64,000 nucleotides of DNA, from assembly GCA_027459745.1 (NCBI GenBank), contig DAIDHL010000004.1, positions 79,240-143,239 of the forward strand, in the 5' to 3' direction. Both the position numbers and the translations under genes were made by a program. Origin of the DNA: Candidatus Levyibacteriota bacterium. Its GTDB lineage: Bacteria > Patescibacteriota > Microgenomatia > Levybacterales > UBA12049. Numbering within the stretch: position 1 is the first letter of the stretch; every line of letters starts with the position of its first letter. Shown piece after piece: positions 1 to 64,000 of this stretch. The notes beneath the pieces are model-generated. The model was given only the letters and a program-made list of their open reading frames with translations. It did no database searches and was not told the DNA's origin.

Positions 1-411
1 CGTATCGTAGCTACACCGGAAAACTGGAAGATCGAGGAAAACGATAAAACTCTGGCCCAAATTAACCAAATTCCCTTGCGCCTCGCCTGGGCAATTACGG
101 TACATAAAAGCCAGGGCATGAGTTTGGATGGAGCTGAGATAGATTTGTCCAAAGCTTTTGAACCAGGCATGGGCTATGTGGCTTTATCACGCGTGCGGAC
201 TTTAAATGGAATTAAATTGTTGGGCATTAATGATGTGGCATATGAAGTTAACCGCGAAGCTTTAGATTTAGATCGTTCGTTATTGCAACAATCACTAAAA
301 GCAGATGAATATTTACAAGCTTTAGGAGAGACTCAAATTTCTGAATTACAAGCCAAATTTATGCAGAAAATCCACACACAAGAGTTGGATGATACAGACT
401 TGGCGGATTAG
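1..411 (+). CDS. C-terminal fragment of a superfamily-1 helicase (PIF1/RecD-like); the gene starts upstream of the window
   Basis: The frame is open from position 1. The motifs [13 protein letters not shown] and [13 protein letters not shown] resemble the C-terminal helicase motif VI of RecD/Pif1 (xTxHKSQG). Confidence 0.6.
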
Positions 412-464
412 TATCAAAAATAAAGATAAATGACTTGTACTTCCACCTAAAGGGTGATATATAA

Positions 465-899
465 TTGATCAGCATGTTATTCATTTTTCTTGCTCTGATT
501 TTTTATACCATTGCTATCTTTTTCATCACCATTGCTTCTAGACATACTGATGCTGGAGTGGTAGCTGCGGTGTCCAATATTTTAGCCGCCATTATCCCCT
601 TGCTTATCATTATCCCGCTTATCAATAAACAACTTTGGGTAAATAATAAATTAGGTATTTTGATGGCAGTATTAGGTGGAATCTCTATCGCTCTATTTTC
701 CATTGTTTTTTCTAAAAGTTTGATGGTCAATAAAGTAGCCATTGTCACGCCTATCGTTTATGGTGGCATGATTTTTCTTACGGCCATACTTAGCTATGTT
801 TTTCTAAAGGAGAAAATTTCACTCTTCCAAGGAATTGGCTTAGTCTTGGTCGGTTGTGGATTAATCTTCATCATCTACGCCAAACTAGCTGGAAAATAG
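465..899 (+). CDS. small polytopic membrane protein, EamA/DMT-like
   Basis: 144 aa with about four hydrophobic helices and an EamA-like pattern; there is no soluble domain. Confidence 0.45.
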   Translation: MISMLFIFLALIFYTIAIFFITIASRHTDAGVVAAVSNILAAIIPLLIIIPLINKQLWVNNKLGILMAVLGGISIALFSIVFSKSLMVNKVAIVTPIVYGGMIFLTAILSYVFLKEKISLFQGIGLVLVGCGLIFIIYAKLAGK

Positions 900-1006
900 A
901 GATGACCACAAAAAATTCTAAAATTTTACTTTTTTCTGTTAACTTTGTAAACTTTTAGCTTTTAATTCTATTTTGAAATTTGAATTATTCTAGATACTAG
1001 ATACTC

Positions 1007-2074
1007 TTATATATTAGTGGATCCCTTGTAGACTTTAGGTGTTAACCAATCAGCTGGAGGATTTACTTCATCCATGTTTTTAGGTTCTTGCTGTTGATTT
1101 TTCTTTTGATTTACCTGCTCTTGCTGTAATTGCTGACGAATAGCCTGTTGTCTGCGTTGCAATTGCTGAGTATTATTTTGGGCTGGTCTACTCTCTTGAG
1201 TAGGGGCTTCCAAAACATCCTGCGCTGTTTGTTCACTGGACTGTCTTTGGTTAAAATTGCGCTGTTGTGGTTGGCGATTTGCATTTTGATTTACCGGATT
1301 TTGACGGCGTTGGTTGTTATTTTGACGTGTCTGGAATTGATCCATGGGTCTTTTTGCACCTTTGCGCAACAAAATAGCAGCTATTTCAAAAGCTAAATAA
1401 CTGGTGCTTTCCTGTTGGAAATTGTTGGTAGCGGCATGAATTCCATACAAGAGATTTTGGGCGGTATCAATGTCAAAGTCATAACCCAAAGATAGTAATA
1501 AATCGGCTACCTGTTCACTGACAGAAGAAAACCTGGGAGAAACTAAGACTACGTTTCCATAGTTTTCGTTTTCTTCTTTGTTATCGATATTGATAACTGT
1601 GACATTCTTCAAACTTTCCGGAGTAACTAATTGACCCAAGTCAGATATATGAGGAGTACCTACAGTAATAAATAAACCGCTTAAGGAACCACCATGATTA
1701 TAACGTACATCATCTTCAGTAAATGAAAAACCCTGTTCGCCTGGTTTTACAATGATATTCAAAAATCCATTGTCTAAAGTATAAGAAACTTTTTCAATTT
1801 CTCCCTCTTCTTTGTAAGGGAAAGATACAACTAAATCTCCACCTGTACCTTGAATTGCAGTTTGAACTTTATCGATGGCAACCAATGAAGAATGTTCTAC
1901 TAAGGGATTTTCTGGAGCAACCACACTTACTTTTTTACCAGCTTGTGTGAAAGTCAGATAAATTGAAAGAGCAGCAGCCAATTCATCCAAACTCGGCTGT
2001 TGTTTGACGGCAATGGTGACTTGATCATTTTGATCGATGATGTCTTTAATTTGCTGTAAGGCTTGACTATCCAT
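1007..2074 (-). CDS. DHH/DHHA1 (NrnA-like) phosphoesterase homolog with degenerate active-site residues and a Q/N/R-rich C-terminal tail
   Basis: The N-terminal layout resembles NrnA (IKDIIDQNDQVTIAVK...VVAPENP), but the DHH motif positions are substituted. It sits immediately downstream of infB, as the DHH phosphoesterase does in many nusA-infB operons. The tail is low complexity (NQRRQNPVNQNANRQPQQRNFNQRQ). Confidence 0.45.
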   Translation of the reverse strand: MDSQALQQIKDIIDQNDQVTIAVKQQPSLDELAAALSIYLTFTQAGKKVSVVAPENPLVEHSSLVAIDKVQTAIQGTGGDLVVSFPYKEEGEIEKVSYTLDNGFLNIIVKPGEQGFSFTEDDVRYNHGGSLSGLFITVGTPHISDLGQLVTPESLKNVTVINIDNKEENENYGNVVLVSPRFSSVSEQVADLLLSLGYDFDIDTAQNLLYGIHAATNNFQQESTSYLAFEIAAILLRKGAKRPMDQFQTRQNNNQRRQNPVNQNANRQPQQRNFNQRQSSEQTAQDVLEAPTQESRPAQNNTQQLQRRQQAIRQQLQQEQVNQKKNQQQEPKNMDEVNPPADWLTPKVYKGSTNI

Positions 2075-2107
2075 AAATTTATAGCTAATTAAATGTATCC
2101 TATATTA

Positions 2108-3577
2108 TTAGCTATGGCATACTAACATATCTCCCAGTTGAAAGTCAAGAGGGGTAGCTAAAACCAGCCCAGCTTCATGGCCTTTTTCGACCTTAGATTG
2201 TACGTCTTTACCTACGCGCAAAGATGCTATAGTAGTTTCACCCACTATCTGGTCTCCACGCATAAGTCTGATGCGATCTCCCCTAGCCACACGCCCCTCC
2301 ATCACCCTTATACCCAAAGCAAAGGTTTTCTCGAAAGGGAATTTAGCCATAATCTTAGCTGTCCCAAATACCTGTTCTACAGCCGCACGCTGCCTACCTT
2401 CAAGCACGTCGGTAATTTCATCGATCATTTCATAGATAATGTTGTAGTTTTTGGCTAATACACGCTCAGTTATGGCTAGTTTCTGGATTTCTGGTTTAAT
2501 CTTGCTATTGAAGCTAACCACCAACGCTCCTGTAGATTTCGCCAGCAAAATATCGGCTTCCGAAACTTCTCCTGTCTTTTTAGCAATGATCTTAACTGCT
2601 TCAGGTAGAGCATACGTGATAGCTTCTAAAGAACCTTCAGTATCAGCACAAATAACTAAAGAAACTCCTCCACGCTCCTCTTCCTTGGCTACATACCTTA
2701 ATTCTCGTTGCATAGGCTCTTGCTCCTCCTGGATGGTCTTAAAGGCATTATCTTTGCCAGTGACTATACTACCCACAGGCAAAAAGTCGGTCATTCCTAG
2801 TACTTCTACAGCCTCTCCTACACTGGCTGTAGTAACTTGTTTGCCAAGCGGTGAAATGAGGGTACGCACACGAAAAGCCTGACCTTCACACACTACATCC
2901 TCACGCACATGCAGTGTCCCATTTTTAACTACTATGGTGGCTTTAGCACCTACTTTAGGATCACGTTTGGACTCGATTACGATTGCTAGTAAGGGGGCAT
3001 CAGCTTTAATGGCGGGATTTCTTACCTGCATTTCAAAGGAAAGTAAAATTAGATCAAGCAGTTCTTTAATATTGCGATTCGTTTTGGCAGAAACCTCCAT
3101 GTAGGGTATATCTCCACCCAGGCCTTCCAGCAAAACGTTCTCCCGTAATAGTTGTTGTTTAACCTTTTCTGTCTGAGCTTCGGGCAAATCTGACTTGGTA
3201 AGTGCAACAATAAAAGGCAGTTTTTCTTGTTGTAATAATTGAATACTCTCTTTGGTTTGAGGCATAACACCATCAGTTAAAGAAACAACTAAGATTCCAA
3301 TATCCGCCGCCTGAGCACCTCGACTGCGCATAGAAGTGAATGCCTCATGTCCTGGAGTATCGATAAAAGTTATTTGTCTTGTTTGACCATCATAGGGAAT
3401 TTCAATAGATGAAGCACCAATTTTTTGGGTTATACCACCAAATTCTCGATCAGCAATAGAAGTCTTGCGAATAGCATCCAAAAGGGTGGTTTTACCATGA
3501 TCTACATGACCAAGGACAGTTACGACTGGTGGAAATTGGTTAGTTGTTTGAGATGGTGTGGGTTTTTGATTTGCCAT
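2108..3577 (-). CDS. infB: translation initiation factor IF-2 (short form, G domain onward)
   Basis: The G1 motif GHVDHGKTTLLD, DTPGHEAF and NKID-like TKSD motifs, and C-terminal beta-barrel domains are present. It lies downstream of nusA. Confidence 0.95.
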   Translation of the reverse strand: MANQKPTPSQTTNQFPPVVTVLGHVDHGKTTLLDAIRKTSIADREFGGITQKIGASSIEIPYDGQTRQITFIDTPGHEAFTSMRSRGAQAADIGILVVSLTDGVMPQTKESIQLLQQEKLPFIVALTKSDLPEAQTEKVKQQLLRENVLLEGLGGDIPYMEVSAKTNRNIKELLDLILLSFEMQVRNPAIKADAPLLAIVIESKRDPKVGAKATIVVKNGTLHVREDVVCEGQAFRVRTLISPLGKQVTTASVGEAVEVLGMTDFLPVGSIVTGKDNAFKTIQEEQEPMQRELRYVAKEEERGGVSLVICADTEGSLEAITYALPEAVKIIAKKTGEVSEADILLAKSTGALVVSFNSKIKPEIQKLAITERVLAKNYNIIYEMIDEITDVLEGRQRAAVEQVFGTAKIMAKFPFEKTFALGIRVMEGRVARGDRIRLMRGDQIVGETTIASLRVGKDVQSKVEKGHEAGLVLATPLDFQLGDMLVCHS

Positions 3578-3696
3578 GTATTTATTTTTCCTCCTCTAAT
3601 AATGATTTTCAATTTATAATTTCTAATTTTCATTGATTTGACCTCTAAACATTTCAAGTTGATTAAAAATTGAAAATTTTAAATTAAAAAATGAAG

Positions 3697-4833
3697 TTAC
3701 TCGGTTGCTTTATTTTCTTCTGCTGGAGTCACTTGCTCTCCCTTATGTTCTATATCCTCAGGAGCTTCTTTTACAACGGATGGTTCATTGACTGCTTCGT
3801 GAATTTCTTGGGTAACAGCCGCTAAGTTAGCTTCTTTTTCGACTTGTTCTTCCGCTTTTTCTTCTACTACTTCCTCGACCGGCTCTTCTTGTCCAGCTAT
3901 TTCAATACGATAGCCTGTAAGCTTGGAAGCCAACCGCACATTCTGCCCTTCTTTGCCAATAGCCAGTGACAACTCGTCTTGAGGAACAGCTACGCGAGCT
4001 ACCTTGTCAGCTTCATTAATCTGAGCTGTTACATGTTTGGCAGGAGACAAAGCTTGAGCAACATATAAAGAAGGCTCATCTTGCCATTGAATAATATCAA
4101 TCTTTTCCAAACCATTAAATTCCTGAATGATGGCTTGAATACGAACGCCTTTTTGCCCTACGCATGAACCAACTGGGTCAATACCAGATTGATTTGAATA
4201 AACTGCTACTTTGGAGCGATTACCTGGCTCACGCACGATAGATTTAATTTCCACACTTCCCTGAGCAACTTCGGGCACTTCACGTTTAAATAATCCTTCG
4301 AGCAAACCATTATCAGTTCGGGAAACAATAATTTCATCTCCACGCGGACCGGGTTTGATTTCTTTTAGATAAACAGACAATCTCTGATTCAAATTGTATT
4401 TTTCATTTTGAATTTGTTCATGTGGAGGCATAACACCTTCCGCTTTACCAACATCGATAATGACATTGGGACCAGCAAAACGCAGTACCATACCATTTAC
4501 AACTGTACCGATACGAACTTTATAATCTGTCAGGATTGCTTCTTTTTCACGCTCACGAATTTTTTGCAAAATAATTTGCTTGGCGGTTTGTGCAGCAATA
4601 CGACCAAAACCTGGAGGTGTGACATCTTCTTTGTTATGGAAAATTTTCGCTTCACCACTATTTGGATCCAACTCTGCAGAATATTCCTCAACGACAATAT
4701 CCGGATGATCTTTGCGATAAGCAGCTAAGATTGCAGCATTCACGGTTTCTAAAACCACAGATACATCCAAACCTCTTTCAGAGGCGACTTGATTTAAAGC
4801 TAATGCAAATTCAGATCTTTGTATTGCTGGCAT
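3697..4833 (-). CDS. nusA: transcription termination/antitermination factor NusA
   Basis: NusA N-terminal domain, S1 and tandem KH domains (GxxG), and an acidic C-terminal tail; it is adjacent to infB. Confidence 0.95.
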   Translation of the reverse strand: MPAIQRSEFALALNQVASERGLDVSVVLETVNAAILAAYRKDHPDIVVEEYSAELDPNSGEAKIFHNKEDVTPPGFGRIAAQTAKQIILQKIREREKEAILTDYKVRIGTVVNGMVLRFAGPNVIIDVGKAEGVMPPHEQIQNEKYNLNQRLSVYLKEIKPGPRGDEIIVSRTDNGLLEGLFKREVPEVAQGSVEIKSIVREPGNRSKVAVYSNQSGIDPVGSCVGQKGVRIQAIIQEFNGLEKIDIIQWQDEPSLYVAQALSPAKHVTAQINEADKVARVAVPQDELSLAIGKEGQNVRLASKLTGYRIEIAGQEEPVEEVVEEKAEEQVEKEANLAAVTQEIHEAVNEPSVVKEAPEDIEHKGEQVTPAEENKATE

Positions 4834-4920
4834 ACTAAGTTAGTATATCAGATCGAGGCCACATGATCAACCACTAGGTGTAACTTGTAGCAGGATAAAA
4901 AATTGATTAAACTAGTATAA

Positions 4921-6267
4921 GTGAAATCTATTTTAATTCTGCTTATTGTGTTAGTAATCGCGGCAGCTGCATCTTTAACTGGCGGTTTTAGCACATTTTT
5001 ACAACCGGTAAATCAAGCCAGCTTGGGATCTATAAGTACTACAATTACCGGCACTTCTACTGGATCAAATAGTTCAACCACTTTAAATGATACCTCCAAA
5101 AGTTTTACACCCGGATCTTTGGTCGGAGATACCATAACCATTAATACCGGCACTGGTGCAGGAGAGTCGGCCACTATAACTTCCAATACGAATAATCAAG
5201 TTACTGTTGATAAACCCTGGCCAACTACGCCTGATACGTCATCAAAATACACAATTACTACTCCTGGCGCAGGAGCTTCGGCAAGTAGCGGAAGTGTAAT
5301 ATTAAAACCTGCACCAAATCAGAATGGACAACAACTCCAATTGAATACTTTTACAATGATTACAATGACACCAACTACAGCACCAACTCCCGCAACAGCT
5401 TGTGTATCTACCGATGGGCCTCGAACCGCTAATTGTTCCTGCAGACCTCCAAGTGTGATCGCAGTAACCTGTAACTCCGGTAACACAACTCCAAGCGTGT
5501 ACTTAGGCCACATGATAAATGAAACATGTCCAGATGAGGGTTTCCCTTGTCAAGATGTGAACCCAATATACTTATCCGGATTAAGCTGTACTCCGACAAG
5601 TTGTGTTTATCTGAAAGATAGTTTAGTAATTCCTGGCTACTATACAATACCTGCAAACCCAAACTATTCTAAATATGAAAATTGCAACAATGTTGCAAAT
5701 GTTTGTTTTGATAAACCTGTCATATATTTATATTCTGATAGAATTATAAAAAATGTGTCAGTAAAACTCGTTATTCCCGGGAGAATTTCCAAAAGCATAC
5801 CTAGCTATCCAGCAGAAGGCTGGAACAATATTACAGTTATACCAGGAGGGATAATAAAATTTAACAATACCCTATATAATGAATTATTTTATGAGACGAA
5901 TGTAAACAGAGTACCTAACTTAAGTACGGGTTATGTATATCCTATCAAAAATTTATCTACAAACTTAAATCAACTTGTAACAAACTTGGGACTTAAACAA
6001 TCTGAGCGAGATGAATTTATTAATTATTGGCTACCGAAGCTTTATGCATTAGATAAGCCATATATATACGTAGGTGTTCTTTCTGGACAAATAAAAGATA
6101 GTGTGGATAAAATAGTTATCTATCCTAAACCTGATGCCACAATTGCTTTTCTGACATTATTCAAAGGACTTGATACAGATATCTCAATCACAGCCCCCAA
6201 ACTACCTATAATTCCTGAACGTAAGGGTTTTGTTATGGTAGAATGGGGAGGAGCGATAGCAAACTAG
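4921..6267 (+). CDS. secreted or cell-surface hypothetical protein (signal anchor, S/T-rich linker, Cys-rich module, C-terminal domain)
   Basis: Apparent GTG start; a hydrophobic N-terminus is followed by a Thr/Ser-rich low-complexity stretch, a cluster of 8 or more Cys, and many N-x-S/T sequons. Confidence 0.5.
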   Translation: MKSILILLIVLVIAAAASLTGGFSTFLQPVNQASLGSISTTITGTSTGSNSSTTLNDTSKSFTPGSLVGDTITINTGTGAGESATITSNTNNQVTVDKPWPTTPDTSSKYTITTPGAGASASSGSVILKPAPNQNGQQLQLNTFTMITMTPTTAPTPATACVSTDGPRTANCSCRPPSVIAVTCNSGNTTPSVYLGHMINETCPDEGFPCQDVNPIYLSGLSCTPTSCVYLKDSLVIPGYYTIPANPNYSKYENCNNVANVCFDKPVIYLYSDRIIKNVSVKLVIPGRISKSIPSYPAEGWNNITVIPGGIIKFNNTLYNELFYETNVNRVPNLSTGYVYPIKNLSTNLNQLVTNLGLKQSERDEFINYWLPKLYALDKPYIYVGVLSGQIKDSVDKIVIYPKPDATIAFLTLFKGLDTDISITAPKLPIIPERKGFVMVEWGGAIAN

Positions 6268-6932
6268 AATATTTTTATAGACGACATGATTATATTGACT
6301 ATAGTTGAATCCTCAACTCTATCTTTAGAATTAGAAAATAATGTTTGTATGATAAATTGATAATTACCACTTTGCACAAAGGAGATACTACCTTGTAATT
6401 TACCATATGATTGTCCATTAATAACTGGCCCATCGACTATCCCTGAAGACACATAAGCTAACTTACCACCTATATTAGTCTTTGTATATTTAAGGTCATT
6501 ACTTATTCCTAAGCTTTCTCTTTCTTGTAGAGATTCATTAGAATTTACAACTTCAGTTATTTTAATATATGGGGCAATGGGGTCATAATATCCATCTTCT
6601 ATCGGCGATAATTTTATGATTTTATATCCTGTTAATGATTGGTCCTGAATACTCCAGTTAGCTGGATATTTTAACGTATAAATACCACCTGAATATACCT
6701 GCCAGTCAGCAGGTACAGATGAAGGATTAAGGGCAATTGATGGAGATACATTAGACGGCAGTGACGAACTAACAGTAGTGGGATTACCCACAGAATTAGG
6801 ACTAGGTTGAGCCGAACTGTTATTAACAACCTTAGTTCTTTGAGAAGAAGGAGAAAACTGAAGAAATAGAGAAAATAAGGCTATGATCACGAGTAAAAAT
6901 ACACCTCCAAACACTAAAAGTTTTTTATTCAT
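6264..6932 (-). CDS. secreted hypothetical protein (signal peptide, S/P-rich linker, globular domain)
   Basis: N-terminal TM/signal segment and an S/P/N-rich linker. It is the last gene of the long minus-strand operon, overlapping the convergent 4921-6267 gene by 4 bp. Confidence 0.45.
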   Translation of the reverse strand: MNKKLLVFGGVFLLVIIALFSLFLQFSPSSQRTKVVNNSSAQPSPNSVGNPTTVSSSLPSNVSPSIALNPSSVPADWQVYSGGIYTLKYPANWSIQDQSLTGYKIIKLSPIEDGYYDPIAPYIKITEVVNSNESLQERESLGISNDLKYTKTNIGGKLAYVSSGIVDGPVINGQSYGKLQGSISFVQSGNYQFIIQTLFSNSKDRVEDSTIVNIIMSSIKIF

Positions 6933-6936
6933 AAAG

Positions 6937-9342
6937 TTATTTAGTTAGAATAAGTTGTCCATTAGCGTCAACACTTATAACTATTTTATCACCTCTATTA
7001 ATCTGATCCTGTAGTTTGGCTTTGGCAAGTAAATCTTCTATATTATCTTGGATATACCGGCGCATCGGACGGGCACCGAATTCTAAATCAGCACCTTCTT
7101 TAACTATCTTATCAATCACCTTCTCATTAAAACTCAAACCAATATCTAATGTGGCCATTTGTTGAATAATATCATTTAATATTAACTTCACTATCTGTGT
7201 TAATTCTGCCGGTCCTAATGGTGAAAAAGTAATCACATCATCAAAACGGTTGAGTAATTCGGGACGAAAAATCTGATTTTGCTGTAGATACTCCAGTAGC
7301 TTTTGCTGAAATACTTTATCAATTTTTTGTCCAGCTACCAGATTTTCCCGTACAAATTCTGCTCCTGCATTTGAGGTAGCTATAATAATACTATTTACAA
7401 ACGTCACTGTTCTACCTTTGTTATCGGTCAAGCGTCCATCTTCTAACACCTGCAGGAACAAATCAAGAATTTTGGGGTGCGCTTTTTCAAATTCATCAAG
7501 TAAAACTAAAGAAAACGGATGGTCATGAATTTTATCGGTTAATTCTCCCCGTTCGTTACCTTCACCTGGAGCTGAACCTAACAAACGTCGTTCTCCGTCT
7601 ATATCAGAATATTCCGACATATCCAGCCTGATCATATTTTGCTCACCACCAAAATACACTGATGCTAAAGCTTTGGCTGTTTCTGATTTACCCACACCAG
7701 TAGGACCTAAGAACAAAAAGGAAATTGGCCTGTTTTGAGTTGTTAAACCAGAGCGCAAACGTCTTAGAGCTTCAGCAATAGCAGAAATAGCTTGTGTCTG
7801 GTCAATTACCTTCTCATGTATTTTATCTTCCAGATGTAATAATAAATCCTTTTCCTCTTTAGTAGGCGCCCCAACATTCACCTGAGTTTTTAGACTAATT
7901 TGAGCTTCTACATCGCTTGCTAAAACCACTTTCTGTTTTGATTTACTTAGATAGTGGGATTTGGGGGATATCGCCACACTGTTGGCTGCATCATTGAGTA
8001 AATTTACTGCGCTGCCGGGTAAAACCGCATCTTGTTCATAACGATCAGCTAAATTAATTGCGGTAAGTACCGCATGGTAGCTTAGATATACTCCATTTTT
8101 GTTCTCAATATCTTCAGTCTTGGCTATTAACATTTGTATAGCAACATCTTTATTGGGTTCTGGTACATTGATTAATGTGAATACCTCATGCAGGGGATTT
8201 TGCTGCATGTAAGTCTTGTAATTCCCAGGCGACATACTGGCAATAATGGGCAAAAATCCTGTTTGCAAATAAGGAAGAAGTGCCCCTGACAAATCAATAG
8301 CATATGAGCTGGCACCCATCAAATTTTCAAACTCGGGAATATACAAAATTACATTACGAGCATGTGAAACTTCAGCCACTATAGACTCTAAACGCAATTC
8401 CAGATCACTACGATTTTCTGCTCCCGCAATCAAAGGTCCCACCATCAGTTGTAATATCTTCTTATGGTTCAAAAAACCCGATAAATTAGAATAATAACTA
8501 TCATTAGCCAACTGGGCTACCAAATTCTCCTTCCCCACTCCATCCTCACCTACTAATAATACATTGTTGTTATCTCCTTTACTTAGAGCCTCCAATAAAG
8601 CCCGATACTGATCATCTCTCCCAACTAAAGATGGTGCTATTCCCCGATAACTAAAATCTTGAGTGTAGTTTTTGGTCTCTGGAGTCCAACCGTTTACTAT
8701 TCCTTCACCTATTCCTTCGCCTGTAAAATTCATACGGATTGGCTGAGGATACTCTTCTGATTTAAACTTATAACGTGCCCATAATAATATTTGTAAAAGC
8801 TCCTCTGGCTTGATTTCATGATTAAAAAGAGTTTTAGTTTGATCTTCGGTTAAAAGTAAATATGCTACTAGTGCATCCATAGTCGTGATATATTTCCCGT
8901 TAATTTGCTCTACTATTTCTGCTGCTTTAGCTAAAACCTGATCAACTTTTATTTCAACTAATTTAATTTCTTCTACGGGAATGGCAGATTTTTCTAAAAT
9001 AAAAAATGCTTGCGAGGTTCTTAATAATTTATGTACAAACTTAGCTAATACAATTGTTGAAAAAATAATCTGTAATAAATCTCTGCTAGTAGACAGTGTC
9101 CACTTACCCTTTTCATTTTTCGCCACAGTTAAAGTAGGCTGAACTAAATACACATGAAAGCGAAAGAACAACTCTGATATGACAAACCAAACAAAGACAA
9201 ACAATGGAAGGCTAACCGATAATTTATGATTTAACTGGTTGAAAAATAACAGAATTACAAACACAAAAATCAAAGTCCTAACCGAACGCATTAAGGCAGA
9301 AGTGTAAAATATTTTTAATTTAACAAGACCTTCTATATTCAT
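6937..9342 (-). CDS. membrane-anchored Hsp100/Clp-like AAA+ protein with a degenerate first nucleotide-binding domain and an intact second one
   Basis: Two N-terminal TM helices. NBD1 has GEDGVGKENL in place of GxxGxGKT and ILYIPEFEN in place of the hhhhDE Walker B. NBD2 is canonical (LGPTGVGKSETAKALA, LVLLDEFEKAH, TSNAG, RPELLNRFDDVITFSPL). Confidence 0.8.
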   Translation of the reverse strand: MNIEGLVKLKIFYTSALMRSVRTLIFVFVILLFFNQLNHKLSVSLPLFVFVWFVISELFFRFHVYLVQPTLTVAKNEKGKWTLSTSRDLLQIIFSTIVLAKFVHKLLRTSQAFFILEKSAIPVEEIKLVEIKVDQVLAKAAEIVEQINGKYITTMDALVAYLLLTEDQTKTLFNHEIKPEELLQILLWARYKFKSEEYPQPIRMNFTGEGIGEGIVNGWTPETKNYTQDFSYRGIAPSLVGRDDQYRALLEALSKGDNNNVLLVGEDGVGKENLVAQLANDSYYSNLSGFLNHKKILQLMVGPLIAGAENRSDLELRLESIVAEVSHARNVILYIPEFENLMGASSYAIDLSGALLPYLQTGFLPIIASMSPGNYKTYMQQNPLHEVFTLINVPEPNKDVAIQMLIAKTEDIENKNGVYLSYHAVLTAINLADRYEQDAVLPGSAVNLLNDAANSVAISPKSHYLSKSKQKVVLASDVEAQISLKTQVNVGAPTKEEKDLLLHLEDKIHEKVIDQTQAISAIAEALRRLRSGLTTQNRPISFLFLGPTGVGKSETAKALASVYFGGEQNMIRLDMSEYSDIDGERRLLGSAPGEGNERGELTDKIHDHPFSLVLLDEFEKAHPKILDLFLQVLEDGRLTDNKGRTVTFVNSIIIATSNAGAEFVRENLVAGQKIDKVFQQKLLEYLQQNQIFRPELLNRFDDVITFSPLGPAELTQIVKLILNDIIQQMATLDIGLSFNEKVIDKIVKEGADLEFGARPMRRYIQDNIEDLLAKAKLQDQINRGDKIVISVDANGQLILTK

Positions 9343-9671
9343 AACTTAATAAAAAATAACCCCAACGAAGCTATCGGTAATATCACAAAACCGCAAATAA
9401 ATAAAAATTCCAAACATAGTAACATAACAAACATTAACATAGAGATTAGAATGAGAACTGTCTTTATAAACATTCCCATGCCTATGGAAAATCCAACCAA
9501 ACCTTGACGATATTCGTTTTTGATCGGTTGAAAAAATGTTCTGAATAATAAACTCAGAGAAAACAAACGCAGAAATGATGTATTTAAAGAAGAAAAAAAT
9601 GATAATAAACCAAGTGGAGCGTTAACATACCAAAATTTCAAGAATTCGACTGGCAGTAATGAATATTGCAT
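9339..9671 (-). CDS. small polytopic membrane protein
   Basis: 110 aa and almost entirely hydrophobic; it overlaps the downstream AAA+ gene by 4 bp, so translational coupling is likely. Confidence 0.4.
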   Translation of the reverse strand: MQYSLLPVEFLKFWYVNAPLGLLSFFSSLNTSFLRLFSLSLLFRTFFQPIKNEYRQGLVGFSIGMGMFIKTVLILISMLMFVMLLCLEFLFICGFVILPIASLGLFFIKL

Positions 9672-9736
9672 ACTACTCTAGCATAGAAAGTTTGACTCAA
9701 AAAAGCAAACCGATACAAGCTAGAAATAGCTTTGAA

Positions 9737-11818
9737 TCATTGACATTCAAAGGTACATAATTGCAACCCACCCGCACCATGTGAACATTTACTTATAACC
9801 TTACATCCTGGTAAAGCCGTATTGGCCTGCTGTAATAAATCCGCAGGAATCTTCCATTCAAGCAAATAATTGCCGGTTTGTGAGATATCGGTCGAATAAG
9901 GTCCAAGCGCCGTGCCGTTGGATAATTGTGCTGTCAGCTGTAGCTGACCAAAGCTAAAGTCAAAAAAACTAGCCCCGCCTGTAGTATCGGTAACCCCGCT
10001 AAATTGTTGACCCCCAGAGCTTAAAGTTAAACTTACATTCGCAATTCCTTCATTGCCATCATAATAGCCGTTATTATTGTTATCAGTATACACAATAACC
10101 TTCATGGATAAATTGGCTGACGGTGTCGCTGAAAGACTAACCGTGCCGTCAGGACTTAAGGTAGGCGACGAGGTTATACCTTTGGCTGACAGAGGTTGAC
10201 TGCTGCAAGCTGGAGAGACCTCAGTCCTATTCAAACAAACTGCTCCTTGTTGGGTATTTACGGGTTGTTGATCCATTTCTGTAGCTTGTAATGCTTTCTC
10301 TACATTAATACAATTATCTGAATAGCCACCATATAAATCATTACACGCCAATAACATATCAATATACATATCCGAAAAATTCGCAGATGGAATTAGATAA
10401 TGTGTCAAAGCCCGATATTGAATCTGATAACTGGCACTACCAATACCATTAATCTGACAACCATTAAAACTACCACCCTGTGTCATTAAATAAAATGCTT
10501 TATTCATAATTCCTTCATTAGTATGAATACCGCCACTATCCTGACTATCACAAATGTATAGTGGTGAAAAAAGCTTATCCGGCTGTCCTGTTAAAGTCGG
10601 ATCATTTAAGTATCTAAAAGGAGTTTTTACACCAGTGAGATGTACATCTTCACCGATCGACCAGTTATGATCAAGACCCGTAGCAAAAATGTCTGAATTA
10701 CTTTCGTTTAAAGCTCCTGACTGATAACTATAGATTAAGCCTGCTGTATAATGTGTCACAGCATGAGTTAATTCATGTGCAACAATATCCAACACATCCA
10801 TGCCCGCACATAATTCAATCCCTCCATCGACATAAGCTGAATTAGGACAAGGAAACCCTGCAATATCTGCCCTATTAACATAACCAAACAATGTAGCGCC
10901 TTTATTATCGATACTGTCACGATTAAAATTATTGAAATAGAATTTATAAACTTTTCCGAAAATATCATAAAGTTTATTCACATCTAAATTTGCGGAAGAC
11001 GACTGACCTTCTGTACGACTCACCACACAATTATCTGAGCTATTACAATTACTAATATTGCGTGATAACAATGTTTCTACCTGATTTTCCTGATAAACAA
11101 TTTCCCCACTGACTAAATCCACAAAATAACGCTTTGCAAAACTTATGGGTTTGGTCTTTGAAGTAACCAATACAGCTAAAACATGGTAGGTTGTACCATC
11201 AGCGCTCAGTCCTAGAGCCTGTAGATTTAGTAAATATTCCTGCTCTTCATTCACGGTCAAACTCAAATTGGGATTCTCTTTTCGTGCCTGATTCAGAGCA
11301 ATTGTTTTTGCTTTTTGGTGATTAATTTGCGTGAATAACGTACTAGGCTGCTTTGTAACAACAACCCCTGCCGCAGCATATATCTCATCCGTGTGCTGAA
11401 TATGAATTGCAATAATACCGTCATAGACAGGAATATTATCGATAGTTTGTTGATAAAAATAATGCTCTGTTCCGGGCAGGTAATCAGTAGGATTTTGCTT
11501 GTCAATCATACTTCTTTGCAGTACTACATTGGAAAATGTATTCAAACCACTACCAAAAATTTTATTGGGATTTGCTCGAATAAAATCTAACGCAGCTGAT
11601 TGCCCTTGTTGATTTGATTTATATAAATAACCGCTTTGTGTATAAAGCGAAAAGGCATTGTCATTGCCATGGGTTACACTATATGAATCTTTTCCTAAAA
11701 TCTCGCTATTAATTGTAACTTGATTAAATACATAAGTTATTAACGAAACGATGGTTAATAGTATAAAAGCTGGAATAAACCAGTATTTTTTTAAATACTG
11801 TATTACTTTCTCTTTCAT
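9737..11818 (-). CDS. membrane-anchored extracytoplasmic thermolysin-family (M4) zinc metalloprotease
   Basis: N-terminal signal anchor; IVAHELTHAVTHYTAGLIYSYQSGALNESNSDIFA matches the thermolysin HEXXH...NExxSD active-site region; the C-terminal region is Cys-rich. Confidence 0.85.
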   Translation of the reverse strand: MKEKVIQYLKKYWFIPAFILLTIVSLITYVFNQVTINSEILGKDSYSVTHGNDNAFSLYTQSGYLYKSNQQGQSAALDFIRANPNKIFGSGLNTFSNVVLQRSMIDKQNPTDYLPGTEHYFYQQTIDNIPVYDGIIAIHIQHTDEIYAAAGVVVTKQPSTLFTQINHQKAKTIALNQARKENPNLSLTVNEEQEYLLNLQALGLSADGTTYHVLAVLVTSKTKPISFAKRYFVDLVSGEIVYQENQVETLLSRNISNCNSSDNCVVSRTEGQSSSANLDVNKLYDIFGKVYKFYFNNFNRDSIDNKGATLFGYVNRADIAGFPCPNSAYVDGGIELCAGMDVLDIVAHELTHAVTHYTAGLIYSYQSGALNESNSDIFATGLDHNWSIGEDVHLTGVKTPFRYLNDPTLTGQPDKLFSPLYICDSQDSGGIHTNEGIMNKAFYLMTQGGSFNGCQINGIGSASYQIQYRALTHYLIPSANFSDMYIDMLLACNDLYGGYSDNCINVEKALQATEMDQQPVNTQQGAVCLNRTEVSPACSSQPLSAKGITSSPTLSPDGTVSLSATPSANLSMKVIVYTDNNNNGYYDGNEGIANVSLTLSSGGQQFSGVTDTTGGASFFDFSFGQLQLTAQLSNGTALGPYSTDISQTGNYLLEWKIPADLLQQANTALPGCKVISKCSHGAGGLQLCTFECQ

Positions 11819-11890
11819 AGTATTATCATACAGGATTATTCAGTGGAGATAAAATAACTATCAAAGGCTGAGATTTAGCCTATTAAAAGC

Positions 11891-14800
11891 TTAAACTATA
11901 CCTGTTTGATCAGAATCACCATTGCTCATCAATGCAGCCGATGAAACTGCTGGTGGAGCGAATGTCATACCAGTAGCGCTGAGTGGCATAGATGTCGGAG
12001 TCATAGAAGAAGCTGATGGTATTTGATCTACTGTAGTAACTGACGGAACTGGGGTCAAACCTGCTACTGGATTTACTTGAGGTATGGAATTCACTCCACT
12101 ATCAAGCGTAGGAGCAGTGTTCGGGCCAACATTATTTATAGAATTTGTATAACTCTGTGCAATATCTCCAATAGTCTGCATTAACGGCTGGCTATCAGAA
12201 CTTGAAAGATCTGAGGGAGCTTGTTTAGATGTACTAACAGCTGGTGTTTCAGTTAAAGGTTGCTCAACTTGCGCTTGTATATTAGGAGTAGTATTGGGAT
12301 TTAATGAATTAACAACCTGATTCGATTGAGAAGTAGTATCGATAGTGGTGGCAGTAGTATTAGATACTGATGCAGTAGGACTATTTACTGTTTGTCCGAC
12401 AGCTTGAGGTTGCGGTTGTAATTTGGTAAAACTAAACTCCGATTTCTGTTGATCGTAATCAATTTTGATGATATCTCCAGCTACAAATGTTTTGTTAATA
12501 ATCATCATGGCAATTGGATTTTCAATAGCTGACTGGATCAAGCGACGTAATGGACGTGCTCCATATTGCGGATCATACCCTTCTTTAGCTAAGACCTCCA
12601 GTGCCCCATCCGTAATTTGCAAAGAGAAGCCCTGATCTTTAAGTAATTTATTAGTCTTTTCCACACCTAATTTAGCAATATATTTCATGTCTTGCTGTCT
12701 CAACGGTTGGAACATAATAATCTCATCAAAACGATTTAATAACTCAGGACGGAAAAATTTATGCAAATCGTCGGAAACTTTGGCCTGCATTTCTTTATAC
12801 ATTTTTTGATACTCTTCGGGTGTTTTGGTTGGTTTGGACAATTGATCCTGAATGTCCTGACTACCAATGTTGGAAGTAGCTATCACTATAGTATTTTTGA
12901 AAGAAATTGTATTACCTTTATTGTCTGTTAAACGTCCATCCTCCAATAGTTGTAACAAAATGTTAAATACATCAGGATGAGCTTTTTCAATTTCATCTAG
13001 TAAAACGATCGAATAAGGCTTTGCACGCACAGCTTCGGTCAATTGTCCTCCTTCTTCATAACCCACGTAACCTGGAGGTGCTCCTATTAATTTCGCAACC
13101 TCATGTTTTTCCATATATTCTGACATATCTAATCGCACCATGGCGTCATCTCGACCAAATAAAATTTCGGCTAATGTTTTGGCCAATTCGGTTTTTCCTG
13201 TACCAGTGGGCCCCAGAAAGATGAAAGAAGCAATCGGACGATTGGCTGCGGCCAGACCAATTCTTCCTCTTCTGACTGCTTCTGCAACTCCGTTGACTGC
13301 TGGTTCTTGATCAATCAATCGCATATGAATACGCTTTTCTAGCTCTAATAATTTTTGACTTTCATCTTCTGTTAATTTGGTAATAGGAATTCCTGTCCAA
13401 GCACTAACTACCTTTTCGATATCAGAGCGTTGGATGGTGTTATCTTGGCGTTTTCCAGCAGACATTTGCAACTTCACTTCCGCAGCTGCCTCGTCCAATA
13501 AATCTACTGCCTTGTCGGGCAAATAGCGTTCACCAATATATTTTTTAGATAATTTAACAGCCTGTTTTAAAGCATCATCTGGGATAGTAACATGATGATA
13601 ATTCTCATATTTGGTTTTTAATACTTGCAGCATTTTTACCGCAGTTTCCTCATCCGGTTCCTCCGCTATGATGGGCTGGAAACGGCGAGCAAAAGCTTTA
13701 TCTTTTTCAAAATACTTTCTGTATTCTGATGTTGTAGTGGTACCGATAATTTGTAATTGTCCACGAGCTAAATTCGGTTTAATGATATTAGAAGCATCCA
13801 AAGCACCCTCATTATCCCCCGTACCAATTAATGTGTGAATTTCATCAAAGAACAAGATCACTTGTCCTCCACTTGACATGGTGTCTTTCATTACACTGCG
13901 TAGTCTTTCTTCAAACTCCCCTCTATGACTAGCGCCTGCTACTAGTGATGAGACATCAATTTGAATAATCTTTTTGTTTTTCAACTCTTCAGGAACATTA
14001 CCTGACACAATCGCCTGAGCCAAACCCTCTACAATAGCCGTCTTACCCACACCAGCTTCACCAATAATAATTGGGTTATTTTTGGTCCTACGTAATAGAA
14101 TATGCACTAATCTATCAACTTCTTTTTCTCTACCTGCAACTGGATCTAATCCACCTTCTTTAGCTTTTTCTGTTAAATCTACACCAAATTTATCTAATAC
14201 TGACTTTCTTCCTTCAGTATAGGCGGATGATTTTTCCAACTTTGCCACAACTTCATCTTTTCTCACACCTTGGGCTTGCAATGTCGCACCACTAGAGGAG
14301 GGGAAAATTGCTAACAAAATGTCTTCCGGAGCGATAAACGAACTACTACGCTCCTTTGCAGACGTAAAAGCAGTTTCAAAGATTTGTTTAACTTGATCAC
14401 TCAAAGTTGGTTGGCCCGTAAAAGTACCTGGTGTTTCCTTGGTTTGTACTTCACGTGATAACTTAGCTACATCTACCTTAAATTGCTCCAATAGCTTATA
14501 GATCTCAGTATCGTATAGCAGACCAAATAGTAATTGTTCAGGCATGATAACTGCCTGCTGAACGCGCATTGCTTCTTGTTTGGCATGCATTAAGACCTGC
14601 ATAGAACGACTATCTAAATGAGAAAGCGCCGACAAATCTTCTCGACGTGAAGGATCCATTGCCGCACTATTGGCTGTAGCGGGAGCAGCGATGGGAATTG
14701 AGGGAGAAGTAGGAGCAGTTGTAGTTGTGGTGCTAGTCTGTTGGAAAGTCTGAGTAGGTAAAGCCATCGCAGCAACAGGAGCAACTACCACTGGCCCACT

Positions 14801-14944
14801 GGCACTAATAGTTGCAGAGCTACTTTGAGTGGTTTGTGTGGTTTCTGTCACAGGAGGAATTCCAGCTGATTGATCAGTAGATACACCATTATCATTAGTC
14901 TTTGTACCACCAAATAAATTTCCCAACATATATCTATTGTTCAA
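11891..14944 (-). CDS. clpC: ClpC/ClpB-like Hsp100 AAA+ unfoldase with long low-complexity N- and C-terminal extensions
   Basis: Two Clp_N repeats, NBD1 GEAGVGKTAIVEGLAQ, a short UVR-like middle domain, NBD2 GPTGTGKTELAKTLA, and the sensor and arginine-finger motifs. No [IVL]GF ClpP-docking tripeptide was found. The N-terminal roughly 100 aa and C-terminal roughly 250 aa are S/T/P/Q-rich. An annotated TTG start is followed by the first ATG five codons in. Confidence 0.9.
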   Translation of the reverse strand: MNNRYMLGNLFGGTKTNDNGVSTDQSAGIPPVTETTQTTQSSSATISASGPVVVAPVAAMALPTQTFQQTSTTTTTAPTSPSIPIAAPATANSAAMDPSRREDLSALSHLDSRSMQVLMHAKQEAMRVQQAVIMPEQLLFGLLYDTEIYKLLEQFKVDVAKLSREVQTKETPGTFTGQPTLSDQVKQIFETAFTSAKERSSSFIAPEDILLAIFPSSSGATLQAQGVRKDEVVAKLEKSSAYTEGRKSVLDKFGVDLTEKAKEGGLDPVAGREKEVDRLVHILLRRTKNNPIIIGEAGVGKTAIVEGLAQAIVSGNVPEELKNKKIIQIDVSSLVAGASHRGEFEERLRSVMKDTMSSGGQVILFFDEIHTLIGTGDNEGALDASNIIKPNLARGQLQIIGTTTTSEYRKYFEKDKAFARRFQPIIAEEPDEETAVKMLQVLKTKYENYHHVTIPDDALKQAVKLSKKYIGERYLPDKAVDLLDEAAAEVKLQMSAGKRQDNTIQRSDIEKVVSAWTGIPITKLTEDESQKLLELEKRIHMRLIDQEPAVNGVAEAVRRGRIGLAAANRPIASFIFLGPTGTGKTELAKTLAEILFGRDDAMVRLDMSEYMEKHEVAKLIGAPPGYVGYEEGGQLTEAVRAKPYSIVLLDEIEKAHPDVFNILLQLLEDGRLTDNKGNTISFKNTIVIATSNIGSQDIQDQLSKPTKTPEEYQKMYKEMQAKVSDDLHKFFRPELLNRFDEIIMFQPLRQQDMKYIAKLGVEKTNKLLKDQGFSLQITDGALEVLAKEGYDPQYGARPLRRLIQSAIENPIAMMIINKTFVAGDIIKIDYDQQKSEFSFTKLQPQPQAVGQTVNSPTASVSNTTATTIDTTSQSNQVVNSLNPNTTPNIQAQVEQPLTETPAVSTSKQAPSDLSSSDSQPLMQTIGDIAQSYTNSINNVGPNTAPTLDSGVNSIPQVNPVAGLTPVPSVTTVDQIPSASSMTPTSMPLSATGMTFAPPAVSSAALMSNGDSDQTGIV

Positions 14945-14956
14945 TTTTTTTTTGTA

Positions 14957-14979
14957 TTAGTCAAGCTGACTAATCATGC
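14957..14979 (-). promoter_or_regulatory. palindromic TTAGTCAAGCTGACTAA element, 14-30 bp upstream of the clpC-like start, sharing a 12-mer with the hrcA upstream region (26391-26402)
   Basis: A perfect 7-3-7 inverted repeat. On the coding strand it contains TTGACT (-35-like). The identical TTAGTCAAGCTG occurs upstream of the hrcA operon. Confidence 0.35.
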
Positions 14980-15019
14980 TAATTCATAATTTCAACGTCA
15001 GATTTCTAAACTACTTTAA

Positions 15020-17935
15020 TTAGGAATAATCTTTTGTTTCTGGTTTTGTATCTACTTGTTTATCATCTTTTACAGATTTTTCACTTTGTTCTTCTCCATA
15101 AGCCTTAAGAGGCATATCTAAATGTTGTTCCAGTGTGTTCTCTTGAGTCTTACTGGCCCTTTGAGATAACAGAGTATCTTCTTCCTCTTCTTGCTTGCCT
15201 AAAGTAGCCAAGACTTCTTTGGCAGCTTGTGCTTTGGCCTTTAAGTAAGCCACGATTTCTGATTGAGAGAAACCACCAATCAAGAGGAAAGGCAGAATAC
15301 CTGATACACGCTGCATACCCTGACTTACTTGCAATTGATCTGGAGAAGAAAGCAATGAAATTGTCTCCGTTATCTCTTCGATATCTGACTGTAACCATGA
15401 TTTACGATCATTAATTCGGCCATCCAAAGTTTCTGGAACATCCATGCTGGTATAGTTATCAGACCACATTTGTCTGACTGCTTCGTAATCTTCAATACTT
15501 ACAGTTTGAATACGATTGGAAGTAGGTAAATTAGCAGAAGCACCTGATGTTTGTACTCCATTCTGGGCCAAGAGCTCCAATACCTTTACGGCCAAAGGAT
15601 CTCCTTTTTGCTTAGCTTCACGCAAAGACTTTAACAGACGTTGCACTTGCGCAATAATATCGGGAGATTGTGTCGAATTTAATAACTCAGTAGCTAATTT
15701 ATTTCCTTTGCGGCTTTCTTGTTTAAGCTGTTCGTGTAACTTCGTCACGGTGGGTAAATCTAACTTGCCTTTTTGTGAAACTAACTTGCTTGCAGCCAAG
15801 ACATTTACCGCTACAGGATTATTGCGCGTACTTTCCTGATGCAATGCCTGCACAAGAGTGGTTAAGGTTGAAGGCATGTTAGTCGTAGATTGCGTAGCAA
15901 TTTTTTGAATCATTTGGGAGATACTTTCAATCTCGGTCTTATTTATAGTGTTCATGGTCGAGACAACCAGAGAAGCAGTGGCGTTTCCTTTTTCGCTCTG
16001 TTCCACGATGGTTTGACGTATCTCATTGGCTTTAGTCCTCTCCATTTGAGTCGTAGCGTTAGTGGGATTTAAGATTGTGTTCATAGTTTGCTGTACCGTG
16101 TTTGCCGTCTGTTTACTGACAGTAGTAGCTGTGGCTAAGGTCGCTGCTTGCAGAATATTTTTGGCCAATACATTGCCCTTCTGACTCTCCACCATCAATC
16201 TCCCTCTGATCTGCCGATATGTATCCTGCTGGGCACCCATTGCACTAGTAGGGTTGGCAATTTTAGCCAAAGTCTGTTCATAACGCATGGAAGTAGGTGA
16301 AGACTTATTACTCATCATGCTCTTTTCGAATTGAGCAATATCTCGCATCGTGGGGACATTAAGACTGGTCAATTTCGTGATGTCCGAATTAATTTTTACG
16401 GGTAACTGGACAGGTTGATTACGTCTAATATCCACGTTCACAGGCACTTTGAAGTTCGCACCAAAGGGCAATGATTTAGCCAGCCCAGCCGGCTTATATT
16501 TACCTGGTGGCTGAGGAGCAGCAGGCGCTGGTGGAGGAGGATTAAACAAAGTTGGACTTCTAGCTATCAATTGCTGAACCCAAGCATTTTCATTAATTGA
16601 GAACGAGTTTAGATAGTCAAGGAAGATCTGTAATAGAATAAAAGGCAATAAAATCACTACCCACAACATCATCAAAGCTACCACATATTCGGCGAAGGTT
16701 TCAATATAATTCACGCTGTTATTAATGCCAACCTGTTGTTTCGGACCACCAAGTAAGATATTTATAGCGGTAGGAAATCTATCTAATAATTGAGGTGATC
16801 CAGCCTTAAAAGTTGAGGGATCCTGTCCACCTAAGACAGCCGAAGAGTTATAAGTCTCACCAGCTAAATCGGTATGTGTATAGTCTGTAAAGTTAAGTGG
16901 AATGTAATGAACCCATACACTTACTAACCCTGCTAGTAAAATTGAAAATAAAGGCGCGTATAATAACCAACGAAAGAACTCGCCTATCCATATTTTAGCA
17001 GTATTACGAACAGGACTAAAAAACAACAGTAACGGAAAGACCGGAGACAAAATAATAAAAAACCACATGATAATCTTACGCAGTAATAAAATCCCTACCA
17101 TTACGTAGTAGGTAATGGCTGTTAACTTAACTAATAATAAAGCAATAAAAGCAGATTCTGTAGAGTTAGGATCCGCCAAACGCAAACCGACAAAAGTAGC
17201 ATAATCCCATCCTACAAATAACAGATCTTTTTGCGAAATGTTATTGGGGGCATATGTAGGACTCTTAAGGAAAAATAGCTGAACGATATCTCCAAGCTGA
17301 TAAAGAAATTGAATAATACTCCAGGAGAAATAGACTAGAACTACAATAACGACAAAGCGAATCATGAAACGTCTTACGGTCAAGCTTCTGCCTCGAGTGG
17401 CAATGATAACAATAGCCGCAATAATCAAGACTACAGCCAATAAAGCATATACTATTTCGCTAATAGTCGCCCAAAAAATCTGTAATGGATTTTGCGATGC
17501 AGCTCCTACACTTCCTGGTATCAAATATACCCAGCTAAAATTTTTTGCATTTAAAGTCCAGTCAAGTAGGAGCCCAGCGCGGGCTGCATTTTGTCCAACA
17601 AATGTTACCTCACTATCTGGCACATATGTACCCGTGGGAACTGGCGTAGTACCAATTGAGATTGCCCCTCCTCCCCCTGGTACAGTAGTAGTAGGCGTGG
17701 GGGTGGCAGTAGGAGTCATAGTGGGTGTGGGTGTAGAGGTAGAGACTGCAACAATAGTATTACATGTCCCAACTCCGCCCGCACCAATAATACAAGTCTG
17801 CGTATTGCCTGGAGGTACACTATCGCATCTTATTGCATTTGTTCCACAGGTAGTATAACTAGCAAAAGTATGTGAAAAACTAAACGAAAATAATAATATG
17901 AATAAACCGATTACTATGGGCAGTTTTTTAAGCAT
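15020..17935 (-). CDS. giant polytopic membrane protein, VirB6/TrbL-like architecture
   Basis: Signal peptide, a Cys-rich plus TPT-rich linker, about 6-8 TM helices, a poly-Pro stretch (NPPPPAPAAPQPPG), and a roughly 400-aa hydrophilic tail carrying repeated [QE]KGN/KGD alpha-helical motifs. It lies downstream of a pilin-like gene. Confidence 0.45.
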   Translation of the reverse strand: MLKKLPIVIGLFILLFSFSFSHTFASYTTCGTNAIRCDSVPPGNTQTCIIGAGGVGTCNTIVAVSTSTPTPTMTPTATPTPTTTVPGGGGAISIGTTPVPTGTYVPDSEVTFVGQNAARAGLLLDWTLNAKNFSWVYLIPGSVGAASQNPLQIFWATISEIVYALLAVVLIIAAIVIIATRGRSLTVRRFMIRFVVIVVLVYFSWSIIQFLYQLGDIVQLFFLKSPTYAPNNISQKDLLFVGWDYATFVGLRLADPNSTESAFIALLLVKLTAITYYVMVGILLLRKIIMWFFIILSPVFPLLLFFSPVRNTAKIWIGEFFRWLLYAPLFSILLAGLVSVWVHYIPLNFTDYTHTDLAGETYNSSAVLGGQDPSTFKAGSPQLLDRFPTAINILLGGPKQQVGINNSVNYIETFAEYVVALMMLWVVILLPFILLQIFLDYLNSFSINENAWVQQLIARSPTLFNPPPPAPAAPQPPGKYKPAGLAKSLPFGANFKVPVNVDIRRNQPVQLPVKINSDITKLTSLNVPTMRDIAQFEKSMMSNKSSPTSMRYEQTLAKIANPTSAMGAQQDTYRQIRGRLMVESQKGNVLAKNILQAATLATATTVSKQTANTVQQTMNTILNPTNATTQMERTKANEIRQTIVEQSEKGNATASLVVSTMNTINKTEIESISQMIQKIATQSTTNMPSTLTTLVQALHQESTRNNPVAVNVLAASKLVSQKGKLDLPTVTKLHEQLKQESRKGNKLATELLNSTQSPDIIAQVQRLLKSLREAKQKGDPLAVKVLELLAQNGVQTSGASANLPTSNRIQTVSIEDYEAVRQMWSDNYTSMDVPETLDGRINDRKSWLQSDIEEITETISLLSSPDQLQVSQGMQRVSGILPFLLIGGFSQSEIVAYLKAKAQAAKEVLATLGKQEEEEDTLLSQRASKTQENTLEQHLDMPLKAYGEEQSEKSVKDDKQVDTKPETKDYS

Positions 17936-17936
17936 A

Positions 17937-18368
17937 TTAATTTATTTTGTGATATTCGTAATCTGAATTCTTCACATACTGATCATTTTTATATAGTTGA
18001 ATCCACTTTTTTTCTTGCCCTACCGGGACTGTAACTTCAAAAACAATATCTGAACCAGTTTGGCTATAACTACCATTGGAGTTATATTGTATGAGTCTTG
18101 CAGGTTCTGCATTCTCCAAGAATAAGCTTACTGCTTCATTATAATTAGTATTATCCACTGTAACTAAAATCTTACCCGGCACATAAGGTGATAAGCCAAT
18201 AATTCTATAAATTCCAGTTTGATAGACAAAAGATGGGTTATTAAAAACATACAAATAAAGAATGAACATAAATAATGTAACAAAAACTCCAAATAAAAAG
18301 CCCGTAACAAAAGAGTACTTACGCTTGGATGGCTGTGAAATTTTTATTGGCATAACTTTATGCTCCAA
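17937..18368 (-). CDS. small bitopic membrane protein (one TM helix plus a C-terminal soluble domain)
   Basis: 143 aa with a single hydrophobic helix near the N-terminus; it is coupled to the flanking genes by 2-nt and 11-bp junctions. Confidence 0.45.
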   Translation of the reverse strand: MEHKVMPIKISQPSKRKYSFVTGFLFGVFVTLFMFILYLYVFNNPSFVYQTGIYRIIGLSPYVPGKILVTVDNTNYNEAVSLFLENAEPARLIQYNSNGSYSQTGSDIVFEVTVPVGQEKKWIQLYKNDQYVKNSDYEYHKIN

Positions 18369-18666
18369 ACCCTGGCAATTTTAAGATATCGACCAAAACA
18401 ATCTGGATAAACAAATAGCCAAAAATGGCTAATAATAATCCGGCAATCGCATAGTATAAATAACTTTTACCATTACGTAGTGCGGCTGGATCTCCTTGCG
18501 AAGTTAAGAGAATATATGCACCATAAAGAATAAAGATCAAGGACAATCCACCCATAATACTCAAACCAATCCCATAAAACTTTTCTGCAAAGGCAACGGG
18601 ATCAGTAGGTATACAACCGAAATCAGTTGTGATTCCAGTTCCTCCATTTGGCAAAGTACACTGCAT
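18358..18666 (-). CDS. T4SS pilin-like small protein (VirB2/TrbC-like or Gram-positive T4SS_pilin-like)
   Basis: 102 aa with two hydrophobic helices separated by a short polar loop (GIGLSIMGGLSLIFILYGAYILLTSQGDPAALRNGKSYLYYAIAGLLLAIFGYLFIQIV), typical of conjugative and T4SS pilins. It is the first gene of the operon. Confidence 0.5.
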   Translation of the reverse strand: MQCTLPNGGTGITTDFGCIPTDPVAFAEKFYGIGLSIMGGLSLIFILYGAYILLTSQGDPAALRNGKSYLYYAIAGLLLAIFGYLFIQIVLVDILKLPGFGA

Positions 18667-19223
18667 AATATAACGTTAGCAGAGATAGCCAATAAAAACA
18701 ATATTATGACGGCTAAATTTGTTAAATTAACTTAACTGCTCATAACAAAAAAACACTCCCAGCTGAATAGACTGAGAGTGTTTGAGATTTTGAAAATAGT
18801 ATTTGTAAAAGAAATTTTTGCAATCATTAAATAAGTTATCTTGGTATAACCGTTTCAATATTATCTCGCCCTATTAAGCTTATATTGCTGAACAGTCTTT
18901 TGATTTATAGATAAGTTAATTTAGATTCCAAATATAGATTTTGTGTAGCCTTCTTGGTTATTATTGTAAAACTTTATAGCTGAATGACCCAAATTAATCT
19001 TATCAATATTGAGAATAATGATATTATTTGTTATCGAACAGGATATTATATTTCAAACAACAACAAATTCAAAAATTTCTTTATATATTCCTTTTTCCTT
19101 GTACCTCCTTCTGATAAGAATCATATCAGTCATTACTGAAAAATGACTTAATAATTTATAATATTTCTAACTAACCCTGAGCTTGTATTGTCCTAGAGTA
19201 ATTGACATAATTACCCCTCTCAA

Positions 19224-20807
19224 ATGTCAAAAGTTGAATTGCCCTCAAAAATAAGAAAAGCAATTACAGATTTCACTATTGGAACTGGCGGCGAAGAAAG
19301 ATTGCCAGTTCATCATATAATTCCTGAAGGTAATTTTGTCAGAACAGATAATGGAAATAACATTTTTCGCGAAGGCGCCAAACTGTTTGGCGTTTTTGTT
19401 AATAAGTCAGTACGATCAACTCTCACGCTCAATCCAGCTCCCCACGTACCAGACAAAATACCAGCAGAAATTGTAAAGGAAGCCTCTTCTAGAAAATTTG
19501 GCTTTATACCTGATTTAGGAGATCTAACCCAAATTGGCCCTCATTTAGTAGCTTGGTGGCAAAAACTTGATACACCATCTGAATCTACTGTTGGAGAGCA
19601 AACAGGTTCACGCTGTGACATGCTAGGATTGGCACAACTGCCTGATGAAGAGCGTAAGGATTATTTTGCTGCTATTAGTCAACAAATTGAAAATGGAATT
19701 AATTTAATGGCTGACTGTTTAGGCCTATCAGATAATGAACTCGGGAATCTAAGAGTATATGGTCTATTTGGGCATGCAACCTTAGAAGAACGTAGGCTGA
19801 TGGGTTTAAGTAGAGGTGCACAAAGCGCTCCGGATGGTCATTTAAATATTGTCTATCTACCTGAAGTAACCAGGACAAAAACTATGCCTGAAGATGTAAA
19901 GACAAAAGATATGGTTAAACAGATAGGTGCTTGGGATACCGTAGTTGAAGATCTATTCGGCAGTGGAATACAAAGAGTTATTCAGAGTACAGCTTTGCAT
20001 CGTTTAAATCCACGCGATAGAATTGAAGATAATCCTATATATGTAACTAGAGTCTCCAACAAAACAACTAGTAGTGATTTCTCCCATATGAATTTTTTTG
20101 AAGGATTCAAGATAGGCTTTGATAAGGCTATAACTATAGAGCCGTCCTTAGGCGTACTTACCGATATACTTAAAAAAGGTTCTGACCTCTATTCTGCTGC
20201 TTTATCTAACTATGAGCAATATTATAAAAATATAAAAAATCCTGAGAAGAAAAAAATTATCTTTGATAACTTAAAAGCAAGTGCTAAAGCGTTTGGTTTT
20301 CCCAATAATATGGCCGATGAATTTGCAAAATTTGTATTCTCCATAAAACCCACACATGGTCAGCTAGATAAATGGATTAAAGAGCTAGAAATTGATCAAC
20401 AGCCAAAAAATACTGCCGCAGATATTTTTAAAATTGAAGATAGTAGTTTGCTAAATCTAAAAAAAATTAAGCGTTTTTATGAAAATATGGCTAAAAGATT
20501 GAATGCTACTGGAGGCAGGGAAAGAGTAAAGAAACATCTTCAAGAAGCAAAAAAATTATCTCCTCTAGATGCAGATTTATTTTTATCAGTTATAGAAGAC
20601 AGATTCAAATTAATGGATGATCGCTCAAATAATATCTCCTCCATCATGGCTCCTTTCCTTTCCGGTAGTTATATGCTTGATTACGTAAGAGATACAACGG
20701 GGAGAATTATGGTTAAAGGGATATCACTGAGCACACGATTGGGTACAGATAAAGGTGTGGTAGAAGATTTAGGTGGTTACGTAATTGACCGTGCTACAGC
20801 TGCGTAA
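19224..20807 (+). CDS. hypothetical cytoplasmic protein (527 aa) with no recognisable domain
   Basis: Long ORF with no signal peptide, preceded by a 557-bp AT-rich intergenic region; a 7-bp inverted repeat spans its start codon. Confidence 0.6.
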   Translation: MSKVELPSKIRKAITDFTIGTGGEERLPVHHIIPEGNFVRTDNGNNIFREGAKLFGVFVNKSVRSTLTLNPAPHVPDKIPAEIVKEASSRKFGFIPDLGDLTQIGPHLVAWWQKLDTPSESTVGEQTGSRCDMLGLAQLPDEERKDYFAAISQQIENGINLMADCLGLSDNELGNLRVYGLFGHATLEERRLMGLSRGAQSAPDGHLNIVYLPEVTRTKTMPEDVKTKDMVKQIGAWDTVVEDLFGSGIQRVIQSTALHRLNPRDRIEDNPIYVTRVSNKTTSSDFSHMNFFEGFKIGFDKAITIEPSLGVLTDILKKGSDLYSAALSNYEQYYKNIKNPEKKKIIFDNLKASAKAFGFPNNMADEFAKFVFSIKPTHGQLDKWIKELEIDQQPKNTAADIFKIEDSSLLNLKKIKRFYENMAKRLNATGGRERVKKHLQEAKKLSPLDADLFLSVIEDRFKLMDDRSNNISSIMAPFLSGSYMLDYVRDTTGRIMVKGISLSTRLGTDKGVVEDLGGYVIDRATAA

Positions 20808-20862
20808 CTTATCCTCACCAAACTATTATCAAACCTTAATAAATATATATTAGAATAAATGT

Positions 20863-21774
20863 ATGAGGTATTTAATTTCCGCAGTATTATTAAGCATTAT
20901 TTTGATTTTTATTCTCATCAATCTACCCAAGATTAACTCTCAATCCTTCCAAACTAATATAACCTCACCATCATCCTCGATTTCCTCCATAAAGATACCT
21001 AATTTCAGTCATATTGTTTTAATCATAATGGAAAATAAACCGTTAAGTTCATTGCAAAATAATCCTTCAGCCAGTTATATCAACCAACTTGCGAAACAAT
21101 ATGCCTACGCAAATAATTATTCGGCCGTCACTAATCCAAGCTTGCCCAATTATTTAGCTTTAATAGGCGGAAGTACTTTTGGTATCAAATCCGATTGTAC
21201 AAATTGTTTCTTAAATAAAACTAATTTAGTCGATCGCTTACAAACCTCACATATAAGCTGGAAAGCTTATATGGAATCAATGCCTCATAGTTGTTATATA
21301 GGCAGTACTAATTTATATGCTCAAAAGCATGATCCATTTATTTATTTTGATGATATAAGGAAAAATCCAGCACGATGTAATAATATTGTACCTTATGCTT
21401 ATCTTAAATCAGATCTTACTTCTATTTCCCCTCCTCAGTTTATTTGGATTACACCCAATATCTGTAACGATATGCATAACTGCTCAATTCAAACGGGCGA
21501 TACCTGGTTATCAAAAAATATACCCAATCTTCTAAAGTCACCAATATTTACGCAGGAAAATTCGTTATTAATTATTACTTGGGACGAAGGAAATATTTAT
21601 AACAACCAAATTGCTACTATTTTGATTGGTCCACAAGTTAAGAAAGGGTATATTTCCAATCAGGAATATACACATTACTCTTTATTGCATACCATTGAGT
21701 CATCCTGGAATTTACAACCTCTTACTTCTAATGATGCTACCAGTCCGGTGATGTCTGATTTTTTCAACAAATAG
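20863..21774 (+). CDS. secreted phosphoesterase-family protein (phospholipase C / acid phosphatase AcpA-like, PF04185-like)
   Basis: Signal peptide, then HIVLIIMENKPLSS and NPSLPNYLALIGGSTFG motifs resembling the PLC/AcpA phosphoesterase family. Confidence 0.65.
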   Translation: MRYLISAVLLSIILIFILINLPKINSQSFQTNITSPSSSISSIKIPNFSHIVLIIMENKPLSSLQNNPSASYINQLAKQYAYANNYSAVTNPSLPNYLALIGGSTFGIKSDCTNCFLNKTNLVDRLQTSHISWKAYMESMPHSCYIGSTNLYAQKHDPFIYFDDIRKNPARCNNIVPYAYLKSDLTSISPPQFIWITPNICNDMHNCSIQTGDTWLSKNIPNLLKSPIFTQENSLLIITWDEGNIYNNQIATILIGPQVKKGYISNQEYTHYSLLHTIESSWNLQPLTSNDATSPVMSDFFNK

Positions 21775-21799
21775 GAGGGGACAAGAAATTTAATTAGTA

Positions 21800-22687
21800 T
21801 TAGAACCACTTTTTATTATCTGTAGATTTATCAAACTCTTCTAATAATTCCTTTTGTCTTTTATTTACATTTTTGGGTACAACTATTTTAATTTTGACAT
21901 AATGATCACCCCGTCCTGAGGAACGCAAACGAGGCATACCTTTGCCAGACAAGCGAATTAAAGTACCCGGCTGAGTTCCTGAGGGAATTTTAATTTTTAC
22001 ACTATCATCTACTGTCCTAACCTCTAGTTGCATACCCAATACTGCCTGAGGGAAAGTTATCTCTTCTTCCGTAATAATATCTGCTCCCTCTCGTTGGAAA
22101 TGCTTATCTGGAATAACGTCAAGTACTACATCATAAGTCTCAAATCTAATCCGCGAACCGGTATCAACTCCGGCCGGAATTTTAATTTTTTGTTTCTTAT
22201 TTTCAATTGTAACTTCTCTTTCTACTCCTTTTACCGCATCAGCAAAAGAGATTGTCAAGGAATAAACTGGACGTCTAGCCTGGCGAAAACCACCTCCAAA
22301 AAATTGCTCGAATATATCAAATGGATCAGAAAAACCACCAAAATCAAAATCCTGCCCATTATTACCTCCACTTGTGTAAGTATAACTGAAGGGTCCATAT
22401 TGTCCTCCGCCTGCGAAAGGATTTCCACTAAACGGACCTTGGCCACCTGCACCAGCACCTGGTCCCTCAAAAGCAGCCGCACCGAACTGATCATAAGTTT
22501 GACGTTTTTGCGGATCGCCTAAAACCTCATAGGCCTTGTTAATTTCTTTAAATTTCTCTTCTGCTTCTTTAGTTTTATTACGATCCGGATGATACTGCAA
22601 TGCTAACTTGCGATAAGCACGTTTAAGTTCCTCCGCTGAAGCAGATTTGGAAACACCCAAAATTGAATAATAATCTTGATTTGCCAT
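21800..22687 (-). CDS. dnaJ: DnaJ-family co-chaperone lacking the Cys-rich zinc-finger domain (CbpA-like)
   Basis: J domain with HPD (DYYSILGV...YHPDRN), a G/F-rich region and C-terminal substrate-binding domains, but no CxxCxGxG repeats. The likely true start is the ATG at 22687; the track starts at a TTG at 22699. Confidence 0.85.
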
Positions 22688-22699
22688 ATATTTAAACAA

Positions 22700-22792
22700 A
22701 AAAAGCGCTTTCGCGCTTGGATCTTTGTCATGCTGACTTAATTCAGCATCCTCGAAATAACCATAGAAGATTCTGAACCAAGTTCAGAATGA
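22700..22792 (-). terminator. cluster of three hairpins (the last with a GNRA loop and T7 tract) between dnaK and dnaJ; an intrinsic terminator or attenuator
   Basis: On the minus strand: TTCTGAAC-ttg-GTTCAGAA, ATGCTGA-attaag-TCAGCAT, and AAGCGC-gaaa-GCGCTT followed by TTTTTTT, all immediately before the dnaJ start. Confidence 0.6.
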
Positions 22793-22798
22793 CTTGCA

Positions 22799-24691
22799 TT
22801 ACTCAACTACTTCGCCTTCTTGAGCATCTTTTGCCTTATCATCAGTCTTACCGTCTTTTTCTTCTTTTTCAATTTCTTCTTCTTTTTGTGCCTGCTGGCC
22901 TTGCTGATATGCAGCCTGACCAATCTTTTGTAGTGAATCAGACAATTCGCGTGTTTTTGTTTCCAAATCCTCCTTAGATCCTGAATCTAAAATATCTTTC
23001 AGAGCTTTAATCTTTTCTTCTACCTCTGTCTTTACATCCGCCGCTACCTTATCACCTGCATCCTTTAAGGATTTTTCTGCTGTAAAGATCAGAGAATCAG
23101 CCTGGTTGCGCGCTTCCACTTTGCCTCTTTTCTCTTCATCTTCAGCAGCATGAGCTTCGGCTTCTTTAGTCATCTTCTCTACTTCTTCTTTTGATAAACC
23201 AGTTGAACCTGAAATCTTAATTGATTGTACTTTACCTGAAGCTTTATCTTGTGCTTTTACATGCAAAATACCACTAGCATCAATATCAAAAGTAACTTCA
23301 ATTTGTGGCATACCACGAGGAGCTGGTGGGATACCGTCCAAAATGAAACGGCCCAAAGACTTATTATCAGCTGCCATTGGACGCTCACCCTGCAGAATAT
23401 TAATTTCTACTTGAGTCTGGTTATCAGCAGCTGTGGAATAAACCTGAGATTTAGAGCTAGGAATAGTGGTATTGCGTGGAATTAAAGGTGAAGAAACTCC
23501 ACCCAAAGTTTCCAAACCTAAAGTCAAAGGAGTCACATCAAGTAATAACACATCTTTAACATCTCCAGACAACACCCCACCTTGCACAGCTGCACCAACG
23601 GCCACTACCTCATCCGGATTTACTGATTTGTTAGGTTCTTTACCAAAATATGACTTAACAGTCTCTATTACTTTAGGCATACGAGTCATACCACCTACCA
23701 TGACAACTTCATGCACATCAGATGCTTTAATACCTGCATCTTTTAAGGCCAGTTCAACAGGTTTTAAGGTTTTTTGAATTAACTCATCTACCAACTGTTC
23801 TAACTTTGCTCGGGTCAAGGTCATAGTCAAATGTAAAGGACCATTAGAACCCTGGGTAATAAATGGTTGATTAATTTGTGCTTCCTGAGATGATGACAAT
23901 TCAATCTTGGCTTTTTCTGCTGATTCACGCAAACGCTGTAAAGCTTGAGAATCTTTACGCAAATCTATATTATTTTCCTTTTTAAATTCTTCAGCTATAT
24001 AGTCAACGATTTTTTGATCAAAATCATCTCCACCCAAATGGGTATCACCATTGGTAGACTTAACCTCGGTCACACCTTCTCCTAATTCCAGAATAGAAAT
24101 ATCAAAAGTTCCCCCGCCCAGATCATATACGGCAATCGTATGAGCTTCTTTTTTATCCAAACCATAAGCCAAAGCAGCCGCAGTTGGCTCATTAATGATG
24201 CGTAATACTTCCAATCCGGCAATTTCTCCGGCTTGTTTGGTAGCTTGACGCTGTGAGTCATCAAAATATGCAGGCACAGTAATTACGGCCTGTGTGACTT
24301 TATCACCCAGATAAGCTTCTGCATCAGCTTTGATTTTTTGTAAAATCATGGCAGAGACTTCCTGTGGAGTATAGGTTTTCCCATCTACTTCTACTACAGC
24401 CATATCATCACGACCAGCTTTAACAGTATATGGCAACCATTTAATATCAAATTGCACTGATTTGTCATGGAATTTCTTTCCCATTAAGCGCTTGATAGAA
24501 TAAATAGTTTCTTTTGGTTTTAAGACTAATTGTCGTTTAGCTACGTCACCGACTACGTGCGTTTTTGGATCAACCACGGAAGGAATTGTGTTGCGTCCTT
24601 CGGCAGAATGAATCACTTTGGGTGACCCACCTTCCATTACGGCTACACATGAATTTGTTGTACCTAAATCAATACCAATTATTTTCCCCAT
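22799..24691 (-). CDS. dnaK: molecular chaperone DnaK (Hsp70)
   Basis: [32 protein letters not shown] and other Hsp70 signatures, with an acidic EEVD-like C-terminus. Confidence 0.97.
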
Positions 24692-24698
24692 ATTTTTA

Positions 24699-25217
24699 TT
24701 AATTACTTGCTTTGCCTACTGTTACTTCTGCTGCTCTTAATAGCTTATCGTGTAACATAAATCCGGCTCTCACTTCATCTATTACTCTTCCTTCTTCGCC
24801 TTCAACTACTTGTATGGCTTCCATTATCATCGGATCAAACTTTTTCCCTTTTGTCTCAATCCTTGTCACACCTTCATCTTTCAATGCGTCAATAAATTGA
24901 GCAATACTCACTAATAAGTTCTGATCTGTTGAGTGTTTACTAGCCAGCATTAGTGTATCTAAAACTGGCAACATTTTCAAGAGAATATTTTTACCTGCAC
25001 TTTTAATCCACTCAACTCTTTCCTCTCTAGAACGTTTTTCCAGATTCTGATAATCTGCTATGGCCCGCATATATTTGGCCTTATATTCCTCTATCTCTTG
25101 CTCTAGTTTGCCTATTTGTTCATTTGTTTCCTCAACCTCTGGCTCATTTGTCGCGTCTGTCACCTTTAATTCTTCTGATTCATTATCAATTGCTTGTTGT
25201 TTTTTCTTACTATCCAT
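24699..25217 (-). CDS. grpE: nucleotide exchange factor GrpE
   Basis: Coiled-coil N-terminus plus the GrpE C-terminal beta domain; it sits between hrcA and dnaK. Confidence 0.9.
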
Positions 25218-25226
25218 AAATTTTAA

Positions 25227-25967
25227 TTATCTTACTCCCAATAATTCTTCAATCAATGTGCCAAAGTAACGCACAGTCGGTATAACTTGTTGATAATCCA
25301 ATCTAACCGGACCTAATACTCCAATCTGACCGATTTGGTCTAAGGGAGTATGATACTGAGTAAATACGAAACCATACGGTCCGTTTAATCTGGAACCTAA
25401 ATCCTCTCCAACTAAAACATATGTATCATCCTCCATAGGAGTTTGCGTTAGGTGAGCAAATAAATTTTGAAAATAATCATATTCATCGATAGTAGCCAAC
25501 AGATTTTTTGTTACATCAATATCAAAAAATTCCGGCATATCCAAAATATATGAATAACCAGCTGTATACATCGTACCATCACCACTTGTAGATATAGCTA
25601 AAGTTTTAGTTTTTTCGGCCAAAGATTTTGTAACTTCTTTCATGAAACGGTTCATCTGGTCACGATAATCCCACACTTTTTCTTTCATAGCTACTTCCTC
25701 AACCGTTGAAAGTTCTTTTTCTTTCATTAACTCTTTGACGTAAAGTTTCATACCATCAGCTGTAGGTATACGTCCGGCTGAAGAGTGGGGTTTCTTAAGA
25801 TAACCTAATTCCGATAAACGTACCATTTCGTTGCGAATGGTCGCGGGTGATGCACTTAGATTATGCTTCTTTTCAATCGTCTCACTACCGACGGGTTCCG
25901 CCGTATCAATATATTCTTCAATTATACTTTTAAGAATATCTATTTGTCGCTGTGTGAGATTATGCAT
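25227..25967 (-). CDS. hrcA: heat-inducible transcription repressor HrcA
   Basis: The LTQRQIDILKSIIEEYIDTAEPVGSETI...SPATIRNEMVRLSELGYLKKPHSSAGRIPT winged-helix region is typical of HrcA. The track ORF extends to 26033, but the start is more likely the internal MHNLTQ Met at 25967. Confidence 0.8.
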   Translation of the reverse strand: MHNLTQRQIDILKSIIEEYIDTAEPVGSETIEKKHNLSASPATIRNEMVRLSELGYLKKPHSSAGRIPTADGMKLYVKELMKEKELSTVEEVAMKEKVWDYRDQMNRFMKEVTKSLAEKTKTLAISTSGDGTMYTAGYSYILDMPEFFDIDVTKNLLATIDEYDYFQNLFAHLTQTPMEDDTYVLVGEDLGSRLNGPYGFVFTQYHTPLDQIGQIGVLGPVRLDYQQVIPTVRYFGTLIEELLGVR

Positions 25968-26025
25968 AATTAGCAAAATAATAGCACGAGTGCCAACTGT
26001 TGTCAAGAAGCCGAAATATATCTTA

Positions 26026-26388
26026 TCAAACAACAGATAAATGAGGTAGTCTACTGTTTTTCCATTTTTTTCTTAACAAACTCGCTGCAGTATCTCTCAA
26101 TAATATAACTTGACCTCGTTTAAGTGATCCACCTATATGAATAATATCATCTGGTTTATTTAATTTTTGTAAATATCGGATTATAACCAAACCACTTTCA
26201 TCATTGACTACTCGACCACCTGGCTTCAAACGATCAACAATATTCATTGCCAACATTGAGGCATAAAACCTATGACCTTCTGACAATGCTCCATACCTGC
26301 TTCTGTATGAAGGTTTTATACTTGCTGATGATAATATCTCACGTGCTAAAGCCATAAAAGCCACTGTAGTTTTAGCACTAAAACACAC
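26026..26388 (-). CDS. small hypothetical ORF upstream of hrcA (possible methyltransferase-like remnant)
   Basis: 110-120 aa containing an LKPGGRVV motif, which is common in SAM-methyltransferases, but no complete fold. It may be non-coding leader sequence. Confidence 0.25.
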   Translation of the reverse strand: MCFSAKTTVAFMALAREILSSASIKPSYRSRYGALSEGHRFYASMLAMNIVDRLKPGGRVVNDESGLVIIRYLQKLNKPDDIIHIGGSLKRGQVILLRDTAASLLRKKWKNSRLPHLSVV

Positions 26389-26433
26389 GCTTAGTCAAGC
26401 TGGCATCATATATTTTGTGCTAACATAAATAAA

Positions 26434-26820
26434 ATGCAAATAAAAATAAGAAAAATTAATATCTTTAATCGGTTTTTTTATCTTTTACTCACCTTAATCA
26501 GCTTTGCTTCGATTGTTTACGTAATTAACATGTATTCTCCCCAAGATAACATCAACTTTCAAATTGATGCTTTCAAATTATCTTCTGTTTTTCTTTTATA
26601 TCTCTTAATTTTTCTGTTTTTTCTTTTTTTAATGAAAACTTTAACCAGACACTTTGTTCATGGTCTTAGTTTGGGGATTTTTGTCTTGGGTTTTCTGCTA
26701 TTGAAATCAAATAATTTTTTTCAACCTAGTTTAATAGGATTGTTGGTACTACTTATATTCGTAGTAGAATTTGCCTTCTGGCCAAAGAGAAACAAACAGC
26801 AAAAGCTCCCTAGGAATTAG
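26434..26820 (+). CDS. small polytopic membrane protein
   Basis: 128 aa with three or four hydrophobic helices. Confidence 0.4.
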   Translation: MQIKIRKINIFNRFFYLLLTLISFASIVYVINMYSPQDNINFQIDAFKLSSVFLLYLLIFLFFLFLMKTLTRHFVHGLSLGIFVLGFLLLKSNNFFQPSLIGLLVLLIFVVEFAFWPKRNKQQKLPRN

Positions 26821-26848
26821 AATTTAATCTTCACCAACCAGGGAGCTT
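26803..26848. terminator. long imperfect hairpin between convergent genes (possible bidirectional terminator)
   Basis: AAGCTCCCTAGG ... CCAGGGAGCTT forms an 11-bp stem with one bulge and a 23-nt loop between the 26434-26820 (+) and 26851-27216 (-) genes. Confidence 0.3.
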
Positions 26849-26850
26849 AA

Positions 26851-27216
26851 TTAGTTTTGATTTTTAGTGACTTGCTCTTTGATGGTCGAGACTACTGTTT
26901 TAAGTTCTTCTTTCAATTTATTTACTTCTTCTTGCGCAATCGCGTCCAAATTTGGCACACGTCCCGCTAAATAAGTATATACCGCGTTCTCTTCTTCAGG
27001 TCTCAATTCCAAATCTGCAATCATTTTTTCGTCTTCATCAGTCAACACAGCAGATATTCTAGTAAAAATTCTGTTTAAAACAGTATCTATCATAGTATCC
27101 ATCATTTGTTGTTTCTTCTCGTCTGAAATGCCTTCTAAACCAAGCCCTGCGAACAAATCTTGTGTCTGTTCAGGAGTCAAAATATTTGGTGTTTGTGTTT
27201 TATTTTGTTGATCCAA
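26851..27216 (-). CDS. small acidic hypothetical protein
   Basis: 121 aa; it lies 15 bp downstream of the 1031-aa gene on the same strand. Confidence 0.45.
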   Translation of the reverse strand: MDQQNKTQTPNILTPEQTQDLFAGLGLEGISDEKKQQMMDTMIDTVLNRIFTRISAVLTDEDEKMIADLELRPEEENAVYTYLAGRVPNLDAIAQEEVNKLKEELKTVVSTIKEQVTKNQN

Positions 27217-27231
27217 TTGTATTCACCTCCT

Positions 27232-30200
27232 TTAAGCCGCTTTTGCAGTTAGTTCTGCAAGTGAATTAAAATCAAATGGCTTAATCCCTGCTTGTCCCCA
27301 AATGTCTCCGCTTGGCATTTTCCATACTAATGTTTTACCATCAGCACCTAAATGTTGTAGTAAGTCAGGATGACTAGAACTAATCATACCAGGATTTAAT
27401 CGTTTGACCAGATCCTCATAATTAATAACTCCCTTTGCCACTTCATGTGGATGACTATGCACCCATTCGCTAAATAACCGACTTTGCAAAGGATTATCTT
27501 GATTATAGAATTGTCCAAACATATGTTGTCTAAGTGAACCCAAAGCTCTACCGTACAAACTAGATACTTTATCATGGTCAGGTCCTAATTCACTAATAAG
27601 TGCTTTGTTCCAAGTCGTGTCAGGATGGGAATTAAAACTATATTCTTGATAAGGTATGCCATTTTGTACATGTTCAGTGCTAGCAGCACTGGTCACAGCT
27701 TGATGCGCCTCATTACCTCCCGGCACAAAGTGCCCATGTACTATAGAGTCTAACAATCCTGTGGTTACGCCGGTGGCCAAACCAACCACTACCCACTTTT
27801 TGAAGTTGGCTTTTCTATCACCTATCAATAAATCATTTCGTTGCGCTGTTTCATTGTTGACATTATTAAGTTTTTTAGCCTCTTCAGGCTCACTGGAAGT
27901 TTCTTTCATAAAACCAATAAGAAGGTCGGCAGTAGTATCAGGATTATTAAAATCACGAACTGGCTTGCCGTCAGTACCAACTTCAGCCAAACTTGCTCTC
28001 AATCTAGTAGTCATATCTTCTTGTAATCTACGTCTTATCTCCGCATCAATATTTTTTTGCTGTCCACTAACTTCTTCTACACGCCTATTTAATCTATTTA
28101 TATCCAACCTTTGCCTCATCCTTTGCAACTCGGCAGTGCTGATTCTATATCCTCCAGCCTTATCAGGATCTGCTAAAATAGTGTCATTATCAGACAACTG
28201 ATTTTCTCGACGGCTCATTTCTTCTGGAGAAAGAGTTCTATTTTCGGCTAGTCTGCCTGCATTCCATTCCATAGCTGTCCTTGCTATTGCCTCATTTCCA
28301 TATATCCTCAATCCCGTTCTTGCCGCCATAAACGCAGCAGTTAAGGGCACCATACCTGTGGCAGCTGAGGCAATAGTAGCACCATTGAGAGCCAAACCAA
28401 GTGCCATACGTATACGCGGATGATTACGTAAAGCACCCAACGTGGCGATAGTGCGCAAACGTCCTAAGACAGTTTTATCTCTCGTTATTAGGTCAGCCAA
28501 CTCTGCTTCTGATAGATTGTTCATCTCATTAAGATGTTCCTGCACGACTTCTGCTACCAATTCTTGTTGTTCTCTTTCAGTCTTTGCTTTCTCTGCCTCT
28601 AATCGAGTCTTTTTAGCATCTTCTGTTTCATCAGCTGGAACTTCTGGCTTAGGATTTTTCGCGTCTTCTAATTGTTGTTGTAGTCTTTTTCTTTCAGCGA
28701 TCAAGCGATCTCTGCTTTCTCTTGCGCTATCATAAGCTTGAGTTGCATTTTTCAGTTCGCCTTCTTTAAATCTACCAATTAGGAATCTTCCAGCTTTCCT
28801 TCTAGCTTCTATATATTCACGACGTGCCTGAGTTAAAGAACCTTCTATATGTACTCTATTACCATTAACCATGACAAAATCACCATCAATAGTTTCATCA
28901 AAACCACTACGCTTATCATAACCATCCATTTCACTTATTCTCTTATTTATTTCTCTCAATTCATTTGTAATACGAGTCTCTTCTGAGGAAGGAGTATGTT
29001 CTGGTACGAAACCTGGTGGAATTTCTGGGCCATATAAAGGAGGTAACTCTGGACCATAAATAGGACCCAATTCTTCATCTTTTTTACCGGCTCCACCATC
29101 TTTTCCATCAGCACCATCTTTACCAGCTCCACCATCTTTTCCATCAGCACCATCTTTACCAGCTCCACCATCTTTTCCATCAGCACCATCTTTACCAGCT
29201 CCACCATCAGCACCGTCTTTACCAGCTCCACCATCAGCACCATCTTTACCAGTTCCACCATCAGCACCGTCTTTACCGGCTCCACCATCTCTACCAGCTC
29301 CACCGTCTTTTCCATCAGCACCGTTCGTATCCCACCAATTTATTTGCCTACCAGCTATATCTTCTAATCGACCTCTTATAACATCTTGCTCACTAGGAGT
29401 ATCATCTACATCAGGTTCTGGCAAACCATTTGCTTCTCTGAATTTTTTTGCCTCTTCTAATGCATCTGTCAAACTCCTTCTAGAAGATATTGCTGAAGAA
29501 TCCACATTTGTAGTTCCTTTATCTGAACCTATTGTAGGAAATTCTATACTAACGTTAGTTGTGGGAGAAGTACTAAAAGTTCTAGTTGAGGAATGCTGAC
29601 TTACTCTCGGTGTCAAGGGATTTTCGTTAGCTACAGGCTCACTATTACTAGTCTCTCCGCCTACTTCATCAGTAGTTGGGGGTTGCACCATGACGACTTC
29701 TTGTTGTTGCCTTTCTGTATCCTTACTAATTTGGGGGATAAGTACTCTATCAGGAGTTCCAGTCAATAGTGGTTGATCTGGTTTTGGGTTTAACTGTAAA
29801 GGAACGTCAACTCCACCCAATTGTGGGACATCCGGACGACCTGTCAGCTGAGGAATCTCATCTCCAGGCTTGGGATTTAACATTTTGAACTCAGGTCTAC
29901 CTGTTAATAAGGGAGTATCTACCACTGGAGCAACATTTAGTAACTTAGGATCTTCACCTGGTTTAGGATTTAATAACCTTTGACTATGTGGTAACTGAGA
30001 TTGCTCTTGCTGCTGAGATTCAGAAGAAACTTGAGATTCAGATGCATCTTGAGAGAATCCCTGTGAAGTAGTAGTAGAATAATTATTATTTTCATTTTTT
30101 CCCAAACCAAAACGATTGAGAATTCCACGAGCTGCAGTTTGTATGGCCCTACCCGCAACTAAATCTGGCCTATTAACATCTACTCTAACTGATCCACCCG

Positions 30201-39159: not shown

Positions 39160-40023
39160 CTAATTCTTTTGCGCATACTGTGTACTTACCCAACCAATTT
39201 TATTGTCCGGCAATTTAACTTCATACCATCCATTTTTTTCATCTAATAAATATAAACTATCACCCGGTTTTACCTGTTCCACTTCAGCACTATTCAAAGT
39301 CGCATCGGCCCTTACTCGTAAAAATCCGGTTGGTGTGTCTAAGATTGTAACTTTTGCAACTATGGGTGAAGGCGATAACTGTGCAGACGAAGATGCGTTA
39401 ACCGTAGCACTATTAGATGCTGAAACTGGTTGGTTAGAGGCTGCAAGATAGATTGTCGCCTGCAGTACATAACCACCAGGAGTATTTATATGCAAGGTTT
39501 TATCTGCATACCCTTTTTTCTGTACTACCAACTTATGATCTGAAGCAGTCGGGTTATTATATGAAAGAGGTGTATTACCTATCGAATTATCATCTAACTG
39601 TACATTGGCAGAACTGGGAAATGACGTAACCAACAATGAACTACTATTGGAATTATCCGCAGGATTTAACTCCAAAACACTCCCACTAGATTGTCCTGGC
39701 GGTCCAAAAGTGTAATCTAATACTGTTAAAACTCCCTTACCAATCGATATATGTTCTGCAAATGGAGCACTATTACCTTGGGTGGGTATCAAAGATATTG
39801 TGTAGCTGCCTACAGATAGTACATTTCCATTTTTTGAACTTTCGCAGCGACAAATAGGAGTGTTGCCGATGTATTTATTATTTAAATAGACTTTAGAAAT
39901 AGGTTGACTTGTTATCTGCAATTCTCCTGTACTGTTTCCTTGTCCGAAAAAAAACTGCATAGCAAAAAATATAGCTGCGGTAATTAATAATGAAAGAAAT
40001 AATACTATGACTGCTTTTTTCAT
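39160..40023 (-). CDS. secreted protein with two PEGA-like domains and a C-terminal bacterial SH3 domain
   Basis: Signal anchor; SQPISKVYLNNKYIGNTP and SFPSSANVQLDDNSIGNTP PEGA-like repeats; a C-terminal SH3b-like segment (KPGDSLYLLDEKNGWYEVKLPDNKIGWV). Confidence 0.55.
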   Translation of the reverse strand: MKKAVIVLFLSLLITAAIFFAMQFFFGQGNSTGELQITSQPISKVYLNNKYIGNTPICRCESSKNGNVLSVGSYTISLIPTQGNSAPFAEHISIGKGVLTVLDYTFGPPGQSSGSVLELNPADNSNSSSLLVTSFPSSANVQLDDNSIGNTPLSYNNPTASDHKLVVQKKGYADKTLHINTPGGYVLQATIYLAASNQPVSASNSATVNASSSAQLSPSPIVAKVTILDTPTGFLRVRADATLNSAEVEQVKPGDSLYLLDEKNGWYEVKLPDNKIGWVSTQYAQKN

Positions 40024-40114
40024 GGATAAGAGATGTTATAAATCACCTAAATTTGGAACTCTTACAACTATATCACGGAAGAAAATGTACTGGCAAGAAG
40101 CTCAAAATATTTAG

Positions 40115-42001
40115 CTATTCCCAAAGTACAAAACGCTTGGTGATTTCCTCAACCTCTGCGTTGGTGCCAAAAAAACCTATAGCATAAAGTTCTATATCTT
40201 TTTCATTTTGTATACTTATCATTTTTTCAAGTTTATCATCGTTGGTCGTCTCAATCATTTCTCTATTAAAAGCCAAAAACTGCATATTCTTTTTTTTAAC
40301 TTCACATAGAACTTCATGTAATTCTTTTTCCACCCCCTCTAGAATAATAATAGCAAATTGAGAATTTCGAGGAAGCTCTTTACCATCTTTAGTAGTAAAA
40401 TATTCTCCAGTTCCAAACTTTCCATTCATTTTATGGCCTAAATAGGCTCCCACATGAGCGGAGGCATTCATGGCTTTCCATGAAGGTAAATCTTTGCGGA
40501 CTATAACTGCGGCTTTATGCGAAAAATCTTGCGGTGTTGTCTCCTTTTGTTCTGACTTTATTTTCTGAGCTTCATCTTGTTTCATCGTGGGGAAAAAGAC
40601 CATCTCTCTTACAGGTCTATCTACTAGCATACTAAACAATCTTTCTGAAATTCCAAATCCAGCAGCTGGTGGCATGCCATACTCCAGCGCTTCGACATAA
40701 TCTTCATCCATCATCTGAGCCTCTTCGTCTCCTTGTTCTCTTAGATTCATCTGCTCTTCAAATCTTTCTTTTTGGTCAATTGGATCATTTAATTCAGAAA
40801 AGCCTTTACCTAGTTCTGAGCCCATGGCTAGAATTTGTGTGCGTTCTACTAGGTGCTCACGACCAAGAATACGCTTGGCCAAAGGCTCTACTTCAACTGG
40901 ATGATTTAAAACAAACATCGGCTGTATCAACCCCGGTCTAATAGTTTTTTTATATAAATAATCCAGTAATCTACCTTTCCCCAAATTAGGTTCTACTTCT
41001 ACTTTTAACTGCTTGGCCAAAATATATAATTCTTCTACTGTCATTTTTTCCGTATCCACATTCCAATATTCGTTTAAAAGCTCTGTATATTCCTTACGTG
41101 GCCAATTACCAGACCAATCAATACTTTGATCATGCCAGGTAGTTTGTAAACTGCCGAAAGTTTTTTGAATTACGTTTTGGTACATATCCTGCAAGAAATC
41201 CATCAACTGATTATAATCCGCATAAGCCCAATAAAATTCTAGCTGAGTATAATCTTGTAAATGCTCATCGTCGATACCCTCATTGCGAAAAATTCTGCCA
41301 ATTTCAAATACTTTTTCAAATCCTCCCACTAATAACCTCTTTAATGGCAGCTCCAACGAAATCCGTAGATATAAATCCATATTTTGCGCATTATGGTGAG
41401 TAATAAATGGCCTTGCATCTGCACCACCCGGAATAGATTGTAATACTGGAGTTTCAACTTCCAAAAATCCCTTATCAATCATATATTGCCGCATACTTTG
41501 CCAAAAAATAGTTTTTTGTTTAAACAGTTCACGTAGTTCTGGATGCATTAACAAATCCAGATAACGCTTCCGCAATAAAACTTCTTTATTTTTTATATCA
41601 TAAAACTCACTAGGTAAAGGTAATAAGGCTTTAGTTAATAATATAAATCTATTAGGCGCGATTGATATCTCTCCAGCCATCGTCTTCACCACTCCACCCT
41701 CAACACCAATATAATCACCGATATCCAGTAGATTTAAATGTTTATATAAATCACCTAGTAATTTCTTCTGGAAAAAAAGTTGGATTTTGCCTGTTTCATC
41801 TTTTAAATCTGCAAAAGCAATATTTCCATGTGTACGAAAAGAGAATAATTTACCCGCTGTTTTAACGACCTTTCCTTCCATACCTAGGCATTGAGCAACT
41901 GTCTGCTGCTTATCATATTTATGGGCATAGGGGTCCCAACCAAGTGCTTTAATTTTGGCTAATTTATCGATCCTTGCTTGCTTAAAATTTACTTCATCCA
42001 T
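40115..42001 (-). CDS. lysS: class II lysyl-tRNA synthetase with a roughly 140-aa C-terminal DUF2000-like (PTH2-fold) extension
   Basis: OB anticodon-binding domain plus class II motifs 1-3. After the core ends (VFFPTMK) there is an additional domain beginning KAAVIVRKDLPSWKAMNASAHVGAYLG, resembling DUF2000. Confidence 0.9.
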   Translation of the reverse strand: MDEVNFKQARIDKLAKIKALGWDPYAHKYDKQQTVAQCLGMEGKVVKTAGKLFSFRTHGNIAFADLKDETGKIQLFFQKKLLGDLYKHLNLLDIGDYIGVEGGVVKTMAGEISIAPNRFILLTKALLPLPSEFYDIKNKEVLLRKRYLDLLMHPELRELFKQKTIFWQSMRQYMIDKGFLEVETPVLQSIPGGADARPFITHHNAQNMDLYLRISLELPLKRLLVGGFEKVFEIGRIFRNEGIDDEHLQDYTQLEFYWAYADYNQLMDFLQDMYQNVIQKTFGSLQTTWHDQSIDWSGNWPRKEYTELLNEYWNVDTEKMTVEELYILAKQLKVEVEPNLGKGRLLDYLYKKTIRPGLIQPMFVLNHPVEVEPLAKRILGREHLVERTQILAMGSELGKGFSELNDPIDQKERFEEQMNLREQGDEEAQMMDEDYVEALEYGMPPAAGFGISERLFSMLVDRPVREMVFFPTMKQDEAQKIKSEQKETTPQDFSHKAAVIVRKDLPSWKAMNASAHVGAYLGHKMNGKFGTGEYFTTKDGKELPRNSQFAIIILEGVEKELHEVLCEVKKKNMQFLAFNREMIETTNDDKLEKMISIQNEKDIELYAIGFFGTNAEVEEITKRFVLWE

Positions 42002-42039
42002 TGTTGTATTGTAACTTATTTTTTGCTATCACACAATTT

Positions 42040-42666
42040 TTATTGAGGTAACACAATTTTCTCCGAGCATACTAATTCTATATCCAAATATGAATGATAA
42101 TATAACTGATAATAATCTGCAAAAGCACTAAACTCACATAGAGAATAAATCTTCTCTGCGTCGCTGATTCCTATATTCAATGCTACAATTTCTTTACTAT
42201 TGTTTGTTAATATTTTCTTTAAATTAGCTAGGGCTTTTACTGGAGGATTGTTTTTTAGCTCTTGCTTTAATAAATTCCATATTTTTTCTGATCCAATTCC
42301 TCCCTCTACCTTAGGCACAGACACACCACGTAAAAGTCCATTAAAAACAAATGCATATTTGCCATCTACATATGGTTGATTAAATTCAATATTATTTTTA
42401 TGTTTAGCAAACGACGCGCTACGGGCATGCGCTACCAATAATTTGCATTTAGGTACCTTTTCAAACATCTTCCTATCTTTCCATATCGGAGAGAGTGATT
42501 TAATAACGTTCCATTTATTATTCTCCCCAATCCATGCCACACCCCAACCATCCGCTTGTCTATCTCCATCCGGGGATCTGCTTTTTTCAGCTAAATCGGC
42601 AAATTTATTAATTACAATTGAAGAATCAATAAGATTATTAGATTTTAACAATAGGAATCTACACAT
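42040..42666 (-). CDS. class-II glutamine-amidotransferase-like Ntn hydrolase (EgtC/YafJ family)
   Basis: Begins MCRF, so the Cys is expected to be the N-terminal nucleophile after Met removal. The DGWGVAW, PIW, AHARSAS and FVFNG motifs parallel EgtC/YafJ. Confidence 0.6.
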   Translation of the reverse strand: MCRFLLLKSNNLIDSSIVINKFADLAEKSRSPDGDRQADGWGVAWIGENNKWNVIKSLSPIWKDRKMFEKVPKCKLLVAHARSASFAKHKNNIEFNQPYVDGKYAFVFNGLLRGVSVPKVEGGIGSEKIWNLLKQELKNNPPVKALANLKKILTNNSKEIVALNIGISDAEKIYSLCEFSAFADYYQLYYHSYLDIELVCSEKIVLPQ

Positions 42667-42671
42667 AAAAT

Positions 42672-43835
42672 TTAATCTATACCTTTTAATACTTTTATCA
42701 GCTTTTTAATAGCAAAATCAGAATCTTTTTTAGTTAAAATGTACGGCGGCAAAAATCTTATAACATTTTCTCCAGCCGGAATTACTAACACATTTTCTTC
42801 TTGGAGTTTTTTTAAGATTATATTTCTTTGATCTTTATTTACTACTAATCCAATCATTAGGCCCTTCCCTCTGACTTCTAAAACAACCTTGCTCTCAATC
42901 ATTCTTAGTTGTTGCAACATATATTTACTAATTGCACTTATATGAACTAGCCTTGCCTTATCCAATAGACGAAGAGTACTAATAATTCCCGCACATGCTA
43001 ATGGATTACCACCAAATGTAGAACTGTGAATATGTTTAGGAATTGCGGATGCAATTTCTTCAGAAATTATTGTTGCACCAACCGGTATTCCTCCTGCCAA
43101 ACCTTTACCCAAACATAAAATATCTCCTGCCACCCCTTCACTTGCCAAAAATTTACCTGTTCGACCCAATCCTGTCTGAATTTCATCAATAATTAAAAGT
43201 ATACCTTTAGTCTGGCATACTTCTTTAACTTTGTATAAATAATATTCATCTGGTACATATATTCCTCCTTCTCCCTGAATTGGCTCGACAATAAAAGCAG
43301 CTGTATCTTTATCAATTTCTCTTCGCAAAGCATCGATATTATTAAAAGGAATTGATACAAAATTCCACAATAGAGGCATAAAAGGCTGCTTATATTTCTC
43401 ACCGCTAGTGGCAGATAATGCACCCAATGTCTTACCGTGATATCCATTCTCACAAACAATAAACTTCTTCTTACCTGTCTTTAAAACGGCAAATTTTAAC
43501 GCCGTTTCTATTGCCTCTGCACCCGAATTACTCAAATAAACCTGCTCATACTTCTCACCACACCTTTTTATTAATTTTTCAACTGCCCGAGCTCTAGTAT
43601 CACTCGTAAAGCTCGCATGAAGTGTGCTTATCTTATGCAGTTGAGCAGTTAACGCTGAATTAATTTTCTGATTATTATAGCCGAATATGCTAACACCATA
43701 ATTCGACATTAAATCTAGATATTTTTTCCCATTATCATCATATAGATATACCCCCTTACCTTTAATCAAATTTAAATTACGATCTACATAGGTATTTACT
43801 GAATATTTTTGTTGTAAGTAATTAGCAATCTTCAT
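42672..43835 (-). CDS. argD: class-III PLP aminotransferase, acetylornithine / LysW-gamma-lysine aminotransferase (ArgD/LysJ)
   Basis: Full class-III aminotransferase length, a DEIQTGLGRTGK PLP-lysine region, and ArgD-like motifs. Confidence 0.85.
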   Translation of the reverse strand: MKIANYLQQKYSVNTYVDRNLNLIKGKGVYLYDDNGKKYLDLMSNYGVSIFGYNNQKINSALTAQLHKISTLHASFTSDTRARAVEKLIKRCGEKYEQVYLSNSGAEAIETALKFAVLKTGKKKFIVCENGYHGKTLGALSATSGEKYKQPFMPLLWNFVSIPFNNIDALRREIDKDTAAFIVEPIQGEGGIYVPDEYYLYKVKEVCQTKGILLIIDEIQTGLGRTGKFLASEGVAGDILCLGKGLAGGIPVGATIISEEIASAIPKHIHSSTFGGNPLACAGIISTLRLLDKARLVHISAISKYMLQQLRMIESKVVLEVRGKGLMIGLVVNKDQRNIILKKLQEENVLVIPAGENVIRFLPPYILTKKDSDFAIKKLIKVLKGID

Positions 43836-43837
43836 AG

Positions 43838-44641
43838 TTAAAAAATTATTGTTCCAGCACCACTTAAAGCTTTTCTCAGCGGGAAATCAACTCTCCCATC
43901 ACCCCAGTACATTATTTTTAAACCTGCAGTAAAAGCATTTTCTGCACCTAGTAATTTCTTTTTCATTCTTCCCTGCGCAAACTGTAAATAATTATGCAAC
44001 TCTTCTCTATTCATTTTCCTGATTAAACTTTTTGGATCATCGACGTCACGCAATAAACCTGGCGCTGCAAACAACGATATCATTTTTTTTATTTTTAAAT
44101 CTTCAACCATAACCGCCGTAGCAAAATCATTATCGGTATTCACAATTTGACTTTCTTCACTAATCGCCGGTGGACAAATAACCGGAGTATACTTATACCG
44201 CACCAATAAATTTATTAAATGTTTGTTTGTTTTTACGACTTTACCGGTCAGATTATCTGTTATTAATTTCGTCTTGCCTTCTTCCACTGAGTAAACTGCA
44301 TCTTTTCTTTTCGCCTCCCATAATCTGCCATCAATACCTGACAAGCCAATTGCATTGACTCCATATTTTTGCAAATTTGCAACAATCCTTTTATTAATCA
44401 ACCCTGCATATGCCATCAAAAAGATGTCTATTGCTTCCTGGTCAGTATATACACTACTTACACCGGATGGAGAGATTAGAACCCTTGTCGGTGACTTTAA
44501 ACTTCTAGCTATTTCGTCTCGAGTTTCGCTTGCTCCATGCACGATAATTACTTTTTCCTTTTTCTCCACCAGTTCAGCTATATCTTTGCAGACATTATCA
44601 ATATTAAGTTCTTTCCCACCGCCGATTTTAATAAGAATCAT
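43838..44641 (-). CDS. argB: amino-acid kinase family, acetylglutamate / LysW-aminoadipate kinase (ArgB/LysZ)
   Basis: Starts MILIKIGGG with an AAK-fold pattern; it lies between the aminotransferase and the HMGL-like gene. Confidence 0.8.
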   Translation of the reverse strand: MILIKIGGGKELNIDNVCKDIAELVEKKEKVIIVHGASETRDEIARSLKSPTRVLISPSGVSSVYTDQEAIDIFLMAYAGLINKRIVANLQKYGVNAIGLSGIDGRLWEAKRKDAVYSVEEGKTKLITDNLTGKVVKTNKHLINLLVRYKYTPVICPPAISEESQIVNTDNDFATAVMVEDLKIKKMISLFAAPGLLRDVDDPKSLIRKMNREELHNYLQFAQGRMKKKLLGAENAFTAGLKIMYWGDGRVDFPLRKALSGAGTIIF

Positions 44642-44644
44642 AAT

Positions 44645-45898
44645 TTAGGACACTTGACGCATCTTGTTGCTATTATATTCAGAGCCGACTAAAAACCTCG
44701 CTGCTACATCTTTTAATACTGATTCACATGAATTGTTTTTATTCATCCTGGGAGTCTCGTCTTTATATGCATTAGTAATCGCTTGTGCTAGATGATCACT
44801 TACAGAATACCCCCGTTGAGATAAATATTGCTGTATATGATGCCAGCCAACATAAGGGGTAAGAATAAATTGATTTTCTGGAACGCCGAATACCGAAAAA
44901 TCGATAGACCGATATGCATCGGGATTTTTTATAACTGCATCTGTATGTACTCCCGCAGCATGAGTGGTACTGTCCTCAGACACCAACTCAGACTCTGGGA
45001 TCGGAACACCTGCTATCTTACTCATTAGTTTATTTAGTTTATAAGTAAGGTTTAAATTAAAATCTTTTAGTAGTGCAGGATTTAGTTTATGAAGTCGAAC
45101 TAGCAAATTCCCAAATGATGTAATACCCGTTCTTTCTGCCCATCCCCAAATTGTTGTATCAATAAATGATATACCATACTTAGCCGATGTTATGGCATTA
45201 TGTAGTGTTTCGCCGCTGTCTGCATGAAAATGTCCTTCCAAATGTGTGTTTGGATATCGATCTCTCATTTCTTTGATAATTTGTCTTATAAAATCATCTG
45301 TCGCGACACCAACGGTGTCTGGTATACCAAAGGTTTGAACATATGGCTCAGCAGCATCGAAAGCGAGATTCCTATCATTAACCTCTGATCGAAAAGCATC
45401 TTCTGTACTGTAACGAATGTATAAATCAGGATGTGAGGCACGAACATCACCTAATATTCTACCTACTCTATCTGCAACTTCTAGCGGACTTTTCTGATGT
45501 CCGGCATGTTGAGCTACTCCCATGTAAACATGGACTCCATCTACTCCCCCATCAATAGCGGCATGAAAATCATCATAATGACAACGAACATGTGCATTCA
45601 AGCGTGGTCGATCTTTTTCAGGATAATTATTTGCGTGTTCACGTAGAGCTGCTAAACTTTCTTTTTCAAGAGCATTAACATTAGGTGAAAATACCTCAAA
45701 AGTTCGCACACCAACATCATACATAGCACTTACAAGACTAATTCGCTCGTCTATGGTGAGAGTAGGTTTACCAATAAGTGCATATCGTCGGCTTTGTAAA
45801 CCATCCCTTAGACTTGTATCAATATTTGTGATATATTCCCCCGGCTTTCTTCCAAACGTAGGAAAAGATTGCTGGGATTTTGATTCGATTCTACTCAT
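44645..45898 (-). CDS. HMGL-like family synthase (homocitrate synthase / 2-isopropylmalate synthase-like)
   Basis: DTSLRDGLQ (compare canonical DTTLRDGEQ) and GHFHADSG (HxH metal site) within a TIM-barrel DRE-TIM region. Confidence 0.7.
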   Translation of the reverse strand: MSRIESKSQQSFPTFGRKPGEYITNIDTSLRDGLQSRRYALIGKPTLTIDERISLVSAMYDVGVRTFEVFSPNVNALEKESLAALREHANNYPEKDRPRLNAHVRCHYDDFHAAIDGGVDGVHVYMGVAQHAGHQKSPLEVADRVGRILGDVRASHPDLYIRYSTEDAFRSEVNDRNLAFDAAEPYVQTFGIPDTVGVATDDFIRQIIKEMRDRYPNTHLEGHFHADSGETLHNAITSAKYGISFIDTTIWGWAERTGITSFGNLLVRLHKLNPALLKDFNLNLTYKLNKLMSKIAGVPIPESELVSEDSTTHAAGVHTDAVIKNPDAYRSIDFSVFGVPENQFILTPYVGWHHIQQYLSQRGYSVSDHLAQAITNAYKDETPRMNKNNSCESVLKDVAARFLVGSEYNSNKMRQVS

Positions 45899-45902
45899 AA
45901 TT

Positions 45903-46931
45903 TTAAATTGGGTGTAACCCGGTAAATGTTAAGCCCAATGCTTCTGGAATACCGAACATTATATTCATAGCCTGTACTGCTTGTCCTGCTGTTCCTTTGA
46001 CCAGGTTGTCTATTGCTCCAATAATTACTAACCTATTGGTATGTTGGTCTAATTCAAAACCAATGTCACAATAATTCGTTCCCTGTAAGATCTTTGGTTC
46101 CGGATAACGATACAATCCACTTTTCTCCTTTACAATGCGAATAAATGGCTCATTACCATACACATATCTGTAAGCATTCCAGATATCTTTTTCACTGACG
46201 TTTTTTTTAGGTTTCGCGTGAATTGTTACGAGTAATCCTCTTACCATGTCAATCGCTGTGGCTGAAATTCCCACCTTTAAACCAGATAACTCTTGTTCTA
46301 TTTCCGCAGTATGCCGATGTCCTGTAGGCATATAGGAACGAACCACTCCGGATCTTTCTGGGTGATGTGATGATAAAGATGCCCTCATTCCGGCTTGAGA
46401 ACTACTCATTTTTGCATCGATAATTACTTCATTCTCTATTAATTCATTTTTAACTAAGGGGTATAAAGAAAGAATTGAAACAGTTGCTTCACAACCTGCA
46501 CACGAAACATATTTGGCTTTTCTTATTTCTTCTCGATGAACTTCTGAAATACCATAGACAAAATCTGACAATAATTCAGGGTACGCATGTACTGTGTGAT
46601 ACCACCTAGTAAAGTTTACCTGATTATGTAGGCGAAAATCTGCACCCAAATCAATTATTTTACCAGCCAAATTTTTGAATCTGTTCATCAAACCCATCGA
46701 TACACCATTGGGTAGAGCAATAATTAAAACATCACATTTTCTTAATTGATCAAGAGAAATAAAACATATGTCAGTTGATTTTCGTAAGTTCGGATGCACC
46801 AAACTAACTGGCTGTCCCGCAAATTGACGAGATGTTACTTGATTAATATGGACTTTTGGGTGCTGAAGTAAAATACGCAAAAGTTCTCCTCCTGCATATC
46901 CAGATCCACCCACAATAGAAACCTTTATCAT
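45903..46931 (-). CDS. argC: N-acetyl-gamma-glutamyl-phosphate / LysW-aminoadipyl-phosphate reductase (ArgC/LysY)
   Basis: N-terminal Rossmann motif VSIVGGSGYAGGELLR and the semialdehyde dehydrogenase C-domain with a catalytic Cys region. Confidence 0.85.
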   Translation of the reverse strand: MIKVSIVGGSGYAGGELLRILLQHPKVHINQVTSRQFAGQPVSLVHPNLRKSTDICFISLDQLRKCDVLIIALPNGVSMGLMNRFKNLAGKIIDLGADFRLHNQVNFTRWYHTVHAYPELLSDFVYGISEVHREEIRKAKYVSCAGCEATVSILSLYPLVKNELIENEVIIDAKMSSSQAGMRASLSSHHPERSGVVRSYMPTGHRHTAEIEQELSGLKVGISATAIDMVRGLLVTIHAKPKKNVSEKDIWNAYRYVYGNEPFIRIVKEKSGLYRYPEPKILQGTNYCDIGFELDQHTNRLVIIGAIDNLVKGTAGQAVQAMNIMFGIPEALGLTFTGLHPI

Positions 46932-47776
46932 AATTTTTTATATACCTCCAAACAATAATCAATCACAGTTCCTGAAATATCTACTCCTGTTGGTTCTTCT
47001 GAGTTTTTAAATTCCATCGTATGATTAATTTCATTAACTGTATAGCCATCTGTAGTCTCAAAAATATCCATAGCTAATATTCCTCCTCCCACCGCTTCAG
47101 AAGCATTTTTAGCCAAAATTCGCAGTTGTGAATTTAATCGACAATTTGTTGCATTTCCGCCTCTGGCGGTATTAGTAATCCAGTGTTCTGACTTACGATA
47201 TATTGCACATATTGCTTGTCCATCGATGACAAACAATCGAATATCTCTCCCTGGTTTATCTATATATTGTTGAATATAAATTGGTTTTTGTTGAGGAGAA
47301 CCAAGTATATCTTTGTGTTCTATAATTGCTTCCAGACTATCGACATCATTAATCTTAGCTAACAATCGCCCCCACGAACCAAGAGTTGGTTTGATAATTA
47401 CTGGATAACCGCCTAATTGCTCACTGGCTTTTTTTGCTTCCTCCGTTGAAAATACTAAAGTAAAATTAGGTGTAGGAACGTTATTTTTTTGTAAAACTAA
47501 TGATGTTAAGAATTTATCCTCACAAATATTGGCTACTGTAGAAGGGTTTAAAACAGTAATACCTCGAGATTCCAAAAATTTAGTCGCGTAACTTCCCTTA
47601 ACGGTAGAAATACAACGTTCTAATGCCAGATCAAATTCAGGTTTATAACTTAAAGGGTTAAAATTAGCATCACGAACATCAACTAATTTAGTTTTTATAT
47701 TACGTCTAGTGGCTGCTTGCAAAAGTAGTTTTTCATCAGCACGAATAAGAGTATGTAAAATACCGAGAGTAAGCAT
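46928..47776 (-). CDS. lysX: ATP-grasp ligase of the RimK/LysX family (ligates the amino-acid substrate to LysW)
   Basis: ATP-grasp fold of LysX/RimK size (282 aa), immediately downstream of a LysW-like gene. Confidence 0.8.
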   Translation of the reverse strand: MLTLGILHTLIRADEKLLLQAATRRNIKTKLVDVRDANFNPLSYKPEFDLALERCISTVKGSYATKFLESRGITVLNPSTVANICEDKFLTSLVLQKNNVPTPNFTLVFSTEEAKKASEQLGGYPVIIKPTLGSWGRLLAKINDVDSLEAIIEHKDILGSPQQKPIYIQQYIDKPGRDIRLFVIDGQAICAIYRKSEHWITNTARGGNATNCRLNSQLRILAKNASEAVGGGILAMDIFETTDGYTVNEINHTMEFKNSEEPTGVDISGTVIDYCLEVYKKL

Positions 47777-47797
47777 ATACTTTAGCTGGGCGACGTC

Positions 47798-47980
47798 TTA
47801 CTCTCCCCAATCCTCCTCAACTTCAGGAGCCTCTTTTAAGACAGCTTTATTAGCAGTTAGGCTTTCTATCACCAAGCGTGAACGACAGTCGGTGCAAGAT
47901 ATAACTTCTGCTGGTTGTACTTCAGAAGATAATTTTGTGGTCGCATCACAAACTGGACAAACTGTAAGTATACTACTCAT
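47798..47980 (-). CDS. lysW: amino-group carrier protein LysW (zinc-ribbon protein ending in EDWGE)
   Basis: 60 aa with a CPVC...CTDC zinc ribbon, an acidic C-terminus and the terminal EEDWGE. Confidence 0.8.
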   Translation of the reverse strand: MSSILTVCPVCDATTKLSSEVQPAEVISCTDCRSRLVIESLTANKAVLKEAPEVEEDWGE

Positions 47981-48066
47981 AATATGTTTATTATATCTTT
48001 TATTAAATATTCGTCAATTTTTTCACAATCTTTGACATTTTATCAAAAAAATGTTACATTTGTAAC

Positions 48067-48726
48067 ATGATAACCACTACAGAAATAGTCAAAGAAATGA
48101 TTAAAAACTCACCTCTATTAGAAGATGGTTTAGCGAAAGGGATAATTAGTTATTCTGCTTTAGCAAGAGATATCAAACCTTCTTTGGAAAAAAAATTAAT
48201 GAAAAAAGTTACAAGAGGAGCTATTGTCATGGCCATCAAAAGATCTAGCCAAACTCTAAAACAAAATATAAATATTATTGAAAAAATTGTATCTCTAAGT
48301 AGTATCACAGTGAGATCTAATCTTACAGAATTAACCTATCATAATTCCGATACTATTGTTGAAAAGCATAAAAAACTTTTCATGCTATCTGAAAGGAAAA
48401 ATAATGCTTTATATACTCTATCTCAAGGAATAAGAGAGAGTATGATAGTTGTAGATTCTAATATGGAAAAAGATGTTGAATTAATATTAAGTGATGAAAA
48501 GCTAATAAAGAAAATCAAACATTTATCCTCTATTACTATATTACTTTCTAAGGACACTATTAATACACCAGGTGTCTATTATTCAATTCTTAAATTGTTC
48601 GCTTGGAGTCAAATTAGTGTTATTGACATGGTTTCAACTCTCACTGAATTAACAATTGTTTTAAACGATAATAATGTTGATAAAGCATTTTCAATACTTA
48701 AGAATTACAACATTCAAAAATCATGA
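48067..48726 (+). CDS. hypothetical protein, possibly ACT-domain-like
   Basis: 219 aa with a weak beta-alpha-beta ACT-like pattern; no firm family assignment. Confidence 0.35.
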   Translation: MITTTEIVKEMIKNSPLLEDGLAKGIISYSALARDIKPSLEKKLMKKVTRGAIVMAIKRSSQTLKQNINIIEKIVSLSSITVRSNLTELTYHNSDTIVEKHKKLFMLSERKNNALYTLSQGIRESMIVVDSNMEKDVELILSDEKLIKKIKHLSSITILLSKDTINTPGVYYSILKLFAWSQISVIDMVSTLTELTIVLNDNNVDKAFSILKNYNIQKS

Positions 48727-48729
48727 CTT

Positions 48730-49680
48730 CTAAATTAAGGGGTCTATAACAACATAATTATTTTCAGGATCAGAAAGTCCGTTTCTTTTTATCATAACAT
48801 TGCCCCAATTTATATCATAATGATGAAATGAAGACGACCAGTAACGGTTTTTAGTTGGATCAATAATTTTTTTAACTGATAAGGCTATTTCAGGTATACC
48901 GTCAAAAGCAAAGTCCCAAATCCCATCGATAATTTGATCATCCTTTCCCAATTCACCTTTTGCTTTCAATAAGTCATAATCATTAATTATTTGTGCAATT
49001 GTATATCCTTCTATATATTCTTGAATTAATATTTCGCTAGATCCCAAGTATACTTCTGGAACAGGAACCCCATTTTCCCCCAATTGTCGCAGTGCAATAT
49101 AATTACCCAAACCTGTTACTCCACTAAGATTCCATTCTTTACCCGTAGTATCATCTTCATAGAGTTTTCTACCTACAGACGCTTCCCATCTTTTTTGTGA
49201 AAATGGAAAAGCAAAATTAAAATATTTTATACAAAGATCTGAATATGTACCTTTTGCAGTTTTAGGCAATGAGCCAACAGCGCCATATGCCCCACCTCTA
49301 AAATCAGCAAAACTAATCTGTCCTGAACAAACATTGTTTAAGAATAGATCCAGGACTCTTCTTGCTTTTTCTAATTCAGTCAGATTTACAACCACTCTAT
49401 CCAATACTACTTTATAGCCTTCGTCTCTAGAAATATCCCGCACAGCGTAACCATGCTGTGTATTAGTTATCATGCAATCAAGATGGCCCTTGGAAGAATA
49501 CTTTATGTCTACAAACTCTGGTTTTCCTGAATACAATCTAGTAACATCAACTGGGTCAATTCTATCAATAGGAGTATCAGAAATAAAAGTATTGTATGGC
49601 CTTGCTAAAGAACTTCTACTATGAAATGTTCTTCTTGCATCAGCAAATTCTATTGGAATTCCTCTACGCTCTATTTTCAT
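48730..49680 (-). CDS. protein-kinase-like fold phosphotransferase (APH/choline-kinase-like)
   Basis: HHYDINWGNVMI resembles the HxDxxxxN catalytic loop, and ILIQEYIEG is hinge-like. Confidence 0.45.
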   Translation of the reverse strand: MKIERRGIPIEFADARRTFHSRSSLARPYNTFISDTPIDRIDPVDVTRLYSGKPEFVDIKYSSKGHLDCMITNTQHGYAVRDISRDEGYKVVLDRVVVNLTELEKARRVLDLFLNNVCSGQISFADFRGGAYGAVGSLPKTAKGTYSDLCIKYFNFAFPFSQKRWEASVGRKLYEDDTTGKEWNLSGVTGLGNYIALRQLGENGVPVPEVYLGSSEILIQEYIEGYTIAQIINDYDLLKAKGELGKDDQIIDGIWDFAFDGIPEIALSVKKIIDPTKNRYWSSSFHHYDINWGNVMIKRNGLSDPENNYVVIDPLI

Positions 49681-49731
49681 ATTTACAACTTGTGAGGAAT
49701 TGTATCATATCCTAAAGTTTTAAAATAAATA

Positions 49732-50697
49732 TTATCCCACACTTAGGATTTGCACTTCAGGATCAGGGGTAAAATTAAATGTCTCACTAAATTTATCTTG
49801 AATTGCTTTAATTATTGCTTTGACATCTGCAGCTTTAGCATTCCCGACATTAGAAATATAATTATTATGTTTTTTTGAAACCTGGGCGCCTCCTATCATA
49901 TACCCGGAAAAACCAAGACGTCCAATAATATATGCCATAGAAATTTTTCCATACCATTTCCCTTTTACCAAAGCTTCAATATCCGGCCATACTTGCATAA
50001 CTTTTTGTACTTGATCAAGTTGATTAATGTTTTTAAATACAGATCCGCAAGATGGATATTCTAAAGGGTGATGTGACTGACGATAGTCAATGTTTTTCTG
50101 GTAAATCTCTTTCTGTCTCTGCATTTCTATTAAACCTGCATTTTGTAGATTAAAAGTTGCTGAAACAATTAATAAAGCAGGATTACGCTTAAAATAACTC
50201 TCTCTATATCCAAACTGGCACTGAGTTTGGTCCATCGTTTGTATCTTCAAGTTTGAGTCGGATAGGTCAATATATCTGACTAACCTAATATTGTCTTTGA
50301 TTTCTGATCCAAAACAACCTGCATTTCCTCGTACTGCTCCTCCTACAGTACTAGGCAATCCCCCAGCCCACGCCAAACCAGCTAAACCATTCTTAAAAGA
50401 AAACTCTATAAGATCAGACATTTTTACTCCGGCAAAGGCTGTAATACTTGTGCCCTCCTTAGTCAGAGATCCACTGTCACTTTTTATATGCAGAACTACT
50501 CCTTCGAGATTTTCATCCGGTAACAATAAATTACATCCTAAACCAAGGATATAAACAGGAGCAAGTTTGTTAGCGTTTATATATCCTAAAGCATCTTTAA
50601 TATCTTGTTCTGAAGATACGTCAATAACTATCTTAGCCTTGCCTCCTATACCATAATAAGAAATTTGCGACAAATTTACGTTTTGTTTTATTTCCAT
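49732..50697 (-). CDS. murB: UDP-N-acetylenolpyruvoylglucosamine reductase MurB
   Basis: FAD-binding PCMH domain (YYGIGGKAKIVI...) plus the MurB C-terminal domain. Confidence 0.9.
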   Translation of the reverse strand: MEIKQNVNLSQISYYGIGGKAKIVIDVSSEQDIKDALGYINANKLAPVYILGLGCNLLLPDENLEGVVLHIKSDSGSLTKEGTSITAFAGVKMSDLIEFSFKNGLAGLAWAGGLPSTVGGAVRGNAGCFGSEIKDNIRLVRYIDLSDSNLKIQTMDQTQCQFGYRESYFKRNPALLIVSATFNLQNAGLIEMQRQKEIYQKNIDYRQSHHPLEYPSCGSVFKNINQLDQVQKVMQVWPDIEALVKGKWYGKISMAYIIGRLGFSGYMIGGAQVSKKHNNYISNVGNAKAADVKAIIKAIQDKFSETFNFTPDPEVQILSVG

Positions 50698-50776
50698 AAT
50701 TTTCTAATAATCTACTTGAGACAAATAACTTTTAACTGCAGTATAGCAAATATAAAAATAATTAAGAAGTTTGCGG

Positions 50777-51253
50777 TTATTGAACTGAAACAATAGTATA
50801 TGTTACTTTTCCTGCAGGAGCTTCGACCTCCACTATTTGGCCCGTGCCTTTACCCAAAAGAGCTTTTCCTAATGGTGACTCATGCGAAATTTTCTTAGCA
50901 ATCGGATCAGCCTCCCACTCACCTACAACTGTATAAGTTTCAGTTTTACCATCTATCTTAAGATTAACTTTAGACCCAATAGCAATACTTTTATTTTTAC
51001 CGTTAGCTGAACTCTCTTCCTTAACAACTACCGCTTTTTTAATCAATTCTTCAATTTCTTCAATCCTTCCATCAATAAAACTCAACTCTTCACGCGCAGC
51101 AGAATACTCAGCATTCTCTGATAAATCACCCATATCACGAGCATCTGATACACGTTCAACTATTTCAGGACGCTTTACTTTAACTAATTCCTCATGCTCC
51201 TTCTTGAGTTCATCTAATCCTTCTTGAGTTAATAATACCTTTTTATCATCCAT
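50777..51253 (-). CDS. greA: transcription elongation factor GreA
   Basis: N-terminal coiled-coil with acidic tip residues plus the FKBP-like C-terminal domain. Confidence 0.9.
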   Translation of the reverse strand: MDDKKVLLTQEGLDELKKEHEELVKVKRPEIVERVSDARDMGDLSENAEYSAAREELSFIDGRIEEIEELIKKAVVVKEESSANGKNKSIAIGSKVNLKIDGKTETYTVVGEWEADPIAKKISHESPLGKALLGKGTGQIVEVEAPAGKVTYTIVSVQ

Positions 51254-51359
51254 ATTTATTAAAAAAACTCTCCTTTAAATTTAAATCTTGGAGAGATCTA
51301 TAATCTCTGCGAGTATAAATAATAGTATTTTTATTGTCAATGTCCCATAATTATATTTT

Positions 51360-52235
51360 TTATGTATTTTTTTCACGAATATAAAATTCCTGCATGACTT
51401 TAAGCCTATAATCTGCGGGGTGAAAAGCAGCGACGTGATTATCCACCATTTCTGAGGTCCTGTGTCTATTAATTATCCAAAACTGTAGCCATCGACTAGG
51501 ATATTCCAAAATATAGAAACCCGCCTTCACAATATTCTGAAACAGTGATTTTTTAACCTCAAAATTATAAATACTTTGAGGATTGTAATTACCTACAAAT
51601 TTGCTAATCCACTGATTAGCATAAAGTAAACGTTGATAGGATCTGTTCCTATCAAATATAGGCTTCATTTGCATTAATTCATATGCAGTGTAAATATCCT
51701 GATGGTCTCCTTTAAAACCAAGGGCAGTTTCTTCGAGAAAAAAATTTAAACAGATACTATTAGGAGCTTGTGTTGAATTCCGCCTACGTCTTCGACCCAA
51801 CAATTGTAATAAACATAAAGCAAATAACCTGGTAATCCACAGCCTACCCTTAGCAGTAATTATGAATAAATCAATATCTGCTTCTAAATCAGCATTCTCT
51901 CTTGCCAAGCTACCACTCAATCCTATGAAACTAATCGTGGGAATTTTTGTTAAAAACTTAATTGTTCTTTCTGCAGACCTTATTTTTCTCTTACTAATCT
52001 CTCTTCTATTCTTCCTTAAAGCAATAATCTCACTCCGCATTGTTAAACAATAAAATGGACTATGGTATTCAATATACTTGTGGCTAAGTCTTGTTAAAAC
52101 CTTTTTAAATTCTGCTATTTTCACCGGATGAGAAATTATTAAATAGGTATAAATCTCTTTTTCAGTAAGCGGATAATCGAAGATATCACTATATTTTAAT
52201 GTTTGGATAATCGCCTGCTGTATAATAGAGCTCAT
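51360..52235 (-). CDS. Pol-beta-like nucleotidyltransferase-domain protein
   Basis: GLSGSLARENADLEADIDLFII matches the GS...D.D NTase-fold signature. Confidence 0.5.
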   Translation of the reverse strand: MSSIIQQAIIQTLKYSDIFDYPLTEKEIYTYLIISHPVKIAEFKKVLTRLSHKYIEYHSPFYCLTMRSEIIALRKNRREISKRKIRSAERTIKFLTKIPTISFIGLSGSLARENADLEADIDLFIITAKGRLWITRLFALCLLQLLGRRRRRNSTQAPNSICLNFFLEETALGFKGDHQDIYTAYELMQMKPIFDRNRSYQRLLYANQWISKFVGNYNPQSIYNFEVKKSLFQNIVKAGFYILEYPSRWLQFWIINRHRTSEMVDNHVAAFHPADYRLKVMQEFYIREKNT

Positions 52236-52280
52236 AATTTAAGCACTATTATGTCATAAGTCTGCAATTTATCAACAAAT

Positions 52281-53768
52281 TTATTGTCCATATTGCTGAA
52301 GAACTTGTGTTACCCCGTTTGATAATACATTAACTGCATCTGAAAGAGATCCATTGGCTGCTAGACCATTCACAGCTTGCTTGAGATAGCTATTACTTTT
52401 GTCATTAAGACCATTATCAAAGGTATTATCATTAAATATAGTAGACACAGCAGTAGGACCTTGTACTTCAAACGGATAAATTAAAGAATTGGATTTGAGT
52501 GTAGCTGCTAAATCTGAACGGGCGTAAGGTTCTCCGTATCCTCTAACTTTGGCAGCGCTGGCATAAAATTCTTGTTGAGTGGTTTTTTGATTGAGAAAAT
52601 TCATAAACTCCATGGCTTCTTGCATATGTTGACTGTGAATGGACACTCCTTCTACCCAATAACTAGCTATTGTTCTCTTAACACCTAGGTCTGAAGGCAT
52701 CGGGTAAATTTGAAAATGCAAATTAGGATTTAACCTTTGAATATTAGCTATGTCCCATGAATATCCTATATACATTGCTAAGTTACCAGCTGAAAACATT
52801 TGTAAAGAATTGGGTAAAGTACTGCTCCAGGTTGCGTTACTACTGTTAGTAAACTGCATAAAAAAATTCAAGGCTGATTGTGCCCCTGCCTGGTTAGCAG
52901 AAATATTCGTATAATCAACATTACTTTCCGACAATAATAATCCTAAAATATCAGTCCCATTATTGATATTTTGTAAAGAACCCAATGCAATACCTGATGT
53001 GGTAATACTTCCATCTGAGCCCTTAACAGTCAATTGTGGTGCATCTACCTGTACATCATTCCAGTCCGAAGGAATCTTAACTCCTGCTTTTTGAAAAATT
53101 TCAGGATTTATATACAAGGATAAAGTGTCAAAATCCAGCGGGATTCCATAAATCGCTCCCTGATGTACGAGGTCTTGACTAACAACTGGGAAGTAAGCAC
53201 TAGTAAAATCCTTAGTTGAGACCACAGATTGAGACATCGGAGCTAAAACTCCAGCTAATTCGGGGTACCAATTGTTGTGGTAGCGAAAAATATCAGGTCC
53301 ACCCCCAGAATTGATACGAGCTACCAAACGTTTGGGATATTCTTGATTCTCATTATATAGACTCTTTATATCTTGTAATTGATAATCAATCGTTATATTG
53401 GGATGTTGTTGTTCAAACGAATCTATAATAGGCTGCATTATACTTTTATCATCCCATAAACCCCAATAAACCAATGTCACATGTCCCTGATTTTGTTTAT
53501 TTATGTTTGGTAAGACGACAAATAGGATAATGCCCAGAACAATAACTAACAAAAGCACTCCTAGACCTAGCTTAAGTAACAGTCCCAAAGAGGATCGCGG
53601 TCTCGGAGGTGGAGGAGGAACTGGGGGGGGAGGAGTTAACCAACTTTGGTCCTGACGGAAACCACTAACCGGTTGAACTGGAGCAGGTTGAGTCGAAGTA
53701 ACAGGAGCTGCTACAGAATTATTGGCCATGGGAACTTTTTTAGGATCGAATAAAACGTTTTCTGGCAT
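52281..53768 (-). CDS. membrane-anchored extracellular solute-binding protein (SBP family 1, sugar-type) with a Pro-rich cytoplasmic N-terminus
   Basis: PPPPVPPPPPRP followed by one TM helix and then a MalE-like SBP domain. No permease or ATPase genes are adjacent. Confidence 0.6.
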   Translation of the reverse strand: MPENVLFDPKKVPMANNSVAAPVTSTQPAPVQPVSGFRQDQSWLTPPPPVPPPPPRPRSSLGLLLKLGLGVLLLVIVLGIILFVVLPNINKQNQGHVTLVYWGLWDDKSIMQPIIDSFEQQHPNITIDYQLQDIKSLYNENQEYPKRLVARINSGGGPDIFRYHNNWYPELAGVLAPMSQSVVSTKDFTSAYFPVVSQDLVHQGAIYGIPLDFDTLSLYINPEIFQKAGVKIPSDWNDVQVDAPQLTVKGSDGSITTSGIALGSLQNINNGTDILGLLLSESNVDYTNISANQAGAQSALNFFMQFTNSSNATWSSTLPNSLQMFSAGNLAMYIGYSWDIANIQRLNPNLHFQIYPMPSDLGVKRTIASYWVEGVSIHSQHMQEAMEFMNFLNQKTTQQEFYASAAKVRGYGEPYARSDLAATLKSNSLIYPFEVQGPTAVSTIFNDNTFDNGLNDKSNSYLKQAVNGLAANGSLSDAVNVLSNGVTQVLQQYGQ

Positions 53769-53820
53769 ATTGCTCTTTCTCTATAGTATAATATTCTTTA
53801 ACCCTCTAGCAAACTGTCAT

Positions 53821-55242
53821 ATGGAATTAAAGCCGATTCATTTACACCATCATGTAGTCCATTTCTCACGTATGATCTTCTGGTTCTTAATTGGAGGAGT
53901 TTTAGGTTTGACATTTTTTGTAAGCTTTCTACTAATTTTTTATCAGCATGTATATTATCAGAAAGTTTATCCGGGCGTAATGATAAATGGTATTAATTTT
54001 GAAGGACAAACTGAAAATCAAGTTAGAGATTATTTTTTAGAACAAAATGCTAAAATTATTAATAATAAACTGGCTTTTATCTATAAGGATCAGATAGCGA
54101 CTTCCTCGGCTTCTCAGTTACAATTAGGATATAATGCAAATTTACTAGCTCAACAAGCAATAAGTATTGGCCGTTCAGGAGATATTTTCAGTAATGCAAG
54201 TTTGTTATGGCAAGCATACACTAGCAACGTTTCATTGCCTCCTACTTATCAATATGATCAATTATCTTTAACTAATCTCTTGAATCCCTTAGAAAAAAGT
54301 ATAAATGAAAAACCAATCAATGCATCTTTTACTATTAGTAATTCTCACGTGACGGCTTTTCAATTGGCACAAGATGGACAGCAGGTGGATGATGCTCAAG
54401 TTTATCAGAATCTTTTATTAATAATTCCACAGATGCTGCGTCATCCGGAAGATAAATATGTAAAATTCACTTTACCAGTAATCATTCTCAAGCCTCAAGT
54501 TACTGATCAGAGTATGCAAAGTTACGGTATCACACAGCTTATAGCTACAGGAACTTCAGTATTTGCCGGATCAATTCCCAGTCGTGTATATAACATAGGA
54601 CTCGCTGCAAGTCGATTAGATGGAACATTAGTTCCCCCGGGTCAAATTTTCTCTTTCAATAACGCAGTGGGTAATATTTCTTCTCTCACTGGATATAAAC
54701 AGGCTTACGTAATTTCCAATGGACATACGGTACTCGGTGATGGAGGAGGTGTGTGCCAGGTATCAACTACCATGTTTAGAGCAATTCTTAATGCAGGTTT
54801 ACCCGTTATTGAAAGACATGCTCACGATTACGAAGTAGAATATTATACAGAAGATGCTCCCTTAGGTTTAGACGCAGCTATCTACCAACCTACAGATGAC
54901 CTAAAATTTAAAAATGACACAGGTCACTATATACTTATCCATTCTATCTTTCAACCCGACCAAAACAGATTGACTTTTGAATTCTATGGAACTAGTGACG
55001 GCCGACAAGTCAGTATAACTCAACCTGTTATTACTGATGTCAGGCCAGCTCCAGCTCCACTTTATCAGGATGATCCCAATTTACCAGCTGGGACTCTACA
55101 ACAAACAGATTTCGCAGCACCAGGTGCTCATGTTTCGTTTACTCGTACAGTTATACGTAACGGAAAAACCCTATACTTTGATACTTTTAATTCTAACTAT
55201 CAACCTTGGCAGGCAGTATACTTAAGAGGAACAAAAACATAA
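53821..55242 (+). CDS. VanW-family protein
   Basis: N-terminal TM helix, a peptidoglycan-binding-like region, and a VanW core (GGGVCQVSTTMFRAILNAGLPVIERHAHDYEVEYY). The track ORF starts at 53722 and overlaps the convergent SBP gene; the internal Met at 53821 is the likely start. Confidence 0.8.
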   Translation: MELKPIHLHHHVVHFSRMIFWFLIGGVLGLTFFVSFLLIFYQHVYYQKVYPGVMINGINFEGQTENQVRDYFLEQNAKIINNKLAFIYKDQIATSSASQLQLGYNANLLAQQAISIGRSGDIFSNASLLWQAYTSNVSLPPTYQYDQLSLTNLLNPLEKSINEKPINASFTISNSHVTAFQLAQDGQQVDDAQVYQNLLLIIPQMLRHPEDKYVKFTLPVIILKPQVTDQSMQSYGITQLIATGTSVFAGSIPSRVYNIGLAASRLDGTLVPPGQIFSFNNAVGNISSLTGYKQAYVISNGHTVLGDGGGVCQVSTTMFRAILNAGLPVIERHAHDYEVEYYTEDAPLGLDAAIYQPTDDLKFKNDTGHYILIHSIFQPDQNRLTFEFYGTSDGRQVSITQPVITDVRPAPAPLYQDDPNLPAGTLQQTDFAAPGAHVSFTRTVIRNGKTLYFDTFNSNYQPWQAVYLRGTKT

Positions 55243-55246
55243 AGCT

Positions 55247-55729
55247 ATGATTCTAACATTTACTCAACTTAAACAATCTGCACCGATTCTTAAGACTGAC
55301 ATTCAAAGTTTAGTCTTAGTTGGAGGCTGTTTTGATATTTTGCATAGTGGACATATTGAATTTTTAAAAAAAGCCCGCATTCAGGGCGATATCTTAGTTA
55401 TTCTGCTTGAGAGTGATAATTCAATCAAAAAAAAGAAGGGACCTGACAGACCAATCAACTCGCAACTGGATCGAGCAGATTTTTTACAAGAATTGAGAAG
55501 TGTTAATCACGTGGTACTAATGCCCGAATCTACGACTGATGCTGATTACTATGAGGTGACCAAATTGCTAAAACCTGCTATAATTGCAACTACTAAAGGA
55601 GATCCTGCGAGGAAAGAAAAAGAATTATGCGCACAAGCGGTCAATGGGCAGGTTGTTGATGTAATTGACTACATTGCTGCCAAGTCTTCCTCGCATATTG
55701 CTGATCTTCTTAAAAAAGAAGACTTATGA
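55247..55729 (+). CDS. cytidylyltransferase-fold nucleotidyltransferase (RfaE domain II / TagD-like)
   Basis: GCFDILHSGHIEFLKKAR HxGH motif; 160-aa single domain. Confidence 0.7.
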   Translation: MILTFTQLKQSAPILKTDIQSLVLVGGCFDILHSGHIEFLKKARIQGDILVILLESDNSIKKKKGPDRPINSQLDRADFLQELRSVNHVVLMPESTTDADYYEVTKLLKPAIIATTKGDPARKEKELCAQAVNGQVVDVIDYIAAKSSSHIADLLKKEDL

Positions 55730-56199
55730 AAACAATCATCGGTTTATTTGCCATATTATTTATTGTTATAATAGTTACAGTGACAGCTCTACATAACAAT
55801 GATTACAATCCGTTTGTTACTAAATCCCCGTCAGTGCAAATAAATGGAAACACCTTCATTGTCGAAGAAGCCAAGACAAACGCAGCCTGGCAACAAGGTC
55901 TATCAGGAAGAAAAAGTATGCCGGCTAATCAAGCCATGCTATTTATCTTTCCCAAAGCAGATTACCAGCAATTTTGGATGAAACAAATGTTATTCCCGCT
56001 AGATATGATTTTTATAAATAACGATAAAGTAGTTACTATCTATCAAAATGTCCCAATTCCTGCAGCTAATGCCAATTTAAGCTCATTACCAATTTATGCA
56101 TCGAGCAGTCCTGCAGACTATGTACTAGAATTAAATGCCGGGACGGTCAAAAAAGATAATATTAAAGTTGGTGATACTGTAACATATTCTAATTTATGA
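55726..56199 (+). CDS. DUF192-family secreted protein
   Basis: Signal anchor plus a DUF192-like core (MLFIFPKADYQQFWMKQMLFPLDMIFIN). Confidence 0.65.
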   Translation: MKTIIGLFAILFIVIIVTVTALHNNDYNPFVTKSPSVQINGNTFIVEEAKTNAAWQQGLSGRKSMPANQAMLFIFPKADYQQFWMKQMLFPLDMIFINNDKVVTIYQNVPIPAANANLSSLPIYASSSPADYVLELNAGTVKKDNIKVGDTVTYSNL

Positions 56200-57257
56200 T
56201 CCTGCTGGGTATAGAAACATCCTGTGATGAAACAAGCGTAGGTGTAGTTGAAAAAACAGGGGAGCAACTCAAAATTTTAAGTAACATAGTTGCAACTTCT
56301 ATCGCTATCCATAGCAAAAACGGTGGCATAATTCCAGAACTAGCTGCTCGCGAACAGGTTAAATTTATAATACCTGTCTTGCAACAAGCCTTACAAGAAG
56401 CTTGTAGATTTGACATAACCAATTCTGCATCGCAAACACCACCTATTGATGCGATTGCTGTAACTTATGGCCCTGGGTTAATAGGTTCATTGCTGGTCGG
56501 AGTTGAAACAGCCAAAACCTTAAGCTATCTTTGGCATAAACCTTTAGTTCCCGTTAATCATATGTATGGACATATCTATGCTAATTGGTTGCCAGAGTTT
56601 AGTGAACAGATTAAACAACCTACTAATTTCCCTGTATTAATATTAGTGGTTTCAGGTGGCCATAGTGATCTGTTATTGATGAAAAAACATGGAGATTTTG
56701 CAGTGATAGGTGGAACCCGCGACGATGCAGCTGGTGAGGCGTTTGATAAAATTGCTAGACTATTAGGTTTATCGTATCCTGGAGGTCCAGCTATCGCACA
56801 AGCCGCTTTAAATGGTAACAAAAAATTTATCCACTTCCCCCGACCTTTACTAAGCGATGATAGTTTTGATTTTTCTTTTTCTGGATTAAAAACAGCTGTA
56901 TATCGCGAAATAGAGAAAATTAAACACCAAGAGAATGAATTATTCCCTCAACTTATCAGCGATTTATCAGCTTCCGCACAAGCAGCTATTATTGATGTCT
57001 TAGTAAAGAAAACGCTTAGAGCTGCAGAGAGATATCAAGTTAAGTCTATTTTGTTGTCAGGTGGAGTGGCAGCCAATGATTCACTCAGAAAAACTTTTTC
57101 CGAAATTATAGATAAACAAAACTTAACGCTAGAGATTTTTGCCCCGCAAAAATCTCTGTGTACTGACAATGGAGCTATGATTGCTGCAGCCGCAGCATTC
57201 AATTATAATCCCCAATCTTGGCAGGAAGTAACTGTAGACCCACAGTTATATTATTAA
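56196..57257 (+). CDS. tsaD: tRNA N6-adenosine threonylcarbamoyltransferase TsaD (Kae1/YgjD)
   Basis: MILLGIETSCDETSVGVV plus ASKH-fold metal-binding His motifs. Confidence 0.9.
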   Translation: MILLGIETSCDETSVGVVEKTGEQLKILSNIVATSIAIHSKNGGIIPELAAREQVKFIIPVLQQALQEACRFDITNSASQTPPIDAIAVTYGPGLIGSLLVGVETAKTLSYLWHKPLVPVNHMYGHIYANWLPEFSEQIKQPTNFPVLILVVSGGHSDLLLMKKHGDFAVIGGTRDDAAGEAFDKIARLLGLSYPGGPAIAQAALNGNKKFIHFPRPLLSDDSFDFSFSGLKTAVYREIEKIKHQENELFPQLISDLSASAQAAIIDVLVKKTLRAAERYQVKSILLSGGVAANDSLRKTFSEIIDKQNLTLEIFAPQKSLCTDNGAMIAAAAAFNYNPQSWQEVTVDPQLYY

Positions 57258-57307
57258 TTCTCCTCTATTCCCATCTCCAGTTGCCAAGTCATGATAAAAT
57301 ATAGTCC

Positions 57308-58321
57308 ATGTCCATTGAGTCTGTCTTTATAGTTATTTTACTGATTGTTCTTGCTTGGGTTTTCTATTATTTTAATCATAAACTCTCCTCTTTACAGCAA
57401 TCTAAATCAGACCCGACACTTTTTGAATGGTTAAAGGCTATGCAGTCTTCTCTTGACAATACCAATAAGACGCTTAATGACGCACTTAATAATAACTCAA
57501 ATCATATGGTTCGCACTCTACAAGAGAATAGCCGTCAACTAAATGAGCGATTAGATAAGGCCGCAGCTGTTATCAAAGAAGTAGGAGTCGAGGTAGGGCA
57601 AATGAGTGAGATCGGACGAAGTATGAAAGAATTACAGTCTTTCCTGAAGAGTCCTAAACTACGGGGAAATATCGGTGAAGAAATTTTAACTGATTTAATA
57701 CAACAAATGTTTCCTAAACAATCTTTTAATTTGCAATATACATTTCGCAGTGGAGAAAAAGTTGATGCAGCTATTAAAACAGATGCCGGTATTTTGCCCA
57801 TAGATGCTAAATTTCCACTAGAGAACTTTAACAAGATGATTAAAGCTGATGACGAAATAAACAAACAAATTTTTCAAAAAGAATTTATCCGTGATGTCAA
57901 AAAGCACATAGAAACAATTGCCAAAAAATATATTTTACCTGATGAAGGAACGATGGACTTTGCTCTGATGTATGTTCCGAGTGAAAGTATTTATTATGAA
58001 ATTGTAAATACAACAGAAATTATGTCCCATGCTAAAAGACAGAGAGTATATATTGTATCCCCTTCAACTCTGTATGCCCACTTGCAAACCATATTATTGT
58101 CATTTGAAGGTAAAAAAGTAGAGGCAAGATCCAAAGAAGTCTTTAAACTCCTACGTGGACTACAAGTGGATTATGAGAAATTGCAAGATAATTTAACTGT
58201 TTTGGGTAAACACCTTAATAATGCCTCCACTCAATATGGACAAGTTAGCATAAGTTACACTCAGCTTGGTAAAAAACTACAAACCAGTCAATTACTTGAA
58301 ACAGAAAATGAAGTCATATAA
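57308..58321 (+). CDS. rmuC: DNA recombination protein RmuC
   Basis: N-terminal TM helix, coiled-coil, and the RmuC nuclease-like C-domain (DFALMYVPSESIYYEI). Confidence 0.8.
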   Translation: MSIESVFIVILLIVLAWVFYYFNHKLSSLQQSKSDPTLFEWLKAMQSSLDNTNKTLNDALNNNSNHMVRTLQENSRQLNERLDKAAAVIKEVGVEVGQMSEIGRSMKELQSFLKSPKLRGNIGEEILTDLIQQMFPKQSFNLQYTFRSGEKVDAAIKTDAGILPIDAKFPLENFNKMIKADDEINKQIFQKEFIRDVKKHIETIAKKYILPDEGTMDFALMYVPSESIYYEIVNTTEIMSHAKRQRVYIVSPSTLYAHLQTILLSFEGKKVEARSKEVFKLLRGLQVDYEKLQDNLTVLGKHLNNASTQYGQVSISYTQLGKKLQTSQLLETENEVI

Positions 58322-58372
58322 GGATAACTCTTTTTCTTGCTCTGTCTCAGTGCTTCTGTTATTATATTTTTC

Positions 58373-61306
58373 ATGCTAAATACAGTTGACTTAAGAACAC
58401 TTAATGATGAACAAAAAACAGCTGTTACCCACGAGAAAGGACCTTTATTGATCATTGCTGGTGCTGGTACAGGAAAAACAACTGTCATTACTAAACGTAT
58501 TCAATATTTAATATTGGAGAGAGAAATTAACCCACAGAATATTTTGGCACTCACCTTTACCGAAAAAGCCGCATCTGAAATGGAAACCAGAATAGATGAG
58601 ATTCTTCCTTATGGGTACACGGACATGTGGATAGAAACATTTCATGCATTTTGCGACCGACTTCTTCGACAAGAAGCCATCCATCTTGGTCTTGATCCCA
58701 CCTATGAACTTATGACCGAAGCAGAAACATTGCTTTTTATGCGCAAAAATTTATTTAAATTTGAGCTGGATTATTTTCGTCCCCTGGGTAATCCGTTAAA
58801 ATTTCTGCAGGGTATGATACAACATTTCAGCCGTCTTAAAGATGATGATGTTACACCTGAAGCTTATCTAAAATATGCTAAAAATCTGAGCCAAGAAATC
58901 CAAGAGAGTGAGATCAAACAAACTCTAGAACTAGCCAACGCATATCTTGAATATGAAAAGTTAAAAACACAAAACGGAATGATGGATTTTTCTGATTTGA
59001 TCTCCAATACATTAAAGCTTTTTCGCATGCGTCCTCATGTATTAAAAAAATATCAAAGTCTATTTCAGTATATTTTAGTAGACGAGTTTCAAGATACCAA
59101 TTATGCGCAAAATGAAATGGCTATTTTATTAGCCGGTGATAAACAAAATATAGCCGTCGTAGGAGATGATGATCAATCGATTTACCGTTGGCGAGGAGCA
59201 GCAATTTCTAACATGTTGCAGTTTCGCTCTCATTTTCCTAAAGCCAAAGTAGTGACTTTAAATAAGAACTATCGTAGTTCACAAAGTATTTTAGATAGTT
59301 CATATCAGTTGATTCAAAACAATAATCCCGATCGTTTGGAAGTTAAAGAAGGAATAGATAAAAAATTAACCGCTATGAGAAAAAACATTAATGTTTCCAA
59401 ACACGGAGTGGACTTCATTTATACCAATAATGTAGATGAAGAGGCAGAAGAGATTGCTAAAACAATTAAAATTTTAATGAAAAATAACGAGCGTAAATAT
59501 AACGAATTCGCTATTTTGGTTCGTGCAAATGATCATGCTATTCCATTCCAACGAGCGTTGGACAGAGCTAAAATTCCTTACCAGTTTTTAGGTCCCGGTC
59601 ACCTATTTGAACAACCAGAAATAAAAGACCTCTTATCTTACTTAAAAGTACTAGCCAATTTTGAAGATGCAGCATCATTATATCGTATTTTAACTATGGG
59701 GATTTTTGCTTTGCAAGCCAGAGACATTGCTGCTTTACTTAATTATTCCAAAAAACAAAATGTTTCATTATTTGAAAGTATGGAAGATGTGGACAATACT
59801 GTGCTCACGACTGATGGAAAAGAAAAAGTTAAAAAAATAGTGGAGATGATTAAAAGACATTTGTCTCATGTGCCGCAGCAGACCGCCGGCCAAATTCTAT
59901 ACTATTTTTTTGAGGACTCAGGTTTAATGGGTTATTACTTAGATCCCAAAACTCTTAAAACTGAAAGGGAAGCACAAAATGTAGCTAAATTTTTTGACAA
60001 ACTACAAAATTTTGCTGCCAACCATGAGGATGCTTCCATTTTCGCAGTAGTCGATTGGATTGATTTATCAATGGAAATGGGTGAAAGTCCAATAGCAGCA
60101 GAAATTGATTGGACTAACAATAATGCTGTGAATATTTTGACAGTTCACTCAAGTAAAGGTCTTGAGTTTCCTGTTGTTTTTGTGGTTAATTTAGTGACTC
60201 AACGTTTTCCCAGCCGAGATCGCAAAGAACAAATCCCTGTCCCTCAAGCCTTAATTAAAGAAGAACTTCCTACTGGAGATGAAAACATACAGGAGGAAAG
60301 ACGGTTATGTTATGTTGCTATGACCCGTGCTAAAGATAATTTATTTCTAACTGCATCTAGATTTTATGGTGAAAGCCGAAGAGAAAGAAAGTTGTCGCCC
60401 TTTATTCTAGAAGCAATTGGTTCAGAAGAATTAGAAAAAAAAGTTCAAAAACAAAATTTAGAACAAAATTCTCAACAACTGTCATTACTGGATATGTTTA
60501 ATGAAAATACTAAAAACGAACAAACCACACTATCATTAGAAGTATCACAGGCTAAACCTCAAACATTATTTCCTATCACCTATATCTCCTATTCTCAGAT
60601 TCAAACTTTTGATGTCTGCCCAATGCATTTCAAACTGCGTTACATTTTAAACTTACCATCTCCAGAATCTCCAGCTTTAAGTTATGGTATTAGCGTACAT
60701 AACACACTAAAAGACGGTTTCACTTATTTCCTGCAAAAGAAAGATCTAACTGAAGTAGAGATCAAAGAATTACTTCACCGCAATTGGCTAAAAAAAGGCT
60801 ATTCCAGTAAAGAGCATGAACTAAAAGCTTTTCAACAGGCTGAGAAAATGTTGATCAGATATCTTTTAACTTGCAATGAAATTAAACCGCAAACACTGGC
60901 GGTTGAATTACCATTTCAATTCTGGCTTAACCGCATTAAAATAGGTGGCAGGATAGACCGTATTGATCAATTATCCGATGGCAGAATAGAAATCATAGAT
61001 TACAAAACTGGTAATAATGTACCCGATGAGAAAAAATTATTAACTGATATGCAGTTAACCTTTTATGCATTAGCCGCCAGTGAGGTGCATGATAAACTGT
61101 TAAATCGTCGCCCCGAAGAGGTGGCACTTACACTTTATTATATTGAACCTGATATTAAACTAACGACCACCCGTACAGCAGAACGATTAGAAGAAGCTAA
61201 ACAATTTATTTTGGATAAAATCAAGGAAATCTCTTCCAGTGATTTCCAATGTACTCATGGCAGACTCTGTATGAATTGTGAGTATAAGATGATTTGTAAT
61301 GCCTGA
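58373..61306 (+). CDS. UvrD/PcrA-type SF1 helicase fused to a C-terminal PD-(D/E)XK Cas4/AddB-like nuclease with a 4-Cys Fe-S motif
   Basis: Walker A AGAGTGKTT, UvrD motifs, then a C-terminal IDRIDQL...IEIIDYKTG nuclease core and C-x5-C-x2-C-x5-C (CTHGRLCMNCEYKMIC). The track starts at 58337; the likely start is the MLNTVDL Met at 58373. Confidence 0.85.
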   Translation: MLNTVDLRTLNDEQKTAVTHEKGPLLIIAGAGTGKTTVITKRIQYLILEREINPQNILALTFTEKAASEMETRIDEILPYGYTDMWIETFHAFCDRLLRQEAIHLGLDPTYELMTEAETLLFMRKNLFKFELDYFRPLGNPLKFLQGMIQHFSRLKDDDVTPEAYLKYAKNLSQEIQESEIKQTLELANAYLEYEKLKTQNGMMDFSDLISNTLKLFRMRPHVLKKYQSLFQYILVDEFQDTNYAQNEMAILLAGDKQNIAVVGDDDQSIYRWRGAAISNMLQFRSHFPKAKVVTLNKNYRSSQSILDSSYQLIQNNNPDRLEVKEGIDKKLTAMRKNINVSKHGVDFIYTNNVDEEAEEIAKTIKILMKNNERKYNEFAILVRANDHAIPFQRALDRAKIPYQFLGPGHLFEQPEIKDLLSYLKVLANFEDAASLYRILTMGIFALQARDIAALLNYSKKQNVSLFESMEDVDNTVLTTDGKEKVKKIVEMIKRHLSHVPQQTAGQILYYFFEDSGLMGYYLDPKTLKTEREAQNVAKFFDKLQNFAANHEDASIFAVVDWIDLSMEMGESPIAAEIDWTNNNAVNILTVHSSKGLEFPVVFVVNLVTQRFPSRDRKEQIPVPQALIKEELPTGDENIQEERRLCYVAMTRAKDNLFLTASRFYGESRRERKLSPFILEAIGSEELEKKVQKQNLEQNSQQLSLLDMFNENTKNEQTTLSLEVSQAKPQTLFPITYISYSQIQTFDVCPMHFKLRYILNLPSPESPALSYGISVHNTLKDGFTYFLQKKDLTEVEIKELLHRNWLKKGYSSKEHELKAFQQAEKMLIRYLLTCNEIKPQTLAVELPFQFWLNRIKIGGRIDRIDQLSDGRIEIIDYKTGNNVPDEKKLLTDMQLTFYALAASEVHDKLLNRRPEEVALTLYYIEPDIKLTTTRTAERLEEAKQFILDKIKEISSSDFQCTHGRLCMNCEYKMICNA

Positions 61307-61307
61307 T

Positions 61308-61886
61308 TCAGGAGAAATGTGGACTGCCAATCGTACTTAATACATCTGATAATTGTTTTTCCTCCACAGTATCTGGCTCAATTCCCTCTTTTTTTAATAA
61401 AATCCGACCCAAAATAATTTCCTTAGCCTTTGTTGCATCGCTTACCGTTAAAGCTCCGATTCTTAAAGGATCCTTTTCACCCTTAATATAGAGCACCAAC
61501 GTACCCAAAAATAACGTAAATTCGCATTCAACATCTTCTACTTCATCTAGAATTATAGTTTTTACAGCAAAAGATTTGATAAAGTAAGATTGGTAAATGG
61601 TTATCTTCTCTTCATCTACTATAATCTCATCAGGAAAAAAATCAAATGGAAACCTACCTTTAATATGCAATAAGGTTCGCTTGGATTTATTTTTTAGTTT
61701 GTTTATCTCACTTTTTGTAGTGTCTTTTTTGTCTTCTGGTCTATCCTCCTTAGCTCGTTGCTCTAATGTTTGTTGGTCACTTGCCTGGTTTTGGGCAAGA
61801 GGTATCAAATTTTTATTTGCCAATCCACCCTTAGAGCCTGTTAATTTTATGCATTTATTTTCAAATATGATCTTTTCTGTTTTCAT
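61308..61886 (-). CDS. hypothetical protein
   Basis: 192 aa with no recognisable domain. Confidence 0.4.
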   Translation of the reverse strand: MKTEKIIFENKCIKLTGSKGGLANKNLIPLAQNQASDQQTLEQRAKEDRPEDKKDTTKSEINKLKNKSKRTLLHIKGRFPFDFFPDEIIVDEEKITIYQSYFIKSFAVKTIILDEVEDVECEFTLFLGTLVLYIKGEKDPLRIGALTVSDATKAKEIILGRILLKKEGIEPDTVEEKQLSDVLSTIGSPHFS

Positions 61887-62019
61887 TCTTTAAGCCTAAC
61901 ATTCAAACGTAAAAATAGGGTAATAATAAGCATAAGATTAGGTCAAACAGCGGTTTCTGAGGCTAGTAATTCACACAACAAAACTTGCTCTCCCATAGTA
62001 TTTAGAGTAGAATAGACTT

Positions 62020-62418
62020 GTTCTCGGAGAGCCGGACCACTACTACGTTCAGTTATTTGAACGTAGAGGAAAGTCCAGGCAGCACATATACATGGGATGG
62101 AGCACAAGCTCCAACCCAGTTAGATATTTATTATTTAACTGGTCTAGTGTCTCAACCTTTTACTCACATGTGAGGTTGAGAACAGATTCTGAATTGACAG
62201 AATTTGCGAGCAACAGAGACGAGTGAGTATGAAACGGGCAATCCTACCTGCTGCAACTTCCGAAAGCTGTGTCTGATCTGTATATGGAAAACAGCGAAGC
62301 ATGAAGGCATTCTGTTAAAAGCGGAACAATGTGATGTAACGTCATATTGAGATAGATTGTGGTCTAATCTCACCAAACTGAGATGAAACAAAACCTGGCT
62401 TATGAGCTTTCCGAGAAT
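62020..62418 (+). ncRNA. rnpB: RNase P RNA (bacterial rnpB)
   Basis: AGAGGAAAGTCCAGGC (P4 5' strand / CR-I) and ACAAAACCTGGCTTA (CR-IV / P4 3' strand) carry a compensatory A:T pair at the usual G:C position. The P1 helix forms between TTCTCGGAGAGC (62021-62032) and GCTTTCCGAGAA (62406-62417). The overlapping 75-aa ORF is spurious. Confidence 0.75.
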
Positions 62419-62421
62419 AAA

Positions 62422-62823
62422 TTAATTTGTTGGGGAAGTCTTCTGATTCAAACTATCTAAATAATTTTTTACTTCATTTAATAAATCCGCAGGAGTAATC
62501 TGGCTTTTTATAATATATCCGTTACCTAAATCCAACGCTTTCTTAATATCAGCCTCATTATCCAGATTAGTAAGGAAAACTGTACACTTATTAGTCAACT
62601 GAATTTGTTCTTCTTTTAACTTTTCCATCACCTGAATTCCATCCATAATAGGCAAAACAATGTCCAATAAAACTAAATCATATCCTCCTGCTTTAATTTT
62701 ATCGTATGCCTCTTGACCGTTCACAGCCAAATCCACTGCATAACCTGCTGTTAAAAGGGTTTCGTTGTACAAATCTCTAAGAAATAAATCGTCTTCTACT
62801 AAAAGAAGCTTTTTTTTATCCAT
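62422..62823 (-). CDS. stand-alone CheY-like response-regulator receiver domain
   Basis: LLVEDD, a phospho-acceptor Asp within LLDIVLP, and a conserved Lys near the C-terminus; 133 aa. Confidence 0.85.
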   Translation of the reverse strand: MDKKKLLLVEDDLFLRDLYNETLLTAGYAVDLAVNGQEAYDKIKAGGYDLVLLDIVLPIMDGIQVMEKLKEEQIQLTNKCTVFLTNLDNEADIKKALDLGNGYIIKSQITPADLLNEVKNYLDSLNQKTSPTN

Positions 62824-62858
62824 ATCTTTAAGGGGCAGTATGAAATCTTACCTCAAAA

Positions 62859-63374
62859 CTATCTAGTTAAAGAAAGATTAGGTGTAACACCGTCTATTGC
62901 TTCTGCATCAGGAGCATAAACTGTTATACGATTGTTAGTAGCAGAGACTGAAATTTGATAACCAGTATCATAACTAGAAGAACAAGCAATTTGAGTTCCA
63001 TTATTTATACTTGGATCTTCAGGTAAGGCGGCGACATATGAAGGGACAATTGCTGAACATATATCAGCTTGTCCTACAGCACTATTAGGATAAGGAGAAG
63101 TTAAACCTGCACCCAATTCATAAAGCTTACCATCAGCAGTTAAACCCGTTGGGAGTTTGCCATGATGATCTGCCAAATATTGACTCACAGCATCCAAAAT
63201 AGTCTTGACTGAACTTTGTCTTTCTGTGTTATTCGCTTGAGCAAACTGACGAGCAGGATTAATAGCTACTAATACAATTCCCATCAAAACCGCCAAAATA
63301 CCAATGACAATTAATAATTCGATAAGGGTGAAGCCTTGTTGAAATTTAGAAGTTTTTAAATTTGCAAAATTCAT
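62859..63374 (-). CDS. type IV pilin / pseudopilin (prepilin with N-methylation motif)
   Basis: A KFQQG|FTLIELLIVIGILAVL class-III signal peptide with Glu5. Confidence 0.85.
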   Translation of the reverse strand: MNFANLKTSKFQQGFTLIELLIVIGILAVLMGIVLVAINPARQFAQANNTERQSSVKTILDAVSQYLADHHGKLPTGLTADGKLYELGAGLTSPYPNSAVGQADICSAIVPSYVAALPEDPSINNGTQIACSSSYDTGYQISVSATNNRITVYAPDAEAIDGVTPNLSLTR

Positions 63375-63513
63375 ATTTATTTAAGTATGTATTTAGTATT
63401 AAATGTTTACAGTTGTTTGTCAACTAGTATTAAATATATCTCATTAATGCAATTTAACAAAAAAGAAGAAGCTTAGGCACCAGCTTCTTCTTCAATGTTA
63501 TTAAAATTAAAAA

Positions 63514-63795
63514 CTACTTAACTACTTTACGCAATGTTTTACCAGGTGTAAAACCTGGTGATTTGTGAGCAGCAATGGTAATTTTTCCCCCCGTATGAGG
63601 ATTTCTTCCTGACTTAGCAGCTTTTTTACGAATAGAAAATGTACCAAAACCAGTGATTACTACTTTTTCTCCTCTTTTTAATGAATCACGGATAGCATTA
63701 AGCATGACATCGACTGCTTCGCGAGAAGCTCGATTAGTTAAGTTTGCTTTCTTGGCAATTAGTTCAATTAAATCTCTTTTGGTCAAGTTATTCAC
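63514..63795 (-). CDS. hup: HU-family DNA-binding protein
   Basis: MNNLTKRDLIELIAKK...GFGTFSIRKKAAKSGRNPHTGGKITIAAHKSPGF is characteristic of HU/IHF. A strong Shine-Dalgarno site (AAAGGAGGTGAA) lies upstream. Confidence 0.9.
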   Translation of the reverse strand: MNNLTKRDLIELIAKKANLTNRASREAVDVMLNAIRDSLKRGEKVVITGFGTFSIRKKAAKSGRNPHTGGKITIAAHKSPGFTPGKTLRKVVK

Positions 63796-63881
63796 CTCCT
63801 TTTAAATTATATGTAACACGTTTAGACTTACAGTACAATCAAATTGGGATATTGTCAAGAAGAATTGTGGGCACTTATCCC

Positions 63882-63910
63882 TTGACAACAAGTAATATTT
63901 AATTTATAAT
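63882..63910 (+). promoter_or_regulatory. near-consensus sigma70-type promoter (TTGACA-17 nt-TATAAT) reading rightwards
   Basis: TTGACA at 63882-63887 and TATAAT at 63905-63910 with a 17-nt spacer, followed by an ATG at 63923 that opens a frame running to the window end. Confidence 0.5.
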
Positions 63911-63922
63911 ACAGCTAGATAT

Positions 63923-64000
63923 ATGAAATATACGCTAGCTCAATTTAATAATACCTTTCCTACTAACGACTTATGTCTTGAAGCAATTAAAAATCTACGT
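63923..64000 (+). CDS. 5' end of an unidentified CDS (MKYTLAQFNNTFPTNDLCLEAIKNLR...) running off the window
   Basis: Open frame from the ATG at 63923 to the window end, just downstream of the consensus promoter; too short to identify. Confidence 0.25.
   Translation, partial: MKYTLAQFNNTFPTNDLCLEAIKNLR

Follow-up and report, generated by a model that had tools for sequence, protein, structure and literature searches.

A packed row of eight co-directional genes on the minus strand of a 64-kb window (the whole stretch of DNA analysed) appears to be a composite of two modules and two lineage-specific genes, g2 and g8, set in a heat-shock gene neighbourhood; we give this reading a probability of roughly 40%. 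The first module (a VirB2-like pilin, g1; an extended VirB6-like protein, g3; an atypical Hsp100, g4; and usually a protease, such as g5) would be a T4SS-derived envelope apparatus, and the second would consist of a membrane-tethered Hsp100 derivative, g7, and a small membrane protein, g6. We observed the family and fold assignments, motif states, conserved adjacency, shared repeats and locus-specific protease tag on which this reading draws; functional coupling of the row's members is plausible, and the evidence for coupling of g3 with g4 is wholly genomic.

Results

Layout of the row and its surroundings

ORF calling across the window places the row at 6264-18666, in the order pilin, 143-aa protein, VirB6-like protein, Hsp100, M4 protease, 110-aa protein, membrane Clp and 222-aa protein.

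18358..18666, minus strand: g1, 102-aa VirB2-like pilin (PF18895 match, two TM helices)
17937..18368, minus strand: g2, 143-aa bitopic membrane protein (one TM segment, residues 24-42)
15020..17935, minus strand: g3, 971-aa extended VirB6-like polytopic protein (TrbL/VirB6 match and fold)
11891..14944, minus strand: g4, 1017-aa atypical class-I Hsp100 (Clp_N and two intact NBDs; TTG start uncertain)
9737..11818, minus strand: g5, 693-aa N-terminally anchored extracytoplasmic M4 (thermolysin-type) protease (Pfam above threshold)
9339..9671, minus strand: g6, 110-aa hydrophobic membrane protein (ORF overlapping g7 by 4 bp)
6937..9342, minus strand: g7, 801-aa membrane-tethered Hsp100-like ATPase (two to three N-terminal TM helices)
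6264..6932, minus strand: g8, 222-aa protein with an N-terminal signal or hydrophobic anchor (ORF)
21800..26033, minus strand: hrcA-grpE-dnaK-dnaJ heat-shock operon, upstream of the row (Pfam)
18751..18783, minus strand: hairpin, 13-bp stem then T-run, 85 bp upstream of the g1 start in a 557-bp intergenic region

The tight co-directional packing noted in a preliminary description of this DNA is evident, with overlaps of 11 bp (g1/g2) and 4 bp (g6/g7) and with gaps of 1 bp (g2/g3), 75 bp (g3/g4), 72 bp (g4/g5), 65 bp (g5/g6) and 4 bp (g7/g8). That description counted nine genes, where there are eight and no gap big enough for a ninth; it put the 110-aa gene before the protease, whereas that gene comes after the M4 protease and before the second Clp gene; and its picture of one nine-gene machine does not hold, given that g2 and g8 were found only in an 83%-identical relative and that g6-g7 is separable.

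The window represents housekeeping DNA from the chromosome of a Levybacteria-type Patescibacterium (Microgenomatia), not a mobile element: GC is uniform at ~36%, and Pfam searches of the 64 kb identified nusA, infB, dnaK, tRNA synthetases and similar genes in the flanks. Two plus-strand genes separate the heat-shock operon from the row; the heat-shock cluster around the row had been missed in the preliminary description. PADLOC, run on ten proteins (the row and two flanking ORFs), recognised no defined anti-phage system, returning only generic Clp-domain matches for g4 and g7 (PDC-M37B, DolB) and none for the six other row genes and the flanking ORFs. The hairpin has no Rfam match, and on checking it was ruled out as a CIRCE element.

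The pilin-like and VirB6-like proteins

By themselves, the window's own Pfam scores would be an insecure basis for calling a pilin and a TrbL-type protein: g1 scores 20.2 bits against PF18895 (T4SS_pilin), under the gathering threshold of 26.6, and g3 scores 22.1 bits (E 1.4e-4, residues 189-344) against PF04610 (TrbL/VirB6), under the threshold of 25.9. Both calls had been made in the preliminary description, and both are borne out by structure and at the level of the family. PF18895 is matched by 74 of 77 g1 orthologs (E <=0.01; best 2.5e-8), three match TrbC/VirB2, and a paralog in locus L083 reaches 29.3 bits; the best relative matches PF04610 with E 2.4e-5, and g3 itself has the polytopic form of a VirB6-type component. 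Both a cytoplasmic loop (TSxGDP...GKSY) and an N-terminal Cys pair are conserved in g1, which also has a C-terminal PGF.

A signal peptide and a Cys/Thr/Pro-rich outer region begin g3 and are followed by a membrane domain with the VirB6 fold (residues ~95-470; window 16526-17653) and an all-helical tail of ~500 aa (15023-16525), which carries 'ANP...GNxLAxxIL' repeats and a highly conserved terminal domain; the tail's fold offered no functional clue. We propose that the tail lies in the cytoplasm, based on the five long helices of an AlphaFold model, the analogy with VirB6 and the occurrence of the repeats in the cytoplasmic g4 as well. This placement conflicts with hydropathy, by which six TM segments follow the signal peptide and would leave the tail outside the cell.

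Lying between these two genes, g2 has no Pfam or NCBIfam match and a tblastn match only in the 83%-identical relative; in other loci the g1-g3 gap is ~117 bp. It is a lineage-specific insertion outside the conserved core. Also lineage-specific and outside the core is g8, which matches no Pfam or NCBIfam family and was likewise found only in that relative.

Two divergent Hsp100 proteins

All catalytic motifs of an active Hsp100 are kept in g4, which is flanked by long disordered S/T/P/Q-rich N- and C-tails. Its NBD1 pore loop reads GASHRGEFE, with His in place of Tyr, and the GYVG of NBD2 is intact. Among 67 orthologs the GASHRGEFE loop occurs in 58, the His replacement in 60, the NBD1 Tyr in none and GYVG in all. 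The linker between the NBDs has a median of 30 aa in the orthologs, i.e., there is no M-domain, and the M-domain region of ClpC is unmatched in the g4 alignment. At the position of the ClpP-docking loop, 'RFAGFGG' of S. aureus ClpC aligns to 'LSKPTKT', and the only [ILV]G[FL] occurrence in g4, as in g7, is an IGL tripeptide outside the docking loop. With both the M-domain and the ClpP loop missing, g4 is not a ClpB that couples to DnaK, and it is not a partner of ClpP either. It scores under every NCBIfam equivalog cut-off: ClpB (TIGR03346) scores 892 in two pieces, with a cut-off of 1232 and the M-domain missing; ClpA scores 721 (cut-off 993), and there is no (I/L/V/A)GF docking loop of the ClpA/ClpC kind; ClpV/TssH (TIGR03345) scores 696 (cut-off 885), with T6SS genes absent from the window; and ClpG/ClpK score 668 and 709, with cut-offs of 1900.

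The second Hsp100-like protein, g7, is the membrane-anchored Clp-like protein with a dead NBD1 of the preliminary description, as its N-terminal TM helices and degenerate Walker motifs (Walker A GEDGVGKE, Walker B IPE) confirm. It had also been counted as one of two unfoldases. Its NBD2 has intact Walker A and B motifs and a pore loop, GSAPGEGNE, that lacks an aromatic; across 41 orthologs (801±12 aa; NBD1 Walker A typically GxxGxGKE where recognisable), the Tyr of canonical GYVG is missing from every NBD2 pore loop that could be recognised, one of which has Phe. Because these aromatics are missing, g7 is probably not a threading unfoldase. More than 350 homologs, about 50% identical, occur across Levybacteria-type MAGs. 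The obligate partner gene of g7 is g6, which has no Pfam or NCBIfam family match and adjoins g7 in all 37 loci scored. The pair forms a separable module that travels with the hrcA-dnaK-dnaJ operon: in L083, hrcA-grpE-dnaK-dnaJ is followed two genes later by g6-g7, and g1-g3-g4 does not lie between.

A surface protease with a locus-specific tail

Confirming an earlier claim of an outward-facing, membrane-anchored M4 protease, g5 has an N-terminal anchor, scores above threshold for the M4 domains (PF02868 120.5 bits, PF01447 35.5, FTP 28.4), and retains in translation an intact zinc site (HELTH and a downstream NES). An FTP propeptide, the catalytic domains, an SdrD_B-like beta-sandwich and a C-terminal four-Cys tail, GCKVISKCSHGAGGLQLCTFECQ (approximately 9740-9808), make up the protein. 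No other ORF in the window carries the tail. Across 80 species-level loci it was found on 30 of the 996 ORFs scanned, all 30 just downstream of g3/g4. The slot is filled by different catalytic types (S8 in 13 cases, M4 in five, M28 in one) that have the N-terminal anchor and Cys tail in common, and about half of the loci have such a protease and about half do not; a surface protease is a recurrent part of the row, and M4 is only one of several interchangeable types. One exceptional locus, L027, has lost the pilin, Hsp100 and dnaK, and two tail-bearing S8 proteases directly follow its g3 homolog.

Conservation of gene order

We compared the 80 loci by strict adjacency (same strand, gap ≤600 bp), with dnaK-dnaJ as an internal control. 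The g1-g3 junction is kept in 76 of 77 loci and g3-g4 in 59 of 69, or in 69 of 70 species-level loci if one inserted gene is allowed, so that the juxtaposition of pilin/VirB6-like genes and Hsp100, for which a fortuitous origin had been named as a refuting outcome, proves to be conserved. Under the strict rule the controls stand at 39/66 (dnaK-dnaJ) and 5/24 (g7-nusA). Upstream of g1, dnaK occurs in 66 of the 80 loci; dnaJ precedes g1 in 49 and follows g4 in 14, and in these 14 loci, where dnaJ has moved to the far side, g1-g3-g4 is still contiguous. The chromosomal location of the row is constant across about 80 species, and the complete chromosomes OZ246394.1 and OY970292.1 carry the locus. 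The link between g3 and Hsp100 is limited to one clade, and more distant g3 homologs, with membrane domains 35-40% identical, have no Hsp100, dnaK or pilin neighbour.

By phmmer (E as low as 2e-18), 19 of 67 g4 orthologs have the repeats of the g3 tail in their C-terminal extension; all other ORF classes of the loci lack them, and so does the window's own g4. Long g3 proteins co-vary with long, repeat-bearing g4 proteins (medians 1261/1378 aa, vs. 808/906 aa). As the two genes are adjacent, their common repeats could stem from local recombination.

T4SS components in and around the row

Of the T4SS components, one of VirB6 type is present in the window. As the preliminary description stated for the row, no VirB4/VirD4-type Pfam match was found, here among the scanned ORFs of at least 120 aa across the 64 kb; nor did the window contain VirD4, relaxase or integrase genes, the inspected flanks of relatives VirB4-type genes, or the vicinity of the row VirB3, VirB8 or VirB1-type partners. 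The canonical T4SS set that had been named as grounds for rejecting a novel system does not adjoin the row. A VirB4-family ATPase is the only universal T4SS component (PMC12102498), and in Microgenomatia its gene is usually near dnaA, with VirB6 being 'scarce', 'suggesting extreme sequence divergence' (PMC12102498). By our count of that survey's table, 24 of the 44 listed Levybacteria assemblies are VirB4-negative, and nearly all ABY1 and Paceibacteria are positive (PMC12102498). Of the locus-bearing assemblies scored there, L062 and L067 are listed as 'No' and L063 as 'Yes'; because one such genome has VirB4, loss of VirB4 is not a precondition for the locus.

Discussion

A possible working of the row

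If the two-module reading is correct, g3 would serve as a platform in the membrane, as the TrwI/VirB6 pentamer of R388 suggests by analogy, with the pilin g1 as its membrane-embedded partner. Docked on the long helical tail of g3 in the cytoplasm, g4 could supply ATP-driven pulling, either to free pilin from the membrane, a task attributed to VirB4 in canonical systems, or to unfold protein cargo. The downstream protease would be exported by Sec, held by its N-terminal anchor, and might use its Cys tail to attach to the platform's outer face or to a pilus, the outcome being a protease-armed surface structure on an ultra-small, host- or nutrient-dependent cell. Module 2, a non-threading Hsp100 derivative tethered to the membrane with its small TM partner, would probably act as scaffold or regulator, and the row may be co-transcribed and under heat-shock regulation.

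Alternative explanations

The heat-shock embedding of the row makes a simpler explanation available, namely that inherited synteny has kept together genes that form no joint machine: what remains of a VirB2/VirB6 pair, together with a secreted protease, would be lodged in a heat-shock/proteostasis cluster, the pair working alone or with a remote VirB4, and g4 being a general, M-domain-less stand-alone disaggregase. A clpB gene downstream of dnaK/dnaJ is known from other bacteria, such as Thermus, and on this precedent g4 could simply be the lineage's disaggregase, with all its active-Hsp100 motifs retained. This explanation agrees with the location of the row near dnaK/dnaJ in 66 of the 80 loci, with the fidelity of g6-g7 to the dnaK operon where g1-g3-g4 is absent, and with the lack of Hsp100 neighbours for distant g3 homologs. 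It also agrees with the published survey, in which many Levybacteria assemblies contain VirB4 and the gene lies near dnaA in Microgenomatia (PMC12102498). Because the wider dnaK-through-nusA region is itself largely syntenic in the clade, inherited gene order does explain part of the g3-Hsp100 signal. If it were the whole explanation, however, g3-g4 adjacency should not be better kept than dnaK-dnaJ in the same genomes, nor g1-g3-g4 remain intact when dnaJ relocates; the g3-type repeats in 19 g4 orthologs, co-varying with g3 length, the loss from g4 of the M-domain that couples ClpB to DnaK, and a protease tag exclusive to the locus also speak against it, and we hold it to be somewhat unlikely.

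A bolder proposal is that g4, with or without g7, fully replaces the VirB4/VirD4 motor in VirB4-less genomes. Neither the window nor the inspected loci contain VirB4/VirD4, more than half of the tabulated Levybacteria assemblies (L062 and L067 among them) are scored VirB4-negative (PMC12102498), and T4SS protein substrates must be unfolded by an unfoldase whose identity is an open question (PMC12857230). Against this, a VirB4 gene may lie elsewhere in the source genome, the VirB4-negative assemblies are draft MAGs, L063 has both locus and VirB4, g7 lacks pore-loop aromatics, and VirB3, VirB8 and VirB1-type partners were not seen nearby; full replacement is improbable, and so, to the same degree, is its specific form, in which a ClpV-like Hsp100 on the extended-VirB6 tail drives a T4SS-derived pilus or secretion apparatus displaying the Cys-tail protease in VirB4-less Levybacteria. 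Envelope quality control, in which g4, g7/g6 and the protease would jointly remove membrane or secreted proteins that misfold during stress, with the pilin and VirB6-like protein as abundant clients or a retro-translocation route, would suit the HrcA-type heat-shock cluster, a membrane-tethered AAA+ protein near an outward-facing protease, and the interchangeable protease classes, which point to a generic degradative role. Yet NBD1 of g7 is dead and its pore loop has no aromatic, the protease has a specific conserved tail and not the PDZ-type domains of quality control, and in L027 it follows g3 even where Hsp100 and dnaK are gone. This idea also leaves the need for a VirB6 fold and a pilin unexplained; we consider it quite improbable. 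That an ordinary conjugative or integrative element T4SS sits beside unrelated chaperones is suggested only by weak TrbL and T4SS_pilin matches and is extremely improbable in view of the housekeeping flanks, uniform GC, constant chromosomal position, and absence of VirB4, VirD4, relaxase and integrase from the window.

Significance

T4SS-like genes are widespread in Patescibacteria and essential in the single case tested, and VirB6 was reported to be nearly undetectable in Microgenomatia (PMC12102498). For one large lineage of Microgenomatia, the g3 family now provides a VirB6-like protein that has structural support. Its partnership is an unreported one: instead of VirB4, its companions are a pilin, a non-canonical Hsp100 and, in many loci, a tagged surface protease. 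The conserved set is a hint, not a proof, of an undescribed envelope machine in Levybacteria. If g4 works on the g3 platform, the row would bear on T4SS substrate unfolding or pilin extraction and on the way in which genome-reduced cells rebuild envelope machines from spare parts; an Hsp100-driven apparatus, if real, would be the first case in which an unfoldase of this class powers a secretion or pilus machine of T4SS lineage. Even if g4 does not act there, three novelties stand and are open to testing: a family of Hsp100s that have no M-domain and are independent of ClpP; a pseudo-unfoldase that is tethered to the membrane, linked to the dnaK operon and paired with an obligate TM protein; and a C-terminal Cys tag, specific to this locus, that S8, M4 and M28 proteases have in common.

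Relation to known systems

Among the closest parallels is the chromosomal, non-conjugative T4SS of Patescibacteria (MPF_FATA-related; Quinonero-Coronel et al. 2025, PMC12102498), in which PF18895 VirB2-like pilins likewise occur with a polytopic protein of VirB6 type, the host again being a monoderm CPR bacterium; a link of T4SS to Clp or DnaK is not mentioned there, and the T4SS of Southlakia epibionticum is essential according to Wang et al. 2023, as cited in that paper. In contrast, the pilin/VirB6-like pair described here is not beside virB4, virB3 or trsD, adjoins an Hsp100 in a heat-shock cluster, and includes a ~500-aa helical tail. TrwI/VirB6 and TrwL/VirB2 of R388 (PDB 7O3V, 8RT9, 8RTD) are only 12-14% identical to the row proteins, and the row differs in having no VirB5, VirB3, VirB4 or VirB8 genes nearby, a large cytoplasmic extension (if placed as we propose) and a monoderm host. 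Extended VirB6 proteins, e.g., those of Rickettsiales type, follow the same plan of a VirB6 core with a large, functionally unexplained extra domain (PMC12857230), whereas g3 belongs to another lineage and has another extension, with repeats common to the neighbouring Hsp100.

As a class-I Hsp100 without a ClpP-docking loop, encoded within a putative envelope-machine cluster, g4 resembles ClpV/TssH, which acts on its own machine, the T6SS; g4 may work alike, and differs in having no T6SS genes around it and a subthreshold TIGR03345 score. Like g4, ClpV presumably lacks the NBD1 pore-loop Tyr. With ClpB of the ClpB-DnaK bi-chaperone and with clpB genes linked to the dnaK operon, g4 has in common the hrcA-grpE-dnaK-dnaJ association, the ATPase motifs of both rings and an intact pore loop in NBD2, but it has a 30-aa linker and no M-domain, the DnaK-docking element of ClpB, and its NBD1 Tyr is replaced. 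The stand-alone disaggregases ClpG/ClpK have terminal extensions and act independently of DnaK; g4 is likewise extended, but its extensions are disordered and of low complexity, or consist of g3-type repeats, and it has no M-domain. For the protease tail, LPXTG-sortase signals and T9SS CTD tags offer an analogy only, as short, neighbourhood-linked C-terminal elements conserved across catalytic families; no sortase-like gene was seen, and the tail is a soluble motif of 2-4 Cys rather than a TM/charged signal or a beta-sandwich CTD.

Gene content of the row

The preliminary description spoke of nine co-directional genes; the row proves to have eight open reading frames (ORFs), and their tight packing is borne out by the distances at successive junctions from g1 to g8 (an 11-bp overlap; gaps of 1, 75, 72 and 65 bp; a 4-bp overlap; and a 4-bp gap).

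Genes of the row (window positions, strand, product)
18666-18358, minus: g1, VirB2-like pilin, 102 aa
18368-17937, minus: g2, lineage-specific protein, 143 aa
17935-15020, minus: g3, extended VirB6-like protein, 971 aa
14944-11891, minus: g4, atypical Hsp100, 1017 aa, TTG start
11818-9737, minus: g5, M4 protease, 693 aa
9671-9339, minus: g6, transmembrane (TM) protein, 110 aa
9342-6937, minus: g7, membrane-tethered second Clp, 801 aa
6932-6264, minus: g8, lineage-specific protein, 222 aa

The 110-aa gene, originally placed before the protease, lies between g5 and g7. Searches of Pfam and NCBIfam returned FTP, Peptidase_M4, M4_C and a weak SdrD_B domain for g5 and no family match for g2, g6 or g8, and hydropathy indicates one N-terminal anchor each in g2, g5 and g8. 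Hydropathy and motif scans mostly upheld the membrane topologies assigned beforehand, as well as the degenerate first ATPase domain (NBD1) of g7. The same eight-gene row occurs in the closest relative (DAIDHK010000001.1), whose g3 homolog is 83% identical.

Conservation of gene order

A scan for g3 across GTDB species representatives yielded 80 loci, most of those named being Levyibacteriota (names like 'uncultured Gammaproteobacteria' in record titles evidently being defaults), and gene order was assessed by tblastn of the window proteins against these loci, with adjacency defined as same strand and a gap of at most 600 bp. The order dnaK-dnaJ-g1-g3-g4-(variable 2-5 kb)-g6-g7-nusA is near-universal: g3 directly follows g1 in 76 of 77 assessable loci, g4 follows g3 in 59 of 69 (69 of 70 when one inserted gene is tolerated), g7 follows g6 in 37 of 37, and nusA follows g7 in 5 of 24. 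By these counts g1-g3-g4 is held together more tightly than the classical chaperone operon pair of the same genomes, dnaK and dnaJ being adjacent in 39 of 66. In 14 loci dnaJ comes after g4, which puts g1-g3-g4 between dnaK and dnaJ, and the block is still contiguous. Among the 80 loci, g2 and g8 are present only in the 83%-identical relative.

Homologs of g3 with 35-40% identity in the membrane domain occupy unrelated gene contexts, with cohesin-domain, LPXTG-like, SpoU and HD proteins as neighbors, and no pilin of the g1 family, Hsp100, dnaK or recognizable T4SS partner was found beside them. The g3-Hsp100 link is a feature of one clade whose surrounding region is largely syntenic too, so inheritance accounts for part of the signal.

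A further protein recurs near the row:
4921-6267, plus: secreted Cys-rich protein, 448 aa, convergent with g8, no Pfam family
At least five other species have a homolog of it inserted between g3 and g4, and a homolog follows g3 at two contig ends (just after g3 in loci L015, L021, L033, L036, L062, L019 and L066); it is a loosely associated recurring neighbor.

The pilin and the VirB6-like protein

The identification of g1 as a pilin and of g3 as a VirB6-like protein is supported at the level of family and fold. In Pfam, g1 scores 20.2 bits against T4SS_pilin, below the gathering threshold of 26.6, and its hydropathy profile has two TM helices; 74 of its 77 orthologs match PF18895 (best E 2.5e-8), and three match TrbC/VirB2. 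Likewise, g3 scores 22.1 bits against TrbL/VirB6 (threshold 25.9), and TrbL is matched by 7 of 25 relatives. For g3 residues 95-470, an alignment of 90 sequences gave an AlphaFold2 model (pLDDT 83, pTM 0.80) whose top six Foldseek matches are TrwI chains (best probability 0.99, target TM-score 0.52), with weak E-values. More than 600 g3 homologs are in the database, all from Patescibacteria-type MAGs and several labelled Levybacteria, and when 1.84 billion representative proteins were scanned exhaustively the family proved compact (426 at E <=1e-3, 207 at E <=1e-30). A 2025 survey of Patescibacteria T4SSs called Microgenomatia VirB6 homologs 'scarce', 'suggesting extreme sequence divergence' (PMC12102498); the g3 family is a good candidate for the VirB6 missing from this group.

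No further pilin or g3 paralogs were found elsewhere in the window. Relatives have a second, longer T4SS_pilin-domain protein (221-421 aa), often divergent, upstream of hrcA, which does not occur in the window:
L002 4655-5320, minus: longer T4SS_pilin-domain protein ('g1-' matches in about 14 loci)
L083 1476-2741, minus: longer T4SS_pilin-domain protein (T4SS_pilin 29.3 bits)

Two dissimilar Hsp100 proteins

Pfam and NCBIfam find in g4 the complete domain set of a class-I Hsp100 (Clp_N, AAA, AAA_lid_9, AAA_2 and D2-small), yet it scores under the NCBIfam cut-offs for ClpB, ClpA, ClpV, ClpG and ClpK; it aligns equally to ClpC and ClpB structures, in two pieces. Lacking an M-domain (the linker has a median of 30 aa in the 56 orthologs that could be measured), it cannot dock to DnaK in the canonical manner of ClpB, and because it has no ClpP-docking loop ('RFAGFGG' of ClpC is aligned to 'LSKPTKT'), it cannot feed ClpP. 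The NBD1 pore loop reads GASHRGEFE in 58 of 67 orthologs and has a Tyr in none; the GYVG loop of NBD2, the second ATPase domain, is intact in all 67. These motifs predict that g4 is an autonomous unfoldase or remodeller. Its architecture is presumably closest to that of ClpV, the Hsp100 of the T6SS; the ClpI class of Actinomycetota has an M-domain and differs in architecture.

The second protein, g7, is Hsp100-like, matching strongly in NBD2 and weakly in NBD1 (Pfam and NCBIfam), and has two to three N-terminal TM helices by hydropathy. Its NBD1 is degenerate (Walker A GEDGVGKE, Walker B IPE), and its NBD2 pore loop, GSAPGEGNE, has no aromatic residue, a feature that had been overlooked. The orthologs are uniform: 801±12 aa, always preceded by g6, with an NBD1 Walker A that is typically GxxGxGKE where recognizable, and with recognizable NBD2 pore loops that are mostly G..PGEG.E, the canonical GYVG Tyr occurring in none. 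Since this Tyr is missing, threading of substrates by g7 appears unlikely; the earlier view of two Hsp100 unfoldases fits g4, which keeps GYVG in NBD2, but probably not g7. In a MAG labelled Roizmanbacteria (L083), hrcA-grpE-dnaK-dnaJ is followed two genes on by g6-g7 with no g1-g3-g4 between, indicating that the pair travels with the heat-shock operon.

Repeats common to g3 and g4

Of 67 g4 orthologs, 19 have a C-terminal extension containing the helical repeats seen in the g3 tail (residues 500-800, motif 'ANP...GNxLAxxIL'; phmmer E-values down to 2e-18), and no other class of ORF in the loci contains them. Repeat-bearing g4 (median 1378 aa) pairs with long g3 (median 1261 aa), and repeat-free g4 (median 906 aa) with short g3 (median 808 aa); the g4 of the window is without repeats, and its tails are disordered and S/T/P/Q-rich. 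Having no signal peptide and no convincing TM segment (there is one weak hydropathy peak in the disordered N-tail), g4 is presumably cytoplasmic, and the shared repeats then argue that the g3 tail is cytoplasmic as well, as in VirB6; hydropathy by itself is ambiguous.

The protease slot

Among the ORFs between g4 and g6, the biggest cluster is one of proteases with an N-terminal anchor; their catalytic domains are S8 in 13, M4 in 5 and M28 in 1, and they usually have, in addition, a beta-sandwich of the SdrD_B or CarboxypepD_reg type. Their extreme C-terminus typically has the motif 'Y.C..DP.C....(I/L)Q(L/I)C.L.CTP(K/N)', some having a 2-Cys variant. By a loose pattern, this Cys tail is found on 30 of 996 ORFs (at least 150 aa, 80 loci). 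Each of the 30 is on the g3/g4 strand and just downstream of these genes, and they occur in 29 of the 60 loci that have sufficient sequence; in the 64-kb window g5 alone has the tail. A tail protease is present in 28 of 48 loci with a repeat-free g4 and in 0 of 19 with a repeat-bearing one. In the sole locus that breaks the g3-Hsp100 rule (L027, which is without pilin, Hsp100 and dnaK), the g3 homolog is directly followed by two S8 proteases with the tail. Because the catalytic domain is non-orthologously replaced under a constant tag, there is good evidence from sequence comparison that the presence of a protease in this slot is selected and that the M4 type is incidental: The M4 call for g5 stands as a Pfam domain assignment, but other loci have S8 or M28 domains here.

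In L011, L013, L022, L024, L034, L067, L070 and L073 the subtilase prodomain (Fervidolysin_NPro-like) is a separate, TM-anchored ORF of 150-180 aa, located just before the S8 protease and overlapping the beginning of its gene; gene splitting, programmed frameshifting or an assembly error could account for this.

A proposed composite locus

We tentatively favor, at a probability of about 0.4, a composite locus in which a T4SS-derived module and a separable second module both sit in the heat-shock neighborhood. The first would combine a VirB2-like pilin and an atypical, dedicated Hsp100 with a platform made by the extended VirB6-like protein, and in about half of the lineages would also include a Cys-tail-tagged surface protease; g4 would dock on the g3 tail and pull on the pilin or on cargo, and the protease may dock on the outside via its Cys tail. 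The second, g6-g7, would supply a membrane-tethered pseudo-unfoldase. A 2025 T4SS review (PMC12857230), in which no word starts with 'Clp', states that protein substrates of T4SSs need unfolding and leaves 'extended VirB6' domains without an assigned role.

The main rival is that g4 is simply the lineage's stand-alone disaggregase within a conserved chaperone cluster, in keeping with the restriction of the g3-Hsp100 link to one largely syntenic clade; however, g1-g3-g4 adjacency is better kept than that of dnaK and dnaJ, and we regard this explanation as somewhat less likely than the composite locus. The stronger proposal of the preliminary description, that the Hsp100 replaces VirB4, seems improbable. 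The absence of VirB4 and VirD4 from the window was confirmed (the scanned ORFs of at least 120 aa had no match to VirB4, VirD4, VirB11, a relaxase or an integrase), and VirB4 was also not found in the inspected flanks of relatives. Of 3035 Patescibacteria assemblies surveyed, VirB4 was found in 2417, with a usual position near dnaA/dnaN in Microgenomatia (PMC12102498). Among the entries counted from Table S1 of that survey, almost all ABY1 and Paceibacteria are scored 'Yes', and by our own count Levybacteria assemblies are scored 20 'Yes' and 24 'No'; among three drafts common to the survey and our loci, L062 and L067 are 'No' and L063 is 'Yes'. Clearly, the locus can coexist with VirB4.

For the composite locus, full-text literature searches returned no description of a Patescibacteria or Levybacteria VirB6 or pilin associated with Clp, ClpB or heat shock, in agreement with the prior claim that such a pairing had not been described. 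The comparative signal, which is genomic and limited to one lineage, is unusually clean and yields testable hypotheses.

Genomic context

With a GC content of about 36% throughout, the window is ordinary chromosome. The row is followed by nusA and infB and preceded on the same strand, beyond two plus-strand genes, by dnaJ, dnaK, grpE and hrcA; other genes include tRNA synthetases, TatD, glycosyltransferases, a LysX-type set, murB, greA, tsaD, rmuC and an AddA-type helicase, and no tRNA genes were found in the window. A conjugative or integrative element is ruled out by the housekeeping flanks, uniform GC and fixed position across species, and a defence system was rejected, PADLOC matches being to generic Clp domains only. 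In the 83%-identical relative (L001 1-937), a Mu-transposase/IstB-type gene lies ~9 kb upstream of g1, beyond hrcA, and is not in the corresponding part of the window.

The window encodes the HrcA repressor (25227-26033), yet a search of all 64 kb that allowed 3 mismatches found no CIRCE element, which suggests a divergent operator in this Levybacteria-type lineage. No Rfam family or riboswitch was matched in 5500-27000, including upstream of g1. The 557-bp intergenic region 18667-19223, in which no minus-strand gene ends, contains one hairpin:
18751-18783, minus: 13-bp stem (AAACACTCTCAGT...GCTGGGAGTGTTT), then a T-run; 85 bp upstream of the g1 start
Its half-sites (CACTC/GAGTG) resemble those of CIRCE but are wrongly spaced, and it has no Rfam match.

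Three other features of the window are:
27232-30327, minus: ORF of 1031 aa, the only large one without a Pfam match
40115-42001, minus: class-II (Asp/Asn/Lys-type) tRNA synthetase with a DUF2000 domain fused at its C-terminus
42040-47776, minus: genes resembling the LysW/LysX-type amino-group-carrier lysine/arginine pathway

The 1031-aa ORF is of low complexity, with long collagen-like GKDGADGG repeats, coiled-coil segments, a hydrophobic stretch and no Walker A by eye, and could encode a surface fibre protein. The LysW/LysX-like run (RimK/LysX ATP-grasp, semialdehyde dehydrogenase, homocitrate-synthase-like HMGL, amino-acid kinase, class-III aminotransferase and GATase_4) is unexpected, since the source lineage is usually described as being without amino-acid biosynthesis.

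Follow-up and report, generated by a model that had tools for sequence, protein, structure and literature searches.

Among T4SS proteins, only the VirB4 ATPase is ubiquitous. Patescibacteria rely on other cells, and in the one lineage tested, T4SS genes are reportedly essential for epibiotic growth. In F-like TraG proteins, a large hydrophilic extension is appended C-terminally to a VirB6-like membrane domain, and ClpV (TssH) is a ClpB-family ATPase dedicated to a secretion apparatus. In R388, VirB6 forms a pentameric base that is the site of VirB2 recruitment and assembly (PMC9259494). The T4SS of Patescibacteria are chromosomal and relaxase-less, and their VirB2-like pilins often lie far from virB4; VirB6 has been described as "scarce" in Microgenomatia, "suggesting extreme sequence divergence" (PMC12102498).

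Here, we analyze a locus in a 64,000-nucleotide stretch of Candidatus Levyibacteriota DNA (the window). The locus is probably a chromosomal, vertically inherited T4SS remnant that consists of a VirB2-like pilin and a translationally coupled, greatly extended VirB6-like protein. The pair is a real T4SS-derived chromosomal core module, while its functional link to a Clp ATPase is suggestive but unproven. The features of the locus are the following:

18673..18701, minus strand: promoter-like motif immediately preceding the pilin ATG (motif pattern across loci)
18358..18666, minus strand: VirB2/T4SS_pilin-like protein, 102 aa (PF18895)
17937..18368, minus strand: bitopic 143-aa protein encoded between the pilin and VirB6-like genes (no Pfam or NCBIfam match)
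15020..17935, minus strand: extended VirB6/TrbL-like protein, 971 aa (PF04610, predicted fold)
16541..17644, minus strand: VirB6-like membrane domain, aa 98-465 (PF04610, AF2 model, Foldseek)
15566..16291, minus strand: four helical repeat units, aa ~549-790 (unit HMM)
15146..15523, minus strand: conserved C-terminal helical domain, aa ~805-930 (model pLDDT, conservation)
14956..14974, no strand: perfect palindrome in the VirB6-like/ClpB-like intergenic gap
11891..14944, minus strand: ClpB-like double-ring AAA+ ATPase, 1017 aa (Pfam, NCBIfam)

The three minus-strand ORFs reported in the initial annotation (18358-18666, 17937-18368 and 15020-17935) are all present, and the window has one pilin gene and one VirB6-like gene. 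The chaperone and protease context noted there is also real and is conserved among related loci. Upstream of the pilin gene, DnaJ, DnaK, GrpE and HrcA are encoded; downstream of the three ORFs follow the ClpB-like gene (11891-14944), a gene for an M4 thermolysin-like peptidase (9737-11818) and a second ClpB-like gene (6937-9342). All ORFs of at least 282 aa in the window were scanned against Pfam, and VirB4, VirD4 and VirB11 were not among them. The description of the three genes as a trio was, by contrast, overstated. The middle gene, which has a TTG start and overlaps the pilin stop, encodes a protein with one N-terminal TM helix by hydropathy and a domain of ~100 aa, and among 80 related loci, it has homologs only in L004, the closest relative of the window, and, weakly, in L005. 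Thus, the middle gene is specific to this lineage, inserted behind the pilin gene and ahead of the VirB6-like gene, and the conserved unit is the pair.

The 971-aa protein comprises, in this order, a signal peptide, a Thr/Pro-rich linker, a VirB6-like helical membrane domain, a Pro-rich linker, helical repeats and a conserved C-terminal domain. The polyproline segment (PPPP at aa 466) and the KGN/KGD repeats (QKGN, EKGN, RKGN and QKGD at aa 585, 648, 742 and 776, respectively) of the initial annotation were both recovered. Its topology of 6 to 8 TM helices needs correction: hydropathy gives a signal-peptide-like segment at aa 1-26 and six hydrophobic stretches within aa 151-445, whereas the AF2 models have five long hydrophobic helices rather than 6 to 8 discrete TM segments. 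PF04610 is the best Pfam match of the protein, although the copy in the window scores below the gathering score of 25.9 bits, both at full length (22.1 bits) and for the N-terminal 540 aa alone (23.8 bits). The match has an E value of 4.3e-5 and aligns aa 189-344 to model positions 26-183. PF04610 is also the only Pfam family that recurs for this domain, matching 30 of 78 orthologs with a best E value of 1.1e-5 (matches of orthologs to PF04610 or PF18895 were counted at E ≤ 0.01), and no unrelated family competes with it across orthologs.

Structure prediction points in the same direction. The AF2 model of the membrane domain (pLDDT 82.4, pTM 0.80) retrieved the R388 TrwI/VirB6 chains 8rtd_L, 8rt9_F and 7o3v_F as the top three PDB matches in Foldseek, with a probability of 0.97 and ~305 aligned columns (303 to 312); the E values of 0.1 to 0.28 are not significant alone, and the TM-scores are 0.34 to 0.52 (0.43 to 0.52 if target-normalized). 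Four further TrwI chains, seven in all, are among the top 22 matches from 350,542 chains searched. The membrane domain has 57 invariant columns across 74 species. An hhalign comparison of the VirB6-like family profile with the single VirB6 sequence of A. tumefaciens gave no match, and profile searches of PDB sequences returned neither VirB2 nor VirB6. The recurrence of PF04610 across orthologs and the TrwI fold matches agree with the proposal in the initial annotation of a VirB6/TrbL homolog with a C-terminal extension, and identify the 971-aa protein as such an extended homolog.

The 102-aa protein has two hydrophobic helices by hydropathy (~aa 29-56 and 68-100) joined by a short, positively charged loop with R64 and K67, confirming the previously noted two-helix pilin hairpin, and two conserved N-terminal Cys residues (C3 and C18). 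PF18895 is its best Pfam match (E 6.4e-4). As for the VirB6-like protein, the copy in the window remains below the gathering score (20.2 versus 26.6 bits), while the family as a whole holds up, with 69 of 73 orthologs matching PF18895 (best E 6e-8) and three matching PF04956 (TrbC/VirB2). An ICE pilin-like family is a weak NCBIfam match. The pilin in the window has no signal or leader peptide, and its ORF is not extendable upstream; approximately two thirds of the orthologs share this start position right behind the promoter-like motif, and a minority has an N-terminal extension. The pilin family profile did not match the single VirB2 sequence of A. tumefaciens in hhalign. Judged by its sequence, the product of the 102-aa ORF is a two-helix protein of the VirB2/T4SS_pilin-like kind. 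Two independent weak T4SS matches in adjacent genes count in favor of the VirB2/VirB6 identity.

The motif in front of the pilin ATG reads TTGTTT, 17 nt, (TG)C-TAACGT, 6 nt, ATG. In 49 of 73 orthologous loci, TGnTAnnnT ends no more than 20 nt before the pilin start, mostly at 6 or 9 nt; a generic promoter scan of the window alone gave no enrichment over shuffles. The motif suggests that the pilin gene begins a separate, possibly leaderless, transcription unit, with the motif as its putative promoter. The palindrome between the VirB6-like and ClpB-like genes, ATTAGTCA-GCT-TGACTAAT, is unchanged in L004, has a similar counterpart in L061 and may be an operator.

The pair is encoded in 193 species-level Levybacteria genomes. 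We fetched 80 related loci for neighborhood analysis and searched ±10 kb for T4SS genes. The genes typically follow the order hrcA-grpE-dnaK-dnaJ, pilin, VirB6-like and ClpB-like without M domain, and the same housekeeping genes flank the locus in most of the 80 loci. In 72 of 77 loci, the VirB6-like gene directly follows the pilin gene, with a median gap of 4 nt. In 14 of the fetched loci, the pair is between dnaK and dnaJ, and in four others (L044, L057, L073 and L080), the pilin, VirB6-like and ClpB-like genes are contiguous despite loss of the dnaK context. VirB3, VirB4, VirB5, VirB8 and VirD4 were found neither in the window nor within 10 kb in the 80 loci; VirB11 is likewise missing from the 64-kb window and the 80 loci. 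The claim that the module has no cognate T4SS ATPase is thus shown only for the locus; the published patescibacterial virB4 is located elsewhere in the chromosome, near dnaA in Microgenomatia (PMC12102498). VirB4 was detected in 17 of 34 Levybacteria assemblies in the part of Table S1 of that study considered here and, therefore, many of these genomes may genuinely lack a canonical T4SS partner. The pair is present in two assemblies scored as VirB4-negative (L064 and L070) and in a VirB4-positive one (L065).

The ClpB-like neighbor contains the Pfam domains Clp_N, AAA, AAA_lid_9, AAA_2 and ClpB_D2-small together with S/T/P/Q-rich N- and C-terminal extensions, and it has no ClpP loop. The DnaK-interacting M domain is missing in all orthologs. 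The NCBIfam ClpB model (TIGR03346) matches the protein in two stretches with 892 bits (cutoff 1232), and the ClpV model (TIGR03345) with 696 bits, under its cutoff of 885; because the second ClpB stretch begins at model position 526 and the first ClpV stretch stops at position 416, the M-domain segment is apparently skipped. The ClpA model, which has the same domain spacing, matches in one stretch, and the Walker A motifs are at a ClpA-like distance of 283 aa, which is also the ortholog median (range 281 to 470). The D1 pore loop has SH instead of KY. In 64 of 72 loci, the VirB6-like gene is followed immediately by the ClpB-like gene, and a single small gene intervenes in seven more; the two are on the same strand with a median gap of 48 nt. 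In many loci, this gap has a promoter-like motif of its own, and the boundary is broken at least three times (by the p448 insertion and in L028 and L066).

The tail of the VirB6-like protein links the pair to its chaperone context most strongly, a connection missed in the initial annotation. A unit HMM identifies four repeats in the 971-aa protein, with the motifs ANP...ER...ES-KGN-LA-IL and AK-KGD-A. In 20 species, all of which belong to a single clade, the repeat HMM also matches the adjacent ClpB-like protein in its C-terminal extension (per-domain E 1e-8 to 1e-38), and it matches no other ORF in ~1.6 Mb of related DNA; within one genome, BLASTP gives an E value of 2e-17. This repeat domain common to a VirB6-like tail and a ClpB-like protein is a new observation. 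The unit HMM finds no repeat in the ClpB-like protein of the window. The HMM of the C-terminal helical domain (model pLDDT 85 to 96, many columns nearly invariant) matches VirB6-like orthologs only, with one to five copies each, and longer orthologs carry joint duplications of this domain and the repeats. Fold searches with this domain gave no match in PDB or among viral structures. A cytoplasmic location of the tail is supported by the five long helices of the model, the number seen in VirB6, by loops that fit the positive-inside rule, and by the same repeats on the signal-less ClpB-like protein. Six TM segments, which hydropathy alone permits, would place the tail outside the cell.

By analogy to R388, where VirB2 subunits are recruited to and polymerized on the membrane-embedded VirB6 base, we suggest that the VirB6-like domain may oligomerize in the cytoplasmic membrane and serve as a docking and assembly platform for the pilin, which would polymerize into a surface filament or conduit. 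The tail of ~500 aa, including the repeats and the end domain, would reach into the cytoplasm and offer a scaffold for docking. The locus itself does not encode the energizing ATPase, which could be a patescibacterial VirB4 with its gene elsewhere or else the neighboring ClpB-like AAA+ protein, and the biological role could be in cell-cell or host contact.

Several other readings of the locus were weighed. Possibly, although we judge it unlikely, the ClpB-like ATPase services the VirB6-like platform and VirB4 is dispensable, with the ATPase docking via the shared repeats or the tail to extract, unfold or feed substrates or pilin. The adjacency of the two genes on the same strand, the contiguity of all three genes in the four loci outside the dnaK context, the restriction of the repeat to the VirB6-like tail and the adjacent ClpB-like protein, the missing M domain in every ortholog and, as far as the part of Table S1 goes, the patchy detection of VirB4 in Levybacteria all favor this idea. 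However, the repeat on the ClpB-like protein represents one evolutionary event, because its carriers form a single clade, and local domain transfer between neighboring genes could explain it; moreover, the ClpB-like protein of the window lacks the repeat, the ClpB-like gene often has a separate promoter-like motif, and the boundary between the genes has been broken repeatedly. Because all data come from a single order-level lineage that also keeps the flanking housekeeping genes in synteny, the adjacency may be inherited rather than selected. We consider it doubtful that the platform and pilin have been uncoupled from VirB4 and partnered with a dedicated, M-domain-less Clp/Hsp100 ATPase that docks via the shared repeat; if true, an unfoldase would drive or service a surface machine derived from a T4SS.

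It is rather improbable that the pair was exapted as an envelope or proteostasis component that forms neither filament nor channel and instead acts as a membrane scaffold within a cluster of heat-shock and surface proteins, e.g., to anchor chaperones or proteases. Its position between hrcA-grpE-dnaK-dnaJ and two ClpB-like genes, or between dnaK and dnaJ themselves, would fit such a role, as would the association of the cluster with a secreted M4 protease or SdrD_B-domain proteins, and with a degenerate, membrane-anchored ClpB-like protein that has a small membrane protein as its partner. But a conserved promoter-like motif belongs to the pilin gene itself, the window has no canonical CIRCE element, and for a strongly conserved VirB6-like core accompanied by a VirB2-like protein, the ancestral pilin-platform function is the simplest explanation. 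There is very little likelihood that the resemblance to T4SS proteins is fortuitous, i.e., that unrelated hydrophobic proteins gave Pfam and Foldseek matches by TM-helix composition. Although all single-sequence scores are under the curated thresholds and the Foldseek E values are above 0.1, the same two T4SS families recur in dozens of orthologs without a competing family, seven TrwI/VirB6 chains are among the top 22 Foldseek matches, and both weak matches occur in adjacent, translationally coupled genes. A mobile conjugative element (ICE or plasmid) of which a remnant is decaying in the chromosome would account for T4SS-derived genes with no ATPase nearby and with neither relaxase nor coupling protein, both needed for conjugation, in the window; the conserved synteny effectively refutes this scenario. 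Indeed, the locus occupies the same chromosomal position in most of the 80 loci, is under strong purifying selection and has no anomalous GC content, no integrase or relaxase is nearby, and the pair has no relatives among 72,556 plasmids (PLSDB) or in IMG/VR viral contigs.

With a vertically inherited pilin-platform pair as the preferred reading, the VirB6-like family is a strong candidate for the missing component in Levybacteria, as VirB6 had largely gone undetected in Microgenomatia. Pilin and platform are kept as a core pair far from virB4, and the shared repeat domain provides a concrete, testable hypothesis on what energizes or regulates the module. Should the Clp connection prove genuine, this locus would provide the first example of an Hsp100 ATPase coupled to an apparatus derived from a T4SS.

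The Levybacteria protein resembles VirB6/TrbL proteins (PF04610; R388 TrwI, PDB 7o3v, 8rt9 and 8rtd) in its polytopic helical membrane domain and the adjoining VirB2-like pilin. It differs from them in sequence, with an identity of 14 to 15% and a Pfam score under the gathering threshold, and in having a cleavable-looking signal peptide with a Thr/Pro-rich N-terminal linker and a C-terminal extension of at least ~500 aa with novel helical repeats and an often-duplicated end domain. Moreover, it is encoded by a core chromosomal gene that no VirB5, VirB4 or VirB3 gene adjoins. The VirB6 paralogs of the Rickettsiales Rvh system (PMC2653234) are built similarly, their VirB6-like membrane domain continuing into a large hydrophilic extension at the C terminus; however, the extensions of these paralogs and of F-like TraG are unrelated in sequence to the Levybacteria tail, the repeat of which is shared with a Clp-type ATPase, and these proteins, unlike the Levybacteria pair, are encoded within full T4SS gene sets including VirB4. 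The likeness to ClpV (TssH) of type VI secretion is one of analogy only: both are ClpB-family double-ring AAA+ ATPases, whereas a role in secretion is hypothetical here, T6SS genes are absent, and the ClpB-like protein, with its Clp_N domain, scores best on the ClpB model. With the MPF-FATA-derived chromosomal T4SS of Patescibacteria (PMC12102498), the pair shares the phylum, the pilin family PF18895, the chromosomal location and the absence of a relaxase, and in Microgenomatia, T4SS genes are often dispersed, as they are here. While that survey centered on virB4 neighborhoods near dnaA, the pair described here is located at a conserved site between dnaK/dnaJ and clpB.

A pilin gene and a VirB6-like gene form the conserved unit at this locus, and together they are a core chromosomal module. 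The initial annotation described a trio of ORFs, and we located all three on the minus strand exactly where it had placed them. The chaperone and protease setting that it pointed to is also present: an inserted plus-strand gene pair and then dnaJ, dnaK, grpE and hrcA lie upstream, and two ClpB-like proteins and an M4 peptidase are encoded downstream. Base composition over the region is not unusual, and the window holds one pilin gene and one VirB6-like gene.

Features of the locus in the window
18358-18666, minus strand: 102-aa pilin-like ORF, two hydrophobic helices by hydropathy scan
17937-18368, minus strand: 143-aa ORF, one N-terminal helix by hydropathy scan
15020-17935, minus strand: 971-aa VirB6-like ORF, signal-peptide-like N-terminus and six hydrophobic stretches at aa 151-445 by hydropathy scan
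11891-14944, minus strand: ClpB-like ATPase (ClpB-like 1), downstream of the VirB6-like gene
9737-11818: M4 thermolysin-like peptidase, downstream of the VirB6-like gene
6937-9342, minus strand: second ClpB-like protein (ClpB-like 2), downstream, after the gene for a 110-aa membrane protein

Only two members of the trio are conserved. Across related loci, the pilin gene lies directly upstream of the VirB6-like gene in 72 of 77 cases with a median gap of 4 nt, but among 80 loci the 143-aa gene is shared with the window by no more than its closest relative L004 (83% identity) and, as a weak match, L005. Its product matches no family model, and the gene is a lineage-specific insertion. The 971-aa protein has 609 detectable relatives, most of 1200-1600 aa; those with a plausible source name are all from Patescibacteria, mostly Levybacteria. 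Scanning one genome per species gave 193 genomes with a relative. Complete Levybacteria chromosomes with the module include OY970292.1, OZ246394.1 and CAZDOJ010000001.1. The 80 fetched loci (given L numbers here) are from Levybacteria or from unlabelled or mislabelled MAGs sharing the gene order. Among L005-L079, many MAG records are titled "uncultured Gammaproteobacteria bacterium" and a few Sulfotelmatobacter, Limnocylindrales or Lysobacterales; a Levybacteria-type locus with identical gene order stands under these titles, and their taxonomy looks placeholder or wrong. A mobile-element remnant is effectively ruled out by the chromosomal site, which is unchanged in most of the 80 loci, and by the lack of relatives in IMG/VR contigs and in 72,556 plasmids.

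Homology of the pair to VirB2 and VirB6 is the only reasonable reading when several lines of evidence are combined, each of which is weak alone. The Pfam families proposed for recognizing the two proteins were found in the orthologues, but the window copies score below the gathering thresholds: PF18895 (T4SS_pilin) gives E 6.4e-4 and 20.2 bits against 26.6 for the pilin, PF04610 (TrbL/VirB6) gives E 1.4e-4 and 22.1 bits against 25.9 for the 971-aa protein, and no other relevant Pfam family matches either. Scanned orthologue by orthologue, 69 of 73 pilins match PF18895 (best E 6e-8) and three of 73 match PF04956 (TrbC/VirB2), while PF04610 is matched by 30 of 78 N-terminal domains of VirB6-like proteins, with no other family recurrent. 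The membrane domain (aa 98-465) was modeled with AF2 (pLDDT 82.4, pTM 0.80); compared by Foldseek with 350,542 PDB chains, the model has R388 TrwI/VirB6 chains as its three best matches (probability 0.97, E 0.1-0.28, ∼305 aligned columns, 14-15% identity), and four further TrwI chains are within the top 22. Only this trimmed model was informative; the full-length model matched nothing in PDB and BFVD. Profiles built from the pilin, the full-length VirB6-like protein and its membrane domain, searched against PDB sequences, returned no VirB6 or VirB2, only designed helical proteins or GPCR transmembrane segments, and hhalign of the family profiles against VirB6 and VirB2 of A. tumefaciens, used as single-sequence targets, gave probabilities below 2%. 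These failed comparisons indicate that the family is highly divergent. The lines agree, and the genes that give the two matches are also direct neighbors, with a median of 4 nt between them.

Architecture of the VirB6-like protein
aa 1-26: signal peptide
after the signal peptide: Thr/Pro-rich linker, predicted disordered
membrane domain: conserved amphipathic segment and five long hydrophobic helices, 57 columns invariant across 74 species
between membrane helices and repeats: Pro-rich linker
aa ∼549-790: four helical repeat units
aa ∼805-930: helical end domain, confidently modeled (pLDDT 85-96)

This architecture agrees with the expected signal peptide (a signal-peptide-like segment at aa 1-26), polyproline segment (PPPP at aa 466) and KGN/KGD repeats, which are QKGN at aa 585, EKGN at aa 648, RKGN at aa 742 and QKGD at aa 776. 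Of the six to eight transmembrane helices first proposed, six hydrophobic stretches appear by hydropathy, but the AF2 model has five long helices. Longer orthologues have duplicated repeats and end domains. The ∼500-aa C-terminal tail, which comprises the repeats and the end domain, matched nothing in Pfam, PDB or BFVD. Its location would be cytoplasmic; the five model helices as in VirB6, loop charges that agree with the positive-inside rule and the presence of the same repeats in a Clp ATPase lacking a signal peptide all argue for this topology.

The usual order in the 80 loci is metS, hrcA-grpE-dnaK-dnaJ, pilin, VirB6-like and ClpB-like 1, often followed by a secreted SdrD_B-domain or M4 protein, the 110-aa protein with ClpB-like 2, and nusA-infB. 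ClpB-like 1 directly follows the VirB6-like gene in 64 of 72 loci (median gap 48 nt), and in seven more a single gene for a Cys-rich secreted protein intervenes. In one subclade dnaJ follows ClpB-like 1, placing the pair between dnaK and dnaJ, and in four loci without the dnaK context the pilin, VirB6-like and ClpB-like 1 genes are still contiguous. These observations are confined to a single order-level lineage, and much of the synteny is therefore possibly inherited rather than selected.

Several other features of these neighborhoods vary. In the window and L004, but in no other locus, dnaJ and the pilin gene are separated by two plus-strand genes (19224-21774 in the window), which encode a 527-aa protein without family match and a phosphoesterase (PF04185). 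Elsewhere the gene preceding the pilin gene is mostly dnaJ (median gap 64 nt) or dnaK (median gap 120 nt). In one clade, metS and hrcA flank a second, far larger pilin-like ORF (239-473 aa), with a weak PF18895 match in L001; it is on the opposite strand upstream of hrcA in L011, L013, L018, L024, L026, L030, L036, L038, L042, L043, L048, L056 and L075 and has no equivalent in the window. The window also encodes a 448-aa Cys-rich, Thr/Ser-rich secreted protein without Pfam match (4921-6267, plus strand); in seven species (L016, L020, L022, L034, L037, L064 and L069), a gene of this type stands between the VirB6-like gene and the ClpB-like gene, leaving gaps of 5-13 nt. Farther away on the minus strand are a 1031-aa ORF (27232-30327) with only a weak collagen-repeat match (E 0.003) and a class II aminoacyl-tRNA synthetase of the Asp/Lys/Asn type fused to a C-terminal DUF2000 domain (40115-42001).

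In 49 of 73 loci, a promoter-like motif of the form TTGnnn, 17 nt, TGnTAnnnT, most commonly 6 or 9 nt, ATG runs directly up to the start of the pilin gene, which suggests a leaderless pilin transcript. The case for this promoter comes from cross-species conservation alone; a generic promoter scan of the window gave no enrichment over shuffles. Many loci (L006, L008, L010, L011, L013, L015, L017, L018, L024, L026 and others) have a second motif, located downstream of the VirB6-like gene and upstream of ClpB-like 1: CTTGCTnTTT, ∼12 nt, TAGTATTTAAT, ending a few nucleotides before the ClpB-like start codon, which looks like a promoter whose transcript would have a very short leader. Regulation of the pilin operon by CIRCE/HrcA was rejected: although hrcA is present, the 64-kb window contains no canonical CIRCE element at up to three mismatches. 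Upstream of hrcA (26340-26425) there are only TTAGCAC and GTGCTAA half-sites at odd spacing. Immediately upstream of the ClpB-like 1 start, a perfect palindrome (14956-14974; ATTAGTCA-GCT-TGACTAAT), shared with L004 and similar in L061, may be an operator. Just upstream of the pilin motif, a terminator-like 13-bp hairpin with a T run (18751-18783, minus strand) has no minus-strand gene immediately upstream; it may terminate a transcript that has no annotation, or serve as leader or insulator.

Is the adjacent ClpB-like 1 functionally tied to the VirB6-like module? This ATPase scores 892 bits on the NCBIfam ClpB model (cutoff 1232); the alignment comes in two stretches, with the M domain skipped, and the protein lacks both this domain and a ClpP-binding loop. 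The spacing of its Walker A motifs in the window, 283 aa, equals the orthologue median, and in 57 of 64 orthologues the D1 pore loop has His for the usual Tyr. It has long S/T/P/Q-rich N- and C-terminal extensions, and orthologues span 842-1513 aa. An HMM of the tail repeat also matches the neighboring ClpB-like 1 in 20 species, with two to four units in the C-terminal extension of each protein (per-domain E 1e-8 to 1e-38); no other ORF in ∼1.6 Mb of Levybacteria DNA matched. By BLASTP, the window tail matches the ClpB-like extension of L038 with E 3e-9, and within the L038 genome tail repeat and extension match with E 2e-17. A word-indexed protein search for other architectures with the repeat gave only four matches, one of them the same ClpB-like gene split by a frameshift. 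An origin of the repeats as Clp_N-like domains was rejected (hhalign probability 1%).

When a repeat is restricted to two proteins encoded side by side, a functional association is classically suspected. However, the repeat-bearing proteins fall into a single clade of the tree built from the VirB6-like membrane domain and thus reflect one acquisition, kept over considerable divergence. Local recombination between neighboring genes would explain the shared repeat equally well, the window's own ClpB-like 1 lacks it, having S/T/P/Q-rich extensions only, and the promoter-like motifs at the pilin and ClpB-like starts count against simple operon coupling. We rate the Clp-coupled reading as unlikely and a functional tie as suggestive. 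As for ClpB-like 2 (801 aa), its start is overlapped by 4 nt by the gene for the 110-aa multi-TM protein (6937-9671, minus strand), and the two occur in 48 of the 80 loci. It has a pair of TM helices at its N-terminus, a degenerate D1 (GVGKE, PEFE) and a D2 without the GYVG pore loop; it is a membrane-anchored protein and probably does not thread substrates. A VirB3/PrgI-like or otherwise known identity of the 110-aa and 448-aa proteins was rejected, with no Pfam match across 57 members.

The claim that there is no cognate T4SS ATPase held at locus level, in a wider sample too. A Pfam scan of every ORF of at least 282 aa found no VirB4, VirD4 or VirB11 in the window, and within 10 kb of the pair in 80 genomes there is no T4SS ATPase, only housekeeping FtsK at four loci. 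According to a 2025 survey, 2,417 of 3,035 assemblies of Patescibacteria have VirB4; for Microgenomatia it places virB4 mostly close to dnaA, with VirB3 and pilin genes often located away from virB4, and calls VirB6 "scarce" (PMC12102498). Within the rows of its Table S1 covered here, 17 of 34 Levybacteria assemblies are VirB4-positive and several VirB4-negative ones exceed 1 Mb; of the module-bearing genomes in these rows, L065 is positive and L064 and L070 are negative, an absence that is unproven because the assemblies are MAGs (PMC12102498). In R388, the stalk stands on a VirB6 pentamer that serves as its base in the membrane; VirB2 is recruited by helix 1 of VirB6, and assembly takes place on the upper VirB6 surface (PMC9259494). 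The best-supported reading is that a pilin and its assembly platform would be kept as a core surface machine, in which the platform would bear a novel cytoplasmic docking tail and energy would be supplied by a VirB4 encoded elsewhere or by the neighboring Clp ATPase.

Patescibacterial T4SSs, VirB2-like pilins and extended VirB6 proteins are already known kinds. New are the module's retention in assemblies without detectable VirB4 in the Table S1 rows covered, the divergent VirB6-like family itself, the fixed chromosomal site of the pair, the architecture of the VirB6-like tail and the repeat that this tail has in common with a Clp ATPase.

Follow-up and report, generated by a model that had tools for sequence, protein, structure and literature searches.

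Sequence comparison and structure prediction make it probable that the Ntn hydrolase encoded at the end of a LysW operon, in the 64-kb stretch of DNA analysed here (the window), is both a [LysW]-gamma-lysine hydrolase and a LysW-Gln deamidase, acting as a non-orthologous replacement for LysK in a lysine-producing operon. In Thermus and archaea, the ATP-dependent LysX couples alpha-aminoadipate, through its alpha-amino group, to the C-terminal Glu of LysW at the gamma-carboxyl; LysZ then phosphorylates, LysY reduces and LysJ transaminates the LysW-bound substrate, yielding LysW-gamma-lysine. The novelty of the system described here is confined to the last step of the pathway, and we found no publication describing the replacement of LysK by an Ntn hydrolase. 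Judged from about 160 other loci, the swap seems to be common in nature, and the Ntn enzyme seems also to let the carrier protein end in Gln rather than Glu.

All seven genes from lysW to the Ntn gene were verified as ORFs on the minus strand, from position 47980 to 42040 of the window (Table 1), and follow each other with gaps of 21, -4, 4, 3, 2 and 5 nt. Together with the family matches, they bear out the gene run lysW-lysX-lysY-HMGL-like-lysZ-lysJ-Ntn proposed in the preliminary description. The grouping of the 60-aa protein with LysW also stands: besides its Zn-ribbon and EDWGE terminus, it passes the Pfam model Zn_ribbon_LysW (PF21344, 31.4 bits, cut-off 27), and its top NCBIfam matches are the LysW models NF041070 (52 bits) and TIGR01206 (35 bits), both under cut-off. 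The window LysX matches T. thermophilus LysX (3vpd) with E = 5e-79. Since TIGR01850 cannot tell LysY from ArgC, LysY is named from context. LysJ is named from family and context, with 328-335 bits against the equivalogs (cut-off 700), 375 against TIGR00707 (cut-off 410) and argD/LysJ as its best group. The homocitrate-synthase-like protein scores 182 bits with TIGR02146, well under the cut-off of 413. The system extends past the genes first noted and includes a divergent regulator gene and lysS, which is co-directional with the Ntn gene and lies 38 nt 3' of it, an arrangement also seen in the closest relative (L208). The operon as a whole is co-oriented with lysS. The window is bacterial, encoding IF-2, NusA, DnaK, MurB and GreA, and the nearest relatives of the cluster belong to Microgenomates-type Patescibacteria. 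A LysW cluster had at first seemed unexpected in a reduced genome. In fact, Microgenomates-type CPR commonly have such clusters, and so do several phyla with large genomes.

Table 1. Features of the LysW operon and its flanks (positions within the window).
Feature	Coordinates	Strand	Description
lysW	47798..47980	-	60 aa; Zn-ribbon CPVC...CTDC; acidic tail ending EDWGE; amino-group carrier protein
lysX	46928..47776	-	ATP-grasp ligase; TIGR02144 320.6 bits (cut-off 275.6)
lysY (argC-type)	45903..46931	-	LysW-aminoadipyl phosphate reductase; TIGR01850 385.5 bits (cut-off 233.6)
homocitrate-synthase-like gene	44645..45898	-	417 aa; HMGL-like + HCS_D2 (PF00682, PF22617)
lysZ	43838..44641	-	[LysW]-aminoadipate kinase; NF010659 302 bits (cut-off 223)
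lysJ	42672..43835	-	class III [LysW]-aminoadipate semialdehyde aminotransferase; Aminotran_3 349 bits
Ntn (Cys2) hydrolase	42040..42666	-	208 aa; starts M-C-R; GATase_4 / EgtC-like fold
lysS	40115..42001	-	class II LysRS + C-terminal DUF2000; NF001756 536 bits (cut-off 468); Pfam tRNA-synt_2 + DUF2000
A gene	48067..48726	+	219 aa; putative lysine-responsive regulator; divergent from lysW
palindrome TGTTACATTTGTAACA	48052..48067	.	TGTTA-N6-TAACA; putative operator abutting the A start codon
promoter-like site	47990..48017	-	TTGACG-16-TATAAT directly 5' of lysW

To follow the Ntn gene across genomes, we gathered 82 loci with the Ntn family as the sole search key. The gene lies within a LysW cluster in 69 of them, from at least six phyla: the CPR carriers are Roizman-, Gottesman-, Davies-, Shapiro-, Pace- and Dojkabacteria, and the others include Aminicenantes, Acidobacteriota, Ignavibacteriota and Fischerbacteria. 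Gene order takes three forms (W-X-Y-(H)-Z-J-N, W-(H)-X-Y-N-Z-J and Z-J-N-W-X-Y), and the median gap from lysJ to the Ntn gene is 4 nt (n = 50). In seven informative exceptions, mainly from Chloroflexota, the Ntn gene lies away from any LysW gene, and these loci have no common neighbours; thus the family occupies no conserved non-LysW context, a setting that the preliminary description had linked to an unrelated function. The LysW-free loci may stem from genomes whose pathway genes are dispersed, or the Ntn protein could have a second role.

The step that we propose for the Ntn hydrolase is that of LysK, an M20 metallopeptidase and ArgE homolog (Thermus thermophilus, PDB 5XOY) that cleaves the isopeptide bond between the C-terminal gamma-glutamyl group of LysW and the alpha-amine of lysine. 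However, the two proteins have no sequence similarity, and LysK is a di-metal peptidase unrelated in fold and mechanism to a metal-free, N-terminal-cysteine Ntn hydrolase. As first described, LysK is absent: no M20/ArgE/LysK-like ORF occurs across the 64-kb window, and neither lysK nor argE lies beside the cluster there or in the 82 related loci. An ArgE probe, validated on 7rsf and able to detect T. thermophilus LysK 5xoy, found no match at E <= 1 among 6,621 ORFs (82 loci, +/-10 kb, plus the window). Nor did an HMM made from bona fide M20s of LysW clusters find any in the 82 loci or the window, the scope of both searches; an unlinked LysK or ArgE could lie elsewhere in the genomes. A lone M20 neighbours an Ntn cluster, in L161; it is encoded on the opposite strand, and its identity of about 26% sets it apart as an outlier from the LysK-type set, whose members are 31-68% identical. 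In an independent sample, chosen solely by the LysW tail EEDWG[EQ]-stop, 13 loci carry the Ntn gene, 13 a LysK-type M20 and none both in the same operon. The two genes take the equivalent operon slot and substitute for each other in this sample.

Some LysW genes end in EDWGQ, and LysX cannot use a LysW ending in Gln. Such tails occur in 12 of the 59 Ntn-linked genes, scattered over lineages, and about 80% end in Glu. In the tail-chosen sample they are restricted to the Ntn type: Gln-ended LysW accompanies Ntn in 6 cases, 4 of them typed indirectly via the nearest LysX, and an M20 in none, and Glu-ended LysW accompanies Ntn in 15 and an M20 in 34 (Fisher p = 0.0019); with LysK, then, 0/34 LysW end in Gln. 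A Gln-ended LysW may be permitted in Ntn lineages because the Ntn hydrolase would deamidate it. Taken directly, this association speaks for no more than an action on the C-terminus of LysW, and the enzyme might serve maturation or proofreading alone (LysW-Gln deamidation, clearance of mis-loaded LysW) while an unlinked M20 enzyme of the ArgE/DapE/LysK-like kind releases the product. We consider this unlikely. It is true that some known organisms have an unlinked LysK, that our M20 search spanned the loci and the window, and that the M20-typed locus L136 (and, at first sight, L144) has a cluster with no adjacent hydrolase. Yet the Ntn gene is kept in-operon across phyla although most of the linked LysW proteins already end in Glu, and most carriers would then have no use for a dedicated deamidase. 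Moreover, it is with LysK-type M20s that Ntn exchanges exactly in operons (13 vs 13, overlap 0), and M20s are absent within +/-10 kb in the 82 loci, including those of roughly 1-Mb CPR genomes.

The predicted structure of the Ntn protein also points to a hydrolase. It matches GATase_4 at 32 bits (cut-off 23) and the EgtC model TIGR03442 at 45 bits (cut-off 218). The closest solved fold to its AF2 model (pLDDT 95) is EgtC (TM 0.79, Foldseek E = 2e-10), and hhalign aligns the family to EgtC with a probability of 93.5%. EgtC, the Ntn amidohydrolase of the ergothioneine pathway (PDB 4ZFJ/4ZFK/4ZFL), frees the amine of a gamma-glutamyl amide by hydrolysis. The Ntn family has invariant M-C-R (Cys2), DGWG, HARSA and FNG (N-G) motifs, and the N-terminal Cys nucleophile and the DGWG, RSA and NG motifs are common to both. 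However, identity is about 19%, egtB/D/E neighbours are absent at Ntn loci, and EgtC acts on a small molecule whose glutamyl alpha-amine is free rather than on the C-terminus of a protein. In fact, sequence and profile alignments place an invariant G-x-I-G-[AS] where EgtC and GlmS have the Asp that binds this free alpha-amine (the 'TVDS' segment of EgtC), and such a loss would fit a donor whose alpha-amine sits in a peptide bond. Stand-alone GATase_4 / YafJ-like proteins (PDB 3MDN, 1TE5) have the Pfam family, the fold and the single-domain build (~210-270 aa) in common with the Ntn protein, but they lack LysW linkage and show low similarity to the family profile (E = 6e-6). Pfam membership, the database name 'class II glutamine amidotransferase' and the fold that it shares with the GlmS and PurF glutaminase domains could suit a glutaminase of free glutamine, in which a class II amidotransferase domain would stand alone and feed glutamate or ammonia into the pathway, for instance as amino donor for LysJ or for an alpha-aminoadipate-forming aminotransferase; this is very improbable, as the nearest structure is a hydrolase and no true amidotransferase, the Asp gripping the alpha-amine of glutamine is missing, a partner synthase domain is absent, and both the exclusivity with LysK and the link to Gln-ended LysW would be left unexplained.

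To explain these results we propose that the 208-aa Ntn hydrolase, instead of the metallopeptidase LysK, would carry out the last step. Once Met1 is removed, the free N-terminal Cys2 would attack the gamma-glutamyl amide carbon; lysine would depart, leaving a LysW gamma-glutamyl thioester that water would resolve, regenerating LysW-Glu. Equivalent chemistry on a C-terminal Gln would free ammonia, and LysW-Gln would thereby be matured to ligation-competent LysW-Glu before loading. By analogy, this Gln-maturing and product-releasing logic would match that of Dop, which converts the C-terminal Gln of PupQ to Glu and also detaches Pup from target proteins; whether Pup ends in Q or E varies by species (PMC8599861). 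In each case a single enzyme would mature the carrier to its ligation-competent form and cut a gamma-glutamyl isopeptide, recycling the carrier. Dop differs, however, in its glutamine-synthetase-like fold and phosphate-based mechanism and is not homologous to the Ntn hydrolase, and the cargo of LysW is a biosynthetic intermediate, whereas Pup is a degradation tag for proteins. The replacement of LysK suggested at the outset thus draws support from linkage, M20 exclusivity, Gln tails and the EgtC fold, comparative evidence from which we infer the substrate and both activities.

Lysine and ornithine had both been considered as products, of which lysine, not ornithine, is very probably the one made. 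The window LysX carries the specificity motif F-I-T-NS, defined as the AAA-specific LysX type (PMC12998189), and the ArgX motif occurs in none of the Ntn-type LysX. About 19 loci have a LysRS gene 3' of the Ntn gene: the window, L047 and L060 have class II, and 16 have class I (15 with typed LysX). The LysX motif and the presence of LysRS genes of two unrelated classes at this position argue for lysine. Close homologs of the homocitrate-synthase-like protein (phmmer 259-296 bits) are encoded directly before homoaconitase L/S and Iso_dh genes in L016 (Pfam-confirmed), L028, L033, L040 and L048, so that relatives possess full AAA operons. Homoaconitase and homoisocitrate dehydrogenase are both absent from the 64-kb window, which counts against a lysine operon; LysW systems can be bifunctional (PMC12998189), and the clusters of L008 and L014 include PALP, SHMT-like and ThDP enzymes, suggesting different products in some lineages. 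There is nonetheless little chance that the Ntn protein releases ornithine/arginine or a non-proteinogenic amino acid here, against which stand the LysX motifs, a LysZ that passes the [LysW]-aminoadipate kinase equivalog, LysRS genes in the window and some 18 other loci, the homocitrate synthase gene in the operon and the complete AAA route of orthologous operons.

The divergent ACT-domain protein probably regulates the operon through a conserved palindrome. The A protein combines an N-terminal helical domain with a tandem aspartokinase-type ACT domain; the window protein has no Pfam match, and with its AF2 model (pLDDT 89) Foldseek retrieves regulatory subunits of aspartate kinase as the best matches. 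The gene at the equivalent position in an Aminicenantales locus encodes a protein of 45% identity, and the A family counts 160 homologs, some with ACT_7/ACT_9. The A gene is divergent from lysW in 34 loci, and a homolog faces an aspartate kinase gene in Mangrovimonas. The palindrome is single-copy in the window. Across 1.23 Mb it occurs 26 times, and 21 of these copies, one in each of 21 of the 34 A-lysW loci, sit at offsets of -1 to +4 relative to the A start; Mangrovimonas (L083) has it at the equivalent place. The predicted lysW promoter matches the consensus at 11/12 positions, the best in the region, and an alignment of the spacers of seven loci shows conservation of its -35 and -10 boxes.

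To our knowledge, LysK, an M20 metallopeptidase, has until now been treated as the universal last enzyme of the LysW route, the textbook case of carrier-protein-mediated amino acid biosynthesis. The pathway encoded in the window is this known LysW/amino-group carrier protein (AmCP) lysine route; what is new is the proposed last enzyme, a 208-aa Ntn hydrolase whose candidacy is well supported by comparative genomics.

The preliminary description had read a LysW cluster here, and all seven ORFs were indeed found on the minus strand, packed with successive intergenic gaps of 21, -4, 4, 3, 2 and 5 nt, their families matched in profile searches. LysW proteins are small Zn-ribbons (about 55 aa) that contain two CxxC pairs and have an acidic EDWGE tail whose C-terminal Glu is the attachment site. 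The 60-aa protein of the window has the ribbon (CPVC...CTDC), ends in ...EVEEDWGE and passes the Pfam Zn_ribbon_LysW threshold (31.4 bits, cut-off 27), and its identification as LysW is upheld. The NCBIfam LysW models are its best matches, yet because they score under their trusted cut-offs (NF041070, 52.3 vs 75; TIGR01206, 35.3 vs 53.2) the protein is, as far as profiles tell, a divergent family member. The lysX gene begins 21 nt downstream, a pairing seen in nearly all loci, and its product passes TIGR02144 (320.6 bits, cut-off 275.6). It is followed by a LysY/ArgC gene, identified by profile search, and LysZ passes the [LysW]-aminoadipate kinase model NF010659 (302 bits, cut-off 223). LysJ, at 335 bits to NF042418 and 328 to NF045491 (cut-off 700 each) and 375 to TIGR00707 (cut-off 410), is by its matches clearly a class III ArgD/LysJ-type aminotransferase. 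The homocitrate-synthase-like (HCS) protein combines HMGL-like and HCS_D2 domains and reaches 182 bits with TIGR02146, under the cut-off of 413. Chance ORFs or an assembly artefact are ruled out by the strong family matches, by synteny over 20 kb with the closest relative (GCA_027459725.1) and by an unremarkable GC content, with no anomaly within the 64-kb window. The remaining genes of the window are ordinary bacterial housekeeping genes, and no tRNA or Rfam match was found in its 64 kb.

Coordinates of the features discussed, in the window and in related loci (L numbers)
Feature	Locus	Position	Strand	Remarks
Cluster lysW to Ntn gene	window	47980..42040	-	
Ntn hydrolase gene	window	42666..42040	-	208 aa
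Class II LysRS fused to C-terminal DUF2000	window	40115-42001	-	DUF2000 at residues 495-627; 38 nt past Ntn gene, same strand
LysRS-DUF2000 counterpart	L208, closest relative	10663-12549		
LysRS-DUF2000 counterpart	L060	10737-12719		
Divergent regulator gene ("A")	window	48067-48726	+	219 aa; 45% identical in Aminicenantales; in 34 loci
Regulator + palindrome module	window	48052-48726	+	
Regulator + palindrome module	L083, Mangrovimonas	9983-10657		
316-aa ORF	window	48730-49680	-	between regulator gene and murB
Counterpart of 316-aa ORF	L208	2989-3942		317 aa; same position
lysY-lysZ interval	L008	3555-6303		PALP + SHMT-like enzymes in place of HCS
lysY-lysZ interval	L014	3830-8031		PALP + SHMT-like enzymes in place of HCS; also a ThDP enzyme

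What is the seventh protein? It starts Met-Cys-Arg, and its only passing match is GATase_4 (PF13230, 32 bits, cut-off 23). No similarity to Peptidase_M20 was found in it, which sets it apart from the LysK/ArgE family. An EgtC orthologue is ruled out as well: TIGR03442 matches weakly (45.3 bits against a cut-off of 218.65) and the gene is surrounded by genes of the LysW pathway instead of egtA-E. By sequence, then, the protein belongs to the GATase_4 Ntn superfamily and is neither LysK nor EgtC. Its AF2 model (pLDDT 95, pTM 0.91) retrieves three EgtC entries first from the PDB (TM 0.79, ~19% identity), followed by YafJ-like proteins and the glutaminase domains of GlmS and PurF, and hhalign links the family to EgtC with 93.5% probability. 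Class II Ntn enzymes are marked by a Cys after the initiator Met, an oxyanion N-G, an Arg for the glutamyl alpha-carboxylate and an alpha-beta-beta-alpha fold. Across 29 family sequences the invariant positions include M1-C2-R3, D39-G-W-G, H80-A-R-S-A (with R82), P98 and N109-G110, which make up the class II Ntn catalytic set; K90 and K128 are conserved basic positions. One difference falls in the substrate pocket. In GlmS, glutamine is held at its free alpha-amino group by a conserved Asp, Asp123. The segment carrying this Asp (TVDS in EgtC, ETDTE in GlmS) aligns in hhalign at or beside an invariant G122-x-I124-G125-[AS] of the Ntn family, where the profile alignment has no conserved acidic residue. 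At the level of the alignment the Asp is replaced by G-x-I-G-[A/S], and we read this segment as making room for a peptide-linked glutamyl donor. The family is large: one search retrieved 609 homologs, and another, started from a second subfamily, 3,030. Among the best 120 of those 3,030 matches there was no cultured, named host, all being MAGs or metagenomes, and there is no NCBIfam model specific to the family, which is currently labelled 'class II glutamine amidotransferase'.

The family is tied to LysW genes well beyond the window. One genome per species was scanned with the family alignment alone, giving 80 loci, to which two direct look-ups were added, and the window proteins were mapped onto all ORFs of these 82 loci. 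The Ntn gene (N) lies within a LysW cluster in 69 of them, in the orders W-X-Y-(HCS)-Z-J-N, W-(HCS)-X-Y-N-Z-J and Z-J-N-W-X-Y (letters as in lysW, lysX and so on), and the gap from lysJ to N has a median of 4 nt (n=50). Some carriers of Ntn-type clusters are complete genomes, for example OZ240210.1, OZ250169.1, OZ242023.1, OZ244895.1 and CAZRCW010000001.1 (928 kb). The loci carry labels of the CPR (Roizman-, Gottesman-, Davies-, Shapiro-, Pace- and Dojkabacteria, other Patescibacteria) and of Aminicenantes, Acidobacteriota/Marinacidobacterales, Ignavibacteriales/Melioribacteraceae, Fischerbacteria and others. Taxon labels of TPA MAGs often look unreliable: many loci among L003-L052 are labelled 'uncultured Gammaproteobacteria', yet they lie on contigs of sub-Mb genomes and have clusters nearly identical to those of Roizmanbacteria and Microgenomates. 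One locus (L004) carries the label Woesearchaeota. Could the gene belong to some other conserved context? Thirteen of the 82 loci lack cluster genes, and six of these end at a contig edge. The seven informative ones (L037, L041, L054, L056, L061, L065, L066; mostly Chloroflexota, one Peregrinibacteria) have unrelated neighbours, among them an ABC transporter with GNAT, a thiolase, a luciferase-like enzyme, ThrRS and MliC. With no recurrent neighbours there, a competing context is ruled out, and the proposed link to LysW survives the possibility that the family is universally found elsewhere. The genes outside clusters may reflect scattered pathway genes or a second function of the family.

Is a LysK hidden nearby? 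Our probe was an E. coli ArgE sequence, validated against the PDB, where it scored 891 bits to 7rsf and recovered 5xoy, the [LysW]-lysine hydrolase of T. thermophilus, at 2e-8. Window and 82 loci together have 6,621 ORFs, and none of these matched the probe at E <= 1. An HMM built from genuine LysW-linked M20 genes found nothing in the same set, and among 108 representative flanking ORFs scanned with Pfam no M20 recurred. A nearby LysK is thus ruled out, and the absence first noticed in the window extends to the 82 related loci. Because all these loci had been found through the Ntn gene, we drew an unbiased sample from metagenome contigs in which the LysW tail was the sole search key (EEDWG[E/Q] and then a TAA or TGA stop). 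LysW was confirmed in 75 of the 80 loci obtained. The Ntn gene was present in 13 loci and a LysK-type M20 in 13 (including L144), and 0 operons had both. In L161, the M20 beside the Ntn cluster lies on the opposite strand; its identity to the LysK-type set is ~26%, compared with 31-68% within that set. This complete separation argues that Ntn and LysK-type hydrolases substitute for each other, the Ntn type making up a large share of such clusters. Two LysW-LysX pairs stand in one cluster in L142, an M20-type metagenome locus (a-W-X-Y-Z-J-W-X-M20), which recalls the Sulfolobales, where the LysW and ArgW carriers are separate.

A property of the carrier points the same way. LysW ends in EDWGE in 47 of the 59 genes from the Ntn-ascertained sample and in EDWGQ in the other 12 (such as those of L003 and L033), the terminal Gln being a CAA or CAG codon right before the stop; these genes are scattered over CPR, Aminicenantes and W-X-Y-N lineages. 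LysX requires a gamma-carboxylate on the LysW terminus, and a terminal Gln must therefore be deamidated first. The LysW-tail sample holds six confirmed Gln-ended LysW, two of them (L093, L130) directly in Ntn clusters. The other four, on short contigs, were typed by their nearest LysX (68-91% identity), a procedure that in leave-one-out checks was right for 73/73 Ntn-type and 13/14 M20-type cases. In this unbiased sample all 6 Gln-ended LysW are of the Ntn type and 0 of the M20 type, against 15 and 34 for Glu-ended LysW (Fisher one-sided p = 0.0019). An Ntn enzyme that attacks the gamma-amide of the last LysW residue would lead one to expect such a restriction. Action on both LysW-Gln and LysW conjugates would mirror the double role of Dop, which deamidates PupQ and also strips Pup from its targets (PMC8599861).

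Which amino acid would be released? The preliminary description had left lysine and ornithine open. The LysX signature F-I-T-NS denotes aminoadipate (AAA), I-Y-V-GF ArgX and Y-I-T-NA a bifunctional enzyme (PMC12998189). Aligned to T. thermophilus LysX (3vpd/1uc8), the window protein has F-I-T-NS, as do 49 of 62 LysX proteins from Ntn-type clusters, the ArgX motif being found in 0 of 62. The commonest extra neighbour is a class I LysRS, directly past the Ntn gene in 16 loci; in the window, L047 and L060 a class II LysRS takes this place. For the window, the LysX motif and the LysRS rule out an ornithine or arginine product, and lysine is retained. The operon of L016 holds the whole aminoadipate route (HCS, large and small homoaconitase subunits and Iso_dh by Pfam), and five further CPR loci match these genes in ORF sizes and homology. 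The HCS-like gene of the window closely resembles the HCS genes in these operons, and its close homologs are directly followed by the aconitase subunits and Iso_dh in L016, L028, L033, L040 and L048. For homoaconitase, homoisocitrate dehydrogenase and LysK, the preliminary description had had the whole genome in mind; our search covered the 64-kb window, where none was found. HCS likewise stands without the first two in L025, L029, L030, L042, L069 and L208. Many CPR clusters are entirely without HCS, and 28 LysX-typed Ntn-type clusters without it keep an AAA-specific LysX. Two CPR clusters, L008 and L014, fill the lysY-lysZ interval with other enzymes and keep the Ntn gene, L008 also having a class I LysRS; in Microgenomates, these clusters may serve the carrier-bound synthesis of another amino acid, one that is non-proteinogenic.

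To explain these results we propose that the Ntn protein hydrolyses the LysW-bound product, LysK's step, which we hold to be quite probable on the comparative evidence. That it would also deamidate LysW-Gln is a proposal to which we give about even chances. Equally balanced, in our judgement, is the combined picture of a second widespread class of carrier-release enzyme, in which a bifunctional Ntn protein would be both [LysW]-gamma-lysine hydrolase and LysW-Gln deamidase, and LysW-Gln an encoded pro-carrier. We envision that Ntn deamidation would activate this pro-carrier before LysX can use it, so that a Dop/Pup-like logic would operate within primary amino acid biosynthesis. If so, the bifunctional enzyme would serve ~40-50% of environmental LysW clusters with an EEDWG tail and be used by thousands of bacteria (CPR, Acidobacteriota, Aminicenantes, Ignavibacteriota, Calditrichota). 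Gln-ended LysW would imply a carrier activation step previously unreported for amino-group carrier proteins, parallel to Pup/Dop, and a family known only by its amidotransferase label would gain a function. In the open-access literature we found no paper tying LysW/AmCP to Ntn, class II amidotransferase or YafJ enzymes. The genome paper of Caldithrix abyssi describes a LysWXZYJ+Hcs locus without LysK and raises the possibility of non-orthologous displacement in lysine biosynthesis (PMC5317091). If the Ntn protein does the last step, many genomes scored as incomplete for the lysine pathway, that of C. abyssi for example, would be complete, and auxotrophy predictions would therefore change for CPR and other uncultured lineages.

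Finally, the operon may have its own regulator. In many phyla, lysW operons have next to them a divergently oriented module made up of the A gene and a palindrome. In the 86-bp spacer between A and lysW, conserved across phyla, TTGAC boxes stand back to back, lysW has a TATAAT upstream, and a TGTTA-N6-TAACA palindrome abuts the A start codon. The palindrome occurs once in the window, and 21 of its 26 occurrences in 1.23 Mb abut the start of A. The modelled A protein has a helical N-domain and a tandem ACT module of the aspartokinase type, and in structure it is matched best by regulatory subunits of aspartate kinase. In Mangrovimonas aestuarii, a cultured flavobacterium, the palindrome precedes an A homolog facing aspartate kinase. 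In our reading, A is probably a transcription factor that responds to lysine, so far undescribed and common to both lysine pathways. Beyond A, on the minus strand, is an ORF with no Pfam match, whose place next to the regulator gene is kept in the closest relative.
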